From an uncultured Chloroflexia bacterium (lineage in GTDB: Bacteria > Chloroflexota > Limnocylindria > Limnocylindrales > CSP1-4): a DNA stretch of 64,000 nt. Position 1 is the first letter of the stretch. Every line of letters begins with the position of its first letter. Below the pieces are notes generated by a model. That model had not been told where the DNA came from. It worked only from the letters and a program-made list of their open reading frames with translations, and made no database searches. The DNA is taken from the NCBI GenBank assembly GCA_963720495.1, contig CAVRFU010000011.1, positions 246 through 64,245 on the forward strand, read 5' to 3'. Shown in pieces: positions 1 to 64,000 of this stretch. Both the position numbers and the translations under genes were made by a program.

Positions 1-1
1 C

Positions 2-304
2 GCAGTACCGGGGATCGCGCCCAACATCCTGACGGACCGGCTGCGCCGGCTCGAACGCGAACGGATCCTCGTCGCGACGCCGTACCAGCAGCGCCCGCCG
101 CGCATGTCCTACGCCCTGACGGCTGACGGTCATGACCTGGCCTCGGCGCTCCGGATGTTCGCCGACTGGGGCTCCCGCAGCAGTCCGGCCGCCGAGCCGA
201 CCCGCCACGGGCGCTGCGGCACGCCGCTCGAGACGCGCTGGTTCTGCCCGACCTGCGAGGTCGTCGTGGACCGCCCGGACGCGGACGAAGCCCGGACGTT
301 GTAG
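2..304 (+). CDS. HxlR-family winged-helix transcriptional regulator, 5' end cut by the window edge
   Basis: Frame 2 reads from nt 2 as AVPGIAPNILTDRLRRLERERILVATPYQQRPPRMSYALTADGHDL, the recognition helix/wing pattern of HxlR-type regulators. The ORF track shows only the part after the internal Met at 104. The C-terminal tail has C-x10-C-x2-C. Confidence 0.6.
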   Translation, partial: AVPGIAPNILTDRLRRLERERILVATPYQQRPPRMSYALTADGHDLASALRMFADWGSRSSPAAEPTRHGRCGTPLETRWFCPTCEVVVDRPDADEARTL

Positions 305-383
305 TCGAAGGCGTGACGTCGCGGCCGCCGGCCGAGCGGCCGTGGACCCGACCATCGCGCCGACCCCGGCTACACTCGGTGCG

Positions 384-833
384 ATGGAAGACGAGCGCGC
401 TGGGAACCCGGGATGCCGGTCCTCGATCGGCAGCCCCTGCGCGCGCCCGACGGGCCCCCCGATCGGGACGTCGACCCTGCCCCCGAGCCTCCAGGTTCTC
501 CCGCCCCGCTCCGTCCCGGAGGTCGCACCGACCCCGCTCCAGCACCACTACGTGCTCCTCAGCGTGCCGGTGCTCATCGCCGGCACGATCGCCATCACGG
601 CCATGGAGCTCGGCGCCTCACCGGGCAGCCTCCTCGTCAAGCTGTGCGTGCTGATCGGTGCGCCGCTCCTCGTCATCACGACGGCCGACGCCGTCGTGCG
701 CATCTGGCGGTCGGCCTGGGCGTGGATGCCGATCGATCGCGGCAAGGGCCTGTTCCGGCTCGCCTGGGTGGTCGTCAGCCTCGTCGGGCTCGCCGCGCTC
801 GTCGCCGCGTCCGTGCTGGTGATCCTCGCGTGA
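384..833 (+). CDS. small integral membrane protein (hypothetical)
   Basis: In-frame ATG at 384 inside ORF 132..833. The C-terminal two thirds form hydrophobic helices (VLLSVPVLIAGTIAITAM, LCVLIGAPLLVITTA, LAWVVVSLVGLAALVAASVLVIL). The upstream part of the ORF is Arg/Pro junk. Confidence 0.45.
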   Translation: MEDERAGNPGCRSSIGSPCARPTGPPIGTSTLPPSLQVLPPRSVPEVAPTPLQHHYVLLSVPVLIAGTIAITAMELGASPGSLLVKLCVLIGAPLLVITTADAVVRIWRSAWAWMPIDRGKGLFRLAWVVVSLVGLAALVAASVLVILA

Positions 834-846
834 CCGCGGCGGGACG

Positions 847-1470
847 GTGACGGACATCGAGCCGCTCGGGCGCGGCCCGGACGGGCGATCGACCGACCTG
901 CCCTCGGGCGGCGGCGTTCCGCGCTGGCTCGCGGAGTCGCTCAACTTCTGCTCCCGGTGCGGGGCGCCGCTCGTGTTCGGCAGCCTCCCGGACGAGGACC
1001 GCGACCGGCTGGCCTGCCCGGCCTGCGGCCACATCGCGTACGTCAATCCCCGCCTGGTGGTCACGACGTTCCCGATCACGGACGCGGGCGAGATCGTGCT
1101 CATCCGGCGGGGCATCGAGCCCGGCAAGGGGTCGTGGGCCCAGCCGGGCGGCTTCCTCGAGGTCGACGAGACGGTCCACGAGGCCGCCGTCCGCGAGACC
1201 CGCGAGGAGACGGGCCTGCTCGTCGAGCCGGGCCGGATCGTCGGCCTGTACACGCGGTTGGAGGCGGCGGTCGTGACGATCGCCTTCGAGGCACGGATCG
1301 TCGGCGGCGAGGCCGCGCCCACGCCCGAGGCCACCGAGATCGTGGCCTACGCGCCGGAGGACATCCCGTGGGCCGGCATCGCGTTCAGGACGACGCAGTG
1401 GGCACTCCGCGACCTGCTCGGTGGCCTGCGGCCCGACCTCGAGCTGCCATCGGTGATCGGCGGCTACTGA
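847..1470 (+). CDS. NUDIX hydrolase with N-terminal zinc ribbon
   Basis: CSRCG...CPACG zinc ribbon followed by the Nudix box GGFLEVDETVHEAAVRETREETGL (GX5EX7REUXEEXGU). Confidence 0.85.
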   Translation: MTDIEPLGRGPDGRSTDLPSGGGVPRWLAESLNFCSRCGAPLVFGSLPDEDRDRLACPACGHIAYVNPRLVVTTFPITDAGEIVLIRRGIEPGKGSWAQPGGFLEVDETVHEAAVRETREETGLLVEPGRIVGLYTRLEAAVVTIAFEARIVGGEAAPTPEATEIVAYAPEDIPWAGIAFRTTQWALRDLLGGLRPDLELPSVIGGY

Positions 1471-1506
1471 GCGGACGGCTCCGCGCCTCGGCCGACGGCG
1501 TGACCC

Positions 1507-2982
1507 TCAGCCGAGGTCGATGAAGACGTTCTTCGTCTCGGTGTACAGGTCGAGCGCCGACATCCCGAGCTCGCGCCCGATGCCGGACATCTTGTAGCCG
1601 CCGAACGGCGCCTCGGTGTGGACCGAGCTGTTGGTGTTGACGCTGATGACCCCGGCCTGGAGCGCCTTCGCCGCGCGCAGCGCCTTGCCGATGTCGCGGC
1701 TCCAGACCGAGCCGGACAGGCCGTACGGCGTGGCGTTGGCCAGCCGCATCGCCTCCTCCTCCGTGTCGAACGGGATGATCGACACGACCGGCCCGAAGAT
1801 CTCCTCGCGCGCGATGCGCATGTCGTTCGAGACGCCATCGAACACGGTCGGCATCAGGTACGCGCCCCCGGCCAGTGCCGGGTCGGTCGGAGCGTCGCCG
1901 CCGACGACGAGCGTCGCGCCCTCGGCTAGACCGATCTCGATGTAGTCGCGCACCCGGTCGCGCTGCTTGAAGCTGACCAGCGTGCCCATCTCGGTCGCGT
2001 CCTCGGACGGGGCGCCGACCTTGACGTTGCGGGTGGCGGCCGCGAACAGCTCGACCACCTCGTCGTGGGCGGACCGCTCCACGAGGATCCGGCTCCGGGC
2101 GCAGCAGTCCTGGCCGGTGTTGTCGAAGACCGTGTAGGGCGACTCGCGCGCGAACTTCTCGAGGTCGGCGTCGGCGAAGACGATATTGGGGCTCTTGCCG
2201 CCGAGCTCGAGCGAGATCTTCTTCACGTTGCCGGCGGCCAGCCGCATGATCTCCTGGCCGGTCGTCGTCTCGCCCGTGAAGGCCACCTTGCCGACACCGG
2301 GATGGGCCGCGATGGACGCGCCCGCCGACCCGCCCGGGCCGGTCACGATGTTGAGGACGCCGGCCGGGATCCCCGCCTCCAGCGCCAACTCACCGAGGCG
2401 GATCGCCGTCAACGGGGAGTAGCTGGCGGGCTTGAGGATCGCGGTGTTGCCCGCGGCCAGCGCCGGCGCCACCTTCCACGAGGCCATCAGCAACGGGAAG
2501 TTCCACGGCACGATGAGCCCGACGACGCCGATCGGCTCGCGCAGGGTCAGGTCCAGCCCGGGCTTGGACACCGGGATCGTCTGGCCGAAGATCTTGTTGG
2601 CGGCACCCGCGTAGTAGTCGAACACGAGGCTGGCGCCGATGATCTCGCCGCGGGCGGAGGTGATCGGCTTGCCGACGTTCCGGCTCTCGAGCTGGGCCAG
2701 CTCCTCGCTGTGGTCCTTGATCAGGGCGGCCAGCTTGGCCAGCGAGCGACCGCGCTTGCCGGCCGCCCAGGACGCCCAGCCCTTGCGCTCCTCGAACGCC
2801 GCCTGGGCGGCCGCCACGGCCCGGTCGACATCCTCGCGACCGCCCTGCGGCACGCTGGCCATCACGGTGCCGTCGGCCGGATCGACGACGTCGAACGTCT
2901 GGCCGTCCGCCGCGTCGACGGGCTGGCCGCCGACGATCATGTGCGCGGTCTGCACCCCGGCGCGGGTCTCGGTCGTCATCGG
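1507..2982 (-). CDS. NAD(P)-dependent aldehyde dehydrogenase
   Basis: ALDH-family sequence throughout (VPWNFPLLMASWKVAPALAAGN, FTGETTTG, ELGGKSP, catalytic-Cys region GQDCCARSR, EEIFGPV). Start placed at MTTETR, because the first 26 codons of ORF 1507..3060 look non-coding. Confidence 0.9.
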   Translation of the reverse strand, partial: PMTTETRAGVQTAHMIVGGQPVDAADGQTFDVVDPADGTVMASVPQGGREDVDRAVAAAQAAFEERKGWASWAAGKRGRSLAKLAALIKDHSEELAQLESRNVGKPITSARGEIIGASLVFDYYAGAANKIFGQTIPVSKPGLDLTLREPIGVVGLIVPWNFPLLMASWKVAPALAAGNTAILKPASYSPLTAIRLGELALEAGIPAGVLNIVTGPGGSAGASIAAHPGVGKVAFTGETTTGQEIMRLAAGNVKKISLELGGKSPNIVFADADLEKFARESPYTVFDNTGQDCCARSRILVERSAHDEVVELFAAATRNVKVGAPSEDATEMGTLVSFKQRDRVRDYIEIGLAEGATLVVGGDAPTDPALAGGAYLMPTVFDGVSNDMRIAREEIFGPVVSIIPFDTEEEAMRLANATPYGLSGSVWSRDIGKALRAAKALQAGVISVNTNSSVHTEAPFGGYKMSGIGRELGMSALDLYTETKNVFIDLG

Positions 2983-3075
2983 GTAGGCCCTCTCGGCGGT
3001 GGGATCGGGCCTCGATGATACGCCCGCCCTCCCGGGCCGGCCGCCACCCCGCCGGGCCATGGCCGGCAGATCCGG

Positions 3076-3918
3076 TCAGCCCTCGCCGGACGGGATGGCG
3101 GGGAACACGGATCCGGGGCGGGCGGGCGGCAGCGCCGTCTCGGCTGCGATGATCGCCGCGCCGATGATGCCCGCGTCATTGCGGAGCGTGGCGGCGACGA
3201 CCGGGCAGCGGACGGTGAGCCGCGGCACGAACCTGTCCGCGCTCTTGCTGACGCCACCGCCGATGATCATCAGGTTCGGCCACATCAGCTGCTGGATCCG
3301 GTCGAGATGCTCGTCCAGGTCGGCCGCCCACGCCTTCCACGAGAGCCCGCGCCGGACGCGCGCGATCGCCGCCGACCGGCGCTCCGCGGCCCTCCCGCGG
3401 ATCTCCATCTGCCCGAACTCGGTGTTCGGGACGAGGACACCATTGTTGAACACGCCCGACCCGACGCCTGTCCCGAGCGTCAGGAAGATGACGACCCCCG
3501 GCTGGTCCACGCCGACCCCGAAGCGCATCTCGGCGATGCCCGCCGCGTCTGCGTCGTTGATGATCGCGATCGGGCGCTTGATGAGGCGGCCCATCCGATC
3601 GACCACCGGAAAGTCGATCCAGGCTGGGTCGATGTTGGCGGCGGACTTGAGAACCCCATCGATGGCCACGCCGGGCAGGCCGATCCCGACGGGGGTGGCG
3701 TCCCCGAGACCGGACGACTTTGTCAGCCGCTTGACGACACGAGAGATCGATGCGATGACGGCATCGGGTGTGGACGGGGACGGGGTCGGCACGCGGATCC
3801 GCTCCGACCGGAGCCGGCCGCTCTCGACGTCGACCACCGCTGCCTTGATCCCGCTGCCACCGACGTCGACGCCGATGGCGATCCGGCCGTTGGCCATCTC
3901 GGACGTGTCCTCCGACAT
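3076..3918 (-). CDS. ppgK: ROK-family polyphosphate/ATP glucokinase
   Basis: IGVDVGGSGIKAAVVD N-terminal ATPase motif, GIGLPGV, TLGTGVGSG. Length and layout are typical of actinobacterial PpgK. Confidence 0.8.
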   Translation of the reverse strand: MSEDTSEMANGRIAIGVDVGGSGIKAAVVDVESGRLRSERIRVPTPSPSTPDAVIASISRVVKRLTKSSGLGDATPVGIGLPGVAIDGVLKSAANIDPAWIDFPVVDRMGRLIKRPIAIINDADAAGIAEMRFGVGVDQPGVVIFLTLGTGVGSGVFNNGVLVPNTEFGQMEIRGRAAERRSAAIARVRRGLSWKAWAADLDEHLDRIQQLMWPNLMIIGGGVSKSADRFVPRLTVRCPVVAATLRNDAGIIGAAIIAAETALPPARPGSVFPAIPSGEG

Positions 3919-3939
3919 CGATGCCTCCCGGTCCCCCGG

Positions 3940-4707
3940 CTAGAAGTAGTTGACCGTGATCCCGCCGTCCACGACGAGCGAGGCGCCGTTCGTCCAGCGT
4001 GACTCGTCCGACGCGAGATAGACGGCCATGTGGACGATCTCCTCGGGCTTGCCGAACCGGCCGGTCGGGTTGCGGGCGAGCCGGAGCTGCTTGGCCGCCT
4101 CGTCCTTGACCAGCCAGTCCATGAGCAGCGGCGTCTCGACCGGTCCCGGGCAGATCGCATTGGTCCGCACGCCCTGCGGCCCGAACTGGACGGCCAGGCT
4201 GCGGGTCAGCGAGAGGACCGCACCCTTGGACGCCGTATAGGCGTCCTGCGGGACGCTGCAGCCGAGCAGGGCCACGAAGCTCGCGATGTTGATGATCGAC
4301 CCGCCGCCGCCGTCGACCATGGCCGGGATGGCGTACTTGCAGCCGAGGAAGACCCCGCGGACGTTGACGGCCATGACCGAGTCCCACGTCGCGACGTCCG
4401 TGTCGGTCACCGAGTGGTCCGCCTCGGGCATGATCCCGGCGTTGTTGTAGAGGCAGTCGAGCCGCCCGTAGGTCGCGAGGGCGTGGTCGACCATCGCCTT
4501 GGCGTCGGCCTCCTGCGAGACGTCCGCCCGGATGAAGGTCGCATCGCCGCCGGCCGCCCGGACGAGCTCCACGGTCTCCGCCCCGGCCGCCTCGCCGTAC
4601 TCGGCGACGACGACCTTGGCGCCCTGGGCCGCGAATATCTGGGCGGCCACCCGGCCCATCCCGCCGCCGCCACCGGTGATGATCGAGACCTTGCCCTCGA
4701 GCCGCAT
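3940..4707 (-). CDS. SDR-family oxidoreductase
   Basis: TGGGGGMG Rossmann motif, NNAG, catalytic YTASK. Confidence 0.9.
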   Translation of the reverse strand: MRLEGKVSIITGGGGGMGRVAAQIFAAQGAKVVVAEYGEAAGAETVELVRAAGGDATFIRADVSQEADAKAMVDHALATYGRLDCLYNNAGIMPEADHSVTDTDVATWDSVMAVNVRGVFLGCKYAIPAMVDGGGGSIINIASFVALLGCSVPQDAYTASKGAVLSLTRSLAVQFGPQGVRTNAICPGPVETPLLMDWLVKDEAAKQLRLARNPTGRFGKPEEIVHMAVYLASDESRWTNGASLVVDGGITVNYF

Positions 4708-4842
4708 CGATCTCCCTCTCGCACGTCCGTGGCGGTCAGAGTAGCGCTCGGCCGAACCTGCCGCGCACCGTGGGCGATCCGGCGGCGACGGTCAGCGGCC
4801 GTTGGCGGCGCGTGGGACGATGCGGCCCGGAGGGACGACCCG

Positions 4843-5520
4843 ATGGCGACCGCACAGGACATGATCACCGCCGTCACGACCGACGACGCGACACGGGTGG
4901 CGGCCCTCGTCGCCGAGGACCCCGCCCTGGCGTCCACGCGCGATCGCGATGGGGTGTCGGTGCTGATGCTGTCGCGATACCGGTTCGATCGCGGCACGAC
5001 GGACGCGCTCCTGGCGGCCGATCCGGAGCTGGACGTCTTCGAGGCGACGGCGCTCGGCTACATCGACCGGTTGCGTGAGCGCCTCGACGAGGACCCGGGC
5101 CGAGCCGTCGCCTGGTCGGCCGACGGGTTCACCGCGCTCCATTTCGCTGCCTTCTTCGGCAAGGCCGAGGCGGCCCGGACGCTCATCGACGCCGGGGCCA
5201 TGGTCGACGCCGTGTCGGGCAACGAGATGCGCGTCCAGCCGCTCCACAGCGCCGCCGCCGGCCGCCACCACGAGGTGTGCCGGCTGCTCATCGCGTCCGG
5301 TGCCGACGTGAATGCCACCCAGCAGCACGACTTCACGCCGCTGCACGCCGCCGCCCAGCACGGCGACGACGAGCTGGTCGAGCTGTTCCTGTCGGCCGGC
5401 GCGGACCCCTTGGCACGGACCGATGCCGGCGACACGGCCGCCGACATCGCCGAGGCGGCCGGCCACGTCGACGTCGCGCGTCGCCTCCGCCAGGTCGCCG
5501 AGGATCGCGCCGCGGGCTGA
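4843..5520 (+). CDS. ankyrin-repeat protein
   Basis: In-frame ATG at 4843 within ORF 4030..5520. Repeats: GFTALHFAAFFGKAEAARTLIDAGAMVDA, QPLHSAAAGRHHEVCRLLIASGADVNA, FTPLHAAAQHGDDELVELFLSAGADP. No signal peptide seen. Confidence 0.8.
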   Translation: MATAQDMITAVTTDDATRVAALVAEDPALASTRDRDGVSVLMLSRYRFDRGTTDALLAADPELDVFEATALGYIDRLRERLDEDPGRAVAWSADGFTALHFAAFFGKAEAARTLIDAGAMVDAVSGNEMRVQPLHSAAAGRHHEVCRLLIASGADVNATQQHDFTPLHAAAQHGDDELVELFLSAGADPLARTDAGDTAADIAEAAGHVDVARRLRQVAEDRAAG

Positions 5521-5530
5521 CCGGCTCCGA

Positions 5531-6937
5531 TCAGCCGCGCTCGAGGTAGCGCTCGCGGTCCCACGGGTGGACCATCGAGTCGTAGGTGTCCTGCTCGACC
5601 CGGGCCGCGTTGAGGTAGTGGTCGACCACGTCCTGGCCGAGGATCTCGACGGCGGCCTCGGACCGTTCCAGCTCGCGGATCGCCTCGTACAGCGCGCGCG
5701 GCATCCGCTCGACGCCCGTCGCCAGGTAGCCGTTGCCCTTGAACTCGGGGTCGAGCGGCAGCTCGTGCTCGATGCCGTACAGCCCGGCGCCCATCATCGC
5801 GGCGTAGGTCAGGTAGGCGTTCATGTCACCGCCCGGGAAGCGGTCCTCGACGTGCAGGCCCGGCCCGCGACCGACCAGCCGGAAACCGGTCGTCCGGTTG
5901 TCGCGGCCCCAGACGACGTTCACCGGCGCCCACGACAGGGACGCGTAACGCTTGTACGAGTTGATGAACGGCGCGACGAAGACGGCCAGCTCGCGCGACA
6001 GCTTCATCATCCCGGCGACGAAGTGCTGGCCGATCTCGGACAGGCCGTACGGGCCGGCCGCCTCGGCCTCGGCCGCGTGCATCAGCGGAACATCCCTGGC
6101 GGCGTCCCACAGGCTCATGTGAAGGTGCCCGGACGAGCCGGTCCAGTGATGATCCGGCTTGGCCATGAACGTGATGCCCCAGCCGTTGAGGTAGGCGATC
6201 TCTTTCGCGCCGTGCTTGAAGACGACGCTCCGGTCGGCCAATTCGAGGACGTGGTCGTAGCGGATGTTGACCTCGTGCTGGCCGTTGGCCGCCTCACCCT
6301 TGCTGAACTCGATCGGCACGTCCGCCGCGGTCATCTGGTTCCGCAGGAGCCGGTGCAGCGGTTCGGCCTTGGTCGCCTGCAGGAGGTTGTAGTCCTCGTT
6401 GTAGTGACCGAACGGGCGGGGCACCGGCCAGCCGCGGTCGGCCAGGTCCTCCCAGGAGTCCTTCAGGACGTAGAACTCGAACTCCGAGCCGGCCTTGAGC
6501 GTGTAGCCGGCCGCCGCCGCCCGTTCGACCTGGCGCTTGAGGATCGTCCGCGGGGCGATCGGGATCTCGAGCCCGGTCTCCTCGTCGATCGCGTCGGCGA
6601 GAACCATCGCCGTGCCGGGCAGCCAGGGCAGGACCCGGAGCTGGTCCCAGACCGGCTCGGCGATCCAGTCGCCGTAGCCCGTCTCCCAGTTCATCAGCTT
6701 GAAGCCTTCGGGCGTCGTCATCTCCATGTCCGTGCCCAGCAGGTACGTGCAGAAGTGGGCGCCGTGCGAGATGACCCCGTCGAGGAACGCCTGGCCCTGG
6801 ACCCGCTTGCCGACCAGCCGGCCCTGCATGTCCGTGATGGCGACGACGATCGTGTCGATCTGGCCATCGCGGACCATCTCCTCCAGCTCGAGGAGGCGCC
6901 GATGCTTGGTGGCGTGGCCCGCGTCGTGGTCGCTCAT
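5531..6937 (-). CDS. glutamine synthetase family protein (gamma-glutamyl-amine ligase type)
   Basis: 468 aa with the GS catalytic-domain pattern (FMAKPDHHWTGSSGHLHMSLW, NSYKRY, WGRDNRTTGFR). GGAGG sits 6 nt upstream of the ATG. Confidence 0.85.
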   Translation of the reverse strand: MSDHDAGHATKHRRLLELEEMVRDGQIDTIVVAITDMQGRLVGKRVQGQAFLDGVISHGAHFCTYLLGTDMEMTTPEGFKLMNWETGYGDWIAEPVWDQLRVLPWLPGTAMVLADAIDEETGLEIPIAPRTILKRQVERAAAAGYTLKAGSEFEFYVLKDSWEDLADRGWPVPRPFGHYNEDYNLLQATKAEPLHRLLRNQMTAADVPIEFSKGEAANGQHEVNIRYDHVLELADRSVVFKHGAKEIAYLNGWGITFMAKPDHHWTGSSGHLHMSLWDAARDVPLMHAAEAEAAGPYGLSEIGQHFVAGMMKLSRELAVFVAPFINSYKRYASLSWAPVNVVWGRDNRTTGFRLVGRGPGLHVEDRFPGGDMNAYLTYAAMMGAGLYGIEHELPLDPEFKGNGYLATGVERMPRALYEAIRELERSEAAVEILGQDVVDHYLNAARVEQDTYDSMVHPWDRERYLERG

Positions 6938-6995
6938 GGTGGGCCTCCGGTTCGATGCCCGATGGTCGCGGGCCGACGGATGGAGTCCGGCCGGC

Positions 6996-7778
6996 TCAGT
7001 AGAGCATCGTCGTCCCGGTCGGGAAGACGAAGGTGAAGGCCGTGCTCGGGAGCGGGGCGTCGGGCTGGAGCTCGGTCGCCTCGGCGTGGCGGGTGACCGT
7101 GCCGCCGATGGTCTCGACCAGGCGCGCGATGACGCCCGTCTCGCGATCGACCGCGATGGCGATGTGGAAGTCGGGCCGGTCGCCGGCCAGCTCGGTCGTC
7201 CGCGGGTGGTCGCATTCGAGCAGGATGGCCTCGCGACCGGACACGAGGTCCGTGCCGGTGACCGTGCACCGGCCGGTCGCGAGGACGTTCTGGCAATAGC
7301 CCGCCGGGTGGACGAACGTGTCGGGGAGGGTCTCGGCCGGCAGCGACGTGATCGGCTCGTACACGCGGGAGGGGCCGGGGAAGTCGCGGTCGGCCAGCCC
7401 GCGCGGCCGGTTGCGGATCGGTCGTTGGGTGCCCAGGCCGTGGGCGCTCGAATAGGTCCGGACGAGCTCGCCGTCGGAGATCCAGACCTCGTATTCGGCC
7501 CGCGCGCCGTCGACGTCGTGGGTCGTCGTGACCCGCGCGTCGCCCGGGTGCCGCAGGACCGTCTCCATCGTCACGAGGTCGTCGCCTCGCGTGGTCTGGC
7601 TCCGCTCCTCGATCCGCAGCCGCAGGGTCCCGAAGCGGAGCTCGGCATCGCGCATGAAGTCGAACAGCTCGTCGACCGTCGGCAGCTCCGAGGCCAGGGC
7701 CACGATCTGGGGCAGACGCCGCCCGTCCGTCGTGGCCGGAACGACGGCAGCGCGGTCCCACAGGCGGGTGTCGGTCAT
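6996..7778 (-). CDS. hypothetical protein
   Basis: 260-aa ORF with normal amino-acid composition and high GC3. I recognise no motif. Confidence 0.55.
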   Translation of the reverse strand: MTDTRLWDRAAVVPATTDGRRLPQIVALASELPTVDELFDFMRDAELRFGTLRLRIEERSQTTRGDDLVTMETVLRHPGDARVTTTHDVDGARAEYEVWISDGELVRTYSSAHGLGTQRPIRNRPRGLADRDFPGPSRVYEPITSLPAETLPDTFVHPAGYCQNVLATGRCTVTGTDLVSGREAILLECDHPRTTELAGDRPDFHIAIAVDRETGVIARLVETIGGTVTRHAEATELQPDAPLPSTAFTFVFPTGTTMLY

Positions 7779-7904
7779 CGGGCGGATTGTAGCCGCGAGG
7801 ACGTTGCGTCGGCGGCGTCTCGTGGCGGCGTGAGGCGGAGCTTGGTTGGTGGCGTGATGCTCGCCGATGGCGGCGACGGGTCGGACGACTCCGACCAGGC
7901 GCGA

Positions 7905-9317
7905 TCAGCCACCGCCGCCGGCGCCCGACCCCAGGCCCGGCTCGGTCATGGCCGCCGGGTCCAGCAGCCGATCCAGCTCCGCCGCGTCCATGCCGCGCTC
8001 CAGCGCGAGCGCACGGATCGTCCGGCCCGACTTGAACGCCTCCTTGGCCAGCGTCGCCGCCTCGTCGTAGCCGATGACCGGGGCCAGGGCGGTCGCGAGC
8101 ATCAGCCCCTGCTCGACCAGCTCCGGGCCGCGATCGGTCGCCTGGACGCCCTCGACGCAGCGGGCGCTGAAGTTGTCGGTCGCGGCGGCCAGCAGCGTGA
8201 TCGACTGGAGCAGCGCGTCGGCGGTCACCGGCAGCATCACGTTGAGCTCGAGGAAGCTGCCGGTCTGGCTGAACGCGATGGTGGCGTCGTTGCCGACGAC
8301 CCGGGCGACGACCATCGTCAGGCTCTCGACGATGACCGGGTTCACCTTGCCCGGCATGATGCTCGACCCCGGCTGGGTCTCCGGCAGGGCCAGCTCCGCG
8401 ATCCCGGCGCGCGGGCCCATCCCCATCAGCCGCAGGTCCGAGGCGATCTTCCACAGGCTGAGGGCGATGGTCCGGATCGCGCCGTGCGCGGCGATGGCCG
8501 CGTCGAGCGTCGCCTGGGCGTGGAAGTGGTTCGAGGTCTCGCGGACCTCCAGGCCGGTCAGCGCCGACAGTCGTGCGCAGGCCCGTCCCGCGTACTCCGG
8601 GTGGGCGTTGATGCCGGTCCCGACCGCGGTCCCGCCCAGCGGCACGTCGAGCAGCTCGGCCTGGGCGGCGCGCGCCCGCCGGATCGACGCCTCGACCTGC
8701 CCGGCATAGCCGCGGAACTCCTGGCCGAGCCGGATCGGGGTCGCATCCTGGAGATGCGTCCGGCCGGTCTTGACGACGGGCCAGAACGCCTCCGATCGCG
8801 CCGCCAGGGCCGCCTGCAGCCGCTCGAGGGCGGGCAGGAGCTCGTCCTCGATGGCGACGGCCGCCGACAGCTGGAGGGCTGTCGGGATCGTGTCGTTCGA
8901 GCTCTGGCAGCGGTTGACGTCGTCGTTCGGGTGGACCTTTCGGCCGCCCAGCCGGGCGCCGGCGAGGTGCGCGACGACCTCGTTCATGTTGGTGTTGGTG
9001 GAGGTCCCGGATCCCGTCTGGTAGATATCGATCGGGAACTGGTCGTCGTGGTCCCCGTCGGCGACGGAGGCCGCGGCCGCCGCGATCGCATCGGCGACGT
9101 CGGCGTCGAGCAGCCCCAGGTCGCGGTTGGTCTCGGCCGCCGCGAGCTTGATCAGCGCCAGGGCTCGCAGGAACCGACGCGGCATCGGCTGGCCGGAGAT
9201 CGGGAAGTTGAGGACGGCCCTCTGCGTCGACGCGCCGTACAGGGCATCGACCGGGACCTCCATCTTGCCCATCGAATCGCGTTCGGTGCGGGTGGCCGGT
9301 CGGTCCATCTTGGTCAT
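7905..9317 (-). CDS. fumC: class II fumarate hydratase (fumarase/aspartase family)
   Basis: ERDSMGKMEVPVDALYGASTQRAVLNF N-terminus, SSNDTIPTA, GSSIMPGKVNP signature. Start taken at MTKMD (9317); an alternative Met lies at 9353. The upstream 230 codons of ORF 7905..10049 are junk. Aspartase is not fully excluded. Confidence 0.75.
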   Translation of the reverse strand: MTKMDRPATRTERDSMGKMEVPVDALYGASTQRAVLNFPISGQPMPRRFLRALALIKLAAAETNRDLGLLDADVADAIAAAAASVADGDHDDQFPIDIYQTGSGTSTNTNMNEVVAHLAGARLGGRKVHPNDDVNRCQSSNDTIPTALQLSAAVAIEDELLPALERLQAALAARSEAFWPVVKTGRTHLQDATPIRLGQEFRGYAGQVEASIRRARAAQAELLDVPLGGTAVGTGINAHPEYAGRACARLSALTGLEVRETSNHFHAQATLDAAIAAHGAIRTIALSLWKIASDLRLMGMGPRAGIAELALPETQPGSSIMPGKVNPVIVESLTMVVARVVGNDATIAFSQTGSFLELNVMLPVTADALLQSITLLAAATDNFSARCVEGVQATDRGPELVEQGLMLATALAPVIGYDEAATLAKEAFKSGRTIRALALERGMDAAELDRLLDPAAMTEPGLGSGAGGGG

Positions 9318-9389
9318 GCCCGCGATTGTAGGTTCCCGGGTCTCCGCGGTCATGGGCCGCCGGCCGGCACTGCCACTAGACTTCCGGCC

Positions 9390-9935
9390 ATGGGAGCCCG
9401 CACCACGAACGCCATCGATTCGGACACGTTCCGGCGGGTCATGGGTCACTTCGTGACCGGCGTGACCGTGGTGACCGCGCTCGACGGCGAGCGACCGTTC
9501 GGGATCACCGTGAACGCCCTGAGCTCGGTCTCGCTGGACCCGCCGCTGGTCATGGTCGCGCTGGACCGGCGCCGGTTCCTGACCCCGATCGTCCGGGCGG
9601 GCGGCCGATACGCCGTGTGCATCCTGTCCGAGGACCAGCAGGCCACCTCCGATTGCTTCGCCGGCGCGGCGGTCGAGCCCGGTCGTGACGACTTCTGCGG
9701 GGCCGCCTGGCATCCCGGACCGACCGGCCTGCCGCTGATCGACGGTGCCATCGCCACGCTCGAGTGCACGGTCGTCGAGACGTTCTCGGCGGGCGATCAC
9801 GACCTGTTCATCGGGCGGGTCGACTCGCTCGACAACGAGCATCTGCACGCGATGCCGCTGCTCTACTACCGGCGCAAGTACCTGCGCATCGAGCGGGCCG
9901 CATCGGCCGAGGTCGAGGGCAAGCCCGAGCGCTAG
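9390..9935 (+). CDS. flavin reductase (HpaC/NADH:FMN oxidoreductase-like)
   Basis: FRRVMGHFVTGVTVVTA...FGITVNALSSVSLDPPLVMVAL...GDHDLFIG, the flavin_reduct domain pattern. ATG at 9390 is in frame with ORF 6699..9935. Confidence 0.85.
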   Translation: MGARTTNAIDSDTFRRVMGHFVTGVTVVTALDGERPFGITVNALSSVSLDPPLVMVALDRRRFLTPIVRAGGRYAVCILSEDQQATSDCFAGAAVEPGRDDFCGAAWHPGPTGLPLIDGAIATLECTVVETFSAGDHDLFIGRVDSLDNEHLHAMPLLYYRRKYLRIERAASAEVEGKPER

Positions 9936-9945
9936 CCGGGCCACG

Positions 9946-10674
9946 ATGTCGACGCCGGAGGGGTTCGCGGACGCCCGTTTCATCACCACGGCCGAGGCGG
10001 GCGAGGTCGCCGGCGCGGTCGTGGCGGTCGACGTCCTGCGCGCCTTCACGACGGCTGCCTACGCGCTCGCCGGCGGAGCGCGGCACATCTACCTCGTCGC
10101 GACGGTCGCCGAGGCGCTGGCGATGAAGGCGGCCGATCCGGCGGTCATCGCGATGGGCGAGGAGCACGGCCACCGGCCCGCGGGCTTCGACCTGTCGAAC
10201 TCCCCGGCGGCGGTGGTGGCGGCCGGTGCCGGCCTGCGCGATCGGATCGTCGTCCAGCGGACCTCGGCCGGGACCCAGGGCGTGGTGGCGGCTGCTGCGG
10301 CGACCCGGCTGTGGTGCGCCAGCCTCGTCGTGGCGTCCGCGACGGCCGCCGCGGTGAGGGCCTCCGGTCTGGGACCGCCGGTCTACGTGCTGACCGGCCG
10401 GAACCCGGCCGCCGGCCCCGAGTCGGGTTCGGACGACCGATCGACCGCCGAGCTCATCGAGCGCGCCCGGCTCGGGCTGCCGTTGGACGCGGAGCGCGCC
10501 GCCCGCGAGGTCGCGACGTCGGCGGAGGCGGCGCACACGCTCGCGCTCGGACCGGCCAGCGCGCCGCCCGACGACATCGAGCTGGCGACCCGGGTCGACG
10601 CGTTCCCGTTCGCGATGGAGGCCGTCCGCGTCGGGGGCGGGATCCGGCTCGAACGGCGCGAACCGGGGCAGTAG
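9946..10674 (+). CDS. comB: 2-phosphosulfolactate phosphatase (ComB) family protein
   Basis: VVAVDVLRAFTTAAYAL...FDLSNSP...VQRTSAGTQG matches the ComB-family layout. ATG at 9946 is in frame with ORF 9745..10674. Confidence 0.65.
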   Translation: MSTPEGFADARFITTAEAGEVAGAVVAVDVLRAFTTAAYALAGGARHIYLVATVAEALAMKAADPAVIAMGEEHGHRPAGFDLSNSPAAVVAAGAGLRDRIVVQRTSAGTQGVVAAAAATRLWCASLVVASATAAAVRASGLGPPVYVLTGRNPAAGPESGSDDRSTAELIERARLGLPLDAERAAREVATSAEAAHTLALGPASAPPDDIELATRVDAFPFAMEAVRVGGGIRLERREPGQ

Positions 10675-10684
10675 CATCGCGGCG

Positions 10685-11482
10685 ATGCCGCACGTCCGCG
10701 CCAACGACCTCGACATCGGCTACGACGTCATCGGCGACGGTCCGCCGATGGTGCTGCTCCACGCCGCGACGTCCGTCGGGCGCGAGACGTACGCCGCCCA
10801 GATCCCGACCCTCGCCGCCCGGTTCCGCCTCTACCTGCCGGATGCGCGCGGGCACGGCCGGACGCGCTGGGACGTGGCCGATGGCTTCGAGGCCGGCTGG
10901 CTGGTGGACGACCTCGCGGCCCTCGTCGACGCGCTCGATCTCGATCGCTTCCATCTCGTCGGCTACTCGATGGGCGGGATGACCGCACTCGGCGTCGCGG
11001 TGCGCGCGCCCGAGCGGCTGCGGAGCCTCGTCGCGCTCGGGATCGCGACCGCCCGGGAGCCACGCGCGAGCGTGGCCGGGCGGCTGATGGATCCGGCCCG
11101 CATCCTGCGCGACGACCCGGCCTGGGCGGCGGACCTTGCCCGGCTCCACGATCCCGTCCAGGGCACGGGTGCATGGCAGCGCCTCCTGCCGGCTGTGGCC
11201 GATGACGTGGCGCGGCAGCCGTTGCTGGGGCCCGCGGACCTGCGCCGGATCAGCCCGCCCACCCTGGTCGCGTGTGGCGACCGGGACCCGCTCGTGCCCG
11301 TCGCCCAGGCCGCCGAGCTCGCCCGGCATGTCCGCGACGGTCGTCTGCTCGTGGTGCCGGGCGGTCATGACATCCTCAGCCAGCAACCGGCGCTGGTCAC
11401 CGAGGCGATGACCGGCTTCCATGGCGCGATCGAGCGAGGCGCCGAGCCATCAGCCGCCAGCCCATCGGAGGGACGCCCATGA
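10685..11482 (+). CDS. alpha/beta-fold hydrolase
   Basis: PPMVLLHA oxyanion region, nucleophile elbow GYSMGG, C-terminal GGHD. Confidence 0.85.
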   Translation: MPHVRANDLDIGYDVIGDGPPMVLLHAATSVGRETYAAQIPTLAARFRLYLPDARGHGRTRWDVADGFEAGWLVDDLAALVDALDLDRFHLVGYSMGGMTALGVAVRAPERLRSLVALGIATAREPRASVAGRLMDPARILRDDPAWAADLARLHDPVQGTGAWQRLLPAVADDVARQPLLGPADLRRISPPTLVACGDRDPLVPVAQAAELARHVRDGRLLVVPGGHDILSQQPALVTEAMTGFHGAIERGAEPSAASPSEGRP

Positions 11483-11832
11483 CCACGTTGCTCGCGCTCT
11501 ACCGCCGACCCGATGGCGGCCCCGACGCCCAGGCCACCTTCGAACGGCGCTACACGACGGAGCACCTGCCGCTCGTCGCCGGGACCCCGGGCCTGCGCGA
11601 GACGCGCGTGCACCGGGTCGTCGAGGCTCTCGGCGCCGAGACGGATCTCATCCTCGTCACGGCGATGCGGTTCGACGATCGGGCGGCGCTCGATGCCGGG
11701 CTCCGGTCCGATGCGATGCGGGCCGCCGGGCGGAATCTTCGCGAGATCGCGCCCGGGCTGGCGACCATGCTCGTGCTCGAGACCGTGCCCGAAATGGAGG
11801 CGGCGGCTTCCCCGGGCGTGGATACTGTCTGA
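11479..11832 (+). CDS. EthD-family protein
   Basis: About 117 aa starting LLALYRRPDGGPDAQATFERRYTTEHLPLV, typical of the EthD/TIGR02118 family. ATGA overlap with the upstream hydrolase. Confidence 0.65.
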   Translation: MTTLLALYRRPDGGPDAQATFERRYTTEHLPLVAGTPGLRETRVHRVVEALGAETDLILVTAMRFDDRAALDAGLRSDAMRAAGRNLREIAPGLATMLVLETVPEMEAAASPGVDTV

Positions 11833-11852
11833 ACGAAAGTCGAGGAGCGTTC

Positions 11853-12719
11853 GTGACCGTGACCGCGCCCAGGGACGATCCAGCGAGCCGCGTCGAGGTC
11901 GACGATCGGCGTCCGCTGGTGCGCGTCGAGTTCCCGGCACCGGCCCCCGCGTCCGCGGCGCCAGCCGGCCATCTGCCCGGCGTCGCCCTCGTGACCTTCG
12001 ACCGCCGCGAAGCGCTCAACGCGTTGAGCTTCGACCTGCTCGACGAGCTGGCCGCCGCTCTCGAGGCGCTCGACGCGGACCCCGCCTGCCGGGCCATCGT
12101 CATCACCGGCGCCGGGGGGCGGGCGTTCGCCGCCGGTGCCGACATCCGCGAGCTCGCGCCGCAGACGAACGCATCGCTGACCGACGGCGGCCGGTTCGGC
12201 GTGTGGGATCGGCTCGATGCGATCGGCCTGCCGCTCGTCGCCGCCGTTCGCGGCGTCGCCCTCGGCGGTGGCTGCGAGCTGGCGATGATCTGCGACATGA
12301 TCATCGCCGCCGAGGACGCCGGCTTCGGCCAGCCGGAGATCCGGATCGGCGTCATGCCGGGGGCCGGTGGCACGCAGCGCCTGACCCGCGCCATCGGCAA
12401 GGCCCGGGCCATGGAGCTGATCCTGACCGGCCGGACGATGACCGCCACCGAGGCCGACGCGCACGGGCTGGTCACCGCGGTCGTGCCCGCCGAGGCGACC
12501 GTGGACGCCGCGCTGGAGCTCGCCGGACGGATCGCGACGATGCCGCCGCTGGCGGTCCGTGCGGCCAAGCAGGCGATCCTCGATGCGGGCCGGCGTCCGC
12601 TGGACGAGGGCCTGATCCGAGAGCGCGAGGCCTTCTTCCGCCTGTTCGACACCGACGACCAGGCCGAGGGGATGGCCGCCTTCACCGAGAAACGCCCGCC
12701 CGTCTGGTCGGGACGATGA
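11853..12719 (+). CDS. enoyl-CoA hydratase (crotonase family, PaaF/Ech-like)
   Basis: GTG at 11853 with GAGGAG 7 nt upstream. ITGAGGRAFAAGADI, AAVRGVALGGGCELAMICD, GQPEIRIGVMPGAGGTQRL. Confidence 0.9.
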   Translation: MTVTAPRDDPASRVEVDDRRPLVRVEFPAPAPASAAPAGHLPGVALVTFDRREALNALSFDLLDELAAALEALDADPACRAIVITGAGGRAFAAGADIRELAPQTNASLTDGGRFGVWDRLDAIGLPLVAAVRGVALGGGCELAMICDMIIAAEDAGFGQPEIRIGVMPGAGGTQRLTRAIGKARAMELILTGRTMTATEADAHGLVTAVVPAEATVDAALELAGRIATMPPLAVRAAKQAILDAGRRPLDEGLIREREAFFRLFDTDDQAEGMAAFTEKRPPVWSGR

Positions 12720-12747
12720 GCGCAGCGCGCAGCGAGGAGAGACGCTG

Positions 12748-13539
12748 ATGGAGCGAGACCCCCAGGGCGGGTCGGACGTGGGGCTCGACTACGAGCGCGA
12801 TCTCGGCGACGAGGTGGGCACCGCGATCCGCGACAGCGCGCCGGACTACCTGGCGCCGATCGACGCGGACGCGCCGGTGAGCGGCCACCAGCCCGCCCCG
12901 GAACAGAGCGCCTCGCCGGCCGACGCTCCGGAGCAGGACTGGGCCACCGCGAAGGATCTCCTCTACCCGGCCTTCCGCCCTGTCGGTACCCAGGGTCTCG
13001 CGCTCGACAGCATCGACCGGGCGAGCCTGGCCGCCCACGGCACGCAGAGCCACGCGCAGCCGATCATCGACGAAGGCCCGGCCGGCTTGCCGGTCGTCTA
13101 CACGATCGACGCCGGCGCCTACGACATCGTCGTCAACGGCGATCACCTGCTGACCTGGGGCATCGAGCCCGTCGAGGTCCAGGACGCGGCGATCCGCAAC
13201 CTCGCCGCCTGGTCGGCGACGGCGCCGTGGACCGACGAGGTGTCGGGCGAGCGCCGCCTCATCAGCTCGGACACCGGCAACGGCTGGGATGCCGCGCGGA
13301 TCCTCCTGCCGGAGGTCGTGGCCCATCTCGTCAACGAGCTCGGCTCGTTCGGCCGGATCCTGGTCGGGATCCCCGAACGGCACCTGATGACAGCCGGGTC
13401 GCTGCGGCCGGGCGACGACGACTTCGCGAGCCTGTTCGCCGAGTTCATCGTCGAGCAGTCCGGCGGCGCAGACGAGCCGATCGACCGTCGCGTGTTCGAG
13501 CTGGTGGACGGACGACTGGTCGAGTTCGCCGGCATCTGA
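12748..13539 (+). CDS. hypothetical protein
   Basis: 263-aa ORF with coding-like composition and an acidic N-terminal region. I recognise no motif. Confidence 0.55.
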   Translation: MERDPQGGSDVGLDYERDLGDEVGTAIRDSAPDYLAPIDADAPVSGHQPAPEQSASPADAPEQDWATAKDLLYPAFRPVGTQGLALDSIDRASLAAHGTQSHAQPIIDEGPAGLPVVYTIDAGAYDIVVNGDHLLTWGIEPVEVQDAAIRNLAAWSATAPWTDEVSGERRLISSDTGNGWDAARILLPEVVAHLVNELGSFGRILVGIPERHLMTAGSLRPGDDDFASLFAEFIVEQSGGADEPIDRRVFELVDGRLVEFAGI

Positions 13540-13550
13540 GGGCGCCGGGC

Positions 13551-14355
13551 GTGGCAGATGGGGGAGCGGCGCCGAGCGTCGCGACGGTGCGCTACGAGGT
13601 CGCCGACGCGATCGCGACGATCACCCTCGATCGCCCCGATGCGCTCAATGCGCTGACCGTCCCGATGAAGCGGGAGCTGTTGGCCGCCCTGCGGAGGGCG
13701 GGCCGCGACCGGGGTGTCCGGGCGGTGGTGCTGACCGGCGCCGGGCGCGCCTTCTGCGCCGGCCAGGATCTCAAGGAGCGGCTCGAGCCCGACGCGGCGC
13801 CGCTCGCCGTCGAGGTCCGCGAGCGCTACAACCCGATCATCGCCGCGATGCGCGCCATGGACCAGCCGATCGTCGGGGCGATCAACGGGGTGGCCGCCGG
13901 GGCGGGCGCGTCCCTGGCCTTCGCCTGCGACCTGCGGGTGGCCGCCGAGACCGCCACCTTCGTGCTGGCCTTCGGCCGGATCGGGCTGGTGCCCGACAGC
14001 GGCGCAACCTGGTTCCTGCCGCGGCTCGTCGGACCGGCCAAGGCGGCCGAGCTCGCGCTCCTCGGCGAGAGCCTGTCCGCGACGGAGGCGGAGCGTTTCG
14101 GGCTTGGTGGCCCGGGTCGTGGCCGCGGACGCCGTGGCCGGCGAGGCACGGGCGATCGCGGAGCGGCTCGCGGCCCTCGCCCCGCGGGCACTGGCCCTGA
14201 CCAAGCGCGCGCTCCAGCGCAGCTGGTCGGTGGACCTCGATGCGGCCCTGGAGGACGAGGCGTACCGGCAGGGGATCGCCGGCGCGACCGCCGATCACGC
14301 CGAGGGGCTCACCGCCTTCCTGGAGAAGCGGCCACCGCGATTCACCGGGGAGTAG
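13551..14355 (+). pseudogene. paaG: PaaG-like 1,2-epoxyphenylacetyl-CoA isomerase (crotonase), frame broken near 14104-14107
   Basis: The N-terminal 185 codons (LTGAGRAFCAGQDL, INGVAAGAGASLAFACD, FGRIGLVPDSGATWFLPRLVG, ...EAERFGL) run in the frame of ORF 13227..14396. The conserved continuation VARVVAADAV...GLTAFLEKRPPRFTGE is ORF 14104..14355 in frame +1. One extra nt lies in gggcttggtggcc. Confidence 0.75.
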
Positions 14356-14370
14356 CCACGGCCGCGCGGC

Positions 14371-14399
14371 TTGACGCACGTCCGGGCGCGGCCTAGGCT
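14371..14399 (+). promoter_or_regulatory. putative sigma-70-type promoter of the paaR-paaABCD operon
   Basis: TTGACG (14371-14376), 17-nt spacer, TAGGCT (14394-14399, TANNNT), about 40 nt upstream of the paaR GTG. Confidence 0.45.
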
Positions 14400-14405
14400 G
14401 GCGCC

Positions 14406-14419
14406 CTAACGAGCGTTTG
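14406..14419 (+). promoter_or_regulatory. putative PaaR operator (pseudopalindrome CTAACGAGCGTTTG)
   Basis: CTAACGAGCGTTTG fits CNAACGNNCGTTNG, the PaaR operator consensus reported for Thermus thermophilus as I recall it. It is flanked by the perfect inverted repeat CCTAAC/GTTAGG and lies just downstream of the -10 element. Confidence 0.55.
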
Positions 14420-14438
14420 TTAGGAGCCCCGCGGATCG

Positions 14439-15041
14439 GTGGTCGAAACCAGTCGACGGCGCGAGATCGAAGACGCCGCCAGTTCCCTGTTCCACGAGCA
14501 CGGCTATTCCGGCACGAGCGTGCGCGACATCGCGCGCGCCGTGGACATCCAGGGCGCCAGCCTCTACGCCCACGTGGCCTCCAAGCAGGAGGTCCTGTGG
14601 TCGATCGTCGAGCGGACGGCGTCTCGCTTCGAGGCCGCGGCGGACGTGGTCGAGGCAGCCGACCCCGGCTCGCTGGTGTTCGGGCCGGGCGTCCACCTCA
14701 TCTCGCTGGTCCGCGCCCACGTCGGGGTCGTGACCGACGACATCGAGCGGGCGAGCGTGTTCGTGCACGAGTGGCGCTCCCTGGACAAGGGTCGTCGTGA
14801 CGAGATCGCGCGACGACGCGACGCCTACGAGGCGCGCTTCCGGGCGGCCATCGCCGACGGCATCGAGAACGACGTGTTCGGGCCGGTCGACCCCGCCCTG
14901 ACCGGCGCCTACATCCTGACCGCGCTCAACGGCCTGGTCGCGTGGTATCGGCCGGACGGCCGTCTGCCCGCGCGCGAGATCGCGGACGCCTACGCGGACC
15001 TGACCCTCCGCGCCGTCCAGGCCCACGGTGATCACGCGTGA
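14439..15041 (+). CDS. paaR: TetR-family repressor, PaaR-like
   Basis: TetR HTH (FHEHGYSGTSVRDIARAVDIQGASLYAHVASKQEVL). GTGA overlap with paaA. Confidence 0.8.
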   Translation: MVETSRRREIEDAASSLFHEHGYSGTSVRDIARAVDIQGASLYAHVASKQEVLWSIVERTASRFEAAADVVEAADPGSLVFGPGVHLISLVRAHVGVVTDDIERASVFVHEWRSLDKGRRDEIARRRDAYEARFRAAIADGIENDVFGPVDPALTGAYILTALNGLVAWYRPDGRLPAREIADAYADLTLRAVQAHGDHA

Positions 15042-16024
15042 CGGACCCGCTCGCGCTCGAACCGATCCTCGGCCCGCTGGACCGCGGCCGCCTCGCCTTC
15101 AACGAGGACCTGCCGCACGACGAGCGGTTCGCCCTGTTCGAGGCCCACGTGGCGGCCGGCCGCAAGGTCGAATCGACCGACTGGATGCCCGACGAGTACC
15201 GCACGTCCGTCCTGCGCTTCGTCGAGATGCACGCCAACAGCGAGCTGATGGGCGTCCTGCCCGAACGCGAGTGGCTGATGCGCGCCCCGACCCTCCGACG
15301 CAAGCTGGCACTGACCGCCAAGGTCCAGGACGAGGTCGGTCACGCGCAGCTGCTGTACCGGGTCGCCGAGGATCTCGGCAAGAGCCGCGAGGCGATGTTC
15401 GACGACCTGCTGGCCGGCGTGACCAAGTTCCACAACGTCTTCCACTACCCGACGGTCGGCTGGGCCGATGTCGGGATGATCGCCTGGCTGGTCGACGCCG
15501 CCGCGATCGTCGCCCAGCAGGCGCTCCGCGACTCGTCCTACGCGCCCTATGCCCGGACGATGCGCAAGATCTGCTGGGAGGAATCGGTCCACATCATGCA
15601 CGGCCGCGACGTCGTGGTGACCATGGTCACGGGCAGCCCGGACCAGCGCGCGGCCATCCAGGACGCGCTCGATCGCTGGTGGGGTCCGCTCATGCAGATG
15701 CACGGCCCGCGCTCCCCGCGCGAGACGGATCGCGACCTGCACTGGCGGATCAAGGCCAAGACCTCCGAGGAGCTCCGCCAGGAGTTCCTGACCATCTACG
15801 TGCCGCGGATCCGCGAGCTCGGGCTGGTCATCCCGGACCCGGAGCTGCGGTTCGACGACGCGGCCGGGGAGTGGCGCTACACGGAGCCCGACTGGCACGA
15901 GCTCCGGACCGTCGTCACCAACCACGGACCGATGTCCGAGGCACGGCTGGAGTTCCGGCGGCTGGCCCGGGAGGAGACCCGCTGGGTGCGCGAATCGATC
16001 CTCGGCGTGGCCGCCGCGGCATGA
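15038..16024 (+). CDS. paaA: 1,2-phenylacetyl-CoA epoxidase subunit A
   Basis: Di-iron ferritin-like motifs EMHANSELMG and QDEVGHAQLLY, then WEESVHIMHG. 328 aa. Confidence 0.95.
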   Translation: MTDPLALEPILGPLDRGRLAFNEDLPHDERFALFEAHVAAGRKVESTDWMPDEYRTSVLRFVEMHANSELMGVLPEREWLMRAPTLRRKLALTAKVQDEVGHAQLLYRVAEDLGKSREAMFDDLLAGVTKFHNVFHYPTVGWADVGMIAWLVDAAAIVAQQALRDSSYAPYARTMRKICWEESVHIMHGRDVVVTMVTGSPDQRAAIQDALDRWWGPLMQMHGPRSPRETDRDLHWRIKAKTSEELRQEFLTIYVPRIRELGLVIPDPELRFDDAAGEWRYTEPDWHELRTVVTNHGPMSEARLEFRRLAREETRWVRESILGVAAAA

Positions 16025-16341
16025 GCGAGCCGGTCATCGAGGCCTGGGAGGTCTTCCGCCAGGAGAAGGACGGCGACCCGATGCGCCACGGCGGGAGCGT
16101 CATGGCGCCCGACGCCGAGCTCGCCGTCCACTACGCGCGCGAGATGTTCGGTCGCCGCCAGGAGAGCATCCGCCTGTGGGTGGTCCGGCGCGGCGACGTC
16201 CTGGACCTCGACGATCCCGACCTGCTCCAGCCGCCCCTCGATCGGTCGTTCAAGAAGCCGGGCGGCTACGTGATGCGCGACAAGCTGGCCGCCGCGCGCG
16301 CCCAGTCCGGCCAGGCCAAGCCCAAGGCGCGATCGTCGTGA
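16021..16341 (+). CDS. paaB: 1,2-phenylacetyl-CoA epoxidase subunit B
   Basis: WEVFRQEKDGDPMRHGGSVMAPDAELAVHYAREMFGRR is typical PaaB. ATGA overlap with paaA. Confidence 0.9.
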   Translation: MSEPVIEAWEVFRQEKDGDPMRHGGSVMAPDAELAVHYAREMFGRRQESIRLWVVRRGDVLDLDDPDLLQPPLDRSFKKPGGYVMRDKLAAARAQSGQAKPKARSS

Positions 16342-16413
16342 CCTCGGCGGCCACCACGTGCCTCGGCGGCCCCGGCGCCGGTCGCGCTCGAGCTCGCCGG
16401 CCTCCTCGCGTCG

Positions 16414-17130
16414 ATGGCGGACGACGAGTTCGTCATCGGCTTCTCCGATTCGGAGTGGACGGGCATCGCGCCGCTCCTCGAGGAGGACGTGGCGATGAGC
16501 TCGATCGCGCAGGACGAGCTCGGACACGCGGCCGCGCTGTACGGGCTGCTGGGCGACCTGACCGGGACCGACCCGGACGTCCTTGCCTACGATCGCGAGC
16601 CGGACGAGTACCGCCACTGCCGGCTGCTCGATCACGGTCGCGGCGACTGGGCGATGACGATCGCCCGGCGCTTCCTGTACGACTCGTCCGATGTCGTGCG
16701 GCTCGAGGCGCTGGTCGACGGCGCGTGGGCGCCGCTGGCCGAGCTCGTCGGCAAGCTGCTGCGCGAGGAGCGCTACCACCGGTTGCACGCGGGCACGTGG
16801 CTGGAGCGGCTGGCCCGGAGCCAGGGCGAACCGCGCGAACGCCTGCTGGCTGCTCTCGCCGAGCTCTCCGAGGACGCGGGGACCGTCTTCACGCCGCTCG
16901 ACGGCGAGGAGGCGCTGGTCGACGCCGGGATCCTGGCCGCGCCGATGACCGAGCTCGAGGCGCGCTGGCGGGGGTCGATCGCGCCGACGTTCGCGGCTCT
17001 CGACCTGCCGATGCCATCGGCCGCGCCCGCGGACCCCGACCGCGGCCGTCGCGACCACGGCGAGCCGTTCCGATGGCTGTGGGGCGAATTCACGAGCGTC
17101 CGTCGCTCCGACCCCGGAGCGACCTGGTGA
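16414..17130 (+). CDS. paaC: 1,2-phenylacetyl-CoA epoxidase subunit C (N-terminus uncertain)
   Basis: MADDEFVIGFSDSEWTGIAPLLEEDVAMSSIAQDELGHAAALY...REERYHRLH. PaaC-like sequence (VALELAGLLAS) continues upstream of the first ATG without any start codon; see findings. Confidence 0.85.
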   Translation: MADDEFVIGFSDSEWTGIAPLLEEDVAMSSIAQDELGHAAALYGLLGDLTGTDPDVLAYDREPDEYRHCRLLDHGRGDWAMTIARRFLYDSSDVVRLEALVDGAWAPLAELVGKLLREERYHRLHAGTWLERLARSQGEPRERLLAALAELSEDAGTVFTPLDGEEALVDAGILAAPMTELEARWRGSIAPTFAALDLPMPSAAPADPDRGRRDHGEPFRWLWGEFTSVRRSDPGATW

Positions 17131-17708
17131 GCGAGGCCGGCACGCAGGTCGGGATCGCGCGGCTCCGGGCCGGCGCGGTCGTCGGCGGTGCGCGTCCGAC
17201 CGCCCCGGCGCCGGTGGATGAGGCCGCCGTCCGCGCCGCTCTCGCCGAGGTGATGGACCCGGAGCTGCCGATGCTGTCCGTGGTCGACCTCGGGATCGTC
17301 CACCGGGTCGAGGTCGACGCGGCCCGCGGCCCGATCCGGGTCTGGATCCTGCCGACGTTCGTCGGCTGCCCGGCGCTCGAGCTGATCAAGACCTCGATCG
17401 CCGACCGGCTCGCGGGCTTCGGCCGGCCGGTCGAGGTCACGGCCACGTTCGAGGTCCCCTGGACCTCCGATCGGATCAGCCCGGCGGGACGCGCCGCGTT
17501 GGCCGCCGCCGGGATCGCTCCGCCGGCGCCGGGCGCGGACTGGTCGATGGGCGGGCCGGCCCTCATCGACCTGGAGCCGCGCGTTCCGTGCCCGCACTGC
17601 GGCTCGCGCCGGACCGTCGTGGAGAACCTGTTCGGGCCGACCCAGTGCCGGACGATCCGCTACTGCGCGGACTGCCGCCAGCCGTTCGAATCGATCAAGA
17701 CCGTCTGA
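17127..17708 (+). CDS. paaD: phenylacetate-CoA oxygenase subunit PaaD (PaaJ in some nomenclatures)
   Basis: DPELPMLSVVDLGIVHRV...PTFVGCPALE, C-terminal CPHCGS...CADCRQPFE. GTGA overlap with paaC. Only the last 193 codons of ORF 16176..17708 are used. Confidence 0.85.
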   Translation: MSEAGTQVGIARLRAGAVVGGARPTAPAPVDEAAVRAALAEVMDPELPMLSVVDLGIVHRVEVDAARGPIRVWILPTFVGCPALELIKTSIADRLAGFGRPVEVTATFEVPWTSDRISPAGRAALAAAGIAPPAPGADWSMGGPALIDLEPRVPCPHCGSRRTVVENLFGPTQCRTIRYCADCRQPFESIKTV

Positions 17709-18824
17709 TGAGCCGGGCCGCGCCGGGGTCGGCCGGCGACCCGCGACCGGTCATCGTCGGCATCGTCGGTGCCGGGACGATGGGCTCGGGGATCGCGCAG
17801 GTCGCCCTCGAGGCGGGCTGCGAGGTGGTCCTCTATGACGTCGACGACACGGCCCTCGAGCGCGGGCGCGAGCGGATCCGCGATGGTCTGACGCGACGGA
17901 CGGCGAAGCTCGGCCTCGATCCGGACGGGAGCGACGCCTGGGTCGCCGCGCGGCTGGACCGCCTGCGACACGTGCCGACCCTGGACGGGCTGGTCGACGA
18001 CGCCGACCTCGTGATCGAGTGCGCGCTGGAGGACCTGGAGCTGAAGCGGACGGTCTTCCGGACGCTCGACGACGTGGCCGATGCCCGAGGTGATCCTGGC
18101 CACCAACACGAGCGCCCTGTCGGTCACGGAGATCGCCGAGGCGACGACCCGTCCGAGCCGCGTCATCGGCCTGCATTTCTTCAACCCCGCGCCGCTCATG
18201 GCGCTCGTCGAGGTGGTCGCACCGGCGCTGGCCGACCCGGCGGTCGTCGCCCGCGCCGTGGCGATCGTCAGCGCCTGGGGCAAGACCCCGGTGGTGTGCG
18301 CCGACCGGCCCGGCTTCATCGTCAACCGGGTCAACCGGCCGTTCACCATCGAGGCACTCCGCATCCTCGAGGCCGGCGCCGCGCGCGTCACCGAGATCGA
18401 CGAGGCGCTCCGCGCGGACGGCTTCCCGATGGGTCCGTTCGAGCTGATGGACCTGACCGGGATCGACGTCAGCCTCGCGGCCGCGACCGGGATCTGGGAC
18501 GGCCTCGGGCGGCCCGAGCGGCTGCGCCCGTCGCCCATCCAGGAACGGCTCGTCGAAGCCGGCGACCTCGGCCGCAAGACGGGCGCCGGGTTCTACCGAT
18601 ACGCCGGTGAGAGCCGGATCGGCGAGGCGGGGCCACCGCCGACGTCGAGCCCCGACGAGCGCCTCGCGCCGACGGCCATCCGCGACCGGATCGTGGAGGC
18701 CATCGCCGAGGAGGCGCGGCTCGCGGTCGCGGAAGGAGTGGCGCCGCCGGACACGATCGACCTCGCGCTGCGCCTGGGCGCCGGCCACCCGCGAGGCCCG
18801 TTCGAGCCTCGGGTCCGGGCGTGA
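17708..18824 (+). pseudogene. paaH: 3-hydroxyacyl-CoA dehydrogenase (PaaH-like), frame broken near 18080-18083
   Basis: The N-terminal part IVGAGTMGSGIAQVAL...DLVIECALEDLELKRTVFRTLDDVA is in the frame of ORF 17588..18610. The continuation PEVILATNTSALSVTEIA...GLHFFNPAPLM...DRPGFIVNR is ORF 18081..18824 in frame +1. TGATG overlap with paaD. Confidence 0.8.
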
Positions 18825-18852
18825 CGGACTCGGGTTCACAGACCGGACTGGC

Positions 18853-20133
<1,281 letters not shown>

Positions 20134-20382
20134 GAGAAGCCAGGGCGATGGGACGACCTGTCCGCACGGCTTCGATGTCGAGCGTCCGGTGCAGGCCGAG
20201 GTCTCGTCGTCTGGCTGGCCGACGACCACCTGGAGCTGACCGGTCCGCGGAGCGGCTCCGTGGCTCCTCGAGCGGGCGCCACGGATCACCCGGTCGATGT
20301 CGTCACCCGGCTCGTCAGCGGCGTCGTCGGGGAGCCGCTGTTCTCCGGCCGCCGTCGCAGCGGAACAACTCTGTACATACCC

Positions 20383-20412
20383 TTGACACTCTGACCCAGA
20401 CCCGGATATCCT
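20383..20412 (+). promoter_or_regulatory. possible promoter of the fasciclin gene
   Basis: TTGACA (20383-20388), 18-nt spacer, TATCCT (20407-20412), in a locally lower-GC stretch about 80 nt upstream of ATG 20491. Confidence 0.3.
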
Positions 20413-20490
20413 TGGCAAACCCTAGACAAAGGGTGGACATCCGCCAGTCGGAGAATGGCGGCGGGTCCCGATCACACCAAGGAGTCTCGG

Positions 20491-21036
20491 ATGCGAAAGC
20501 TCATGTCCATCGTCGGTACGGGTGTCCTGCTGCTGACGCTCGCGCCTGCCACGCTTGCAGCCTCGCCGGTCGTGCCACCGTCCAGATCGTCCGGCTCGAT
20601 CGTCGGCATCGCCGTCGCCAACGGCAACTTCACCACCTTGGTCGCCGCGGTCGGGTGTGCCGATCCCGCGGTCGCCACAGCTCTCACGAGCGGGCAGCAG
20701 CTGACGGTCTTCGCTCCGACTGATGCGGCCTTCCTCGCGTCACCGTTCGGCCCCCTCACCGCCGCCAACGTTTGCAGCGTCCCGCAGGGCGTGCTGACCG
20801 ACATCCTTCTCTACCACGTCGAACCCGGCCGCCATTTCTCGAACAGCGTGCTGCCCAAGAAGGCCGGCCAGAGCAAGATCATCGACACGCTTCTCGGCCA
20901 GTCGTTCAAGGTCAGCGCGAACGGAGCGATCAGGACGACGGGCGGGCTGACGACTCCGACGATCGTCGCGGCCAACGTCGCGGCCACGAATGGTGTCATC
21001 CACGTCGTCGACGAGGTTCTCGTTCCGTCCCTGTAG
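20491..21036 (+). CDS. secreted fasciclin (FAS1) domain protein
   Basis: AAGGAG 6 nt upstream of ATG 20491. Signal peptide MRKLMSIVGTGVLLLTLAPATLAA. FAS1 motifs TVFAPTDAAF and NGVIHVVDEVLVP. Confidence 0.85.
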   Translation: MRKLMSIVGTGVLLLTLAPATLAASPVVPPSRSSGSIVGIAVANGNFTTLVAAVGCADPAVATALTSGQQLTVFAPTDAAFLASPFGPLTAANVCSVPQGVLTDILLYHVEPGRHFSNSVLPKKAGQSKIIDTLLGQSFKVSANGAIRTTGGLTTPTIVAANVAATNGVIHVVDEVLVPSL

Positions 21037-21090
21037 TCCGGCGGCGGCGCCGCGTCGAGCGGCTGGAGTGATCCGCAGCTTTCCTCCCAC

Positions 21091-21122
21091 GAAGCCGGCC
21101 TGGCGGGGGTCAGGTCGGCTTC
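21091..21122 (+). terminator. putative intrinsic terminator hairpin after the fasciclin gene
   Basis: gaagccggcctg / gcgggggt / caggtcggcttc: a 12-bp stem (one G-U pair) and 8-nt loop, 55 nt after the stop. No clear U tract. Confidence 0.4.
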
Positions 21123-21265
21123 GTCACGTTCGGGCGCCGCCACACAGTCCGAGAGTTTCGGCGCGGGTGCTTGTCGAAACCCGTTGCCGTGCGTACGATA
21201 AGGACCGGCACCGCGCGATCGGCGCCCCAACCTCGCTCCCACGCTTCCCCGGAGGGTCACGCTCG

Positions 21266-21676
21266 ATGATCGACCAGCAGCCGACGACGATCGATGTGCA
21301 GCCGTTGACGACGACGGTGGTCTCGCTCACCGACGCCGCGGTCAGCAAGCTCACGGAGCTGACCAAGGAAGAGACCAACCCAGCGATCGGCTTGCGCGTC
21401 TACGTCTATTCCGGCGGCTGCTCCGGCTTCCGCTACGGGATGATGCTCGAGGATGCGCCGACCCCCGAGGACCGCGTCCTCGACGTGAGCGGCATCAAGG
21501 TCTACGTGGACGGCCAGAGCGTCGACCTCCTCAAGGGGTCGCAGATCGACTATGTCGACACGCTCATGGGGGCCGGCTTCACGGTCAACAACCCGAATGC
21601 GGTGGCCGCCTGCGGCTGCGGCTCCAGCTTCCGGACCGCCGACGATGGCGGCGCTCCCAAGGGCTGCGCGCACTGA
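21266..21676 (+). CDS. erpA: iron-sulfur cluster insertion protein (HesB/IscA/ErpA family)
   Basis: GLRVYVYSGGCSGFRYGM...NPNAVAACGCGSSF with the three conserved Cys. GGAGGG 9 nt upstream of ATG 21266. Confidence 0.9.
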   Translation: MIDQQPTTIDVQPLTTTVVSLTDAAVSKLTELTKEETNPAIGLRVYVYSGGCSGFRYGMMLEDAPTPEDRVLDVSGIKVYVDGQSVDLLKGSQIDYVDTLMGAGFTVNNPNAVAACGCGSSFRTADDGGAPKGCAH

Positions 21677-21727
21677 CCCACCCACCCGTGCCGTGAACGA
21701 CGGCCAGGTCGCAGACATCTCGATCGA

Positions 21728-21751
21728 AAGCCGCCGGGCGACCGGCGGCTT
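21728..21751 (+). terminator. putative intrinsic terminator after erpA
   Basis: aagccgccgg-gcga-ccggcggctt: a perfect 10-bp GC-rich stem with a GNRA tetraloop, followed by cgtcgtttcc. Confidence 0.6.
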
Positions 21752-21895
21752 CGTCGTTTCCGGCGACGTCCGGCCGCTCATGGCGCACGACCATTGGTCA
21801 CCGCGAACCGGTACGCCGGGGCCATGGGCGGTCGGGGCCACGCGACGGAGCCTGTCGTGGGGCAACCAAGCTTTCAGGACCGCCGCCGCCATGTG

Positions 21896-23491
21896 ATGCC
21901 GATGACTCGAGCCAGCAACCTGCGTGTGACCCTGCCGATGGCCTATCTCGCCATCGGCGCGCTGCTGGTCGTGGTCCACGCGACGCTCGAGACCGGCAGC
22001 CTCCCGCAGAGCCTGCTCTATGACGTGATCGGCGCGTCCGCGGTCACCGTCGCCCTCATCGGTGTCTGGCGCAACAAGCCCGACCGTGCCGCGCCGTGGA
22101 TCCTGATGGCCATCGGCCAGGCCCTGTTCGTGGCCGGCGACCTGCTCTGGAACTGGTACGAGGTCATCGGCGAGGACCCGTTCCCGTCCATGGCGGACGT
22201 GCTGTACCTCGCCGGCTACCCGTTCATCGCGCTCGGGCTCCTGATGATGATCCGCCGCCGCGTCGGCGGCGGCGACCGTGGCGGTGCGCTCGATGCGGCC
22301 ATCCTCACGACGGCAGCCGCGATCCTGTCCTGGACGTTCCTGATCCAGCCGCAGCTGGTCGGCTCGGAGCTCGACAGCACCTCGCTCCTGATCACCCTCG
22401 CGTACCCGGTCGCCGACCTGGTCCTCATCGGTGTGGCGATGGGCCTCCTGACGACGCCCGGCGCCCGCACGCCGTCTTTCCAGATGCTCGCCCTGAGCCT
22501 CGGCCTGATGCTGGTGGCAGACCAGATCTACGCCATCCAGAACCTCGACGGGACCTACGTCAGCGGCGGTCCGATCGACACGCTCTACCTCATCGCGTAC
22601 CTGCTCTTCGGAGCGGCCGCCGCCCACCCGTCGATGCGCCGGTTGACCGAGCCGCATCCGGTCCCGGTCACGTGGCTCGGGCCCGTCCGGCTGGCCTGCC
22701 TGGCCGCGGCGATGATCACGGGCCCGCTCCTGGTCACCTTGGGCCCGGGCACCGACGGCGGCCTCGCGGTCGTGGCCGCGGGCACCGCGGTCCTGTCGCT
22801 GCTGGTCCTGGCCCGCCTCGCCGGCCTGGTCGGGATGCTCGCCCGTGACGTGGCCCAGCGCCGCGCTCTCGAGGCGCAGCTGAGCTACCAGGCGTTCCAC
22901 GACCCGCTGACCGGGCTGTCCAACCGCCGCCGGTTCGTCGAGGCCGCCGAGAAGGCGCTCGAGGCCAAGGTCGGCACCGGCTCGGTCGCGGCCCTGTTCC
23001 TCGACCTCGACGACTTCAAGACCGTCAACGACAGCCTCGGCCACGCCGCGGGCGACAGCATGCTGATCGCGGTCGCGGCCCGCCTCCGCTCCGACCTGCG
23101 GACCTCGGACGTCGCCGGCCGGCTGGGCGGTGACGAGTTCGGCGTCCTGCTCACCGACCTCCCGGACGAGGCCTACGCGGTGGCCGTCGCGGAGCGGCTG
23201 CTGGCACGGCTGGTCGAGCCGATCGAGGTGGCCGGCGTCTCCATCGAGGTCGGCGCCAGCATCGGGATCGCGGTCGTCGCGGCGGGGGTCGGGACCGTGG
23301 ACGACCTGCTGGGCGACGCCGACGTCGCGATGTACCAGGCCAAGGCCCGTGGCAAGGGCCGCTACCAGGTGTTCGACGCAGACAGCGGCGAGGAACGGGC
23401 CGGCCGGGTCCGTGCCTGGGCCGAGCGCGGCCCGACCGTGCGCCGGCCCGGGTCGATCGGCACCGTACGCCTGGAGCCCGGGGCGGGCTAG
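21896..23491 (+). CDS. membrane-anchored diguanylate cyclase (GGDEF domain)
   Basis: About 9 predicted TM helices, then HDPLTGLSNRRRF, FLDLDDFKTVNDSLGHAAGD, GRLGGDEFGVLL (GGDEF), YQAKARGKGRY. Confidence 0.85.
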   Translation: MPMTRASNLRVTLPMAYLAIGALLVVVHATLETGSLPQSLLYDVIGASAVTVALIGVWRNKPDRAAPWILMAIGQALFVAGDLLWNWYEVIGEDPFPSMADVLYLAGYPFIALGLLMMIRRRVGGGDRGGALDAAILTTAAAILSWTFLIQPQLVGSELDSTSLLITLAYPVADLVLIGVAMGLLTTPGARTPSFQMLALSLGLMLVADQIYAIQNLDGTYVSGGPIDTLYLIAYLLFGAAAAHPSMRRLTEPHPVPVTWLGPVRLACLAAAMITGPLLVTLGPGTDGGLAVVAAGTAVLSLLVLARLAGLVGMLARDVAQRRALEAQLSYQAFHDPLTGLSNRRRFVEAAEKALEAKVGTGSVAALFLDLDDFKTVNDSLGHAAGDSMLIAVAARLRSDLRTSDVAGRLGGDEFGVLLTDLPDEAYAVAVAERLLARLVEPIEVAGVSIEVGASIGIAVVAAGVGTVDDLLGDADVAMYQAKARGKGRYQVFDADSGEERAGRVRAWAERGPTVRRPGSIGTVRLEPGAG

Positions 23492-23547
23492 ACTCGACGC
23501 AGCGGCCGGTCGGGCCGCCAATCGCACCGAACCGCGAGGCACGGTCG

Positions 23548-24411
23548 ATGGAGATCCCGCTCTTCCCGCTGCACACCGTCCTCTGCCCCGGCATCGTCCT
23601 GCCGCTCCACGTGTTCGAGGATCGGTACCGCGCTCTGACCCGGCACTGCCTCGACACCGGCGAGCCGTTCGGCGTCGTCCTCATCCGCGATGGCCAGGAG
23701 GTCGGACCGAGCCGGACGCTCGCGCTGGCCGCGGTGGGAGCCCTGGTCGAGATCCGCGAAGCCGGCCGCTATCCGGACGGGCGCTACGACCTCCTCGCGG
23801 CGGCGACCGGCCGGTTCGCCATCGACACGGTCGATCCGGCCCGCGAGCCCTACCTCGTGGCCGACGTCACCCCGCTCGAGGACGAGGTCGGCGACGAGGC
23901 CCGGGCGGAGCGCCTGGCCGCCTCCGCCATCCGCCGGTTCGTCCGCTACCTCGAGCTGATGCGGGCGCGCGACGGCGAGACCAGCGAGGTCCTCGACATC
24001 CGGGTCGAGGTCGAGACCGCCCCGTTCGAGTCCGACGACTCCGACGAGGCGACCGATGATGACGACGACATCACCGATGACGACATCGTGGCCGCCATCG
24101 AGGACGCGGCCGCGACCGGCGTCGTCCCGGAGCCGATCGAGTCGCGCGCCGACGACGACGCCGGGTCGTCCTCGGGCGAGCGCCGGCGCGACCTCGTCAT
24201 CCCCGACGATCCGACGGTCCTGTCGCACCTCCTGTCGGGGATCATCGGCATCGAGCTGCCACGCCGGCAGGCCCTCCTCGAGGCGCACACCACCGTCGAG
24301 CGGCTGGAGGCCCTCATCCGCCTGCTGGATCGGGAGCTGCTGCTCCTGACGAGCCGGTTGCGCCTGTTTTCGCCCGATCAGCGCCTGCTGCGCGGCCCGC
24401 GCCGAAGCTGA
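23548..24411 (+). CDS. Lon N-terminal (LON substrate-binding) domain protein with a polyacidic insert
   Basis: IPLFPLHTVLCPGIVLPLHVFEDRYRAL...FGVVLIRDG is typical of the LON_substr_bdg domain. The insert is ESDDSDEATDDDDDITDDDIVAAIED. Confidence 0.8.
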   Translation: MEIPLFPLHTVLCPGIVLPLHVFEDRYRALTRHCLDTGEPFGVVLIRDGQEVGPSRTLALAAVGALVEIREAGRYPDGRYDLLAAATGRFAIDTVDPAREPYLVADVTPLEDEVGDEARAERLAASAIRRFVRYLELMRARDGETSEVLDIRVEVETAPFESDDSDEATDDDDDITDDDIVAAIEDAAATGVVPEPIESRADDDAGSSSGERRRDLVIPDDPTVLSHLLSGIIGIELPRRQALLEAHTTVERLEALIRLLDRELLLLTSRLRLFSPDQRLLRGPRRS

Positions 24412-24425
24412 GCCCGGCCGCCCGG

Positions 24426-25226
24426 TCAGCGCGTCTCGAACGAGCGCTTGGACAGCCCGTAGAAGTAGCCCTCGATCGCGTAGTCCGGCGCCTGGTCCGG
24501 CTTGGCCGCCGCACCGAGCGTGACGAACAACGGGGCGAGATGCTCGACGGTCGGGTGCGCGTAGGGCATCCCGGGCGCCTTCTCGCGGAAGGCGAACAGC
24601 GTGTCGATGTCGCCGCGGTCGAGCGCCTCGGTCGCCCACTGGTCGAAGTCGATCGACCACTGCGGCGCCCCGGGCTTGCCCATGAAGTACTCGTGGATGA
24701 ACGGCAGCCCATGGGTCAGGAAGCCGCTCCCGACGATCAGCACGCCCTCGTCGCGCAGCGGCGCGAGCCGGCGACCGATCTCGAACAGGTGCCCCGGGTC
24801 GAGGTCCGGCATCGACATCTGGAGGACCGGGATATCGGCGTCGGGGTACATCGCCTTGAGCGGCACCCACGCGCCGTGGTCGAGGCCCCGCGTCTCGCGG
24901 TCGAGGACGGGCTCGTTGACGGGCATCAGACCGCGGACCTTCGCCGCCAGGTCGGGCGCGCCGGGTGCGTCGTAGGTCATCTCGTAGAACCGCTCCGGGA
25001 ACCCGTAGAAGTCGTAGACCAGCGGGACGCGACGGGTCGCACCGATCGCCATCGGCGCCGTCTGCCAGTGCGCGCTGACGATCAGGATCTCCTTCGGGCG
25101 CGGCATCGACGCGGACCAGGCGCCCAGCTCGTCCATCCACGCGGGATCGTCGAGGAGCGGCGGCGCCCCGTGACCGAGGTAGATCGCCGGCAGGGGAGCG
25201 GTGGGGTCAGGACTTGGGTCGGTCAT
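24426..25226 (-). CDS. class III extradiol dioxygenase (LigB/YgiD, DOPA 4,5-dioxygenase-like)
   Basis: PAIYLGHGAPP, ILIVSAHW, YDFYGFP, RGLDHGAWVPL, GSGFLTHGLP. Start at MTDPSPD (25226); the upstream part of ORF 24426..25367 is not used. Confidence 0.8.
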   Translation of the reverse strand: MTDPSPDPTAPLPAIYLGHGAPPLLDDPAWMDELGAWSASMPRPKEILIVSAHWQTAPMAIGATRRVPLVYDFYGFPERFYEMTYDAPGAPDLAAKVRGLMPVNEPVLDRETRGLDHGAWVPLKAMYPDADIPVLQMSMPDLDPGHLFEIGRRLAPLRDEGVLIVGSGFLTHGLPFIHEYFMGKPGAPQWSIDFDQWATEALDRGDIDTLFAFREKAPGMPYAHPTVEHLAPLFVTLGAAAKPDQAPDYAIEGYFYGLSKRSFETR

Positions 25227-25338
25227 GGGCCGTAGTGTGGGCTCAACGCGCTTTCCCGGTCTTGACGCCCGCTCCGCGCGGGCCAAGGATGCCCTGTCGG
25301 CCGGTCGTGTCGCACCGGTCGCTTCGCAAGGTGGCGCC

Positions 25339-25713
25339 ATGCTTGTCGATTCGATGCTCGTGACCACGGTCGCCGTGGTCGACCTCGAGGGGGCCAGGGC
25401 GTTCTACGGCGACCGGCTCGGTCTCGACCTGCTCGAGGAGGGGCCGTTCGCCATCCGCTTCGGTGCGGGCAAGGGCACGCAGGTGTCTGTCCGGCGCGGG
25501 CAGCCGAACGTGGGCCAGACCGTCGCGCATTTCGAGGTGGACGACATCGAGACCGTCGTCCGCGAGCTGATCGCGCGCGGCGTCGCATTCAACGAGTACG
25601 AGACGCCAAAGACGGTCGACTTCATCGCCCAGGTCGGGCCCGCCCGCGGCGCCTGGTTCAGCGATCCGGACGGCAACGTGCTCGGGATCCGCCAGGGGCC
25701 GCCCCCAGCCTGA
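25339..25713 (+). CDS. VOC/glyoxalase-family protein
   Basis: AVVDLEGARAFYGDRLGL...HFEVDDIETVVRELIARGV...WFSDPDGNVLGI. ATG at 25339 within ORF 25201..25713. Confidence 0.8.
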   Translation: MLVDSMLVTTVAVVDLEGARAFYGDRLGLDLLEEGPFAIRFGAGKGTQVSVRRGQPNVGQTVAHFEVDDIETVVRELIARGVAFNEYETPKTVDFIAQVGPARGAWFSDPDGNVLGIRQGPPPA

Positions 25714-25755
25714 GTCCTGACTCGCGAGCCCCGCTCTGATCTCGTCCGCGACGGA

Positions 25756-26358
25756 CTACTCGCTGAAGCGCTCTTCCTTCCAGGGGTCCGCATCGTTGTT
25801 GTAGCCGTAGCGCTCCCAGAACCCGAGCTGGTCGTGATCCAGGAACTCCAGGCCGCGGATCCACTTGCTGCTCTTCCAGAAGTAGCGCTTGGGCACGAGG
25901 AGCCGGAGCGGGTAGCCGTGCTCCAGCTCGAGCGGCACGCCGCCGAACGTGTCCGCCAGCAGCACATCGTCGTCGTCGAGCACCGAGAGCGGGAGATTGG
26001 CCGTGTAGCCCTGCTCCGCGTGCGAGACGACGTGCGTGGCGCTCGGTCGGACGGCCGCCATCTCCAGGATCGTCTGGATGGGCACACCCTCCCAGGTCGT
26101 GTCGAGCTTCGACCAGCGGGTCACGCAGTGGATGTCCGTCTGGACCGTCTTGCGGGGCAGCTCCTTGAACTGCTGCCACGTGAGGGTGAACGGGCTGTCG
26201 ACCTCGCCCCAGACCTTGAAGTCCCAGGTCGCGAGGTTCGTGTGCGGCACGGAGCCGTAGTGGAGGACCGGGAACTTGTCGGTCTTGTACTGGCCGGGCG
26301 GGATCCGGTCGGCGACGGCGGTGTCCTGTTCCTTCCCGCCGAAGAGTCGTTCGAACAT
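25756..26358 (-). CDS. sulfite-oxidase-like molybdopterin oxidoreductase (catalytic domain only)
   Basis: DIHCVTRWSKLDTTWEGVP (Moco Cys region), EHGYPLRLLVPKRYFWKSSKWIRGLEF. Confidence 0.8.
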   Translation of the reverse strand: MFERLFGGKEQDTAVADRIPPGQYKTDKFPVLHYGSVPHTNLATWDFKVWGEVDSPFTLTWQQFKELPRKTVQTDIHCVTRWSKLDTTWEGVPIQTILEMAAVRPSATHVVSHAEQGYTANLPLSVLDDDDVLLADTFGGVPLELEHGYPLRLLVPKRYFWKSSKWIRGLEFLDHDQLGFWERYGYNNDADPWKEERFSE

Positions 26359-26459
26359 TGCATGTCCTCGGGCATGTGGGCTGCTCCAGTCATCGTCTCA
26401 TACCTGCCGTGCCGATCCGGCGGCCGTGCCATCGGCCCGGGCTGCGGTACCCTTCGCGC

Positions 26460-27260
26460 GTGCCCCAGCCCGACATCACGCCCGAGCCCACTCCCGCGTC
26501 CGCCGCTGCCCCGCCGCGGGTGATCATCGTCATGCCCGCCTACAACGCCGCCCGGACGCTGGAGCGGACGTACGCGGACATCCCGCACGATCTGGTCGAC
26601 CGGATCATCCTCGTCGACGACGTGTCCCGCGACGAGACCGTCACGATCGCCCGACAGCTCGGGCTGGACGTGATCATCCACAGCCAGAACCGTGGCTACG
26701 GCGGCAACCAGAAGACGTGCTACGACGCCGCCCTGGCCGCCGGCGCCGACATCGTGGTCATGCTCCACCCGGACTACCAGTACGACGCGACCCGGATCCC
26801 GGCCCTGATCGCGCCGATCGTCGACGGCGCCAGCGACCTGATGCTCGGCAGCCGCTTCCTCGGCGACCCACTGGCGGGCGGCATGCCTCGCTGGAAGTAC
26901 GTCAGCAACCGGTTCCTGACCGGGGTCGAGAACGTCGCCTTCGGACTTCACCTGTCCGAGTACCACACGGGACTGCGCGCCTACAGCCGGCGGCTCCTGG
27001 AGACCGTCCCGTACCAGCTCAACAGCGACGACTTCGTCTTCGACCAGGAGCTGATCGCCCAGGTCGTGGCGGCGGGCATGGCGGCGCGGATCGGCGAGGT
27101 CGGCGTCCCCACCCGGTACTTCGAGGAGGCATCCTCGGTCGGGCTCAAGCGGAGCATCGTGTACGGGCTGTCCACCCTGCGCGTCGTCGCCCGCTACCTG
27201 CTCCACCGGTTGCGCGTGCGCCGCTCGCCGAAGCTCGCTGCCCGACGCCGCCACGACTGA
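26460..27260 (+). CDS. family 2 glycosyltransferase
   Basis: VIIVMPAYNAARTLERT, ILVDDVSRDET, GYGGNQKT, HPDYQYD. GTG 26460 is preferred over ATG 26358, which would directly abut the divergent gene start. Confidence 0.8.
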   Translation: MPQPDITPEPTPASAAAPPRVIIVMPAYNAARTLERTYADIPHDLVDRIILVDDVSRDETVTIARQLGLDVIIHSQNRGYGGNQKTCYDAALAAGADIVVMLHPDYQYDATRIPALIAPIVDGASDLMLGSRFLGDPLAGGMPRWKYVSNRFLTGVENVAFGLHLSEYHTGLRAYSRRLLETVPYQLNSDDFVFDQELIAQVVAAGMAARIGEVGVPTRYFEEASSVGLKRSIVYGLSTLRVVARYLLHRLRVRRSPKLAARRRHD

Positions 27261-27267
27261 CCGGCCG

Positions 27268-28272
27268 ATGAGGATCAGCCGGAACGCTCTGCTGCGGGCC
27301 ACGCTCGGGATCGCGATCAGCGTCGTCGCGATCGTCATCCTGATCAACTCGGTCGATATCGAGGCGGCCCTCCAGGTCCTCCGCACCGCATCGCCGGCCT
27401 GGATCGCGGTCATGTTCGTGACGGCGATCATCGACATCGGCGCCCGGGGCGGCCGCTGGCGAGCCCTCCTCGAGCCGATCGCGCCGCTGCCGTACAGCCG
27501 GGTCCTCGGCTACACCTACATCGGCTACCTCGCCAACAACGTCCTGCCGGCACGGCTGGGCGAGCTGTACCGGAGCCACGCCCTGGGCGAAGGCGAGGGC
27601 ATCAGCCGGCCGACGGTGCTCGGCACGGTCGTCGTGGAACGGGTCGTGGACACGGTCATGGTGGTCGCGATCGCCGCGATCGCGGTCCTGGTGCTGAGCG
27701 TCCGCGGCGTGATGACGAGCGCCGTGCTGCTCGGGCTCGCCTTCGTCGCCTTGCTGGTCATCGCGCTCGGGCTGGGCATCGTGGCCCACCGGCTGCCCGG
27801 TGCCGATCGCGTCATCGCGATCATCGCCCGACGGCCGCGACTCCTCGAGCTGGCGCGTCGCCTGCGCGACGGCCTCGCCGTGGCGCAACGGCCCCGCGTG
27901 ATCGTCGTCGCGCTCGCCTTCAGCGCCGTGGCCTGGACCGCGTCGACCGCCACGTTCCTGGTGGCCGGCCAGGCCGTCGGGGTCGAGCTGTCGGTCGCCC
28001 AGGCAGCCCTGATCACCAGCGGCGTGGCGCTCGTCTCGATCGTCCCGTCCGGTCCCGGCTACGTCGGCACGTTCGAGCTGACCGTCGTGGCCATCGCCGA
28101 CGGGCTCGGCATCCCGCGCGATCCGGCGTTCGCGCTCGGCCTGCTGGTCCACGTCGTGGTCCTGCTGGTCACGTCGGTCGGTGGCGTGATCGCGATGCTC
28201 GCCCTGCGCCGCCGGCGCGAGGCCGCGGCCGGATCGGCCGCCGCGGTCCCGGGGAGCAGGCCCGCGCCGTGA
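27268..28272 (+). CDS. flippase-like membrane protein (UPF0104 / lysylphosphatidylglycerol synthase TM-region family)
   Basis: Eight hydrophobic helices; motif YIGYLANNVLPARLGELYR. Confidence 0.7.
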   Translation: MRISRNALLRATLGIAISVVAIVILINSVDIEAALQVLRTASPAWIAVMFVTAIIDIGARGGRWRALLEPIAPLPYSRVLGYTYIGYLANNVLPARLGELYRSHALGEGEGISRPTVLGTVVVERVVDTVMVVAIAAIAVLVLSVRGVMTSAVLLGLAFVALLVIALGLGIVAHRLPGADRVIAIIARRPRLLELARRLRDGLAVAQRPRVIVVALAFSAVAWTASTATFLVAGQAVGVELSVAQAALITSGVALVSIVPSGPGYVGTFELTVVAIADGLGIPRDPAFALGLLVHVVVLLVTSVGGVIAMLALRRRREAAAGSAAAVPGSRPAP

Positions 28273-30266
28273 CCGAGGTCGGGAGCTTCCCGAACGTCCT
28301 CGCGCCCCTCACCCTGCGGCACCGGACATTGCGCAGCCGGATCAACTTCGGGGCGCACACCACCAACATGTCCGAGGAGGGCCTGCCCGGGAAGCGCCAC
28401 ATCGGCTACTACCGCGAGCGGGCGCTGGGCGGCGTCGGGATGATCGTCGTGGAGCCCGTCCCGGTCCACCGGACAGGCGTCCTGACCCGGGGCAACTTCC
28501 GCCACGGCGACGACGCGATCATCCCCGCCTTTCGCCGCCTGACCGACGCCTGTCGTGAGGCGAACCCGGACATCGTGATGATCCACCAGCTGTACCACCT
28601 CGGTCAGCACAACGACGCCGACAACTCGTTCGCGCCGAACTGGTCGCCGTCCGGCCTGCCCTCGTACCACGACGCCGACGGCAGCCACGCGATGACCGAG
28701 GCCGAGATCGAGGAGCTGATCGCGGGGTTCGTCGCGGCCGCCGGCCGGGCGCAGGCGAGCGGCTTCGACGGGATCGAGATCTTCGCCGGCTACAACGGCG
28801 CGGTCGACCAGTTCTGGACGACCTGGACGAACCGGCGGACCGACCGCTGGGGCGGATCGTTCGAGAACCGGATGCGCTTCTCGTCCGAGATCCTGCGACG
28901 GATCCGCGAGCGCTGCGGCGACGACTTCATCATCGGCATGGGCGTCAGCGCCGACCCCGACTCGCCGGCGATGCTGTCCGTCGAGGAGCTGGCCCGGACC
29001 GTCGGCTGGCACGACGAGCGACGGCTGATGGACTACGTCTCGTGCGGCACGGGCTCGTACTTCGACTTCTTCAAGATCATCCCGCCGTCGCTCTTCCCGC
29101 AACGGCTCGGCGAGCCGTACGCGGCGGCCCTCAAGGCCGTCTGCCGGAACGCCCTCGTCCAGGCCGAGAGCCACATCCGGACGCCCGCCGCGGCGGAGGC
29201 GGTCCTCGCCGCCGGTCATGCCGACATGGTCAGCATCGTCCGCGGCCAGATCGCCGACCCGCACCTCGTCGCCAAGACGCGTGCCGGCCGCGCCGACGAG
29301 GTCCGGCCGTGCATCTCGTGCAACCAGCTGTGCTGGGGCCGCCGATCGCGCGACTACTGGATCTCCTGCCTGGTCAACCCGTCGGCCGGCCGCGAGTGGG
29401 AGTGGGACGGCGACCGGTTCGAACCCGCGGCCAGGCCCCGGCGCGTCCTTGTCGTCGGCGGCGGTCCGGCCGGGCTGGAGGCGGCTCGCGTCGCGGCGGA
29501 ACGGGGCCATCACGTGATCCTCATGGAGCGCGGGCCGGAGCTCGGCGGCCAGTTCCGTCTGGCCGGGCGCCAGCCATCGCGCGGCCAGATCACGGACCTC
29601 ATCGCCTGGTTCGGCCGGCGGTTGGACGCCCTGGGCGTGGACGTCCGGCTGGGCGTCGAGGCGAGCGCAGCGGACGTGACGGCGGCCGAGGCGGACGAGG
29701 TCATCGTGGCGACCGGGTCGCGCCCGCCGCTGACCGGCTTCCAGCGGGCCCTGCCGGAGCTGGACCGGCTGCCCGGCGTGGACGGCCCCGACGTCGTCCC
29801 GGTCCAGGCGGTGCTGGATGGCGCCGTCCTCGCGGGCCGGCGCGTCCTCGTGCTCGACGACGTCCAGGACTGGCGGGGTCTCGGCACGGCCACGTTCCTG
29901 GCCGAGGCGGACCACGACGTGACGATCGTGACCGCCGCGGCCGTGGTGGCGGGCGGCCTCTATCACAGCGCCGCCGACGGACCGCTCCGGAAGCGCTTCG
30001 CCGAGGCCGGCGGACGATCCATCACGTCGGCCTGCGTCCTCGAGTGGCGCGCGGGTGTGGCCACGATCCGCTCGACGCTGACCGGCGAGGTCTCGACGCT
30101 CGAGGCGGATGCGCTCGTGATCGCCGAGACGCCGGTCTCCGAGACGGGGCTGGCCGCCGACCTCACCGCCCTCGGCGTGCCGTTCCACGAGATCGGCGAC
30201 GCGGTCGCGCCCCGTCGCGCCAGCCTCGCCTTCTTCGAGGCCCGGGAGCTCGCCCGCCGGCTCTGA
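28269..30266 (+). CDS. FMN/FAD/[4Fe-4S] oxidoreductase of the trimethylamine dehydrogenase / 2,4-dienoyl-CoA reductase / N-methylproline demethylase family
   Basis: OYE-like TIM-barrel N-terminus (RINFGAHTTNM, GVGMIVVEP), Cys cluster CISCNQLCWG...SC, then an ADP-binding fold VLVVGGGPAGLEAARVAAERGHHVILME. GTGA overlap with the upstream gene. Confidence 0.85.
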   Translation: MTEVGSFPNVLAPLTLRHRTLRSRINFGAHTTNMSEEGLPGKRHIGYYRERALGGVGMIVVEPVPVHRTGVLTRGNFRHGDDAIIPAFRRLTDACREANPDIVMIHQLYHLGQHNDADNSFAPNWSPSGLPSYHDADGSHAMTEAEIEELIAGFVAAAGRAQASGFDGIEIFAGYNGAVDQFWTTWTNRRTDRWGGSFENRMRFSSEILRRIRERCGDDFIIGMGVSADPDSPAMLSVEELARTVGWHDERRLMDYVSCGTGSYFDFFKIIPPSLFPQRLGEPYAAALKAVCRNALVQAESHIRTPAAAEAVLAAGHADMVSIVRGQIADPHLVAKTRAGRADEVRPCISCNQLCWGRRSRDYWISCLVNPSAGREWEWDGDRFEPAARPRRVLVVGGGPAGLEAARVAAERGHHVILMERGPELGGQFRLAGRQPSRGQITDLIAWFGRRLDALGVDVRLGVEASAADVTAAEADEVIVATGSRPPLTGFQRALPELDRLPGVDGPDVVPVQAVLDGAVLAGRRVLVLDDVQDWRGLGTATFLAEADHDVTIVTAAAVVAGGLYHSAADGPLRKRFAEAGGRSITSACVLEWRAGVATIRSTLTGEVSTLEADALVIAETPVSETGLAADLTALGVPFHEIGDAVAPRRASLAFFEARELARRL

Positions 30267-30338
30267 GGCAGTGGCGCGCCGTACCATGGACCAGGCACGA
30301 TCCCGCGACACGGCGCACGGCACCCCGAGGAGATGCGA

Positions 30339-31886
30339 ATGACCGCTCCCGACCTCGAACACCCCTCGGTCCGCCGCGGTCGTGCCGCCCGCCAGACGGA
30401 GCGCCTGGCGCGAGCCATGGATACGGTCCCGTACCTGACCCGCACCCTGCAGCCCGTCGAGGTCATCTCGACCGAGGGGCTCGAGCAGATCGAGGCGAAC
30501 GCGGACACCCTCCTGGAGCAGGTCGGCATCGAGATCGTCAACTTCCCCGAGGCGGTGGAGATCTTCCGCGGCGCCGGCGCGGAGATCGAGGGCCAGCGGG
30601 TGCGCTTCCCGCGCGGGATGTGCCGCTCCCTGGTCATGGCCTCCGCGCCGACGGTCTTCACGCAGCTGGCCCGCAACCCGGCGCGCAGCGTCCGGATCGG
30701 CGACCCGTACATGGTCCTCGTGCCGACCTACGGCTCGCCGTTCATCCACAACCTCGATGACGGCCGGCGCTACGCGACGATCGAGGACTTCCGCAACTTC
30801 GTGAAGCTGGCCTACACGAGCCGGACGCTCCACCACGATGGCGGCACGCTCTGCGAGCCCGTGGACCTGCCGGTCAACAAGCGCCACTTCGAGATGGTCT
30901 ACAGCCACATCCGCTACTCGGACCGGGCGTTCATGGGCTCCGTGACACACCCCAGCCGGGCGCAGGACTCGGTCGACATGGCCCGGATCGTGTTCGGGGC
31001 CGAGACCACGGAGCGGGAGCACGTCATCATGGGCCTGGCCAACGCCAACTCGCCCATGTCGTGGGACTTCAACATGCTCGGCTCGGCCAAGGTCTACGCC
31101 GAGAACAACCAGATCATGCTCATCACGCCGTTCATCCTGGGCGGCGCGATGGCCCCGGTCACCGTCGCGGCGCAGGCCACCCAGACGCTGGCCGAGGCGC
31201 TGGCGGGCATGGCCTTCTGCCAGATCGTCCGGCCTGGGGCGCCGGTGATCTTCGGCTCATTCGCGTCGTCGATGTCGATGCAGACCGGCGCGCCGACGTT
31301 CGGGACGCCCGAACCGCAGCTCGTGCTCTTCGTCCTGGCCGCGCTCGCCCGGCGGCTCAAGGTGCCGTTCCGGAGCGGGGGCAACTTCACGGCCTCCAAG
31401 GTGCCCGACTACCAGGCGGCCTACGAGAGCGCCATCAGCTACATGGCGACGATGCAGGCCGGGGTCAACTTCAACCTCCACACGGCGGGCTGGCTGGAGG
31501 GCGGCCTGGCCATCGGCTACGAGAAGTTCATCCTCGACGAGGACCAGGCGTCGATGACCGAGGCCTATGTCAAGGGTGTCGACGTCAGCGACAACGGCTA
31601 CGCACTCGACGCCATGCTGGCCGGCGGTCCGGGTCAGCATTTCCTGGGATCGCCCCACACGCTGGCCAACTTCGAGAACGCCTTCTGGCGCTCCGAGCTG
31701 TCGAACAACGACAGCTTCGAGCAATGGGAGCTCGATGGCGCGCTCGATGCCGCCCAGCGCGCCAACCTCCGCTGGAAGAAGCGCCTGGCCGAGTACGAGA
31801 TGCCGGCGATCGACGACGCCGTCCACGACGAGCTGGTCGACTGGATGGACCGCCGCAAGGCGAGCTTCCCAGACTCCGATGTCTGA
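30339..31886 (+). CDS. MttB-family (trimethylamine methyltransferase superfamily) protein, non-pyrrolysine type, paralog 1
   Basis: About 515 aa with no internal stop. Shares long blocks with paralog 2 (GGAMAPVT, QxVRPGAPVI(F/Y)G, GAPxFGTPE, GWxEGGL, HFxG). GAGGAG precedes the second ATG at 30339 by 6 nt. Confidence 0.9.
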   Translation: MTAPDLEHPSVRRGRAARQTERLARAMDTVPYLTRTLQPVEVISTEGLEQIEANADTLLEQVGIEIVNFPEAVEIFRGAGAEIEGQRVRFPRGMCRSLVMASAPTVFTQLARNPARSVRIGDPYMVLVPTYGSPFIHNLDDGRRYATIEDFRNFVKLAYTSRTLHHDGGTLCEPVDLPVNKRHFEMVYSHIRYSDRAFMGSVTHPSRAQDSVDMARIVFGAETTEREHVIMGLANANSPMSWDFNMLGSAKVYAENNQIMLITPFILGGAMAPVTVAAQATQTLAEALAGMAFCQIVRPGAPVIFGSFASSMSMQTGAPTFGTPEPQLVLFVLAALARRLKVPFRSGGNFTASKVPDYQAAYESAISYMATMQAGVNFNLHTAGWLEGGLAIGYEKFILDEDQASMTEAYVKGVDVSDNGYALDAMLAGGPGQHFLGSPHTLANFENAFWRSELSNNDSFEQWELDGALDAAQRANLRWKKRLAEYEMPAIDDAVHDELVDWMDRRKASFPDSDV

Positions 31887-31898
31887 GCCGCGCGTCCG

Positions 31899-33959
31899 TC
31901 AGGCGGGCGGCTTCGGCCGATCGGGATCGTCCGGTGCCGGTGCCGTGGCGTCGGACCCGGCGGCGGCCACGACCGCCTCGGCCGCGACTTCGCCAGAGGC
32001 CTCCTCAGTCGCCGGCGTGGTCAGGACCGGCGCGTCCGCGTCGGTCGAGCGCCGCTGGAGCCGGCGCAGCTCCTCCAGCGGGATGTGGCAGCTCATCAGG
32101 TGACCCGGCTCGACCTCGACCAGCGGTGGCTCTGTGACCTCGCACAGGCCGCGAATGACGCGCGGACATCGCGTGTTGAACACGCAGCCGCTCGGCGGGT
32201 TGGCCGGGCTCGGGATCTCGCCCTCGAGGATGATCCGCCTCCGGTCCTCGCCGTCCACGTTGGGCACTGCCGACAGGAGGGCCTCCGTGTAGGGGTGGTT
32301 CGGGCCACGGAAGACGGTCTCGGAATCGCCCACCTCCATGATCCGGCCCAGGTACATGACCGCGATCCGGTCGGCCAGGTAACGGACCACGCCGAGATCG
32401 TGCGAGATCAGGAGATAGCTGGTCTTGCTCTTGAGCTGGAGCTCGGACAGCAAGTTGAGGATGGCGGCCTGGACCGAGACATCGAGCGCGCTGGTGGGCT
32501 CGTCAGCGACGACGATCCGCGGGTCGCCGGCGAACGCGCGGGCGATCGCCACGCGCTGCTTGAGCCCGCCGGACAGCTGCCGTGGCTTGAGATCGAGGTG
32601 ACGCTGGGTCAGGCGCAGGTCGGCGGCCAGCTTGTCGACCCGCTCGTCGACCGCTTTGCCCTTGAGTCCGGTCAGCTTGCTGACGGAGCGGGCCAGGATG
32701 TGGCGCGCCGTCCAGCCTCGGTTGAGTGCCGAGTCCGGGTTCTGGAAAACCATCTGGATGGAGCGCTTGTCCTCGGTCGGGCGGCTCGACGACTGGGCCG
32801 CGAGGGCGTGCTCGTCGAGCTCGAGGGTGCCGCCGGCGTCGGGGCTCTCGATGCCGAGGATCGTCCGGGCGAGGGTCGACTTGCCGGAGCCTGACTCACC
32901 GACCAGCCCGAGAGTCTCGCCGTCGAACAGCTCGAGGTCGACCTTGACCAGGGCCGGCACGTCGTGGCCGCTCTGATGGAAGGTCTTGGAGACGTGGTCG
33001 ACGGCCAGCGTCCGCTCGCCGTGGATCGTGTCCGCGCCGACGATCGAGGGCGGCTCGACGATCTCGGCCAGCCGGTCGCGATGGTGGCAGCGCGTCCACT
33101 GGCCACCGCCGACGTCGACGATCGGCGGCACGACCGTGCGGCACAGCTCATCGGCCAGGGGGCAGCGGTCGACGAACACGCAGGTCGGCAGGTCCGTCCC
33201 GATCTGGGGAAGGTTGCCGGGGATCGTCGAGAGCGCCCGTTCGGACTTGCGGATGCCACGCCGCGGGAGCGACCGCAGCAGGCCCAGCGTATAGGGGTGC
33301 TGTGGGTTGGCGAAGACCGCGGATGCCTCGCCTTCCTCCACGATCTTGCCCGCGTACATGACGCCGACGCGGTCGCACAGCGTGCGGATGACGCCGAGGT
33401 TGTGGGCGATCAGGAGAACCGCCGCGTTGGTCTCCGCCTGTAGGCTCCGGACCAGGTCCAGGACGCTCGCCTCGACCGTGGCGTCGAGCCCGGTCGTGGG
33501 CTCGTCGAGGACCAGCAGCTTCGGGTTGGAGGCCAGCGCGATCGCGATGACGATCCGCTGCTGCATCCCGCCGGAGAGCTGATAGGGATATCGCTGAGCG
33601 ACCCCCTCCGGATCGGCGATCTGGACCCGCTGGAGGGCCTTGAGCGCGCTTTCCTGCGCTTGCTTCTGGTCCTGGCCGAGGATCGTGAACGCCTCGACGA
33701 CCTGCGGGCCGACCTTGGTCGTCGGATTCAGCGCAGCGCCCGGATCCTGATAGACCATCGAGGCGTGATGGATCCGGAACTGGCGAACCTCGTCGTCGCT
33801 CATCTTGGTGATGTCGTCGCCCGCCACGAGGATGCGGCCACCCGTGATGACCGCGTTCCTCGGGAGATACCGAACCGCTGCGTAGGCTGTCGTGGACTTC
33901 CCACAACCCGATTCCCCGACGAGACCGTACGACTCCCCGGGTCGAACCTCGAACGTCAC
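31899..33959 (-). CDS. ABC transporter ATP-binding protein, two fused ABC domains (DppD-DppF type); true N-terminus probably at 34084 through a frame break
   Basis: Two Walker A motifs (GESGCGKS, GESGSGKS), two LSGG signatures, two oligopeptide-type C-terminal regions. The conserved LKVEDLSLAYVVRG lies in frame upstream of the first start codon, while ATG 34084 (ATGA overlap with the permease stop) is in another frame. Confidence 0.85.
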   Translation of the reverse strand: MTFEVRPGESYGLVGESGCGKSTTAYAAVRYLPRNAVITGGRILVAGDDITKMSDDEVRQFRIHHASMVYQDPGAALNPTTKVGPQVVEAFTILGQDQKQAQESALKALQRVQIADPEGVAQRYPYQLSGGMQQRIVIAIALASNPKLLVLDEPTTGLDATVEASVLDLVRSLQAETNAAVLLIAHNLGVIRTLCDRVGVMYAGKIVEEGEASAVFANPQHPYTLGLLRSLPRRGIRKSERALSTIPGNLPQIGTDLPTCVFVDRCPLADELCRTVVPPIVDVGGGQWTRCHHRDRLAEIVEPPSIVGADTIHGERTLAVDHVSKTFHQSGHDVPALVKVDLELFDGETLGLVGESGSGKSTLARTILGIESPDAGGTLELDEHALAAQSSSRPTEDKRSIQMVFQNPDSALNRGWTARHILARSVSKLTGLKGKAVDERVDKLAADLRLTQRHLDLKPRQLSGGLKQRVAIARAFAGDPRIVVADEPTSALDVSVQAAILNLLSELQLKSKTSYLLISHDLGVVRYLADRIAVMYLGRIMEVGDSETVFRGPNHPYTEALLSAVPNVDGEDRRRIILEGEIPSPANPPSGCVFNTRCPRVIRGLCEVTEPPLVEVEPGHLMSCHIPLEELRRLQRRSTDADAPVLTTPATEEASGEVAAEAVVAAAGSDATAPAPDDPDRPKPPA

Positions 33960-34080
33960 CCCGCGCAGGACGGGGCGCTGTATCCCGCGGACGACATAGG
34001 CGAGCGACAGGTCTTCGACCTTGAGCGCAGCCGGGGAGGCCGCGGGCCCCCCTGGGGCGGAGGCGGGGCCAGCTCGGTCG

Positions 34081-35928
34081 TCATTCGCTCAACACAGACT
34101 GCAGGGAGTCCGCGATCAGGTTCACCGCGACGACCGTGCTCGCGATCGCCAGCGCGGGGAACAGGGTCGGCCACCACGCCCCGCTGATCATGTTGTTGTA
34201 CTCCTGGCTCACGGTCAGACCCCAGTCCGCGGACGGCGGCTGGATCCCGACGCCGAGGAACGACAACGTGGCGATGGTGAAGATCGCGTAGCCGAACCGT
34301 ACCGTCATCTCGACGACCGTCGGTCCGAGGACGTTCGGAAAGATCTCCCGGGACAGGATGAAGAAGCCCGTCTCGCCACGGAGCTTGGCCGCGACGACAT
34401 AGTCCAGCTGTCTCTCGGACAGGACCGCCGAGCGAACGGTCCGGGCGACGATCGGCGTGAACAGGATGCCGACCACGCACACGACGACCAGCGGCGACGT
34501 GCCCAGCACGACGAGTGTCAGGAGCGCGACGAGGACGACCGGCAGGGCCAGGAATGCCTCGACGATCCGGCTCAGGACGTCGTCGATCGTCCCGCGGTAG
34601 TACCCCATCACGAGACCCAGGAGGGTCCCGGCCGCGACCCCGAGCAGCGCGGCAAGGGGGGCGAACAGCAACACGTCACGCGAACCGACCATGACCCGCG
34701 ACAGAACGTCACGACCGAGTCGGTCCGTGCCCATGAGGTGCTCAGGGCTCGGCGGCAGGTGGCCGGCCGCGAAGTAGTTGAACGGATCGTAAGGCGTGAT
34801 CCGTTCGCCCAGAACGGCCGTGATGATCCAGCCGATGATGACGATGTTGCCGATGATGAAGGCTGGCCGCCGGATGAGCACCGCGAAGGTCTCCCGGCGG
34901 GCCTGGGACCGCTCGGAGGCTGCTGGAGCCGCCATCGGCGCGGTCGGCTGGGGCTCGATGATGACATCGACCATCAGGTGTTCGCAGTCCAGTCGGATCC
35001 GTGGGTTCATCCAGGCGATCGTCATGTCCGCCACCAGCGTCGCGAGCATATAGACGATGCCGATGATGATGACGCCCGCGGTGAGCATCGGGATGTCCTT
35101 GCGCTGGGCGGCGAACAGCATCGTCTGGCCCATCCCGTTGTAGTTGAAGATCTTCTCGACCGCGATGATCCCGCCGAACAGGTAGCCGACCTGGACGGCG
35201 ATGACCGCGACGGTCGGGATGAGGGCATTTCGCAGGACGTGCTTGCGCATCACCTGGCTCGTGCTGAGACCCTTCATCGTCGCAGTCCGCGCGTAGTCGG
35301 ACTGGAGGACTTCGATGGTCCCTGCCCGCGTCATCCGCGCGATGTAGCCGAAGTACACGATCGCCATCGCGGTCGCCGGCATCAGGAGGTATTGCACCTG
35401 GGTCAGGATGCCAGCGTTGGGCGGTGGTGTTGCGAGGACGGGCAGTGCCTTGAGGCCGACCCCAACCACCACGACAAGGATGGTGCCGGTCACAAACTCC
35501 GGGATCGACGACGAGGTGACGCCGAGGAGGACGATCGCCCGATCGGTCGGCCGATCGCGACGCCTCGCGGCATACAAGCCGGCCGCGATGGCGAGGGGGA
35601 CCGTGATGGCGAGCGCGAGGCCGGCCAACTTTGCTGACCGGGCCATGGCGGCCACGAGCTGTGGGAGGACCGGCTGGTCATTGACGTATGAGTTCCCGAA
35701 GTCGAGCGTGACCACGCTCTTGATGGTGTCGAGGTACTGGACGATCAGGGGCCGGTTCGTCCCGAGTTTCTCGTTGAGCGCGTCGACGCTCTCCTGGGGT
35801 GCGAATGGGCCGAGGATCGTGCGCCCGACATCATTGGGCAGCACATTCGCGATCACGAAGACGATCGTGACCAGGATCCATATCGTGATGAGTGAGAGGA
35901 GCAGTCGGCGCGTGATGAACCGTGCCAT
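34081..35928 (-). CDS. ABC transporter permease, DppB-like and DppC-like halves in one ORF
   Basis: 615 aa. The first half ends with NPRIRLD, the usual DppB C-terminus. The second half starts at MVDVIIEP..., with RRPAFIIGNIVIIGW and the DppC-type core. Confidence 0.85.
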   Translation of the reverse strand: MARFITRRLLLSLITIWILVTIVFVIANVLPNDVGRTILGPFAPQESVDALNEKLGTNRPLIVQYLDTIKSVVTLDFGNSYVNDQPVLPQLVAAMARSAKLAGLALAITVPLAIAAGLYAARRRDRPTDRAIVLLGVTSSSIPEFVTGTILVVVVGVGLKALPVLATPPPNAGILTQVQYLLMPATAMAIVYFGYIARMTRAGTIEVLQSDYARTATMKGLSTSQVMRKHVLRNALIPTVAVIAVQVGYLFGGIIAVEKIFNYNGMGQTMLFAAQRKDIPMLTAGVIIIGIVYMLATLVADMTIAWMNPRIRLDCEHLMVDVIIEPQPTAPMAAPAASERSQARRETFAVLIRRPAFIIGNIVIIGWIITAVLGERITPYDPFNYFAAGHLPPSPEHLMGTDRLGRDVLSRVMVGSRDVLLFAPLAALLGVAAGTLLGLVMGYYRGTIDDVLSRIVEAFLALPVVLVALLTLVVLGTSPLVVVCVVGILFTPIVARTVRSAVLSERQLDYVVAAKLRGETGFFILSREIFPNVLGPTVVEMTVRFGYAIFTIATLSFLGVGIQPPSADWGLTVSQEYNNMISGAWWPTLFPALAIASTVVAVNLIADSLQSVLSE

Positions 35929-36004
35929 CGGCTACCTCTGCCCAGGATTGCGATGGGGCAGACGGAGGCCGGTGGATCCGTCCACCGGCCTCACGTTGTG
36001 CGTG

Positions 36005-37732
36005 TCAGGCGACCTTCGAGGCCGCCGAGAAGACCATTTGGCCGAGCCCGCTGGCGTACAGCGGCCCGTTGAACTTCTTCGAGCTGCCGGCGAGATAGTT
36101 GTAGAAGTAAGGCAGGCCGATGGCGGTGTCCTCGACGAGGATCGTCTCCATGTTCTTGCAGGCCGCCTTCTGAGCGTCGACGCCGACTGATGTCTGGAAT
36201 GCCTTGAAGGCGTCGTCGAAGGCGGTCGATCCGTACTGCGACGAGTTCCAGATGCCCTTGCTCTTGAGCGCCGCGTTGAGGAAGACGTCCGGCGTGCCCC
36301 GGTGCCCGTAGTCGACGATGCCGAGCTCGGCAGCGCCGGAGCACGGCGGGTCGGCCGGATCAGCCGGGCACCACTGGGCACCGTAGAAGGTGTCCAGGCT
36401 TTCCACCGCGACGTTCAGGGTGATGCCCGCCGGGGCGGCCTGGCTCTTCAGGAGCGTCGCGAGGTCAGGGATCTCGAGCAGCTGGCCCGCATGGAGCGTC
36501 GCGGTCAGGTTGCTGACGCCGGCGTCCGCGAGCAGGGCCTTGGCCTTGTCGATGTCCTGGGTGCGCTGCGGGACGGTCGAGTCGAAGTACGGGTAGCCCT
36601 CCCAGATCGGATGATCGTTGCCCAGCTGTGCCTTGCCCTGGAAGAGCTGCTGGATGAGGGCGGGTCGATCGAAAGTCAGCGCGAGCGCCTGGCGCACACG
36701 CTTGTCCGCGAACTGGCCCTTGTCCGTGCGCATCCAGATCTGCCGATGGAGGGCGGCCGGCGCGGCGATCGCATTGAAGTTCGGGTCGTCCAAGAGGGAT
36801 TTCCCGGACAGGATGTCGAACTGGATGATCGCGTCGACCTGGTCGCCCTGGTACGCGGTGACCATCGGACCGGTGGCGTCGAAGAAGATGAACTCGAGGC
36901 CGTCCAGCGGGGTCTTGCCGCCCCACCAGTCCTCGTTCCGGACGAACGACGCGCCGGTGTTCGGGTCGTACTTCGTGAGCTTCCAGGCACCCGTTCCGGC
37001 CGGGACCTTGTCGAGGGTCGTCCCCGCGACGTAGGCCTTCGGGGTGATCAGGGTCTGCGCGTTGAAAACGGAAACCAGATAGGGGAAGTTGCCGTTCGCG
37101 CCGATGAGCGTGAAGACGACCGTATTGGCGTCCTTGGCCACGGCGCCGCCCGACCCGAGGATCCCCTTCAGGCCGGAGTTGCCAGCGGTGACCAGGCGCT
37201 CCATCGTGGCGACGACGTCGTCGGCGGTGAAAGGCGATCCGTCGTGCCACTTCACGTTCTGGCGGAGATCGAACGTCCAGACGGTCCCGTCAGCGTTCGG
37301 CGTCCACTTGAGCGCGAGGCCGGGACCGATGTCGACGAGGTTGTTCGGGGTGAGCGCGCACAGGAATTCGAACGACTGCGAGGTGATGCCGTAGCCGCCC
37401 AGGTCCTGCATGGCGACCGGATCGACCTTGACCGGCTTCTGGGCTGCGATCCGCATCGTGCCGCCGATGGCGGCCGACCCGGCCGGCGCGCTGGCACCCG
37501 CCGGCGCGCTGGCACCGGCCGGTGCGCTGCCGCCGGCCGAGGCGGCAGGGCTGGCGTTGGTGCCGCCGCATGCGGCGATGACCATGCTGATCGATGCCAT
37601 GGACAGCCCGACGATCGCGCCCCGTTGCATGAACTCGCGACGGCTCAGGCGGCCGGCGGCGTACGCCTCCACCACGTCGAGCTGCAACGGCGCTGCCGAG
37701 CGGCGGACCTTGTCCAGCTTGGGATAGTCCAT
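36005..37732 (-). CDS. ABC transporter substrate-binding lipoprotein, family 5 (peptide/opine/nickel type)
   Basis: ATG at 37732. Tat-like SRREFMQRG, lipobox IAACGG, Ala/Ser/Pro linker, then SBP_bac_5 sequence (LALKWTPNADGTVWTFDLRQNVKWHDGSPFTADDV). The upstream 367 codons of ORF 36005..38833 are junk. Confidence 0.9.
   Translation of the reverse strand: MDYPKLDKVRRSAAPLQLDVVEAYAAGRLSRREFMQRGAIVGLSMASISMVIAACGGTNASPAASAGGSAPAGASAPAGASAPAGSAAIGGTMRIAAQKPVKVDPVAMQDLGGYGITSQSFEFLCALTPNNLVDIGPGLALKWTPNADGTVWTFDLRQNVKWHDGSPFTADDVVATMERLVTAGNSGLKGILGSGGAVAKDANTVVFTLIGANGNFPYLVSVFNAQTLITPKAYVAGTTLDKVPAGTGAWKLTKYDPNTGASFVRNEDWWGGKTPLDGLEFIFFDATGPMVTAYQGDQVDAIIQFDILSGKSLLDDPNFNAIAAPAALHRQIWMRTDKGQFADKRVRQALALTFDRPALIQQLFQGKAQLGNDHPIWEGYPYFDSTVPQRTQDIDKAKALLADAGVSNLTATLHAGQLLEIPDLATLLKSQAAPAGITLNVAVESLDTFYGAQWCPADPADPPCSGAAELGIVDYGHRGTPDVFLNAALKSKGIWNSSQYGSTAFDDAFKAFQTSVGVDAQKAACKNMETILVEDTAIGLPYFYNYLAGSSKKFNGPLYASGLGQMVFSAASKVA
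37482..37535 (-). repeat. 3 x 18-nt tandem repeat inside the SBP linker (encodes GASAPA repeats)
   Basis: gccggcgcgctggcaccc / gccggcgcgctggcaccg / gccggtgcgctgccgccg on the plus strand. Confidence 0.8.
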
Positions 37733-37918
37733 CGTTCTGGTTCCTCCGGGAGCAAGATCACCTGACGGCGACGAGCACCTTGATATGCATCGATCGCATG
37801 GGCCTCGCATCGCCCGGAACGGTTTCCTCCAGCCGGGCGACGGATGTCTCGGAACGGTACTTGCGGCCATTCCCACTGTCAACGAACCCGGCCGGTGCGG
37901 CTGGGTGATACTCCGCAC

Positions 37919-39025
37919 GTGCGTATCACCGCGATCCGATGCGAGCGACTGGTCGTGCCGCTGGACCCGCCCTTCCCGGCCGCCTGGGACCCGATCCCGC
38001 GCCGGTCGTTCGCGGCCACGATCGTGCGGGTCGAGACGGACGAGGGCGTCGTGGGGATCGGCTCGGGTGACACGATGGATGGCTTCGACGCGTTCGAGCA
38101 CCTGTTCATCGGCGGAGACCCGCTGGCCATCGCCCGCCACGTCCGGGCGATCGAGACGATCGACTTCCACGCCGGCCGCTACTGGCCGCTCGAGGTGGCC
38201 CTGTGGGACATCATCGGCCAGGTCGCGGGGCTGCCCGTCGCCACGCTCTTCGGCGGCGCGACGGACGCCATCCCCGCCTACGCCTCGTGCGGGATGCTGC
38301 TGCCGGCCGCGGAGCGTGCCGAGTCGGCCGTCCGCCTGCGCGAGGAGGGGTTCACGGCCCTCAAGATCCGGATCGATCCGCGCCGCCTGGACGAGGGCCT
38401 GGCCGCGGTCACCGCGACGCGGGCCGCGATCGGCGATTCGATGGCGATCATGGTCGACCTCAACCAGGGCTGGCGGATGGCCGGCGACCTGTCCGCCTCG
38501 CTCGGTCCGGTCGGCGCCCGCGAGATCGCGGCACGCTTGGCCGATGAGGGCGTCCTCTGGCTCGAGGAGCCGCTGGCCGGCACGGACCTGCGGGGGCTGG
38601 CTGCGCTGCGCGCGTCGGCGCCCGGGGTCCGGATCGCGGGCGGGGAGATGACCCGGACGTTCACTGAGACGCTGGCCGCCATCGAGGCGGACGCGTATGA
38701 CGTCTTCCAGCCCGACGTCGTCCTGACCGGGATGCTCCGTGCCCGGACGATCGGCGAGCTGGCGCTGGCGCGCAACCGCTGGTTCACCCCGCACACCTGG
38801 ACGAACGGGATCGGCGTGCTGGCCAACCTGCATGTCGCGGCCGGGGTCGGGGGCGGCCCGTTCCTGGAGTATCCGTACGACCCGCCCGGCTGGACCGCCG
38901 AGCGCCGCGACTTCATGCTCGCCGAGCCGGTCCGCCCAGGGCCCGACGGCCGTCTCCGCGTGCCGGCCGTGCCGGGTCTCGGGATCGTGCTCGACGAGGC
39001 CGCTGTCCGCCGGTACGCGGCGTGA
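37919..39025 (+). CDS. enolase-superfamily enzyme (mandelate racemase / muconate lactonizing enzyme family)
   Basis: GTG 37919. LKIRIDP, metal-ligand blocks IMVDLNQGW, WLEEP, IAGGE, then DVFQPDV and FTPHTW. Confidence 0.85.
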   Translation: MRITAIRCERLVVPLDPPFPAAWDPIPRRSFAATIVRVETDEGVVGIGSGDTMDGFDAFEHLFIGGDPLAIARHVRAIETIDFHAGRYWPLEVALWDIIGQVAGLPVATLFGGATDAIPAYASCGMLLPAAERAESAVRLREEGFTALKIRIDPRRLDEGLAAVTATRAAIGDSMAIMVDLNQGWRMAGDLSASLGPVGAREIAARLADEGVLWLEEPLAGTDLRGLAALRASAPGVRIAGGEMTRTFTETLAAIEADAYDVFQPDVVLTGMLRARTIGELALARNRWFTPHTWTNGIGVLANLHVAAGVGGGPFLEYPYDPPGWTAERRDFMLAEPVRPGPDGRLRVPAVPGLGIVLDEAAVRRYAA

Positions 39026-39160
39026 CGGCCGACGCGACCGGCACGTGCTCTCGGGCGGCTGAGCGCGTTTTCAGGGCTGTCGCCGTGCGACCGGAGCGGT
39101 ACACTCATCGTTCCTCAACTGAAGAACGGTGTCGCCGAGGGACCGAGGATCGTCGCAGGG

Positions 39161-39580
39161 GTGGTTGCCATGACTGAACCGAGGGGGACGGCGCCCGCGA
39201 GCGCCGCAGGGGCCGAGCCGACGGCCACAGAGCCGACCCAGGCCGAGATCGACGAGTGGGCCGCCCGCGAGCGTCAGCGCCGCGAGGCGTGGCTGAAAGG
39301 CCCCACGGCCGAGGAGCGCGAGGCGTACGCCCTCCGTCTCCGGCAGCGCCGCATCGCCGACACGTTCGACGACGGTGAGGCGATGCTGGCCGAGAGCGTC
39401 CGGCGCGGGATGCGTCTCGGACGCGAGGGCCAGCTGGCCGCCGAGGGCGCCGTCGCCCTCGCGTTCAAGCTCTCACGGCGGACGTTCGCGGAGCTCATCC
39501 GGGCCGGTCGCGAATGGGAGGAGGAGACCTCCCTGCCGACGCGGCGCAAGCGCGTCTCCATGGATGACGAGGGTTCCTGA
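39161..39580 (+). CDS. hypothetical protein (charged, helical)
   Basis: 139-aa ORF with coding-like codon usage. No recognised motif. Start is GTG 39161 or ATG 39170. Confidence 0.5.
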   Translation: MVAMTEPRGTAPASAAGAEPTATEPTQAEIDEWAARERQRREAWLKGPTAEEREAYALRLRQRRIADTFDDGEAMLAESVRRGMRLGREGQLAAEGAVALAFKLSRRTFAELIRAGREWEEETSLPTRRKRVSMDDEGS

Positions 39581-39673
39581 GGGCTCCAGCCCCGCGCCCG
39601 GGCCACGGGTAGCGCTCGACTCCCGGCGCAGAACCTCTCGGCGGCGCGCCGCTGCTGATCGGCCCGACGCCAC

Positions 39674-41376
39674 GTGAGAACGCTGTTCAGGCACCCGCGT
39701 CGGGTCTGGCGCGTCCTCATCGTCCTGTTCTCGTTCCTTGTCGCCCCGGCCCTCCACCTGCCGGGGTCCGACCGGCGCCCCGGCCCGGTGCGGCTGCGCC
39801 TCGCGTTCGAGCGCCTGGGCGGCGCCTGGATCAAGCTCGGCCAGATGCTGGCCCTGCGGTTCGACCTGCTGCCGGCGGCGTATTGCGACGAGCTCTTCCG
39901 GCTGCTGAACCAGGTCGAGCCGTTCTCGTACGACGAGGTCCGCGCGATCGTCTTCCAGGAGCTCGGGGCGGACCCGGAGATCATCTTCCGGTCCTTCAGC
40001 CACGAGTCGTTCGCGGCCGCCTCGATCGGCCAGGTCCACCGGGCCGTCCTCCACAGCGGCGAGGCGGTGGCGGTGAAGGTCCAGCGGCCCGGGATCCGGA
40101 CGACTCTCGCCGCGGACATCGCGCTGATGTACTCGACCACCCGGATCCTGGACTGGAGCCACGTCTTCGGGGCGACCCGCAGCCGGGAGGTCATCGACGA
40201 GTTCGCGCGTTGGACGGCGGACGAGCTTGACTACCTCGTCGAAGCGCGCCAGGCCGTGCTGCTCTACCAGAACGCGCAGGGCGACAAGGTCGAGCAGATC
40301 GCCCGGGTCCATCGCGACTACACCACGTCGCGCGTGCTCACCACCGAGCTCATCGTCGGTATCCCGCTGATCGACATCATGATCGCCAAGCGGGAGGGCA
40401 ACACTGCCTATCTCGAGGCGCTCGCTGCGCGCGGCCACGACCTGGACCGGATCGTGCGCAACCTCGACTGGAACATGCTCAACCAGGTCTACGTGTTCGG
40501 CTACTTCCACGCCGACCTGCACCCGGCCAACCTGTTCGTCCTGCCGGGCGACGCGATCGGCTACGTCGACTTCGGGATCGTCGGCCAGCTGCCGAACCAG
40601 GTCCGCGACTCCCTGACCCGCTACAGCTGGCTGCTCTTCCGGGGCGAGGTCGAGTCGGCCGTCCTGGAGCTCATGCGCTGGCTGGCGCCGGGTCCGGAGA
40701 CGGATGTCGCGACCACCCGGTGGCAGCTGATCCGCGTCCACCAGGCATTCCTGTACGACACGGTCGCGGATCGGCAGCGGACGACGACGGAGGCACCGGG
40801 CCCCGCCCAGCACGCGGAGAACCCGTACTCGAAGCTGGCCGTCGACATCCTCGACACGATCCGCACGCAACAGCTGACGATGTCGGCGAGCATCGTCGGC
40901 TACCTCAAGATGCTGGTCACGCTCGGCACGCTGCGCCATTCGCTGGCGGTCGACTACGACCTGCAGGTCAACGTCCGGCGCTTCGTCCGCCGCCTGGCGC
41001 GCCAGCAGGGACTCGCGCTGCTGGACCCGCGTCGCACGTTCGACCGGCTGTACGCGGCACCGGGCGCGTCCAGCGGGCGCTCCAGTTCCTGGAGTTCATC
41101 GAGGCCCAGGAGCCGGTCATCACCGAGGCCACGAGCATGCTGTTCGGCTACCGGAACAGGATCAGGCGGGTCAAGGCGCGCCTGATCGGCTTCGGGACGG
41201 CCGTGCTGGTCGTCGGTGGCCTGCTGTACCTGGTCCTCGTCTTCCCCGACGACACCCGGCGGATCCTGCCGCACGAGATGGACTACACGTGGTTCCAGCT
41301 CGGCCTGCTCGCTGTGCTCCTCGTCCTCATCGTCAATCTCATCCGGAACATGCGCAGCATGGGCGGCGACGATTAG
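39674..41376 (+). pseudogene. ABC1/UbiB-family atypical kinase, frame broken near 41057-41062
   Basis: LGGAWIKLGQMLALRFDLLP, AAASIGQVHRA, VAVKVQRPG, FHADLHPANLFV, VDFGIVG in ORF 39674..41185 up to ...FDRLYAA. The C-terminal TM region (RVQRALQFLEFIE...LLYLVLVFP...LLAVLLVLIVNLI) is ORF 40720..41376 in frame -1. Confidence 0.8.
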
Positions 41377-41484
41377 CCCGAGCCGGCACCCGGCCCGGCC
41401 CGCTCCGGGGCTTCCCGCTAGAGTTGGACCGGTGGTCGACCGTCGCCGGCGCGGCGGGTCACGACACCACCCTGGGAGGCCTGC

Positions 41485-43050
41485 GTGACGGATATGGAGA
41501 CGCCCGCGGGCGAGGGACTGCGGCGACGCCGCGGCGGTGGCCGGGAGGGCCACGCCCGGAACGCGCTGCCGCAGCAGCCGCCGTGGGCCCAGCCCCGGAT
41601 GCGCTACCGCCCGACCGAGGTCGTGTCGGCCGACGAGCTGGAGGCCATCCACATCGGCTCGCTCCGCGTCCTGTCCGAGATCGGCATGGACTTCCTCGAT
41701 GCGGAGGCGCGCGAGGTCCTGCGGGCGGCCGGCGCCCAGACCACCGAGGGCTCGCTGCGCGTGCGGTTCGACCCGGACATGGTCACCGAGCTCATCAAGA
41801 CCGCTCCGGCGACGTTCACCCTGCACGCCTGGAACCCGGAGCACGACCTGGAGCTCGGCGGCGACTGGGTGGCGTTCGGGACGGTCGGCAGCCCACCCAA
41901 CGTCGCCGACCTCGACCACGGCCGGCGGATCGGCAACCGCGCCGACTACCAGAACCTGCTCCGCCTGGGCCAGTCGCTCAACTCGGTCCACTTCCTGGCC
42001 GGCTACCCGGTCGAGCCGGTCGACATCCACCATGGCGTCCGCCACCTCCACGCCACCTTCGACGCGCTGACGCTGATGGACAAGCCGATCCACGCCTACA
42101 GCCTCGGTCGCCAGCGCAACATCGACACCCTCGAGATGGTCCGGATCGCGCGCGGCATCGACGCCGAGCAGCTCGATCGCGAGCCGTCGATCTTCACCGT
42201 CGTCAACTCGAGCTCGCCGCTCCGGCTGGACGCCCCGATGCTCCAGGGGATCATGGAGTTCTCGGCCCACAACCAGGCCGTGTGCATCACGCCGTTCACG
42301 CTGTCCGGCGCGATGGCGCCGGTCACCCTGGCCGGCGCGCTGGCGGAGCAGAACGCCGAGGCGCTGGCCGGGATGGTCCTGACCCAGGCGGTCCGGCCCG
42401 GGGCGCCGGTGATCTACGGCGGCTTCACCTCGAACGTCGACATGCAGTCGGGCGCGCCGGCGTTCGGGACGCCGGAGTACATGCGGACCGCGATGATCGG
42501 CGGCCAGCTGGCGCGCCGCTACGGCGTCCCGTACCGCTCGTCGAACGTCAACGCGGCCAACGCGCTCGACGCCCAGGCGGCCTACGAGTCGGTCTTCTCG
42601 CTGTGGGGCGCGATCCAGGGCGGGGTCAACCTGCTGATGCACGGGGCGGGCTGGATGGAGGGCGGGCTCCACGCCAGCTACGAGAAGATGATCCTCGACG
42701 CCGAGCTGCTCGGGATGGTCGCCGCGTTCCTCGAGCCGGTCGTCGTGGACGAGGAGACGCTCGCCTTCTCGGCGATGCAGGAGGTCGGCCCGGGCGGCCA
42801 CTTCTTCGGCGCCGAGCACACCCAGTCGCGCTACCGGACCGCGTTCCACAAGCCGATGCTCAGCGACTGGCGCAACTACGAGACCTGGCAGGAGGCGGGC
42901 TCGCCCGAGCTGCCCGCCAAGGCCAACCGGATCTGGAAGGAACTGCTGGCGGCGTACGAGCCGCCGCCCATGGACCCCGCCGTCGCCGAGGAGCTGGAGG
43001 CGTTCGTCGCCCGGCGCGTGGCGGAGGGCGGCGTCCCGACCGACTACTGA
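41485..43050 (+). CDS. MttB-family methyltransferase, non-pyrrolysine type, paralog 2
   Basis: 521 aa with no internal stop. GGGAGG 5 nt upstream of GTG 41485. Same conserved blocks as paralog 1. Confidence 0.9.
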   Translation: MTDMETPAGEGLRRRRGGGREGHARNALPQQPPWAQPRMRYRPTEVVSADELEAIHIGSLRVLSEIGMDFLDAEAREVLRAAGAQTTEGSLRVRFDPDMVTELIKTAPATFTLHAWNPEHDLELGGDWVAFGTVGSPPNVADLDHGRRIGNRADYQNLLRLGQSLNSVHFLAGYPVEPVDIHHGVRHLHATFDALTLMDKPIHAYSLGRQRNIDTLEMVRIARGIDAEQLDREPSIFTVVNSSSPLRLDAPMLQGIMEFSAHNQAVCITPFTLSGAMAPVTLAGALAEQNAEALAGMVLTQAVRPGAPVIYGGFTSNVDMQSGAPAFGTPEYMRTAMIGGQLARRYGVPYRSSNVNAANALDAQAAYESVFSLWGAIQGGVNLLMHGAGWMEGGLHASYEKMILDAELLGMVAAFLEPVVVDEETLAFSAMQEVGPGGHFFGAEHTQSRYRTAFHKPMLSDWRNYETWQEAGSPELPAKANRIWKELLAAYEPPPMDPAVAEELEAFVARRVAEGGVPTDY

Positions 43051-43064
43051 GAGGGACCGAGCGG

Positions 43065-45525
43065 ATGAAGAACGAGTTCCAGGCCGTCGTCATCGGTGGT
43101 GGCGTCGTCGGGGCGAGCGTCCTGTACCACCTGACGAAGGCGGGCTGGAAGGACGTCGTCCTGCTCGAGCGTCGCGAGCTCACGGCCGGCTCCACCTGGC
43201 ACGCGGCCGGCGGCATGCACACGCTCAACGGCGACCCGAACGTCGCGCGCCTCCAGCAGTACACGATCAACCTCTACCAGGAGATCGAGAAGGTCTCCGG
43301 CCAGAGCTGCTCGATCCACCTGTGCGGCGGGCTGATGCTGGCCGACACCGAGGAGCGGATGGACTTCCTCCGGATGGCCGTCGCGCGGGGCCGCTACCTC
43401 GGGATGGAGCTCGAGATGATCACGCCCTCGGAGGCGCGGGACATCTTCCCGGTCATGGATCCGCAGTACTTCGTGGGCGCGCTGTACGACCGCGTCGAGG
43501 GCCACGTCGACCCGACGGGCGTCACCCAGGCGTACGTGAAGTGCGCCCAGATGGCCGGCGCGGAGGTGCGCCTCCACACGCTCGTCACGGGGCTGTCGCA
43601 GCGTCCGGACGAGACGTGGGACGTCCAGATCGAGGGCGGCGACCCGATCCACGCCGAGCACGTCGTCAACGCCGGCGGCCTGTGGGCCCGCGAGGTCGGC
43701 CGGATGGTCGGTCTCGAGCTGCCGGTCCTGGCCATGGAGCACCAGTACGTGCTCACCGCGGACGTGCCGGAGATCAAGGCCTTCAACGAGTCGACCGGCA
43801 AGGAGCTGCCGATGACCATCGACTTCGGCGGCGAGATCTACGTCCGCCAGGAAGGCGGCGGGATGCTCCTCGGCACCTACGAGCAGGACGCCAGGCCGTG
43901 GTCGCCCAAGGTGACGCCCTGGGACTTCGGGTCGCAGCTCCTCAAGCCGGACCTGGACCGGATCACGCCCGAGATGTCCGTCGCCTCGAAGCACATCCCG
44001 TCGATGGCGACGGTCGGGATCAAGCAGGTCGTCAACGGGCCGTTCACGTTCGCCCCGGACGGCAACCCGCTGGTCGGGCCGATCCGCGGGCTCCGGAACT
44101 ACTGGCTCGCGTGCGGGGTCATGGCCGGCCTGTCGCAGGGCGGCGGCGTGGGGCTCGCGCTGGCGGCCTGGATGTCGGCCGGCGACGCGGGCGATTCGGG
44201 GATGGACATCTTCGGCATGGACATCGCCCGGTTCGGCGACTACGCCAAGCTGGCGTACACGAACGCGAAGGTCCAGGAGAACTACAAGCGCCGCTTCCAG
44301 ATCACCTTCCCGAACGAGGAGCTGCCCGCCGCGCGGCCGCTCCGGACCACGCCGATCTACGACCGGTTGACGGCCGCCAACGCGGTCTGGGGCGCGTCGC
44401 TCGGTCTGGAGCATGCGCTCTGGTTCCAGGAGGCCGGTCTCGAGCCGAAGGAGGACGTGACCTTCCGTCGGTCGAACGCGTGGGAGTGCGTGGCCGGCGA
44501 GGTCGCGGCGGTGCGCGAGCGAGTCGGCGTCACGGAGATCTCCAACTACGCCAAGTACCGGGTGACCGGGCCGGGGGCGGAAGCCTGGCTGTCGTCCCTC
44601 CTGACCGCGCGGATGCCGCGGCCGGGCCGGATCGTCCTGACCGCGATGCTCAACGAGGCCGGCCGGATCGTCGGCGAGTTCACGGTCGCGCGGCCGACCG
44701 AGGACGACGAGTACTACCTGTTCGGCTCGCTCGCCGCCGAGGTCCACCACGCGCGCTGGTTCGCCGCCCACCTGCCGGCGGACGGGTCCGTGACGTTCGA
44801 GGTGCTGGGCCTGTCGCTCGTCGGCCTGTCCATCGCCGGCCCGCATGCCCGGGACGTCCTGGCCGCGCTCACGGACGAGGACCTGTCCACCGCGGCGTTC
44901 CGGTTCATGGACTTCCGGCGGATCGAGGTCGGGATCGTCCCGGCGCTCGTCGGCCGGATCAACTACAGCGGCGAGCTCGGCTACGAGCTGTGGGTCGCGC
45001 CGGAATACCAGGAGGCGCTGTTCGACCGGATCATGAGCCGCTGGCGAGGAGCACGGGATCCGGCTCTTCGGGTTCCGGGCCCTGATGTCGTTGCGGCTCG
45101 AGAAGAGCTACGGCACCTGGTATCGCGAGTACCGCCCGATCTACACGCTCCACGAGGCAGGCCTCCAGCGCTACGTGAAGCTCGACCACGAGTTCATCGG
45201 CCGGGCGGCGTACGAGAAGGAGGCCGAGACCGGCCCCGAGCGCCGGCTGGTCACTCTCGTGGTGGAGCCCGACCCGGACGCACCGGCGGACGTGATCGGG
45301 GACGAGCCGATCTGGCACGACGGCGAGGTCGTCGGCTGGGTCACCTCCGGGAGCTACGGCCACCACGTCGGGAAGTCGATCGCGCTCGGGTACGTGCCGA
45401 CCGCGCTCGCCTCGCCGGACGCCGGGGACGGCCGTTTCGAGATCGAGATCATCGGCCGGCGCCGGCCGGCCCGGCTCCAGCCCGAGCCGCTGTTCGACCC
45501 CGAGGGCCTCCGGATGCGCCAGTGA
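43065..45525 (+). pseudogene. dimethylglycine/sarcosine dehydrogenase-like FAD oxidoreductase fused to a GcvT folate-binding domain, frame broken near 45033-45037
   Basis: VVIGGGVVGASVLYHL, STWHAAGG (covalent-FAD His motif), then the GcvT region up to ...EALFDRIM in the frame of ORF 41289..45830. The continuation AAGEEHGIRLFGFRALMSLRLEKSYGTWYREY... is in frame +1 (ORF 45085..45525). Confidence 0.85.
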
Positions 45526-47747
45526 GCGAGGTCACGACGGAGGCACCCCCGGCGCTCGCCGGCGCGGCGGCGGGCGGATCGTCGTCGACGGGCGGCCGGT
45601 CGCGTTCGAGGCGGGCGACACGGTCGCGATCGCGATCCTGCGCGGCGGCGAGGTCCCCGGGCGGGGCGGCACGCTGTGCCTTGCCGGCGATTGCGGCAAC
45701 TGTCTCGCCGAGGTCGACGGCACGGCCTACGTCCGGACGTGCCAGACCGCCGCCCGCCCCGGACTGCGGGTCGCCCGGCATCCGGTCGATTCGATGCCGG
45801 CACTCCCCGTGGTGGCCGCCACGGATCTGACCGCCGACGCCCCTCCCGGTCACCGTCGAGCTGCACCATCTCGAGGTGGACGTCGCGGTCATCGGCGGCG
45901 GCTCGAGCGGGCTCGCCGCGGCCGCCGAGGCGGAGCGGGCGGGCAAGTCCGTCCGCGTCCTCGACGCCCATGCCGGCGAGGAGGTCGTCGCGATCTACGC
46001 CGGGCCGATGATCGTCGTCCGCACGACCCACGGCATGCTCCACGTCCATCCGGGCGAGATCGTGGTCGCGACGGGCGCCGCCGAGATCCATCCGGTCGTG
46101 CCCGGGCAATCGCCTGGCGGGGATCGTCACGGCGCGGGCCGCGGAGCAGCTGCGGACCGCCGGCGTGGACCTGGGCCGGGTGGTCGCGGTGGACCACGAC
46201 CTCGTGCGGTTCGAGGGCGACGGTGGGCGCGTCCGGGCTGTCGTGACGGCGGACGCGACGGGCGTCGAGACCACGACGCCGGCCGACACGGTGCGGTCGA
46301 CCTCGGCCTGGCGCCACGCGATCTCCTCGCGCGGATGGCCGGTGCCGTGCCGGTGAGCGTCGTCGGCGACGCGGCCGCCGACCAGCCGCTTCCCCCGCCA
46401 CCGACCGAGGGCGTGGTGTGCGGCTGCATGGGCACGACGGTCGCCGACCTCGGTGCCGCCTGGGATCGCGGCTTCACCGAGCTCGAGCTGCTCAAGCGCG
46501 CCAGCCAGGCGTGTCTCGGCCCGTGCCAGGGCGGCGCGTGCCTGCCCCAGGTCCGATCGTGGATCGCCGCGCGGACGGGTGAGGTCCCCGATCCGTTCAC
46601 CGCGCGGCCCGCGTCCCGCCAGATCACCCTCGCCGAGGCCGGCGCGGACGGCTACGTCGACGCGTTCCGGCGGACGCCGCTCCACGACGAGCACCTGGCG
46701 CTCGGGGCGCGGATGGACCGGTTCGGTGGCTGGTGGCGGCCGTGGCACTACGGCGACGCGGTCTCCGAATACTGGGCGGTCCGCGAGGGCGTCTCGATCG
46801 GCGACGTGTCGACGCTCGGCAAGCTGGTCGTCTCGGGCCCGGACGTCGTGGAGCTGCTCGAGCGGATCTACCCGTGCACCGTGGCGGACATCAAGCCCGG
46901 CCGGTCGCGCTACGCCCTGCTGCTCAACGAGCGCGGCCACGTCATGGACGACGGGATGATCCTGCGCGAGAGCGAGACCCGGTTCGTGCTGTCGTTCACG
47001 TCCGGCGGCGCGGCCAACGCGGAGATGTGGCTGCGCGACTGGATCGAGGTCTGGGGCCTCCGCGTCCACGTGCTGGACCGGACGATGTCGCTGGCCGCGA
47101 TCAACGTCACGGGACCGCTGGCCGGGGCCTTGCTGCAACGCGCCGGGCTGGCCGACCCGCCGCGCTTCCTCGGCCACGTCCACGCCGACGTCGCCGGGGT
47201 GCCGTGCCACGTCATGCGCCTGTCGTTCACCGGCGAAGCCGCCTTCGAGCTCCACCACCCGGTCGACCGGTCGGTCGAGCTGTGGCGCGCGCTGCTGGAC
47301 CTCGGCGCCGACCTCGGGATCCGGCCGCACGGCCTCCAGGCGCTGTTCGGGCTGCGGCTGGAGAAGGGCCACGTGATCATCGGCATGGACACCGAGCTCG
47401 ACACGACGCCGCGCCGGCTCGGGATGGACTGGGCGGTCCGGATGGAGAAGCCGCGGTTCATCGGCCGGGCGTCGCTGGAGCGGACCGCGAAGCTGCCCGA
47501 CCACCGCCGCTGGGTCGGCTTCACGATGCCCGGCGTCGCGCCGGCCGAGGGCGCGCCGATCTGGTCCGGCGGCGAGGTCGTCGGCAACGTGACCGGCAGC
47601 TGGACGTCTCCGCTCCTCGGTCAGGCGCTGATGCTCGGCTGGCTCCGGCGGACGCCGTTCCCGGAGCGCGTCGAGATCGACGGTCGCGAGGCCGTCGTCA
47701 CGTCCACGCCGTTCTACGACCCGGAGGGCCACCGTGCCCGCGCTTGA
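45522..47747 (+). pseudogene. soxA: sarcosine oxidase alpha-subunit-like protein with an N-terminal 2Fe-2S-type module, four frame breaks
   Basis: GTG 45522 (GTGA overlap). RIVVDGRPVAFEAGDTVAIAIL...CLAGDCGNCLAEVDGTAYVRTC reads in frame -1 (about 45575-45848). VDVAVIGGGSSGLAAAAEA returns to frame 0. NRLAGIVTARAAEQLRTAGVDLGRVVAVDHDLVRFEGDGGRV reads in frame +1 (46105-46293). The GcvT-like C-terminus is in frame 0 to 47747. Confidence 0.75.
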
Positions 47748-48108
47748 GCCGTTGCGCGGGCTGCGCGTGGTCGCGGACCCGGCCGCCCTCGACGGCGCCC
47801 GCTGGCACGGCCCGGACGTGACCGTGCTCCGGCTCGCACCCGACGACGCCTTCGCCATCGGCGCCGAGACCGTCGACATCGACGACGAGCACGCGATCGT
47901 CGAACCGGAGGCCGGGTTCGCCGGCGTCTGGCTCCCGGTCGAGGTCATCGCGCACCACCTCGAGTGGCCGCTCCCGGCCGAGCGTCCCGCCCTCGCCCAG
48001 GGGTTCGTGGCGACCGTCCCGGCCAAGGTCTGGCTGCCCGACGACGGCGAGGCGTTGCTCCTCACGGCCGCCGCCTACGCGGACGAGCTAGCGGGGCGAC
48101 TCCGATGA
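47734..48108 (+). CDS. soxG: short sarcosine oxidase gamma-subunit-like protein
   Basis: The assignment rests on position (overlaps the soxA stop, ATGA overlap with soxB) and weak SoxG-like C-terminal similarity (QGFVATVPAKVWLPDDGEALLLTAAAYADELAGRL). It is shorter than the roughly 200 aa I recall for SoxG. Confidence 0.45.
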   Translation: MPALEPLRGLRVVADPAALDGARWHGPDVTVLRLAPDDAFAIGAETVDIDDEHAIVEPEAGFAGVWLPVEVIAHHLEWPLPAERPALAQGFVATVPAKVWLPDDGEALLLTAAAYADELAGRLR

Positions 48109-49314
48109 GCGCCTACACGGACACGCTGCCGGCCCTCCGCCGGTACGAGCCGAAGTCGAGCTACGACGTCGTCATCGTGGGCGCCGGCGGGCACGGCCTG
48201 TCGACCGCGTACTACCTCGCGACGCGCCACGGGATCACCAACGTGGCCGTCGTGGAGGCCGACTACCTCGCATCCGGCAACACCGGTCGCAACACCACCA
48301 TCATCCGGGCCAACTACGGCATCCCCGAGGCGGTCCGGTTCTACCAGCATTCGCTCGAGATGTACCAGGGCCTCGAGGCGGAGACGGGTGCCGCGATCCT
48401 CCACCAGACCAAGGGCATCTTCTGGGTCGCCCACACGGAGATGGCGATGCGCACCGAGCGCGCCCGGGTGGCCATGAACACGGCCTGCGGCGCGAAGACC
48501 GTGATGGTCAGCCCGGCCGAGCTCAAGGAGCTGGTCCCGCAGGTGGACCTGACAGGCGGCGGACGTTACCCGGTCCTGGGCGCCTCGCACCATCTCGAGG
48601 CCGCGACCGCCCGGCACGACCGGGTGGCCTGGGCGTTCGCCGCCGGCGCGTCGCAGCGCGGCGTCCACCTCATCGAGCACACGCCGGTGACCGGCCTGCT
48701 CCGCGACGGGGACCGGGTCGTGGGCGTGGAGACGACCCGCGGTCCGATCGCGGCCGGCGTCGTCCTGCTCGGCGGTCGGTGGCCGGGTGACGAAGATGGC
48801 GGCCCACGCCGGCGTCCGGCTGCCGATCCGGACCCACCCGCTCCATGCCTTCGTGACCGACGACTACGCGCAGGGCTTCTCGCCGATCCTCGCGAGCACG
48901 GAGCTGTCCTGCTACGTCTCGCAGACGGAGCGCGGCCAGATGCTGATCGGCGCCGAGTTCGACTCGCAGCCGTCGTATTCGCGCCAGTCGTCCTTTGCCG
49001 CGCTGCGGAGCTATTCGTACAAGATCACCCGGCTGCTGCCGTTCCTGCGCGAGCTCCGGATCCTGCGGACCTGGGCGGGCATCTGCGACATCTCCGCGGA
49101 CTACTCGCCGATCATGGGCGCGACCGGCGTGGACGGCTTCCTGGTCACGACCGGGTGGGGGACCTGGGGCTTCAAGGCGATGCCGGCCGGTGGCGAGGGC
49201 ATGGCCGAGCTCATCGCGACGGGCCGGCCCTCGGCCCTCATCGCCCCGTTCAGCCTGGACCGCTTCCGGCGCGACCACGTCCTGGCCGACCAGGGCTCGG
49301 CGGGGACGCGCTGA
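48105..49314 (+). pseudogene. soxB: sarcosine oxidase beta subunit, frame broken near 48765-48770
   Basis: YDVVIVGAGGHGLSTAYYLA, SGNTGRNTTIIR ... GPIAAGVVL in the frame of ORF 47964..49559. The continuation SAVGGRVTKMAAHAGVRLPIRTHPLHAFVT...GWGTWGFK is in frame +1 (ORF 48787..49314). Confidence 0.85.
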
Positions 49315-49559
49315 TGCTCTGGCTCGATTGCCCGCGGTGTGGCCGGCGGCCACTCGAGGAGTTCACGTTCGGCGGTGAGCGGCGACCCGTGCCCGACACG
49401 ATCACCGATCCCGACGAACGCGACTTCGACGAGGTCTGGATCTTCGACAACCCCGACGGCGAGACGACCGAGCGCTGGTTCCACGCCGCCGGCTGCCGGC
49501 GCTGGCTGACGGTCCGGCGCGACACCTCGACCGACACGGTGCTGGAGGTGCTGGCATGA
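49314..49559 (+). CDS. soxD: sarcosine oxidase delta subunit
   Basis: MLWLDCPRCGRRPLEEFTFGGE...WFHAAGCRRW with the zinc-binding Cys pattern of SoxD. TGATG overlap with soxB. Confidence 0.8.
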   Translation: MLWLDCPRCGRRPLEEFTFGGERRPVPDTITDPDERDFDEVWIFDNPDGETTERWFHAAGCRRWLTVRRDTSTDTVLEVLA

Positions 49560-50739
49560 CCCGGCTGGCTGACCGGTCGATGGAGATCGTGCTCCGCAAC
49601 CGGGTCCTGTTCGGGGTCGGCGCCCTCGAGCGGCTCCCGGAGGCCGTCGCGGCCGCCGGTGGCACGCGCGTCTTCGTCGTCACGGACCCGGGCGTGCGTG
49701 GCGTCCGGCGTGATCGACCGGGTGCTGGCCATCCTGGCCGCGGCAGACGTGGAGGCGTCCGTGTTCGCCGGCGTCGAGCCGAACCCCGGCGCCTCGACGG
49801 TCGAGCGCGGCGCCGAAGCGCTCCGCACCTTCGGGCTGGGCGGCACGGTGGTCGTCCCGGTCGGTGGCGGCTCGTCGATGGATACCGCCAAGGCTCTCGA
49901 CCTGCGCGCGACCAACGACCAGCCCGTCTGGGATCTCGAGTACGACGGTCCGGACCTCGAGCCCGGGCGCCCGGTCGTGGCGGTGCCGACGACCGCCGGG
50001 ACCGGTGCCGAGACCAACTCCTTCGCGGTCATCACGGACGAGGACGGCCGGACGCAAGGGCTACATCGGCCATCCGTCCCTGCTGCCGGTGACGACGATC
50101 CTCGATCCGGCGCTGACCCTCGGGCTGCCGCCGGCGGCGACGGCCGCGACCGGCATCGACGCGATGACCCATTCGCTCGAATCGCTGCTCTCGGCCAACC
50201 CCAACCCGTTCGCCGAGGCGATGGCGCTCGGCGTCATCAGGACCATCGGCACGTGGCTGCGGCGTGCGGTCGCGGACGGCACGGACATCGAGGCGCGATC
50301 CCAGATGCTGATGGCCTCGCACCTCGCCGGTGTCGGGCAGGCCAGCGGCACGGGTGTCGGCCTCGTCCACGCGCTGGGCCACTCCATCGGGACGCGCGGG
50401 GCCGTCGCCCACGGCACGGCGCTCGCGGCCGTCCTCCCCGAGGTCCTGCGCTTCTATCTCGGGACGCGCGACCGCGAGCTGGCGCTGGTCGGGATCGCGC
50501 TGGGGGTCGCCACGAGCGCCGAGTCCGAATCGACCGCCGCCGCCGTCGCGATCGGCGCGATCGACAAGCTGCTCCGAGACGTCGACCAGCGCCCCAGCCT
50601 GCGGGGCCTCGGCCTGGCCGACGATGCCGCCATCGACCGGCTCGTCACCGACACCCTCGACGACGCGGCCATCCGCAACTCGCCGCGGCTGCCGACCGCG
50701 GTCGAGGCGCGCGCGATCCTCGAGGCCGTCGCCGGCTGA
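49556..50739 (+). pseudogene. iron-containing (type III) alcohol dehydrogenase, two frame breaks near 49697-49701 and 50049-50053
   Basis: Segment 1 is VLFGVGALERLPEAVAAAGGTRVFVVTDPGV (ORF 49556). Segment 2 is ASGVIDRVL...VGGGSSMDTAKA...VPTTAGTGAETNSFAVITDEDGR (ORF 49659 frame). Segment 3 is KGYIGHPSLLPVTTILDPALTLGLPP...GIDAMTHSLE...VHALGHSIG...HG (ORF 49864 frame). ATGA overlap with soxD. Confidence 0.8.
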
Positions 50740-50748
50740 CGGGCCGGG

Positions 50749-51690
50749 CTACAACAGGGGCACGACCTCGCCGATCCACCGCTCGAGGGACTCGGTGTCG
50801 TACGGCGCCGGGTGCTCCGAGATGAACGTCCGGAAGCCGAGCTCGACGTACGGGCGCATCCGGTCCGCGATCTCCTCGGGCGTGCCGTTCCAGAACGTCT
50901 GATCGTCGGCGACGTCGGCCATCGGCGTCCGGTTGTGGGCCATCGCGGCCGCCCAGACGCGATCGGCCTCCGCCTTGGTATCGCGGATCGTGACCTTGAG
51001 CCCGAACGTGAATTCGATCTCGGCGATGTCGCGCCCCACCGCGTCGCAGTGGCCGCGCAGGACCTCGATCTTGTGGGTCATCCGCTCCAGCGACCCCATC
51101 CCGTTCCACATGTCGGCGTAGCGGGCGACCGTCCGGAGCGTCTTCTTCTCGCCGCTGCCCCCGATCATGATCGGCAGGTGGGCCTGGACCGGGACGGGCA
51201 GGTGCTGGGCGTCCCGGAACGCATAGTGGCCGCCCGGCGCCGAGCTGACGGTCTTGCCATCGAGGAGCCCGCGCATCGCGCCGACCGATTCGTCGAGCCA
51301 GTCGAGCCGCTCACCGAACCCGCTGCCGAAGTCGATGCCGTGGGCCGTGTGCTCCGGCTCCATCCACGCGCCGCCGACGCCCAGGATCGCCCGGCCGTTG
51401 CTGGCGTGGTCCAGGGTCGCCACGGACTTGGCGACGATCCCCGGGTTGCGGAACGTGTTGGCGCCGACCAGGAGGCCGAGCCGGGTCCGCTCCGTCTCGC
51501 GCGCCCAGCCGTTGAGCAGCGACCAGCCTTCGAAGATCGGCTGGTGCGGGTCGCCGAAGATCGCGTAGACGTGGTCCCACGTCCACAGATGGGCGTAGCC
51601 AAGACGGTCGACCAGCCGGGCGGCGTCGAGCATCTCGGCGTAGGTCGCCGCCTGGCTCCAGAGCAGGATCCCGAGCTTGATGTCGGACAT
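50749..51690 (-). CDS. luciferase-like monooxygenase family, probably an F420-dependent oxidoreductase
   Basis: LGYAHLWTWDH, LGLLVGANTFRNPG, ILGVGGAW, PIMIGGSGEKKTLR. Confidence 0.85.
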   Translation of the reverse strand: MSDIKLGILLWSQAATYAEMLDAARLVDRLGYAHLWTWDHVYAIFGDPHQPIFEGWSLLNGWARETERTRLGLLVGANTFRNPGIVAKSVATLDHASNGRAILGVGGAWMEPEHTAHGIDFGSGFGERLDWLDESVGAMRGLLDGKTVSSAPGGHYAFRDAQHLPVPVQAHLPIMIGGSGEKKTLRTVARYADMWNGMGSLERMTHKIEVLRGHCDAVGRDIAEIEFTFGLKVTIRDTKAEADRVWAAAMAHNRTPMADVADDQTFWNGTPEEIADRMRPYVELGFRTFISEHPAPYDTESLERWIGEVVPLL

Positions 51691-51741
51691 GGGACAGGCC
51701 TCCGGGCTGGGCGTGTGGAGGGCCCGAGTGTAGGCGTCGGC

Positions 51742-52572
51742 CTACGGCAGCGTCGCCAGGTCGCCCTCGATCAGCTCGCGATCGTCCCGGTCGGCGATCC
51801 CGTCCAGGGCCGCCGTTGCCCTTGCCTTCCAGGCGGCGACCTCGGCGGCGTCGCCCGCCACGAGGTAGGCCCGGGCCATCGCCTCGTACGCCGAGGCGAT
51901 GTCCCAGTCGACCGAGCCGGCCGCCTCGTTGATGGCCAGGCACCGGCGCGCATGCCACAGGGCCGGCTCCGCCCGGCCGAGGACCGCGTAGACCCGTGAG
52001 CACTGCCATTCGCCGCGGGCGAGGTTGACCGGGTCCCGGTCGGCGACCTCGCCCCAGTGGTAGCGCGAGGCGTGGGCGCTGTGGATCATCTCGTCGTCCT
52101 GCTCGGGCGTGCGGTCAGGCAGCTCGAGCAGGGTCCAGGTGTGGTTGAACAGGTCGGCGGCGAGCGTTCGACGGGTCGTCGCGTCGAGCTCGGTCGGGGC
52201 GGCGGATGGGGCGGTCATGGCAAGCGGGTCCTCCGAGCTGAGCTGGCCGAGGATGTGCAGGACGCGCTGGAGCCGGAACGTCCGGGCCTCGATCCGGGCG
52301 CGGTGCTCGCGCATCAGCCGCCGGCGTTCGGCCGGGTCGTCGGCGGCGAGGAACAGGCGGATCGTGTCGAGCGGGACCTCGAGATCCCGCAGTCGGACGA
52401 TCAGCCGCGCGGTCTCCAGCTGGCCGCGTCCGTACAGCCGGTAGCTCGTGAACGGGTCGGTCCGGGCCGGCCGGAGGAGGTCGAGCTCGTCGTAGTGGCG
52501 CAGCGCCCCGACACTCAACCCGGCCAGCCGGGCGAACCGCCCGATCGTCAGCAGGTCGTCCATCGAGCGCAT
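51742..52572 (-). CDS. MerR-family transcriptional regulator with a helical C-terminal domain
   Basis: LTIGRFARLAGLSVGALRHYDELDLLRP...YRLY HTH, followed by a coiled-coil region. Confidence 0.85.
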   Translation of the reverse strand: MRSMDDLLTIGRFARLAGLSVGALRHYDELDLLRPARTDPFTSYRLYGRGQLETARLIVRLRDLEVPLDTIRLFLAADDPAERRRLMREHRARIEARTFRLQRVLHILGQLSSEDPLAMTAPSAAPTELDATTRRTLAADLFNHTWTLLELPDRTPEQDDEMIHSAHASRYHWGEVADRDPVNLARGEWQCSRVYAVLGRAEPALWHARRCLAINEAAGSVDWDIASAYEAMARAYLVAGDAAEVAAWKARATAALDGIADRDDRELIEGDLATLP

Positions 52573-52632
52573 CGTGGACCCTCGGCCGACCCGAGAGTCA
52601 AGGGCCTTGGCGCAGCCGCCGGAACCTGGCCC

Positions 52633-52911
52633 TCAAGCGTTGTCCAGCTCGCGGTCCACGGCGCGGAGGATGAAGCGGGCGGCCTCGGCGCTCTTGCCAC
52701 CGAGCTTCTCGCCCTCGTCCTGCTCGAGCGCCAGCATCAGGTCGTTGAGGTACTGCTCCATCGCGGCCGTCCGCGCCAGGTCGCCCGCCGCGAACGCCTC
52801 GTCCAGACGCGCCACCGCGGCCCGTGCGTTGTCCACGGTGTGGCCCTTGGCCGCGATCAGCTCGCGAACCTCGGCCCGGGCCGTGGCCGCTGCGTCACCC
52901 TCCGTCGTCAT
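52633..52911 (-). CDS. small hypothetical helical protein (92 aa)
   Basis: MTTEGDAAATARAEV... with ATGA overlap to the upstream GNAT stop. Only this part of ORF 52633..53667 is used. Confidence 0.45.
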   Translation of the reverse strand: MTTEGDAAATARAEVRELIAAKGHTVDNARAAVARLDEAFAAGDLARTAAMEQYLNDLMLALEQDEGEKLGGKSAEAARFILRAVDRELDNA

Positions 52912-53583
52912 CGCCACCGCCCGAAGGTCCGGCGCGATCGCTCCGCCGCCCCGACCTCGACGACACCCGGCTCCTCCACGCCCGCCTCGGTCGACGGGAC
53001 CGTCAGGCCACCGTCGCGGCGCGCCCGCCAGTCCGACTCGAGGACGCTCATCGCCAGCTCGTCCCACCACCGACCGTCGCGCCAGATCGACTCGCGCGAG
53101 CGGCCCTCGACCACGAACCCGCAGCGCTGGTAGGCGCGGATGGCGCGGACGTTGAACTCGAAGACGTACAGCGCGATCCGATGAAGGCCGAGCGTCCCGA
53201 AGGCGTGATCGACCATCAGCTGGGTGGCCTCGGTGCCCATCCCGCGTCCCCAGGCGTCCGCCTCGCCGATCGTGATGTGGTAGAGCGCGGAGCCGTTGTC
53301 GCCGTCGAGCTGGCTGAACGCACAGGTCCCGATCGAGCCGGTCGGTCGCCTTCTCGTGGACGGCCATCGCGAGCGCGTCGGTGCCGAGGACACGCGCCGC
53401 GAAGAAGCGCTCGATCTCCTCCGGTCGCATCGGCGTCGGCTGGTACCGCGCCAGCCGGGCGATCTCGGGGTCGGCGTACCAGCGCTGGAACGCGGCGATG
53501 TTCCCCGGCGCGTGCCTCCGGAGGACGACCCGCGAGCCGATCAGCGCCTCCGGGAACCACGGTTTCTGCACCATCCCGGGCAC
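52908..53583 (-). pseudogene. GNAT-family N-acetyltransferase (RimJ/RimL-like), frame broken near 53331-53337
   Basis: The N-terminal part VVLRRHAPGNIAAFQRWYADPEIARL...AMAVHEKATDRL is in the frame of ORF 52633..53667. The continuation IGTCAFSQLDGDNGSALYHITIGEADAWGRGMGTEA...HRIALYVFEFNVRAIRAYQRCGF is ORF 52908..53393 in frame +1. Start is GTG 53583 (GGAGGG 10 nt upstream) or ATG 53574. Confidence 0.7.
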
Positions 53584-53599
53584 GGTATACCATCCCTCC

Positions 53600-55309
53600 A
53601 TGCGTCGCTGGAGCGAGCTCGCCGAGCGCCTCGCGGCGACCACCCGGACCTCCGAGAAGACGGCCATCCTGGCCGACTACTTCCGATCGGTCACGCCCGA
53701 CGAGCTCCCCATCGCGGCGGTCTTCCTGACCGGACGCCCCTTCGCCGAGGCGGATCAGCGCGCGGCGGGGCTCGGCTGGTCGGCCATCGCGTCGACCGTG
53801 ACCGACCTCGGCAAGGTCCCGCGGTCCGCGCTTGGCGAGGCGTACGACCGGTCGTCCGACCTGGGCATCGCCGTGGCCGAGGTCCTGACCGCCGCCGGCC
53901 ACCAGCCGCCGCCCGAGACGAGCCCGACCCTGCCCGAGGTGGCGGCCGCCTTCACCGAGATCGAGCTGGCCTCCGGGCCGGCCCGCAAGTCGGCCATCCT
54001 GCGCTCGCTCCTCGAGCGGGCCGACCCGCTCACGGCCAAGTACATCGTCAAGGTCCTGGGCGGCGACCTCCGGATCGGCCTGCGCGAGGGCCTGGTGGAG
54101 GCCGCCATCGCGAAGGCGTTCGACCGCCCGCTCGACGACGTCAAATGGGCGGGCATGCTCGTCGGCGACGTCGGGCGGCTGGCCGGCCTCGCGCGTGACG
54201 ACGAGCTCGGCAACGCGGCCCTGGCCCTGTTCCATCCGCTCAAGTTCATGCTCGCCTCCCCGGCGGAGGACGCCACGGAGATCGTCACCCGGCTCGGGCC
54301 GGAGGTCTGGGTGGAGGACAAGTACGACGGCATCCGCGCCCAGCTCCACAAGCGCGGCGCGGACGTCCGTCTGTACTCGCGCGACCTGCACGACATCAGC
54401 ACGGGCTTCCCGGAGATCGTCGAGGCGGCCATCCCGCTCGGCTGGGATGGGATCCTGGACGGCGAGATCCTCGGCTGGCGGGACGGGATGGTGCTGCCGT
54501 TCATCGCGCTCCAGGGGCGGCTCGGCCGGAAGTCGCCGTCGGCGGCGATCCAGGCCGAGGTGCCGGTCATCTTCGTGGCCTTCGATGCGCTCGCGGTCGG
54601 CGCCGGCGGCGACGAACCGGTCGAGGCACTCCTGCGGGAGCCGTTGACCGAGCGCCGGGGCCGCCTGGACGCACTGGACCTGCCGCTCGTCGCGGACGGC
54701 GGCCGGTTCACCCGCTCGCACCTGAGCGTCGCGGCGGACGTCGACGCGCTCGAGACCGCGTTCGCCGATTCGCGTGCGCGGCGCAACGAGGGGCTCATGG
54801 TCAAGGACCCGGACAGCATCTACGCGCCGGGCCGGCGCGGCCTGGGCTGGCTGAAGATGAAGAAGGCGCTGGCCACGATCGACTGCGTGGTCGTCGGCGT
54901 GGAGGTCGGCCACGGCAAGCGTCACGGCGTGCTGTCCGACTACACCTTCGCCGTGCGCGACACGGAGCACGACAAGCTGGTCAACATCGGCAAGGCGTAC
55001 AGCGGACTGACCGACGCCGAGATCGCCGAGATGACGCGCTGGTTCGAGGCTCACACGATCGCCCGCTTCGGCCGCTACCACCAGGTCGAGCCGACCGTCG
55101 TCGTCGAGATCGCCTTCGACGTCATCGTCCGCTCGAACCGCCACGGCTCGGGCTTCTCGCTGCGCTTCCCGCGGATCGCCCGGCTGCGGCCGGACAAGAC
55201 CGTCGACGAGATCGACACCGTCGAGACCGTGACCGCGCTGTACGAGGGGCTCCAGCACGGCGCCGAGCTCCTCGTGACGGCCGGCTCGAAGGCGCGCCCG
55301 GCCGGCTAA
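53600..55309 (+). CDS. ATP-dependent DNA ligase (N-terminal DNA-binding, adenylation and OB domains)
   Basis: VEDKYDGIRAQLH (KxDG adenylation motif), ILDGEILGW, FVAFDAL, EGLMVKDPDSIY, WLKMKK. ATG 53600 lies within ORF 53381..55309. Confidence 0.9.
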   Translation: MRRWSELAERLAATTRTSEKTAILADYFRSVTPDELPIAAVFLTGRPFAEADQRAAGLGWSAIASTVTDLGKVPRSALGEAYDRSSDLGIAVAEVLTAAGHQPPPETSPTLPEVAAAFTEIELASGPARKSAILRSLLERADPLTAKYIVKVLGGDLRIGLREGLVEAAIAKAFDRPLDDVKWAGMLVGDVGRLAGLARDDELGNAALALFHPLKFMLASPAEDATEIVTRLGPEVWVEDKYDGIRAQLHKRGADVRLYSRDLHDISTGFPEIVEAAIPLGWDGILDGEILGWRDGMVLPFIALQGRLGRKSPSAAIQAEVPVIFVAFDALAVGAGGDEPVEALLREPLTERRGRLDALDLPLVADGGRFTRSHLSVAADVDALETAFADSRARRNEGLMVKDPDSIYAPGRRGLGWLKMKKALATIDCVVVGVEVGHGKRHGVLSDYTFAVRDTEHDKLVNIGKAYSGLTDAEIAEMTRWFEAHTIARFGRYHQVEPTVVVEIAFDVIVRSNRHGSGFSLRFPRIARLRPDKTVDEIDTVETVTALYEGLQHGAELLVTAGSKARPAG

Positions 55310-55313
55310 CCGC

Positions 55314-56168
55314 TCAGCGGTCGACCGGCAGGTCCATCCGGTTGCCCCAGTCCGCCCAGCCGCCGTCGTAGACCGCGACGTCCTCGTGCCCGAGCAGGGT
55401 CAGCACGAAGGCGAGCTTGGCCGCCGCGACCCCGGACCCGTCGTAGCAGACCATCCGCCGGCCGCGGGTGACGTTGGCCCGGTGGAGCAGGTCGCGCAGC
55501 GCCGCCCCGTCGCGCAGCCGCTGGCCGCCCGGCTCGCTGGTCGCCCCGACCGGCACGTTGACCGCGCCCGGGATGTGGCCGAGCCGCTTGGTGTTGCCCT
55601 CGAAGCCGTGGTACTCGGCCGGCGCCCGGGCGTCGAGGAGGGTCACGTCCGGCGATCCGAGCAGCCCGCGGACGTCGGTCGTGGTCAGGCGCGTCCGGTT
55701 CGGGCCGCGGACGGTGAAGCCGGCCGTGCCGGGTGCGACCTGCGCGTTGGAGACCGGCCGGCCCTCGGCGACCCAGTCGCCGTAGCCCCCGTCGAGGACC
55801 CGGACGGATTCGAGGCCGTACGCCCGCAGGCTCCACCAGGCGCGTGCCGCGAACAGGCTCTGGCTGTCGTCGTAGACGACGACCGTCGTGTCATCGGTGA
55901 TCCCGGCGCGCACCGCCAGGGTGGCCATCCGGTCCGGTCCGGCGAGGAGGATCGTCTCGCCGTTGTCGCCGTCCTCGATGAGGTCGTGGCGCCAGTCCAC
56001 GAGCGCGGCACCGGGGATGTGGCCGCTGGCGTGGACCGCCGGAGCGCTGCCGTCGGGGCGCCAGCGGAGGTCCAGGACGCGGACCCCGAAACGGTCGAGA
56101 TTCTCCGCCAGCCACTCCGTGGTGGCCAGGATCTCTGGACGGGCCAGGCCACTCATCGCCGGTATCAT
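55314..56168 (-). CDS. sseA: tandem-rhodanese thiosulfate/3-mercaptopyruvate sulfurtransferase
   Basis: Two rhodanese domains (HIPGAALVDW; active-site loop MVCYDGSGVAAA; GGWADWG). Start is ATG 56168 or 56156. Confidence 0.85.
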   Translation of the reverse strand: MIPAMSGLARPEILATTEWLAENLDRFGVRVLDLRWRPDGSAPAVHASGHIPGAALVDWRHDLIEDGDNGETILLAGPDRMATLAVRAGITDDTTVVVYDDSQSLFAARAWWSLRAYGLESVRVLDGGYGDWVAEGRPVSNAQVAPGTAGFTVRGPNRTRLTTTDVRGLLGSPDVTLLDARAPAEYHGFEGNTKRLGHIPGAVNVPVGATSEPGGQRLRDGAALRDLLHRANVTRGRRMVCYDGSGVAAAKLAFVLTLLGHEDVAVYDGGWADWGNRMDLPVDR

Positions 56169-56189
56169 ACGGCCGTGGTCGTCCCCTCC

Positions 56190-57413
56190 ATGCCGGATCC
56201 GGAGAAGCTGGCGGCCGTCCGGACGGCCATCCCGTCCCTCGCCGCCGGCATCTACCTGAACACGGGTGGCGTCGGTCCGCTCCCGGCCGAGACGGCCGCG
56301 GCCATGGCCGACATCGCCACGTACGAACGCGACGTCGGGCGGGCGCACCCCGACTACTTCGCCGAGTTCCTCGGCCGGATGGACGAGGCGCGGGCCGGCG
56401 TGGCGGCCGTGCTCGGCACGGACGTCGCCGCCGTCGGCCTGACCCACGCCGCGACGGACGGGATGAACGCCGCGAGCCTCCTGCCCGACTGGCGGCACGG
56501 CGGCCGGATCGTGACCACGACCAACGAGCACGCCGGCGGCCTCGGCCCGCTGTACGCGCTGCGCGAGCGGTACGGCGCGGAGATCGCGTTCGTGAACGCC
56601 GGCGCGGACGGCGACGACGACGCGACGATCGCCGCCTTCGACGCCGCGATCACGCCCGGTACCCGGCTGGTCTCGCTCTCGCACGTGCTGTGGACGACCG
56701 GCGCGGTCATGCCCGTCGCCGCGATCGCGGCGCTGGCCCACGACCGCGGCGCGTTCGTCGTCGTCGACGGCGCCCAGGCCGCCGGCGCGATCCCGTTCCG
56801 TTTCGACGAGCTGGGCGCGGACGCCTATGCCGTGCCGGCCCAGAAGTGGCTCCTCGGCCCGGAGGGGATGGGCGCCCTCGTGGTCGATCCGGGCGCGATC
56901 GAGCGGCTCGTCCCGGCGCTCGGCGGCTGGTTCACCTTCGAGGAGGCGAACAGCACCGGTCGGGCGCGCTGGTGGCCGGACGGCCGCCGGTTCGAGGCGA
57001 CCGGCTTCCACCGGCCGTCGGTCGTGGGGATGGCCCGCTCGATCGGCTGGCTGTCGATGTTCGTGGGCCTCGAGTTCGTCTACCGACGCGGGACGACGAT
57101 GGCCGCGGCGGCCGCGGCGCGCCTCGCGGGGATCCCGGGTGTCACGGTCCTGACCCCGCGCCACGCGATGGCCACCCTGGTGACGTTCCGGATCGCGGGC
57201 TGGCCGGCGGAAGCGGCCCTCGACGAGCTGGGGTCGCGGGTCTTCGCGGTCGCACGAACGATCGAGCCCCTCGACGCGATCCGGATCAGCGTCGGCTTCT
57301 TCACCACGGACGCCGAGCTGGAGCGCCTGGCCGAGGCGGTCGAGCTCCTGGCCGGCAGCACGCCCGCGACGCTGCCGCCCCGGCGCGTCCTCACGATCCT
57401 CGGCGAGGGATGA
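56190..57413 (+). CDS. class V aminotransferase (cysteine desulfurase / kynureninase-like PLP enzyme)
   Basis: YLNTGGVGPLP, VSLSHVLWTTG, VVVDGAQAAG, PAQKWLLGPEGMGAL (PLP Lys). Confidence 0.8.
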   Translation: MPDPEKLAAVRTAIPSLAAGIYLNTGGVGPLPAETAAAMADIATYERDVGRAHPDYFAEFLGRMDEARAGVAAVLGTDVAAVGLTHAATDGMNAASLLPDWRHGGRIVTTTNEHAGGLGPLYALRERYGAEIAFVNAGADGDDDATIAAFDAAITPGTRLVSLSHVLWTTGAVMPVAAIAALAHDRGAFVVVDGAQAAGAIPFRFDELGADAYAVPAQKWLLGPEGMGALVVDPGAIERLVPALGGWFTFEEANSTGRARWWPDGRRFEATGFHRPSVVGMARSIGWLSMFVGLEFVYRRGTTMAAAAAARLAGIPGVTVLTPRHAMATLVTFRIAGWPAEAALDELGSRVFAVARTIEPLDAIRISVGFFTTDAELERLAEAVELLAGSTPATLPPRRVLTILGEG

Positions 57414-57817
57414 GCGATCGCCGCGATCCGGCGACGATCCCGCCGCGCCGGTCGTGGGCGGAGATCCGCTGGCGTCAGTTCCGGCACGCGCCGCGACCCG
57501 TCGTGCGCGCGGTGGCGGCCAGCCTGAGCGTGGCGGTCGTGCTCGCGATCGCGTACCTCGTGTACGACCTCGCCCTCAGCCGCGGTGCGGTCCTGCCGGG
57601 GGGCGACCTGCGCACGCTGGCCGTCGCGATCTACGTCGTCCTCGTGCTCGTCATCGGCAGCCTCGTCACGTATCTCGTGGTCCCCCAGCCGACGGGCTCG
57701 GGAACCGTCGTGCGTCGGAGCGCCTGGAGCGCGGCGCTGGGGTTCTTCGCCGCCGTGCCGATCGCGTACCTGGTCATGGTCGTCGCCGTCCAGGTGATCC
57801 GGCCGCTGTTCGGCTGA
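57410..57817 (+). CDS. small membrane protein (3 predicted TM helices)
   Basis: ATGA overlap with the upstream gene. Helices AASLSVAVVLAIAYLVY, LAVAIYVVLVLVIGSLVTYLVV, FFAAVPIAYLVMVVAV. Confidence 0.55.
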   Translation: MSDRRDPATIPPRRSWAEIRWRQFRHAPRPVVRAVAASLSVAVVLAIAYLVYDLALSRGAVLPGGDLRTLAVAIYVVLVLVIGSLVTYLVVPQPTGSGTVVRRSAWSAALGFFAAVPIAYLVMVVAVQVIRPLFG

Positions 57818-57970
57818 CGGCCCGAACCGGCGGTGCCGAGGCGCACCGTTTCTGTCATGCGGCTGCATGACGGCTAGCCCATCAGTACCGATACGCGGTA
57901 CTCTCCACTGCGACATCATCCGGGGTGCGACCCACGTTTCGGGCGCATCGCCTTCATCGAGGATTCGCGC

Positions 57971-58270
57971 GTGTCCATCGACGAACAGCACGTCGCGCTG
58001 CCGCAGCTCTACGGTGCCCCGGCCTACGCCCGGCCACCGCTTCTCGTCCCGGAAACGGAGCGCCCGTTCGACCCGGACGAGCTGCCGATCGAGGCCGAGC
58101 GGACCGAGGAGGAGCGGGAATTCACGGCTGCACTCCCGGAGTACGCCTGGACGACACCCGGCGGCGTCAGGATCGGTCGTGACGGGAAGCCGACGACGGA
58201 CGAGGGCCAGGCCCGGCCTCGAAAGCTCCGGCTGCGCGGCATCAGCGGACGCTTCCGCAGCGGCGGCTGA
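57971..58270 (+). CDS. hypothetical protein (99 aa, Pro/Glu-rich)
   Basis: GTG-initiated ORF with strong third-position GC bias. No recognised motif. Confidence 0.4.
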   Translation: MSIDEQHVALPQLYGAPAYARPPLLVPETERPFDPDELPIEAERTEEEREFTAALPEYAWTTPGGVRIGRDGKPTTDEGQARPRKLRLRGISGRFRSGG

Positions 58271-58310
58271 CGGACCGACCGACGCGCACCCGGGTGTAGC
58301 ATCCCCCGAC

Positions 58311-58387
58311 GGGGGAGTAGCTCAATCGGTCAGAGCGGCGGGCTTATATCCCGCTGGTTCCAGGTTCGAGTCCTGGCTCCCCTACCA
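58311..58387 (+). tRNA. tRNA with anticodon UAU (reads AUA, isoleucine), CCA encoded
   Basis: Hand-folded cloverleaf. Acceptor GGGGGAG/CTCCCCT (G1-U72 wobble). D arm GCTC-AATCGGTCA-GAGC. Anticodon arm GCGGG-CTTATAT-CCCGC, giving positions 34-36 TAT and A37. Variable loop TGGTT. T arm CCAGG-TTCGAGT-CCTGG. A73, CCA. Confidence 0.85.
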
Positions 58388-59146
58388 ACCGCGCCGGGCG
58401 TCCTCGGCGGCGGCCGTCCGGACGACCGCGACCAGGCGCGCCAGGCGACGCTCGGTCAGGCTCCGCTGACGGGGCAGCGACGCGATCCATGCCGGGACCT
58501 GGTCGCGGGTGATGACCGCGCAGGCCGACGACCGCGTGACGGGCGCGTCGGCGATCACGATCGCCGCGTGGACCCGTGCGATGAAGTCGAGGTCGGCCTC
58601 GCTGAGCTCGTGACGGAGGCGGTCGGCGTGGCGCGCCGCCCGATCCAGCGGTGGCTCGGTGGGCGTCCACCCGTACGCCGTCCGGGCTTCCCACGACGGA
58701 CCCGCCTGGCGGATCGCCGTGAGCGGAGCCATCTCGTGCAGGACCGCGACCCCGAACGACCCGACGACCAGCCGGGAACCGGGCCGTCCGTCGCGGCTTG
58801 GGCTGCCGTCGACGACGGAGACGTCGTCGGGCAGGCCGGCGAGGACACGGGCGAGCGGTGTGGGCCGGCCGGCGCCCGATCGCATGCCCGTCAGAGAGGC
58901 GGCCAGCCGGCCGGCACCCGACACCAGCAGGCTGCCCCCGGCCGCGATCGCCAGGGCCCAGACGAGCAGGGCGGCCGACGAGGAGGATCCGGCAGCGCCG
59001 CCCGGCATCGCCCGCGCGACGAACGGCGTCTGGATGGTCAGGACCGCGAGGGTGACACCCGTGACGGCGAGCGCCGCACCGAGGAGCGTCCCGGTCAGCG
59101 GCGAGGCGGTCTGTCCGTCGGGGCGGGACGAGGCGGTGGGATCCAT
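58382..59146 (-). CDS. membrane protein with a NERD-like (nuclease-related) domain
   Basis: Two TM helices, then RLVVGSFGVAVLHEM...W...PLDRAARHADRLRHEL...VHAAIVIAD. This resembles the NERD pattern (DhlvvgpxGvfviexK ... W ... Pl.q..r....l). Start at MDPTASS (59146). The stop overlaps the tRNA 3' end by 6 nt on the other strand. Confidence 0.45.
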   Translation of the reverse strand: MDPTASSRPDGQTASPLTGTLLGAALAVTGVTLAVLTIQTPFVARAMPGGAAGSSSSAALLVWALAIAAGGSLLVSGAGRLAASLTGMRSGAGRPTPLARVLAGLPDDVSVVDGSPSRDGRPGSRLVVGSFGVAVLHEMAPLTAIRQAGPSWEARTAYGWTPTEPPLDRAARHADRLRHELSEADLDFIARVHAAIVIADAPVTRSSACAVITRDQVPAWIASLPRQRSLTERRLARLVAVVRTAAAEDARRGW

Positions 59147-59397
59147 CGGGCGGAGCGTAGGGCCGGCCGCCTCCCGGGGGCCATGACGATTCCGGGCCAT
59201 CGACCCGCGGCGGTCGGACCATCCGCCGGCCCAGACCGCACTGCACCGTCCAGCGCCCGTTGACGCGGGACAACGGGCCACTCTCGCGGCCTACCTGACG
59301 GCGGTTTCGACCCGGACCCCCGTACCATTGCCCGCCCCCTCCCCGGCCGACATCCTCGAGCTGGCATCGGGCGTCGCCCGGGCCTGGAGGCTGATCC

Positions 59398-61017
59398 TTG
59401 CGCGTCGGGAATCGTCGTACGACAACAAAGGTGGCCTGGTGGCTCGGGGCAGTCGCCGCCGCCGCCCTGCTGCTGGCCGCGTTCGCGGCGCCGATGTCGG
59501 CCGCCCCGAACAAGACGAGCCTCTCCGCCGCCGTCGTCTCGCCACGAAACGGGACGACGGCGACCACGATCCTGATCAGCGCTGTCTATCGCAACGTCAG
59601 CGGATCTCGCGCGGACCGGGTGACGGTCCGCGTCGGCGGCAGCGACCACACGATGGTGCGGACGAGGATCGGCGCCTGGGGCACCGGCGTCACCTACGCG
59701 TGGTCGGGCACCCTGTCCGCAGGGACCCACACGGTGGTCATCTCGGCCACCGCGAACGACGGCAGCCAGGCGTCGCTCGCGGCCGGCACCGTCACGATCG
59801 CACCGGTCGCCACACCGACCCCGAAGCCGACGGCGACGCCGAAGCCCACGCCGGCGCCGACGCCCAGGCCGACCCCACGGCCCACGCCCGCGCCGACCAT
59901 CGAACCGCGAACCGCGCCCAGCCCGACGCCGCGGCCCACGCCCCGCCTGACTCCCCGGCCGACGGCCACCCAGCTCGTGCTCCCGCCGCCGACCGCGACG
60001 GCGGACCCGACGGCCGAACCGACGCCGACCACCGACCCGCTCGCCGGTGTGCCGCCGGTGGGACCGATCGTCGGCGACCCGACCGCGACGCCGGTCGTGA
60101 CGCCGCTCCTCCCGAGCGCGACCCCATCCGAGGGGCCGAGCGATCCGCCACAGGTGGCCATCGTCACCGGCACCGACCCGGGGAGCGGGTCCTCCGGGGG
60201 CTCGGCCGGCGGCTCGAACGGCCCGGCCGGCCCGGGCACGACCGGTCACGGCGGTCAGCCGGCCGCCTGGGGCCCCGTCGCGGCCGTCATGGCGATGACC
60301 GGTCTCCACGGCCCGACACTCCCCCCGATGGGGCTCGCACCGACGCTCGTGACGACGACCGGGGCCGTGACCGCGGCGATGGCGCTCGGCCTGTTCGGTC
60401 GCAAGCGCCGTGACGACGACCCGCCGGACGAGGGCGTCCTGGCCACGGCCGTGGCGGCCGGCGTCGGGGCCATCCCGCCGGGCGTGGCCTTCCCCGCCTC
60501 CGGCATCGGGGTCATCGACCGCCCGGAGCCCGGCGAGGAGGCCGGGGACGTCGCCGACATGGAGCTGCTGCTGCCACGCTGGCGGCGACCGTCGCTGCTC
60601 CTGGCCCGCAAGGCCGATCCGATCCGGGACTCGACGCCCGCGGCGCGCCTGACCTTCGATGCGGGCCTGGTCGGCCCGCTGGCCGGACGGGAGCGCCGGG
60701 TCATCCGCTACCGCGTGGTTCGCCTGCTCGACTCGCCGGACGAGCTGCGCGGGGCCGAGATCGGATACCTCGACCAGGGCGACGAGGTGCAGCTGATCGA
60801 GAAGTACGGCGCCTACTGGCTGGTCCTGAGCCCCGACGGCCAGCAGGGCTGGCTCCACAAGATGACCCTGAGCGACACGGCACAGGAAGAGGAGCCGGCG
60901 CCGGACATGCCCGTCGCGACGATGCCCGCGACACCGGAGACGTGGACGATGGGCGAGTCGGACCTCGACAGCGACGTCTTCGAGGCCTACCTCGAGTCGC
61001 GCCGCCGGCGAGGCTGA
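59398..61017 (+). CDS. single-pass surface protein: signal peptide, Ig-like domain, Pro/Thr-rich stalk, TM helix, cytoplasmic SH3-like domain
   Basis: TTG 59398 with GGAGG 7 nt upstream. Signal peptide [24 protein letters not shown] stalk. TM helix [19 protein letters not shown] followed by RKRRDDD. SH3-like segment [33 protein letters not shown]. Confidence 0.7.
59806..60045 (+). repeat. low-complexity Pro/Thr/Lys/Arg-coding repeats ([28 protein letters not shown]...)
   Basis: Degenerate ccg-acS-ccS-aRg repeats visible directly in the nucleotide sequence. Coding, not CRISPR-like (no spacers). Confidence 0.8.
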
Positions 61018-61932
61018 CGCGCGCGTTCCTTGCGCAGCACCAGGATGTGCTGGTGGACGATGTTCGGGACGAAGGCGCGCGGGTAGCCGTACGGACGCAA
61101 CCGGCTGCCGGCCTGGTACCAGATCAGATCGCCCTTCGGGACGAAGCCGACCGCGCGCCGCCCGCGCGGCCAGGTCCGAGCCGGTGAAGAGGTATCGCCC
61201 GTCCTGGTAGGCGTCGCGCACGATGACGACCGCGTAGCGATCCTCCCGCAGCACGCGGAGCAGCTCGCCGAAGACCACCTCCATCCGGTCGAGGAAGGCC
61301 GGGTAGTCCGCGGCGTTGGCCAGATCGAGCGGTGAGTCGGTGACCATCGCGTAGTCGGTCCGGCGATTGGCGTGCGCGACGGACAGGGGACCGCCGGCCA
61401 TCGTCATCGGCAGCTGCAGGTTGTACGGCGGGTCCGTCGCGATGTGGTCGATCGATCCGGTCTCGATCGTGGGCAGGACGGCGAGCGCGTCGCCGACCCG
61501 CAGCTCGAGGCCGCCCGGATCGAAGCCTCGCACCCCGCCCGGGTCGGCCGTGCCCAGGTCGGCCAGCACCGGACCCGCGCCGTCGCGCTCACCGGCCAGC
61601 TCCCTGACGACCGAGTCGAAGACGGCCGCCCAGCGCGGCTCGAGCTCGATCCCCAGCGCGCGTCGGGGGCCGCGCGCGATGGCCGCCCCGAGCAGTGTGC
61701 CGCCGACGCCGGCGAACGGGTCCAGGACGAGGTCGCCGGTCTGGCTGAAGAACTCGATGAGCCGGGCCATCAGGCGCGGCGGCTTGTTGGCGCCGTGCAC
61801 CCGTCGCGCGGCGTGACCGAGCTCCGACGGGTAGGCCGTCGTCAGCAGCGACTTGGTGAAGTACAGCCACTCCTCGCCCGGCAGGTCGTTCAGGGTGTTG
61901 GCCGGATGGGGCGCGTTCCGTGCGACGGTCAT
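60987..61932 (-). pseudogene. DNA methyltransferase (N6-adenine/N4-cytosine family, DPPY motif), frame broken near 61150-61165
   Basis: VLDPFAGVGGT (AdoMet motif I) and HIATDPPYNL (motif IV) in the frame of ORF 59095..63822 down to ...GSDLAARA. The conserved C-terminus AVGFVPKGDLIWYQAGSRLRPYGYPRAFVPNIVHQHILVLRKE reads in frame +1 and stops at 60987-60989. Confidence 0.8.
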
Positions 61933-61971
61933 GACGGCCAGCCTAGCCCACGCGGCCCGTAGAATGCGGCC

Positions 61972-64000
61972 ATGCCCGCCCAGTACACGAGCGAGCGGTT
62001 CGTCGGCCGCGATGAGGCGTTCGAGCGCCTGGCGGCGCGCCTCGACGACGCCGCCGGTGGCCGGTCGCGGACGATGATCGTCACGGGCACGTCGGGCGTC
62101 GGCGTCACCCGGTTCCTCGACGAGGCGACGGTCCGCATGCAGGCCCTCACCCAGCCGATGACCGTCCTGCGGGCCACGGCCTGGATCGGCGGCGTGGACG
62201 AGCCGTACGGCGCGATCGTCCGGGCCATCGGCCCGGCGCTCCGGGCGTTGCCCGACGACGTCCTGGCGGACCGGCTGGGCTCCGGCGCCTCGGAGGTCGT
62301 CCGCCTCCTGCCCGACCTGGGCGACCGGCTCGAGCCCAGCGGCGCCTGGACCGGCGACCGGAGCGTCACCGCGCCCGAACGACGGCAGGCCCGGACGCTG
62401 GAGAGCATCCTGGGCGTGCTGGGCCGCCTGGGCGAGCACAGCCCGGTCCTGCTGGTCATCGAGGACCTCCACCGGGCCGACGCCGCCACCCGGGCGCTCG
62501 TCACGTTCCTGGCCCGGATCTCGCGCGACCAGCGGCTGGCGATCGTGGGCACGTTCCAGCCGGACGTCGTCGGGCGCGACGACCCGTGGCTGGCGGACCT
62601 CGCCGCGATCACGTCCAGCCCGCGGCCCCCCACCCGGCTCGACCTCCCACCGCTCGATCGCGACGAGCTGGCCGCGCTGATCGAGGGCATCCAGGGCGAG
62701 CGCGCCTCGGCCAGCCTGCTGCTCCTGGTGGCCGAACGGTCGGGTGGCCTGCCGCTCGTCGCGGAGGAGCTCCTGGCGGCCCGACGGGAGCTGCCGAGCA
62801 GCTCGCTGACCGGATCGTTCGACGACCTCGTGATCGCCCGGATGGCGATCCGCTCGGTCGAATGCCGGCGCGTGGCCCGGCTGATCGCGCTCGCCGAGCG
62901 GCCCCTGGATCGGCTGCAGCTCGCGGCCCTGGCCGCCGCCTACGAGCTCGGCACGGACCGGTCGGCGCCGCGCTCGGTGAGCGGCCCGCGCGCGGGTGAC
63001 GGCGTCCTGGACGCGGACCTCCTGGCGGGTCTCGAGGAGGCCGTCGCGAACGGCTTCCTGGTCGAGACCGAGGAGGGGATCGCCGTCCGCCACGAGGGGA
63101 TCGGCCGGGCGATCGCCAACGACCTCCTGCCGATCGCGCGGACGCGCAACCACGCGGCGCTGGCGATGAGCCTCGACGGACCACCGTCGGTCATCGTCAG
63201 CCACTGGCTCGCGGCACACGAGCCGGCGGCCGCCCGCGCGGCCGCCATCGACGCCGCCGCCTTCGCCGGCGCCCGGCATGCCGCCGCCGACGAGCTCGCC
63301 GCGCTCGAGCTCGCTCTGTCGCTGTCGGACACGCCCGCCACGGCCGGTCGGGGCGACCATCGCCGGTCCGGACCGTCGGACCTGGTCGACCTGCAGGTCC
63401 GCGCCTCCGAGGCGGCCTTCGCCACGGGCCGGACGGCGCGGGCCACGAGCTTCCTCGAGGCGGCCATCGGCGGGCTCGACGCGCGCAAGGATCGCGTCCA
63501 GCTGGGCCTGCTCCACGGCCGCCTGGGTGTCATCCGGCGCGCGGCCGGCGACCCGGCCGGGGCGATGCTGGCGGCCCGCCGCGCCGTCGAGCTCGTGCCC
63601 CGGGACGTGTCGCCGGAACGGGCCACGGTCCTCGCCACGCTCGCCCAGCTGAAGATGCTCGACGGGATCTTCTCCGACGCCCAGCGGCTCGCCCGGGAGG
63701 CGATCCGGGTCGCGCGCGCGTGCGACCCGCCCGCCGACAGCCAGGACGTGCACGCCACGACGACTCTCGCGGTGGCGCTCGCCTGGGGCAGCGACCCGAA
63801 CGCCGCCATCGACCTGCTCCACCAGGCCGAGGTCGGGGCGACCGCCCTCGACGATCCCGAGGCGCTCTTCCGGATCCGGGCCAACCTGACCACGGTCCTC
63901 GACCTGGTCGGCCGGCGGGCCGAGGCGGTCGACGTGGCGTACGCCGCGATCGAGGACGCCAAGCGGGTCGGGCTCGAGGCGGTCTACGGCAACTTCCTCG
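61972..64000 (+). CDS. large AAA/STAND-type ATPase regulator (MalT/LuxR-family-like N-terminus plus TPR-like helical repeats), 3' end beyond the window
   Basis: Hand translation from ATG 61972 stays open to nt 64000; the ORF is absent from the track because no stop lies in the window. ERFVGRDEAFERL, P-loop-like VTGTSGVGVTR, Walker-B-like LLVIEDLHRADAATRAL, then Ala/Leu-rich helical repeats. Confidence 0.7.
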   Translation, partial: MPAQYTSERFVGRDEAFERLAARLDDAAGGRSRTMIVTGTSGVGVTRFLDEATVRMQALTQPMTVLRATAWIGGVDEPYGAIVRAIGPALRALPDDVLADRLGSGASEVVRLLPDLGDRLEPSGAWTGDRSVTAPERRQARTLESILGVLGRLGEHSPVLLVIEDLHRADAATRALVTFLARISRDQRLAIVGTFQPDVVGRDDPWLADLAAITSSPRPPTRLDLPPLDRDELAALIEGIQGERASASLLLLVAERSGGLPLVAEELLAARRELPSSSLTGSFDDLVIARMAIRSVECRRVARLIALAERPLDRLQLAALAAAYELGTDRSAPRSVSGPRAGDGVLDADLLAGLEEAVANGFLVETEEGIAVRHEGIGRAIANDLLPIARTRNHAALAMSLDGPPSVIVSHWLAAHEPAAARAAAIDAAAFAGARHAAADELAALELALSLSDTPATAGRGDHRRSGPSDLVDLQVRASEAAFATGRTARATSFLEAAIGGLDARKDRVQLGLLHGRLGVIRRAAGDPAGAMLAARRAVELVPRDVSPERATVLATLAQLKMLDGIFSDAQRLAREAIRVARACDPPADSQDVHATTTLAVALAWGSDPNAAIDLLHQAEVGATALDDPEALFRIRANLTTVLDLVGRRAEAVDVAYAAIEDAKRVGLEAVYGNFL

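Follow-up and report, generated by a model that had tools for sequence, protein, structure and literature searches.

The region between positions 28269 and 50739 is best explained as two conserved betaine-catabolic modules flanking one ABC importer in a genome of the Limnocylindria (Chloroflexota); we give this explanation as a whole a probability of about 0.7. Module 1 consists of an OYE/TMADH-family flavoprotein, the methyltransferase MttB1 and an Opp-type importer. Module 2 consists of an enolase-family gene, the methyltransferase MttB2, a DMGDH-like gene, SoxA/G/B/D and an iron-containing alcohol dehydrogenase (Fe-ADH). Both would serve to demethylate osmolytes of the glycine betaine type. 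This gene content bears out the preliminary description of the region as a methylated-amine (betaine) catabolic neighbourhood.

Most likely, the chemistry of both MttB proteins is that of the MtgBCD system known from aerobic bacteria. Each would take a single methyl group from a quaternary amine that bears a carboxylate and load it onto the Co(I) of a corrinoid protein of the MtgC type, from which the pterin-binding MtgD would transfer it onward to tetrahydrofolate, and oxidised cobalamin would be re-reduced by RamA and DUF1638. The partner genes (mtgC, mtgD, ramA and DUF1638) would lie elsewhere in the genome, outside the window (the whole 64-kb stretch of DNA analysed). The flavin/folate enzymes encoded nearby would then demethylate the tertiary or secondary amine products by oxidation: in module 2 the DMGDH-like enzyme and then Sox, and in module 1 the OYE-family enzyme, a candidate second-step N-demethylase by analogy with StcD/DgcA. 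For this genome, both the substrates and the reliance on cobalamin are inferred.

Gene content and conservation of the two modules

The features of module 1 are:

28269..30266, plus strand: OYE/FadH/TMADH-family Fe-S flavoprotein, 665 aa, two domains (Oxidored_FMN and Pyr_redox_2, Pfam)
30339..31886, plus strand: MttB1, non-Pyl MttB-superfamily methyltransferase of the 'aerobic MtgB' clade, 515 aa
31899..34088, minus strand: fused double ATPase of an Opp/Dpp-type ABC importer (ABC_tran twice, oligo_HPY twice); start not fixed
34081..35928, minus strand: importer permeases OppC and OppB (BPD_transp_1 twice), read as one 615-aa ORF
36005..37732, minus strand: family-5 solute-binding protein of the importer (SBP_bac_5)

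Those of module 2, with one further gene between its first two members, are:

37919..39025, plus strand: enolase-superfamily (MR/MLE) protein, reaction unassigned (MR_MLE_C and MR_MLE_N)
39674..41376, plus strand: ABC1/UbiB-type kinase (ABC1 domain), split by an indel near 41054
41485..43050, plus strand: MttB2, non-Pyl MttB-superfamily methyltransferase of a separate deep clade, 521 aa
43065..45525, plus strand: DMGDH-like flavin/folate demethylase (DAO-FAO_M-GCV_T-GCV_T_C over two frames), frameshift at 45038
45525..47747, plus strand: SoxA-like subunit, short (Fer2_4, partial Pyr_redox, A3, GCV_T, GCV_T_C), several indels
47734..48108, plus strand: small ORF at the SoxG position, 124 aa
48105..49314, plus strand: SoxB (beta subunit), DAO domain over two frames, frameshift at 48767
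49314..49559, plus strand: SoxD (delta subunit; PF04267), 81 aa in the related locus L002
49556..50739, plus strand: iron-containing alcohol dehydrogenase (Fe-ADH and ADH_Fe_C in two frames), indels at 49703 and 50045

Both MttB genes are full-length and of the non-pyrrolysine type, as had been proposed. Pfam profile PF06253 is matched over positions 2-500 of 500 in MttB1 (689 bits) and 1-500 of 500 in MttB2 (654 bits), neither gene has an internal stop, and their TIGR02369 scores fall below the cut-off. The proposed MttB1 start at 30339 is correct, as the ribosome-binding site and orthologue N-termini agree on it. Both genes are under purifying selection, with dN/dS of 0.07-0.13 for MttB1, and 14 synonymous and 0 non-synonymous differences between MttB2 and its counterpart in L002.

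Each MttB had been described as adjoining enzymes able to take off the remaining methyl groups, and both pairings are conserved. The DMGDH-like gene follows MttB2 in 39 of the 40 related loci with sufficient flank, and the OYE gene adjoins MttB1 in 13/17 Limnocylindria loci. The OYE/TMADH, DMGDH-like and Sox genes listed earlier as oxidative neighbours were all found, but the Sox order is A-G-B-D.

The OYE flavoprotein has its best PDB matches in NCR, FadH, histamine dehydrogenase and TMADH, and retains the canonical four-cysteine motif (C348xxC351xxxC355x11C367), in contrast to the Cys-to-Ala 'cluster 2' enzymes. An N-methylproline demethylase activity of OYE type has been described (PMC11759058). 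Rhizobial plasmids carry homologues of 55-57% identity; in S. fredii the homologue (55-56%) adjoins an MttB, and a Rieske oxygenase lies some 4 kb from it.

The importer noted in the preliminary description is of Opp/Dpp type and occupies 31899-37732 on the minus strand. Its double ATPase (residues 5-678) and its solute-binding protein both align in a single frame with their counterparts in a second related locus, L003. There, OppC and OppB are two separate genes, and the single 615-aa ORF seen here probably reflects an artefactual indel at 34985.

Comparison of related loci showed that the enolase-superfamily gene (37919-39025) and Fe-ADH are both part of the conserved neighbourhood. The former lies upstream of MttB2 orthologues in 24/47 loci and, in L108 and L101, shows translational coupling to Aldedh-MttB2; its protein scored only 54 bits with HpbD, against 101 bits with 4GGB. 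The position of the ABC1 kinase is taken by an aldehyde dehydrogenase in other loci, and the kinase is probably an inserted passenger gene. The ORF at the SoxG position had no match in Pfam or NCBIfam and recurs in 21 related loci, at 43-74% identity. In 5 of 12 loci, Fe-ADH comes after SoxD. It may be a choline dehydrogenase resembling GbsB, which is its best NCBIfam match (252 bits, under the cut-off of 550). Positions 50749-51690 encode a luciferase-like monooxygenase.

Probable substrates of the two methyltransferases

In the tree, MttB1 nests within the MtgC-linked clade. It is 63-67% identical to MtgC-linked enzymes, with 55-57% for those of S. meliloti and Paracoccus, and it matches PDB 4YYC, placed beside the S. 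meliloti protein, with 612 bits. Its pocket signature, Y-R-H-G with HxAGWLEGG, is the same in MtgC-linked proteins. MttB2, with the signature G-R-H-G, is 36-40% identical to all other clades in the tree set. In the MtgB of Desulfitobacterium hafniense, R312 and H348 bind the carboxylate (PMC13080624). Equivalents of this arginine and histidine are kept in both paralogues, at an overall identity to that enzyme of only 36-37%; Phe356 is replaced by Gly in both, and Tyr97 by Gly in MttB2.

MttB2 is the probable methyltransferase for glycine betaine or a close analogue, as its gene context points to glycine betaine or choline. The MttB1/OYE module could act on glycine betaine or on another betaine, such as proline betaine, and glycine betaine is a likely substrate of at least one of the two enzymes. 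It is possible, if doubtful, that these roles are exchanged, with MttB1 the glycine betaine enzyme, the OYE protein a DgcA-like dimethylglycine demethylase, and MttB2 acting on another OpuA-transported betaine (proline betaine, carnitine or a choline-derived compound) whose product the 'DMGDH/Sox' neighbours would process. The pocket that MttB1 shares with the MtgC-linked clade would fit such an exchange, as would an Azoarcus homologue of MttB1 (62-63%) grouped with betA, betB and a choline solute-binding protein, and the loss of the Tyr97 equivalent from MttB2. The neighbourhoods of MttB2 homologues (52-57%) in Mesorhizobium and Phaeobacter are unrelated, with an Ldh-family oxidoreductase, a 2OG oxygenase and a Rieske protein, and the conservation of an enolase-family gene hints that the substrate is chiral. 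Against this stand the near-invariant DMGDH-like gene after MttB2 (39/40) and the four-subunit Sox set behind it, the Aldedh and Fe-ADH neighbours, which suit a route from choline to glycine betaine, and the OpuAC solute-binding protein, whose best match is the glycine betaine binder OsmF.

The corrinoid partner

The statement that the window encodes no B12-binding protein or partner methyltransferase held up. None of its called genes contains a B12-binding, Pterin_bind, MtrH, URO-D, RACo or DUF1638 domain, six-frame tblastn of the window with Paracoccus MtgC, DUF1638, MTHFR, MtgD and RamA gave a best E of 0.38, and no cobalamin riboswitch was found in it. The significance earlier attached to this is weak, given the clade of MttB1, the contiguity seen in L111 and L144, and the operons of other Limnocylindria. 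The window is about 2% of a genome of roughly 3 Mb. The host lineage belongs to the soil Chloroflexota, class Limnocylindria.

In L111 and L144, the MttB2 orthologues (76% and 77% identity, tblastn) lie between an upstream OpuA-type betaine transporter and, in order, DMGDH, SoxAGBD, IclR, MtgC, DUF1638 and MtgD; the L111 MtgD scores above its NCBIfam cut-off. A further locus, L136, has an operon-type MtgB after the Sox genes, other Limnocylindria MAGs carry complete mtgC-DUF1638-mtgD-ramA-mtgB operons, and MtgC homologues named Limnocylindrales are abundant. Among clade members at 61-71% identity to MttB1, 53 of 63 have MtgC, MtgD or RamA within 10 kb; Chloroflexota/Limnocylindria MAGs account for nine of the 53.

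Could MttB in this sublineage work without a dedicated MtgC? The acceptor might then be the B12 domain of MetH, free cobalamin or tetrahydrofolate directly, perhaps via the adjacent GCV_T-domain enzymes. Besides the absence of a partner from the window, corrinoid genes lie within 10 kb of 0/18 MttB1 orthologues, as against the 53/63 of the next-closest clade members, and a small case for novelty persists because of this figure. Moreover, MttB1-type and mtgC-linked loci have no MAG name in common among the matches listed, and cross-matching of homologue listings, in which sampling is sparse, found no contig with an MttB1 or MttB2 orthologue together with MtgC. We nevertheless consider such an acceptor unlikely, as MttB1 has the pocket signature of MtgC-linked enzymes at 63-67% identity and MttB2 orthologues sit physically beside mtgC-DUF1638-mtgD in L111 and L144. 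To our knowledge, no corrinoid-independent MttB-family enzyme has been described. Unlinked partner genes, by contrast, are documented in Ruegeria pomeroyi (PMC12478193).

Gene integrity and relation to known systems

In this assembly, single-base indels interrupt each of five genes (DMGDH-like, SoxA, SoxB, Fe-ADH and ABC1), which could suggest a decaying pathway in which the oxidative demethylases are pseudogenes and the cluster a relic. We regard this as very improbable. At every frameshift the window differs from L002 (98.45% identical) by a one-base indel, and L002 has the affected genes intact, among them DMGDH-like (819 aa), SoxB (402 aa; TIGR01373, 411 bits), Fe-ADH (393 aa) and ABC1 (567 aa). 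Intact orthologues also occur in the JGI contigs L101, L108 and L111 (DMGDH-like, 814-826 aa; SoxA-like in L111, 753 aa). Conversely, the ATPase gene is shattered in L002 where the window has it intact, which argues for random long-read errors in both assemblies. We therefore read the frameshifts in the five genes as assembly indels.

The source names 'trimethylamine--corrinoid protein Co-methyltransferase', a product of automatic annotation, are almost certainly wrong, since both genes lack an in-frame UAG, score 232 and 312 bits against the Pyl-type TIGR02369 cut-off of 525, and resemble MtgB and 4YYC much more closely than they do Methanosarcina MttB.

Oxidative betaine routes are those of Pseudomonas (GbcAB-DgcAB-SoxBDAG) and S. 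meliloti (Stc2/StcD). The downstream enzymes resemble those found here, namely an OYE/TMADH-family demethylase and a heterotetrameric sarcosine oxidase, but the first demethylation there is by a Rieske oxygenase, in whose position the window has an MttB. D. hafniense MtgB/MtgC/MtgA (PDB 2QNE, 9YCE) likewise has a non-Pyl TIM-barrel MttB family member (PMC13080624); that organism, however, is anaerobic and has the corrinoid gene alongside, and its methyl groups enter Wood-Ljungdahl or respiratory metabolism rather than meeting oxidative demethylases. Eubacterium limosum MtpB, MtcB, MtyB and MthB, paralogues with differing betaine specificities and one shared corrinoid protein (PMC8604678, PMC12155760), offer a model, likened by description, for two paralogues in one genome, although from a gut acetogen.

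The earlier view that MttB homologues of aerobes essentially lack an assigned function and methyl acceptor is outdated. Mausz et al. (2025) showed that aerobic bacteria use pfam06253 proteins with the corrinoid protein MtgC and the methyltransferase MtgD, including a cobalamin route with dispersed genes in the aerobe R. pomeroyi, and that a genome may have as many as seven pfam06253 paralogues (PMC12478193). The MtgB-MtgC-MtgD(-MtgE), RamA and DUF1638 system of R. pomeroyi DSS-3 and S. meliloti (PMC12478193) shares with the present region aerobe pfam06253 enzymes, several paralogues per genome, partner genes that can be unlinked, and dimethylglycine and sarcosine enzymes that continue the demethylation. 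It differs in that the phylum here is Chloroflexota, that MtgC, MtgD and RamA genes are absent from the 64 kb seen, that MttB1 is paired with an OYE flavoprotein and an Opp-type importer in place of mtgC, and that MttB2 forms a separate clade (36-40% identity). We conclude that the cluster is most likely an ordinary, unlinked version of the betaine demethylation pathway published for aerobes in 2025, because relatives encode the B12 carrier beside the same genes.

Gene content and integrity of the locus

The G+C content of the window is 72%, so genes were called by third-position GC and then checked with Pfam. Both MttB genes encode a full-length PF06253 TIM-barrel domain, covering profile positions 2 to 500 of 500 in MttB1 (689 bits) and 1 to 500 of 500 in MttB2 (654 bits). 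Their reading frames are uninterrupted, with no in-frame UAG (pyrrolysine) codon and no internal stop. Identity as Pyl-type trimethylamine methyltransferases (TIGR02369) was rejected, as the two proteins, at 232 and 312 bits, fall short of the 525-bit cut-off and lack the UAG. The genes are arranged as follows.

5' of MttB1, plus strand: 665-aa flavoprotein with OYE and Pyr_redox_2 domains (Pfam)
30339-31886, plus strand: MttB1, 515 aa
3' of MttB1, minus strand: Opp/Dpp-type ABC importer (Pfam)
37919-39025, plus strand: enolase-superfamily gene, the first of a series past the importer
next in the series, plus strand: conserved 139-aa ORF
39674-41376, plus strand: ABC1/UbiB-type kinase
41485-43050, plus strand: MttB2, 521 aa
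next, plus strand: dimethylglycine dehydrogenase (DMGDH)-like gene
next, plus strand: SoxA-like gene
next, plus strand: 124-aa ORF
next, plus strand: SoxB
next, plus strand: SoxD
last of the series, plus strand: Fe-ADH

Among the genes called in the 64 kb, none carries a B12-binding, pterin-binding, MtrH, URO-D, RACo or DUF1638 domain (Pfam), and six-frame tblastn searches of the window with Paracoccus MtgC, DUF1638, MTHFR, MtgD and RamA gave a best E value of 0.38. The preliminary description had reported two full-length non-Pyl MttB genes with no corrinoid partner in the window; as the MttB genes are real and B12, pterin and activase genes are absent from the 64 kb, that observation is confirmed. 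It also described an aerobic setting, which fits the oxidases, LigB-type dioxygenase and phenylacetyl-CoA oxygenase genes of the window. Rfam searches of the window detected no cobalamin, THF or glycine riboswitch, and the sole RNA gene found was a tRNA-Ile (anticodon TAT, 58311-58387).

The DMGDH-like, SoxA, SoxB, Fe-ADH and ABC1 kinase genes are each spread over at least two frames in the window. Look-ups of exact proteins gave no record for MttB1, the aldehyde dehydrogenase (1507-2979) or the 59431-61017 protein. The exact MttB2 protein occurs on two ENA contigs, one of which, the sister contig L002, aligns with window 31506-53053 at 98.45% identity with 36 single-base indels. The frame breaks coincide with indels at 41054, 45038, 46101/46291, 48767 and 49703/50045, and the same genes are all intact in L002. 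The reverse is seen for the ABC ATPase gene, which is fragmented in L002 but reads through in one clean frame in the window; the genes that are broken differ between the two assemblies. This coincidence and the reverse case rule out a pseudogene reading of the DMGDH, Sox and Fe-ADH genes, and orthologues of the broken genes are intact also in three JGI contigs (L101, L108 and L111). Judged from the compared assemblies, the frameshifts in all five genes are long-read consensus errors, and any other apparent frameshift or fusion within 31506-53053 is probably one too.

The ABC1 kinase gene is broken near 41054 and intact in L002 (567 aa), so that its C-terminus corresponds to the 79-aa 'TM protein' ORF (41137-41376). 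OppB and OppC (34081-35928) read as a single 615-aa ORF in the window and as separate overlapping genes in L003, a further contig with an MttB1 orthologue; relative to L002, an inserted base at 34985 probably fuses them. Elsewhere in the window, paaABCD (15038-17708) is flanked by an enoyl-CoA hydratase represented by a C-terminal fragment only (14104-14355, in region 13539-14355) and by a 3-hydroxyacyl-CoA dehydrogenase that begins, at 18081 (region 17708-18824), at profile position 97. Both are probably further indel-broken genes. G+C falls to 0.66-0.67 at 34000-38000, over the permease and binding-protein genes, compared to about 0.72 elsewhere. A GT2 glycosyltransferase and LPG_synthase_TM pair (26460-28272) lies directly 5' of the cluster, its stop overlapping the OYE start by 4 nt. 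As the pair recurs in L108 (2728-4490), a few kb 5' of the enolase-MttB2 module, its synteny is conserved; a link to betaine catabolism is not obvious.

Candidate demethylases and other partner genes

The 665-aa flavoprotein has the OYE FMN domain, 4-Cys [4Fe-4S] motif and ADP/FAD-binding domain of two-domain OYE enzymes, and is a candidate demethylase, with enoate or dienoyl-CoA reductase as the alternative function. Its cluster motif is the canonical C-x2-C-x3-C-x11-C, and structure-sequence comparison showed a resemblance to NCR, FadH, histamine dehydrogenase and TMADH. Its top NCBIfam match is the mycofactocin-associated FadH/OYE family (536 bits, cut-off 793). N-methylproline demethylase activity is known for one related enzyme of the two-domain OYE type (PMC11759058); membership of the Cys-to-Ala 'cluster 2' of such demethylases (PMC11759058) is ruled out by the canonical motif. 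OYE homologues (55-57%) occur on rhizobial plasmids. On S. fredii pSF45436b (L172, 9195-18695) the homologue directly adjoins MttB, and a Rieske oxygenase and the regulators GlxA and LysR are encoded nearby. Another homologue, on Mesorhizobium pMSNZP2077A (L169), has an MR/MLE gene, a LysR regulator, MttB and a ProVWX transporter in its vicinity. A database entry for an 878-aa 'MttB plus Oxidored_FMN fusion' on a 310852-bp ENA contig (P0090) looks like a frameshift read-through artefact of neighbouring MttB and OYE genes rather than a real protein.

The DAO, FAO_M, GCV_T and GCV_T_C architecture of the dimethylglycine dehydrogenase family is complete in the intact 819-aa L002 protein; the window copy is split at 45038. 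SoxB scores 411 bits (cut-off 529) and SoxD matches PF04267. The SoxA-like alpha subunit is short (620-753 aa versus about 1000) and matches TIGR01372 positions 525-995, and the 124-aa ORF at the Sox gamma position has no family match in Pfam or NCBIfam. The top NCBIfam match of the Fe-ADH is the GbsB choline dehydrogenase, well under its cut-off. The enolase-superfamily protein is nearest to acid-sugar dehydratases and cycloisomerases, scoring 101 bits with 4GGB, 80-96 bits with acid-sugar dehydratases and 54 bits with HpbD. A role as an HpbD-type (hydroxy)proline betaine 2-epimerase is unsupported, as the protein is not close to 2PMQ/4H2H and reached no NCBIfam cut-off. Among NCBIfam equivalog names, no curated cut-off was reached by the OYE, enolase, Aldedh, Fe-ADH or SBP proteins.

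Relation to the aerobic MtgB system

In aerobic Ruegeria pomeroyi, glycine betaine induces two pfam06253 proteins (MtgB; Mausz et al., PNAS 2025; PMC12478193). Betaine demethylation there requires MtgC, a cobalamin-binding protein encoded at an unlinked site, and the pterin-binding MtgD, and RamA and DUF1638 act in reactivation (PMC12478193). There are up to seven pfam06253 paralogues per genome, and dimethylglycine and sarcosine demethylation genes are often close by (PMC12478193), an association also found in the window. The presence of mttB genes in Limnocylindria MAGs had been noticed earlier (PMC11264602). The interpretation offered in the preliminary description is thus supported in part: given the R. 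pomeroyi findings, its premise, an essentially unassigned methyl acceptor in aerobes, is outdated (PMC12478193). A missing partner inside 64 kb is weak evidence.

We consider it most likely, with a probability of roughly 0.7, that both MttB enzymes would methylate an MtgC-type corrinoid protein encoded elsewhere in the genome. MtgD would then carry the methyl group to tetrahydrofolate, RamA and DUF1638 would hold cobalamin reduced, and the neighbouring flavin/folate enzymes would strip the remaining methyl groups oxidatively. Of the aerobic system, MtgC (B12-binding_2 plus B12-binding), MtgD and RamA/DUF1638 are absent from the window, but MtgC is present in other Limnocylindria MAGs, MtgD and RamA/DUF1638 are found in operons of the class, and MtgD and DUF1638 lie beside MttB2 orthologues. 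We infer from these relatives that methyl transfer in this genome depends on cobalamin; the substrates are likewise read from gene context.

In a neighbour-joining tree, MttB1 and its orthologues nest within an MtgC-linked clade of Limnocylindria, Actinomycetota and Proteobacteria, in which PDB 4YYC is a neighbour of the MtgC-linked protein of S. meliloti. MttB2, together with its orthologues, branches deeply as a clade of its own, with 36-40% identity to everything else including D. hafniense MtgB; yet two MttB2 orthologues, in L111 and L144, adjoin mtgC. The experimentally defined MtgB site (Tyr97, Arg312, His348 and Phe356; PMC13080624) was mapped onto the MttB alignment. MttB1 and all MtgC-linked aerobic proteins have Y-R-H-G at these positions, with the motif H(A/T)AGWLEGG, and the MttB2 clade has G/A-R-H-G, with the motif HGAGWMEGG (G-R-H-G in MttB2 itself). 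Both paralogues therefore retain the carboxylate-binding pair, Arg and His, and neither has the complete D. hafniense-type glycine betaine motif. By clade and pocket signature, MttB1 groups with the MtgC-linked pfam06253 proteins; its predicted pocket is that of a clade whose proteobacterial members sit in glycine betaine/choline contexts. Codon comparisons show purifying selection on the MttB genes, with a dN/dS of 0.07-0.13 among close orthologues, and 14 synonymous and no non-synonymous changes between MttB2 and its L002 counterpart.

Neighbourhoods of the relatives and likely substrates

The closest matches to MttB1, at up to 92-93% identity, come from MAGs labelled Candidatus Limnocylindrales, Limnocylindria or Chloroflexota, and a single long-read MAG series supplies many of them. 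We surveyed MttB1 loci with one genome per GTDB species, which gave 80 loci among the matches listed. The 17 orthologues at 80-93% identity among these matches, and the one in L003, are all from Limnocylindria; the OYE gene is found at 13 of the 17 loci, and the importer with a family-5 SBP is also carried. No MtgC, MtgD or RamA gene lies within 10 kb of MttB1 at any of the 18. Among the listed homologues of 61-71% identity, MtgC, MtgD or RamA genes lie within 10 kb in 53 of 63, nine of the 53 being Chloroflexota/Limnocylindria MAGs with an mtgC-DUF1638-mtgD-ramA-mtgB operon. MtgC homologues labelled Limnocylindrales are numerous, and no MAG name is common to the MttB1-type and operon-type lists among the matches listed, although all share the scan motif EDFRNFVK.

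MttB1 may be the lineage's MtgB gene moved beside the OYE gene and importer. It is improbable that in the OYE-MttB1 sublineage MttB1 left the mtgC-DUF1638-mtgD-ramA-mtgB operon in a genome without a dedicated MtgC, with methyl groups passing from the two MttB paralogues via the MetH cobalamin domain or free cobalamin, or directly to tetrahydrofolate with the neighbouring GCV_T flavoenzymes. If true, the MttB family would gain a new chemistry of methyl transfer.

Among cultured relatives, the Paracoccus methylovorus plasmid homologue of MttB1 (57-58% identity) is divergent from a cluster of genes for a B12-binding protein, DUF1638, MTHFR, a methyl-THF:cobalamin methyltransferase and ASKHA/RamA; S. 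meliloti has the same arrangement, adjoining bmt. The Azoarcus homologue (62-63%) is grouped with folD, ETF-QO, choline SBP, betA and betB. On one ENA contig (L168, contig_139413, 10001-20969), a Limnocylindria-type mtgC-DUF1638-mtgD-RACo-mttB operon is directly followed by genes for S-methyltransferase and MTHFR and by metH in full length, an arrangement that echoes a connection reported for Proteobacteria between betaine demethylation and methionine synthesis. A Chloroflexia MAG (L034, 16351-17745) has a third, very distant MttB paralogue (22-24% identity) without Arg312 and His348 equivalents, flanked by DMGDH-like genes and 3' of an mtgC-mtgD-ramA-mtgB operon.

For MttB2, 80 orthologues (69-91% identity) were collected from JGI metagenome contigs. 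A DMGDH-like gene and then SoxA/G/B/D lie 3' of MttB2 in 39 of the 40 loci with enough flank, and are contiguous with it in the window too; the enolase gene is 5' in 24 of 47. L111 and L144 have the order OpuA-type ATPase, permease, OpuAC binding protein, MttB2, DMGDH (814 aa), SoxA (753 aa), SoxG-like, SoxB and SoxD, followed by IclR in opposite orientation and then by MtgC, DUF1638, a small Virulence_fact protein and MtgD; the L111 MtgD exceeds its NCBIfam cut-off. L136 has an operon-type MtgB after SoxD, and L131 an OpuA transporter 5' of the MttB2 module. L108 and L101 have the order enolase, aldehyde dehydrogenase, MttB2, DMGDH, Sox and Fe-ADH with overlapping stops and starts, the enolase gene being translationally coupled to aldehyde dehydrogenase and MttB2; between the enolase gene and MttB2, related loci have an aldehyde dehydrogenase where the window has the ABC1 kinase. 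Past SoxD, Fe-ADH follows in 5 of 12 readable loci, as in the window, and mtgC in 2.

The OpuA, Aldedh, Fe-ADH, DMGDH and Sox context points to choline or glycine betaine as the probable substrate of the MttB2 module. For MttB1, the OYE partner could be DgcA-like or StcD-like, which leaves its substrate between these readings. MttB2 represents a deep, uncharacterized MttB clade with DMGDH-like and Sox genes almost invariably 3' and an OpuA-type betaine transporter 5' in at least L111 and L131. The pairing of MttB with an OYE/TMADH-family enzyme recurs from Limnocylindria to Sinorhizobium fredii, and suggests a two-enzyme sequential N-demethylation in which MttB would replace the Rieske oxygenase; the cultured rhizobia with OYE near MttB are tractable organisms for testing it.

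Limnocylindria are abundant, uncultured Chloroflexota of soil and freshwater. The data indicate that they break down osmolytes of the glycine betaine type through the cobalamin-dependent MtgB pathway, which was recently demonstrated in marine Proteobacteria. If this is true, the B12 demand of betaine turnover would extend to a major soil lineage.

Follow-up and report, generated by a model that had tools for sequence, protein, structure and literature searches.

A candidate amino-acid betaine catabolic module built around an MttB-family methyltransferase and an iron-sulfur flavoprotein in a soil Chloroflexota genome

The genome of this soil Chloroflexota bacterium contained an MttB-family methyltransferase and iron-sulfur flavoprotein gene pair beside an importer. 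In the window (the whole stretch of DNA analysed, 64 kb), the six genes proposed by the first-pass annotation, encoding MttB1, an OYE-type flavoprotein, an enolase-superfamily enzyme and an ABC importer, were all found through Pfam to exist and to belong to the families given there:

28269-30266, plus strand: OYE-A, flavoprotein of 665 aa (Pfam Oxidored_FMN, E 3.6e-50, and Pyr_redox_2)
30339-31886 (alternative start 30333), plus strand: MttB1, 515 aa (Pfam MTTB, full-length, E 3.5e-207)
31899 to about 34084, minus strand: Opp/Dpp-type ABC ATPase with two fused nucleotide-binding domains (Pfam ABC_tran twice, oligo_HPY twice)
34081-35928, minus strand: fused OppB/OppC-like permease, 615 aa (Pfam BPD_transp_1 twice)
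36005-37732, minus strand: family-5 solute-binding lipoprotein (Pfam SBP_bac_5, E 3.9e-70)
37919-39025, plus strand: enolase-superfamily enzyme (Pfam MR_MLE_N and MR_MLE_C, E 8e-47)

The flavoprotein and MttB1 genes had been described as translationally adjacent, but the OYE-A stop (30266) and the MttB1 start (30339) leave a gap of 72 nt. Start 30339, which has GGAG 6 nt upstream, and start 37919 of the enolase gene were both the better choices, as annotated at first. The GTG start of OYE-A overlaps the stop of the upstream LPG_synthase_TM gene by 4 nt (GTGA). The importer genes are convergent with OYE-A and MttB1, and the enolase and binding-protein genes point away from each other across 186 nt. 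Elsewhere the window carries a second MttB gene adjoining a DMGDH-like gene, and also PaaA/C oxygenase, LigB and luciferase-like monooxygenase genes, from which the source organism is apparently aerobic.

All genes of the importer are present, as had been claimed, but the ATPase is intact only if a frameshift is allowed: its 2186 nt (31899-34084) are not divisible by 3. Through frame analysis and comparison with the N-termini of relatives, we found that the conserved N-terminus (MTTE...) begins at ATG 34084 while the ABC domains lie in another frame, which indicates a 1-nt indel in a CCCCAGGGGGGCCC run at about 34040-34050. Since at least four further frameshifts were found in the 45-50 kb part of the window, this is probably a sequencing error. 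The permease is a fusion, found also in locus L008, while most relatives keep two genes (317 and 296 aa). The binding protein has a Tat signal and lipobox (N-terminus SRREFMQ...IAAC), and its assignment to family 5 was confirmed by Pfam. Its best NCBIfam and PDB matches are nickel, peptide and opine binders. In support of a role in the module, its orthologs (36-38% identity) adjoin quaternary-amine genes of Rieske/VanB type (Rieske plus reductase) or MttB genes on two Mesorhizobium plasmids; against it, amine genes were absent from two of the four ortholog contexts inspected. We consider it a candidate betaine binder.

OYE-A followed by MttB1 on the same strand was found in all 11 related Chloroflexota loci, with a convergent Opp-type importer after the pair in 10 of them; in the closest relative (L007), an OpuAC-type betaine ABC system occupies the importer slot. 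Recurring in 11 related loci, the gene order is not due to chance, and the adjacency bears out the earlier view of MttB1, flavoprotein and importer as one unit. Five sister loci have a second flavoprotein, of HpbA type (49-56% identity), after MttB1; its gene is absent from the window itself. Bootstrap support for its grouping with HpbA as named in RefSeq (N-methyl-L-proline demethylase) was 100%, and it stood apart from a DgcA of a canonical gbcAB/dgcAB/etf locus.

Synteny among close relatives extends just as far to unrelated upstream genes (GT2, LPG_synthase_TM and molybdopterin oxidoreductase), so conservation within the lineage alone is weak evidence. The gene order might be inherited only, with OYE-A reducing ene, dienoyl-CoA or aryl-CoA substrates at the expense of NAD(P)H, the Opp system importing peptides or a metal chelate, and MttB1 working independently with partners elsewhere. 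We consider this improbable. It would suit the nickel, peptide and opine matches of the binding protein and the convergent importer, which is not co-transcribed with OYE-A and MttB1, but the OpuAC system substitutes for the importer at the same position, and the module contains no CoA-ligase or acyl-CoA gene.

OYE-A, the anchor gene of the module, belongs by sequence to a separate, uncharacterised orthogroup. Identity to its orthologs is 74-97% for those of Chloroflexota and 51-57% for those of Proteobacteria; it then drops sharply, all other proteins reaching at most 37%. Although formerly described as StcD/DgcA-like, it is no ortholog of StcD, HpbA or DgcA: identity to these is 30-34% (33% to a Ralstonia DgcA ortholog), and OYE-A forms a clade of its own. 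Neither DgcB nor ETF genes adjoin it. It is built from the same three domains as TMADH, histamine dehydrogenase and DgcA, namely an FMN TIM barrel, a Cys-rich Fe-S linker and a Rossmann domain of ADP/FAD type, and carries the motifs CxxCxxxC...C and GGGPAGLEAA. Against histamine dehydrogenase, its C-terminal domain aligns to residue 662, without the second GxGxxG. Unlike TMADH, it has no equivalent of His172 or of Cys30 for 6-S-cysteinyl FMN (Thr in an AHTT motif), and its CxxCxxxC differs from the TMADH-type CxxCxxC.

Among solved structures, the scores were 241 bits for 6qkg, 235 for 1ps9, 181 for histamine dehydrogenase and 157 for TMADH; thus by sequence score the 2-naphthoyl-CoA and 2,4-dienoyl-CoA (FadH) reductases, which have the identical CxxCxxxC...C cluster motif, outscore TMADH. 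The best NCBIfam match was mycofactocin FadH/OYE 2, under the cut-off. Both results would favour the reductase role expected if the gene order were inherited only. However, the catalytic Tyr166 of dienoyl-CoA reductase (DCR) aligns with Gly in OYE-A, the DCR NADPH domain is unmatched (the alignment ends at residue 526), and the genes around OYE-A are those of amines and betaines, in no case those of fatty acids or aryl-CoA.

In Proteobacteria, betaine, imino-acid or hydroxyproline genes were found near OYE-A orthologs in nine of nine contexts inspected, and gbc/dgc/sox genes in none of these nine loci. The neighbours include betaine binding proteins, ProVWX (ProU) and GlxA-type regulators, together with P5CR-like, Ldh-family, proline-racemase-like, OCD and hydroxyproline-pathway genes, and OYE-A orthologs also occur within HpbD, HpbA and hydroxyproline clusters. 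Aminobacter pAA02 has a one-strand operon of MttB, family-5 SBP, B12-binding protein, HpbD ortholog (486 bits to 4e8g/4izg), OYE-A (53.7% identity) and a P5CR-like gene. In Sinorhizobium fredii, OYE-A and an MttB gene converge; in Shinella PSBB067, LysR, MttB and HpbA-type genes follow in that order with a 37-nt gap; and the Hpb locus of Rhodobacter CZR27 includes an MttB.

Because MttB-flavoprotein pairings recur across phyla (Chloroflexota, S. fredii, Aminobacter and Shinella), the hybrid route of MttB plus flavoprotein demethylase proposed in the first-pass annotation finds support as a genomic pattern that recurs, though its StcD/DgcA assignment does not. The occurrence of OYE-A with MttB in Chloroflexota, S. 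fredii and Aminobacter, and with HpbA-type enzymes in both phyla, also argues against mere inheritance of gene order. The suggested proline-betaine character is backed by the HpbA-type genes of the five sister loci, the contexts of OYE-A orthologs and OpuAC in L007.

MttB1 has no internal stop and is therefore a non-pyrrolysine member of its family, presumed to be a betaine:corrinoid methyltransferase. It scored 612 bits to PDB 4yyc and 372 bits to D. hafniense MtgB. In a neighbour-joining tree, MttB1 and its Chloroflexota orthologs clustered at 100% bootstrap with S. meliloti MtgB and an Azoarcus MttB (56-63% identity, 56% for the S. meliloti protein), sharing the motifs VPFRSGG and HTAGWLEGGL, and so stand with MtgB proteins of glycine-betaine context, apart from the MttBs of Hpb loci. 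The S. meliloti MtgB sits inside an MtgBCDE/cobalamin locus, and the Azoarcus MttB has folD, betA, betB and the gene of a choline binding protein as neighbours. Neither the 64-kb window nor the 11 related loci contain a gene for a corrinoid protein, a methylcobalamin:THF methyltransferase, a RamA-like activase or ETF, which counts against the module proposed below.

The affinities of MttB1 point to the main alternative, which we hold possible but rather unlikely, that the module serves glycine betaine, with MttB1 as MtgB ortholog producing dimethylglycine and OYE-A demethylating dimethylglycine or sarcosine in the manner of DgcA; the proteobacterial OYE-A orthologs, with their proline-related contexts, would then have shifted in specificity. 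An aerobic MtgBCD system is already known (PMC12478193), and MttB1 conserves Y97, R312 and H348 of MtgB, of which the Arg and His bind carboxylate in D. hafniense (PMC13080624); the retention of these two also counts for a proline-betaine-type substrate. But F356 is Gly in MttB1, the flavoprotein after MttB1 in sister loci is HpbA-type and not DgcA-type, all nine inspected OYE-A ortholog loci hold imino-acid genes and none gbc/dgc/sox genes, and the window's second MttB, beside the DMGDH-like gene, fits glycine betaine at least as well.

The enolase-superfamily enzyme had been read as an HpbD-like (hydroxy)proline betaine 2-epimerase, which would feed MttB1. We regard this as very improbable, since the active site is of the mandelate-racemase subgroup. 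Alignments to 2pp0, 4ggb and 5olc gave the residues K-I-R, D, E, E, QPD and PH, with K-I-R belonging to strand 2, the Asp of QPD to strand 6 and the His of PH to strand 7; 119 of the 120 homologs keep these motifs. In HpbD, which belongs to the MLE subgroup, strands 2 and 6 end in Lys, and in place of this Lys pair the window's enzyme has an Asp/His dyad and K-x-R motif. It scored 54 bits to HpbD structures versus 88-101 bits to the acid-sugar enzymes Gci, galactonate dehydratase and talarate dehydratase, and shared 24.5% identity with the HpbD ortholog of Aminobacter. The gene does keep its divergent place beside the importer in the window and five loci (L004, L007, L009, L010 and L015), it shares contigs with OYE-A in many metagenomes, and in Aminobacter and Mesorhizobium NZP2077 OYE-A does occur together with a true HpbD or an MLE-type enzyme. 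But it remains in position where the importer is replaced (L007) and is missing behind the importer of L006 and L011, and it is probably a lineage-conserved neighbour only, with a doubtful role in the module.

Considering all these, we propose, with a probability of about 0.6, that this locus serves the catabolism of an alpha-amino-acid betaine, with proline betaine and hydroxyproline betaine the likeliest substrates. The ABC importer would bring in the quaternary amine; MttB1, by analogy with known MttB-superfamily betaine methyltransferases, would move one N-methyl to a corrinoid protein encoded elsewhere, giving a tertiary N-methyl amino acid; and OYE-A, as an FMN/4Fe-4S flavoprotein of TMADH- and HpbA-like build, might oxidise this product, or its stereoisomer or hydroxylated form, so that the second methyl leaves as formaldehyde or an iminium forms. 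The analysis establishes the protein families, the conserved gene adjacency and the joint occurrence across phyla; the substrate, the OYE-A reaction, the need for a corrinoid and the ligand of the binding protein are inferences.

In the Hpb pathway of Paracoccus denitrificans and Rhodobacter sphaeroides, HpbD is the epimerase, HpbB/C the Rieske demethylase and HpbA the genetically validated N-methyl-L-proline demethylase (PMC3950512). This pathway and Stc2-4/StcD of S. meliloti share with our proposal a common logic of import, quaternary-amine N-demethylation and flavoprotein action on an N-methyl imino acid. The first step there is done by a Rieske oxygenase, whose place is taken here by an MttB-family methyltransferase; moreover, the window has no HpbA/StcD ortholog and no HpbD, and its importer is Opp-type (family 5) and not ProX/OpuAC. 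Ruegeria pomeroyi and S. meliloti have an aerobic glycine betaine methyltransferase that depends on cobalamin, MtgBCD(E) (PMC12478193). MttB1 is likewise a full-length non-Pyl MttB-superfamily protein keeping three of the four glycine-betaine-contacting residues of D. hafniense MtgB (PMC13080624), and its corrinoid partners are non-adjacent, as in R. pomeroyi. It differs in its phylum, in having no mtgC, mtgD or mtgE nearby, and in its Fe-S flavoprotein partner, a component that MtgBCDE as described does not include. MtpB, an MttB-superfamily protein reportedly described by Picking et al. in 2019 and mentioned in PMC13080624 and PMC8604678, is said to act with MtqC and MtqA in proline betaine:THF methyl transfer in the anaerobe Eubacterium limosum, performing the first demethylation and leaving N-methylproline as the end product in the acetogen. 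The first reaction may be the same for MttB1, but its host is apparently aerobic instead of an anaerobic acetogen, and its gene is linked to flavoprotein genes whose products would carry the breakdown further.

The G+C content of the window was 72%. Because random ORFs are plentiful at such a G+C content, third-position G+C was used for gene calling and Pfam for checking the calls, and the six genes named in the first-pass annotation were all found to be real. The MAGs most closely related to the window belong to Chloroflexota and carry the label Chloroflexia or Candidatus Limnocylindrales. The genes, with their Pfam families, were as follows.

28269-30266, plus strand: OYE-A, flavoprotein (Oxidored_FMN and Pyr_redox_2)
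30339-31886, plus strand: MttB1, full-length non-pyrrolysine MttB-family protein (MTTB)
31899-~34084, minus strand: double ATPase with oligo_HPY extensions
34081-35928, minus strand: permease with two BPD_transp_1 domains
36005-37732, minus strand: family-5 solute-binding protein (SBP)
37919-39025, plus strand: enolase-superfamily gene, divergent from the binding-protein gene

The ATPase coordinates comprise 2186 nt. Its conserved N-terminus (MTTE...) is read from the ATG at 34084 and ...AALKVEDLSLAYVV continues in a different frame, therefore a 1-nt indel was placed in a G-run at about 34040-34050 (within 34035-34055). Other frame breaks were found in the DMGDH-like gene (~45040), the DAO gene (~48090 and ~48700) and the Fe-ADH gene (~50000); the window contained at least five apparent 1-nt frameshifts, all in otherwise well-conserved genes. 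Sequencing error is the likeliest cause, and the pattern looks like the homopolymer indel error of long-read assembly instead of pseudogenisation. The permease is one fused gene in the window and two genes in most relatives.

OYE-A and MttB1 had been described as translationally adjacent, but a gap of 72 nt separates the two genes. The start of OYE-A overlaps the stop of the upstream LPG_synthase_TM gene (GTGA). A GT2 glycosyltransferase gene and this LPG_synthase_TM gene (26276-28272) overlap each other by 4 nt, and the latter overlaps the start of OYE-A by 4 nt as well; therefore the envelope genes and the flavoprotein may be co-translated. The arrangement was found in about eight related loci and was missing in the more distant ones. 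Further upstream (14424-20133) lies a partial phenylacetate-CoA oxygenase-type cluster, made up of two genes of the PaaA/PaaC family with a thiolase and a TetR regulator. When the full window was scanned with Rfam, a tRNA (58311-58384) was the sole match and no cobalamin riboswitch was detected, and promoter and terminator scans gave no signal beyond shuffled expectation.

Many OYE-A homologs with 74-98% identity were found in soil metagenomes, and 11 distinct Chloroflexota loci were taken as the comparison set. In all 11 loci the gene after OYE-A, equally oriented, was an MttB1 ortholog, and an Opp-type importer was convergent with this pair in 10 of them. In the closest relative (L007, OYE-A 97% identical), the place between MttB1 and the enolase gene is taken by a permease, an ATPase and a binding protein of the OpuAC type, and this importer is a classical betaine importer. 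The importer slot of L007 (13632-18733) also contains a 406-aa protein without Pfam match. A second OYE-family gene, of the HpbA type (HpbA, N-methyl-L-proline demethylase), directly follows MttB1 in five loci (L005, L008, L010, L012 and L016) and is absent from the window.

The upstream molybdopterin oxidoreductase, GT2 and LPG_synthase_TM genes are likewise kept in the related loci. Since these functionally different genes are also kept, synteny within the lineage alone proves little, and recurrence was therefore sought in other phyla. One of the Chloroflexota loci, L005, contains an AP_endonuc_2 (xylose-isomerase-like) and a GFO_IDH_MocA gene that separate the second flavoprotein from the importer (15686-18526), with an inosine-uridine nucleoside hydrolase gene overlapping the end of its importer ATPase gene.

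OYE-A had been considered StcD/DgcA-like. For HpbA/StcD orthology we asked for at least about 50% identity across phyla and a position in the same clade; OYE-A shared 30-34% identity with HpbA-type and DgcA proteins, formed its own clade and falls outside the HpbA/StcD orthogroup. Its linker contains four Cys (CxxCxxxC...C), the HpbA type three. OYE-A is neither StcD nor DgcA but a new paralog.

The best solved structures for OYE-A were 2-naphthoyl-CoA reductase (241 bits) and 2,4-dienoyl-CoA reductase (DCR, 235 bits), with 181 bits to histamine dehydrogenase and 157 bits to TMADH. The flavin-linking Cys of TMADH (6-S-cysteinyl-FMN) is Thr in OYE-A (GAHTT), and the cluster motif is CxxCxxxC, whereas TMADH and histamine dehydrogenase have CxxCxxC...C. 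At the GAH motif of histamine dehydrogenase, OYE-A has a two-residue deletion and the GAH histidine is missing. The TMADH/histamine dehydrogenase signature (FMN-Cys, CxxCxxC...C and His/Tyr/Asp triad) was not found in OYE-A. As for DCR, its Tyr166 is Gly in OYE-A, and its alignment with OYE-A stops at residue 526, whereas that of histamine dehydrogenase reaches residue 662. The C-terminal domain of OYE-A contains no second dinucleotide motif. The role of OYE-A that agrees with its contexts would be that of an amine dehydrogenase acting on the N-methyl imino acid.

A search of plasmid and chromid records revealed a sharply bounded OYE-A orthogroup (51-57% identity) with members in Rhizobium, Sinorhizobium fredii, Ensifer, Shinella, Mesorhizobium, Aminobacter and Pseudosulfitobacter. 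Beyond it, all proteins showed 37% identity or less, FadH and mycofactocin OYE-2 among them. Nine contexts, annotated or hand-annotated, were inspected.

Genes found in proteobacterial OYE-A contexts
Shinella and R. leguminosarum: ProX/W/V, P5C-reductase-like (P5CR-like) and Ldh-family genes; divergent second OYE, cupin and ETF genes
R. acidisoli and S. fredii: GlxA-type regulator and OpuAC binding protein
Pseudosulfitobacter: ornithine cyclodeaminase, proline-racemase-like, P5CR-like and second OYE genes
Rhizobium ACO-34A: two ProU systems, FAD oxidoreductase, DHDPS-family and aldehyde dehydrogenase genes
Mesorhizobium NZP2077: MLE-type enolase-family gene and GlxA regulator
Aminobacter aminovorans pAA02 (L031, 2593-10783): LysR, MttB, family-5-size SBP, B12-binding, MR/MLE, OYE-A and P5CR-like genes, co-directional

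The OYE-A neighbours in Rhizobium ACO-34A are the hydroxyproline-catabolism gene set. In six replicons of S. fredii (L020 included), an MttB ortholog and the OYE-A ortholog are in convergent orientation; no OYE-A was found near the MttB locus of S. meliloti pSymB. A P5CR-like gene stands beside OYE-A in four proteobacterial loci, and we might therefore speculate that the OYE-A step involves a cyclic imine or iminium. The OYE-A of Aminobacter pAA02 is 53.7% identical to that of the window, and the MR/MLE protein of this locus scored 486 bits to 4e8g/4izg and 426 bits to 2pmq/4h2h, the HpbD ((hydroxy)proline betaine 2-epimerase) structures from P. denitrificans and P. bermudensis. The one-strand operon of pAA02 is the fullest cobalamin-type (hydroxy)proline betaine gene set among those seen, and its host is culturable.

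Proteobacterial "NADH:flavin oxidoreductases" share 49-56% identity with the second flavoprotein found in the sister loci; among them are the RefSeq-named hpbA of Rhodobacter CZR27 and Thioclava and proteins of S. meliloti pSymB, the replicon on which stcD is located (PMC12239276). In the NJ tree this second flavoprotein fell inside the HpbA group with 100% bootstrap, and this group leaves out the Ralstonia enzyme of the canonical dgcA-dgcB-etf-gbcA-gbcB locus. Growth on N-methylproline and on proline betaine was shown by genetics to need hpbA (PMC3950512).

Shinella PSBB067 (L033, 11169-15750) contains a LysR gene, then MttB, then an HpbA-type gene (37-nt gap), and in Rhodobacter CZR27 (L032, 7734-20945) an MttB gene flanks a proline betaine locus of LysR, Rieske, ProVWX and hpbA genes; thus MttB genes appear to be part of canonical Alphaproteobacteria Hpb loci. 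Considering the loci across phyla, "MttB + flavoprotein demethylase" is therefore a recurrent arrangement found in two phyla, which supports the hybrid logic proposed earlier for the window. No description of an aerobic proline-betaine route through MttB and OYE/HpbA was found in the literature searched.

The enolase-superfamily gene had been proposed as an HpbD-like epimerase. Compared with L-talarate/galactarate dehydratase (2pp0), residues D226, E252, E278, D301 and H328 were all matched. The protein contains the three metal ligands D/E/E, the strand-6 Asp (QPD) and the strand-7 His, therefore it belongs to the mandelate racemase subgroup. Its strand-2 motif is K-I-R, with Arg instead of the second K-x-K lysine, which acts as general base in racemases and in many dehydratases. 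The metal ligands, the Asp/His dyad and K-I-R are kept in 119 of 120 homologs (82-99% identity), and PDB 3bjs, a protein of unknown function, has K-L-R at this place.

HpbD, of the MLE subgroup, has two catalytic lysines, one in K-x-K at strand 2 and one at strand 6, and the MLE-type proteins adjoining proteobacterial OYE-A carry Lys at strand 6 as well. The window enolase scored 54 bits to HpbD structures (4h2h/2pmq) and 88-101 bits to Gci-like proteins, galactonate dehydratase and talarate dehydratase; the Aminobacter HpbD ortholog (426-486 bits to HpbD structures) is 24.5% identical to it. Without the catalytic lysines (K-I-R, Asp at strand 6) and with 54 bits only, the enolase was rejected as HpbD, and the active-site residues on which the epimerase proposal depended turned out to be different ones. 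The gene stays in place in L007 despite the importer exchange, and it is missing after the importer in the related loci L006 and L011. From the residues, the scores and this distribution, it was therefore treated as a conserved neighbour. No betaine genes were found around the Paroceanicella ortholog (50% identity). The MR/MLE protein beside MttB in Mesorhizobium 113-3-3 seemed a candidate HpbD, but its best matches were glucarate-dehydratase-like proteins.

With a family-5 SBP, two permease and two ATPase domains and oligo_HPY, the importer is of the Opp/Dpp/Nik type (PepT family). All components of the complete importer described before were confirmed by Pfam, though the ATPase requires one frameshift correction. 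The SBP carries a Tat signal and a lipobox, and its placement in family 5 and not among ProX-type binders agreed with Pfam, in which PF04069 (ProX/OpuAC) was absent from the window module. A PF04069 protein occupies the equivalent position in L007 and is found beside OYE-A orthologs in rhizobia. The SBP resembles nickel, peptide and opine binders distantly only.

Full-length SBP orthologs (36-38% identity) were found on plasmids of Mesorhizobium, Phyllobacterium and Rhizobium. On the M. mediterraneum plasmid all transporter genes are present (ATPase 56% identical) and are divergently oriented to a Rieske alpha and a PDR/VanB reductase gene, with a GlxA regulator and an OYE-family gene nearby. 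In Mesorhizobium WSM1497, LysR, MttB (57% identical to the second MttB of the window, MttB2), Ldh-family, 2OG oxygenase and Rieske alpha genes form one run, and the SBP-ortholog gene is the last. No amine genes were found in the contexts of Phyllobacterium and Rhizobium NZLR1. Considering the Mesorhizobium contexts, the family-5 SBP of Aminobacter and the OpuAC swap of L007, a quaternary amine is therefore a plausible but unproven ligand of the SBP. In the M. mediterraneum locus (L023, 2913-20837), acyl-CoA dehydrogenase and CoA-ligase genes flank the transporter opposite the Rieske/VanB pair, and this locus may be a catabolic island of the carnitine or butyrobetaine kind.

MttB1 matched the MTTB TIM-barrel domain PF06253 over profile positions 2-500 of 500 (E 3.5e-207), and its uninterrupted ORF without in-frame amber (Pyl) codon is that of a non-pyrrolysine MttB. 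The best solved structure was 4yyc (612 bits), with 372 bits to D. hafniense MtgB. Glycine betaine is contacted in MtgB by four residues, the basic R312 and H348 holding the substrate carboxylate and the aromatic pair Y97/F356 binding the trimethylammonium group, and the enzyme shows only trace activity with proline betaine (PMC13080624). R312 and H348 are kept in MttB1 (VPFRSGG, NLHTAGW) and in MttB2. In MttB1, Y97 is kept and F356 is changed to Gly, a pattern shared by two proteins of glycine-betaine context, one from S. meliloti and one from Azoarcus. The Azoarcus protein (63% identity to MttB1) has folD, betA, betB and a choline binding protein as neighbours, and the S. meliloti protein (56% identity) lies within a cobalamin-binding/methyl-THF/MTHFR/ASKHA/bmt locus, which is MtgBCDE (PMC12478193).

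In the NJ tree, MttB1 grouped with these two proteins with 100% bootstrap, and the MttBs of Hpb-type loci (Rhodobacter CZR27, S. fredii, pSymB and Mesorhizobium 113-3-3) formed a separate 100% clade; the Aminobacter MttB was farther from MttB1 than this clade. The grouping is the main evidence for glycine betaine as the substrate of the module, which has to be considered a serious alternative. The difference between glycine betaine and proline betaine is two methylene groups, and MtgB has only trace activity on the latter; a specificity shift in MttB1 may therefore have taken place or not, as its phylogeny fits either case. A proline-type betaine is our best single guess for the substrate.

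No B12-binding, pterin-binding or ASKHA/RamA-like genes were revealed by Pfam in the window ORFs, and tblastn found no homologs of corrinoid protein, MtgD, RamA, P5CR-like or Ldh-family proteins in the window and 11 related loci. An ETF gene was likewise missing in the window and the related loci. The corrinoid partner genes may be located elsewhere in the genome, by analogy with R. pomeroyi (PMC12478193). A second methylated-amine set (41485-49314) was found about 2.5 kb beyond the enolase gene:

41485-43050: MttB2, 39% identical to MttB1
43065-45525: DMGDH-like gene, FAD/GcvT fusion
Within 41485-49314: separate GcvT-like gene and DAO-family gene

With the MttB1 module and this second set, the 28-50 kb part of the window is thus a methylated-amine catabolic region.

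Of the proline-betaine-type interpretation, the module and its MttB-flavoprotein logic stood, backed by the loci of two phyla, but the HpbD enolase and the StcD/DgcA identity were given up. A more far-reaching and less likely interpretation, with a probability of roughly 0.3, is that OYE-A would be a new imino-acid-betaine Fe-S flavoprotein which, together with MttB, would form an oxygenase-free cobalamin route, fed in the window by a family-5 importer, in aerobic soil bacteria of two phyla. OYE-A would be distinct from HpbA, StcD and DgcA and would perform an undescribed step, for example the oxidation of a D- or hydroxylated N-methyl imino acid. Its partners in Proteobacteria would be the adjoining P5CR-like/Ldh-family imine reductases, perhaps in a redox stereoinversion, and MttB with OYE-A would provide a cobalamin-dependent route for proline-type betaines without an oxygenase. 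If this is true, the SBP would be the first betaine-binding protein within the peptide/opine family 5.

MttB with an HpbA-type or OYE-A-type flavoprotein was found in soil Chloroflexota (Limnocylindrales-like, abundant), Aminobacter, Shinella, Sinorhizobium and Rhodobacter. The pattern suggests a widespread undescribed hybrid pathway, an added cobalamin demand in soil, and a testable function for the large OYE-A orthogroup and the "peptide-type" SBP clade; direct tests are possible in culturable carriers (Aminobacter aminovorans, S. fredii NGR234 and Shinella). Betaines like stachydrine and glycine betaine, which come from plants and microbes, are major osmolytes of soil. For proline betaine, the aerobic route known so far begins with a Rieske oxygenase, and to our knowledge the cobalamin-dependent MttB route was described only in anaerobes (for proline betaine) and marine aerobes (for glycine betaine).
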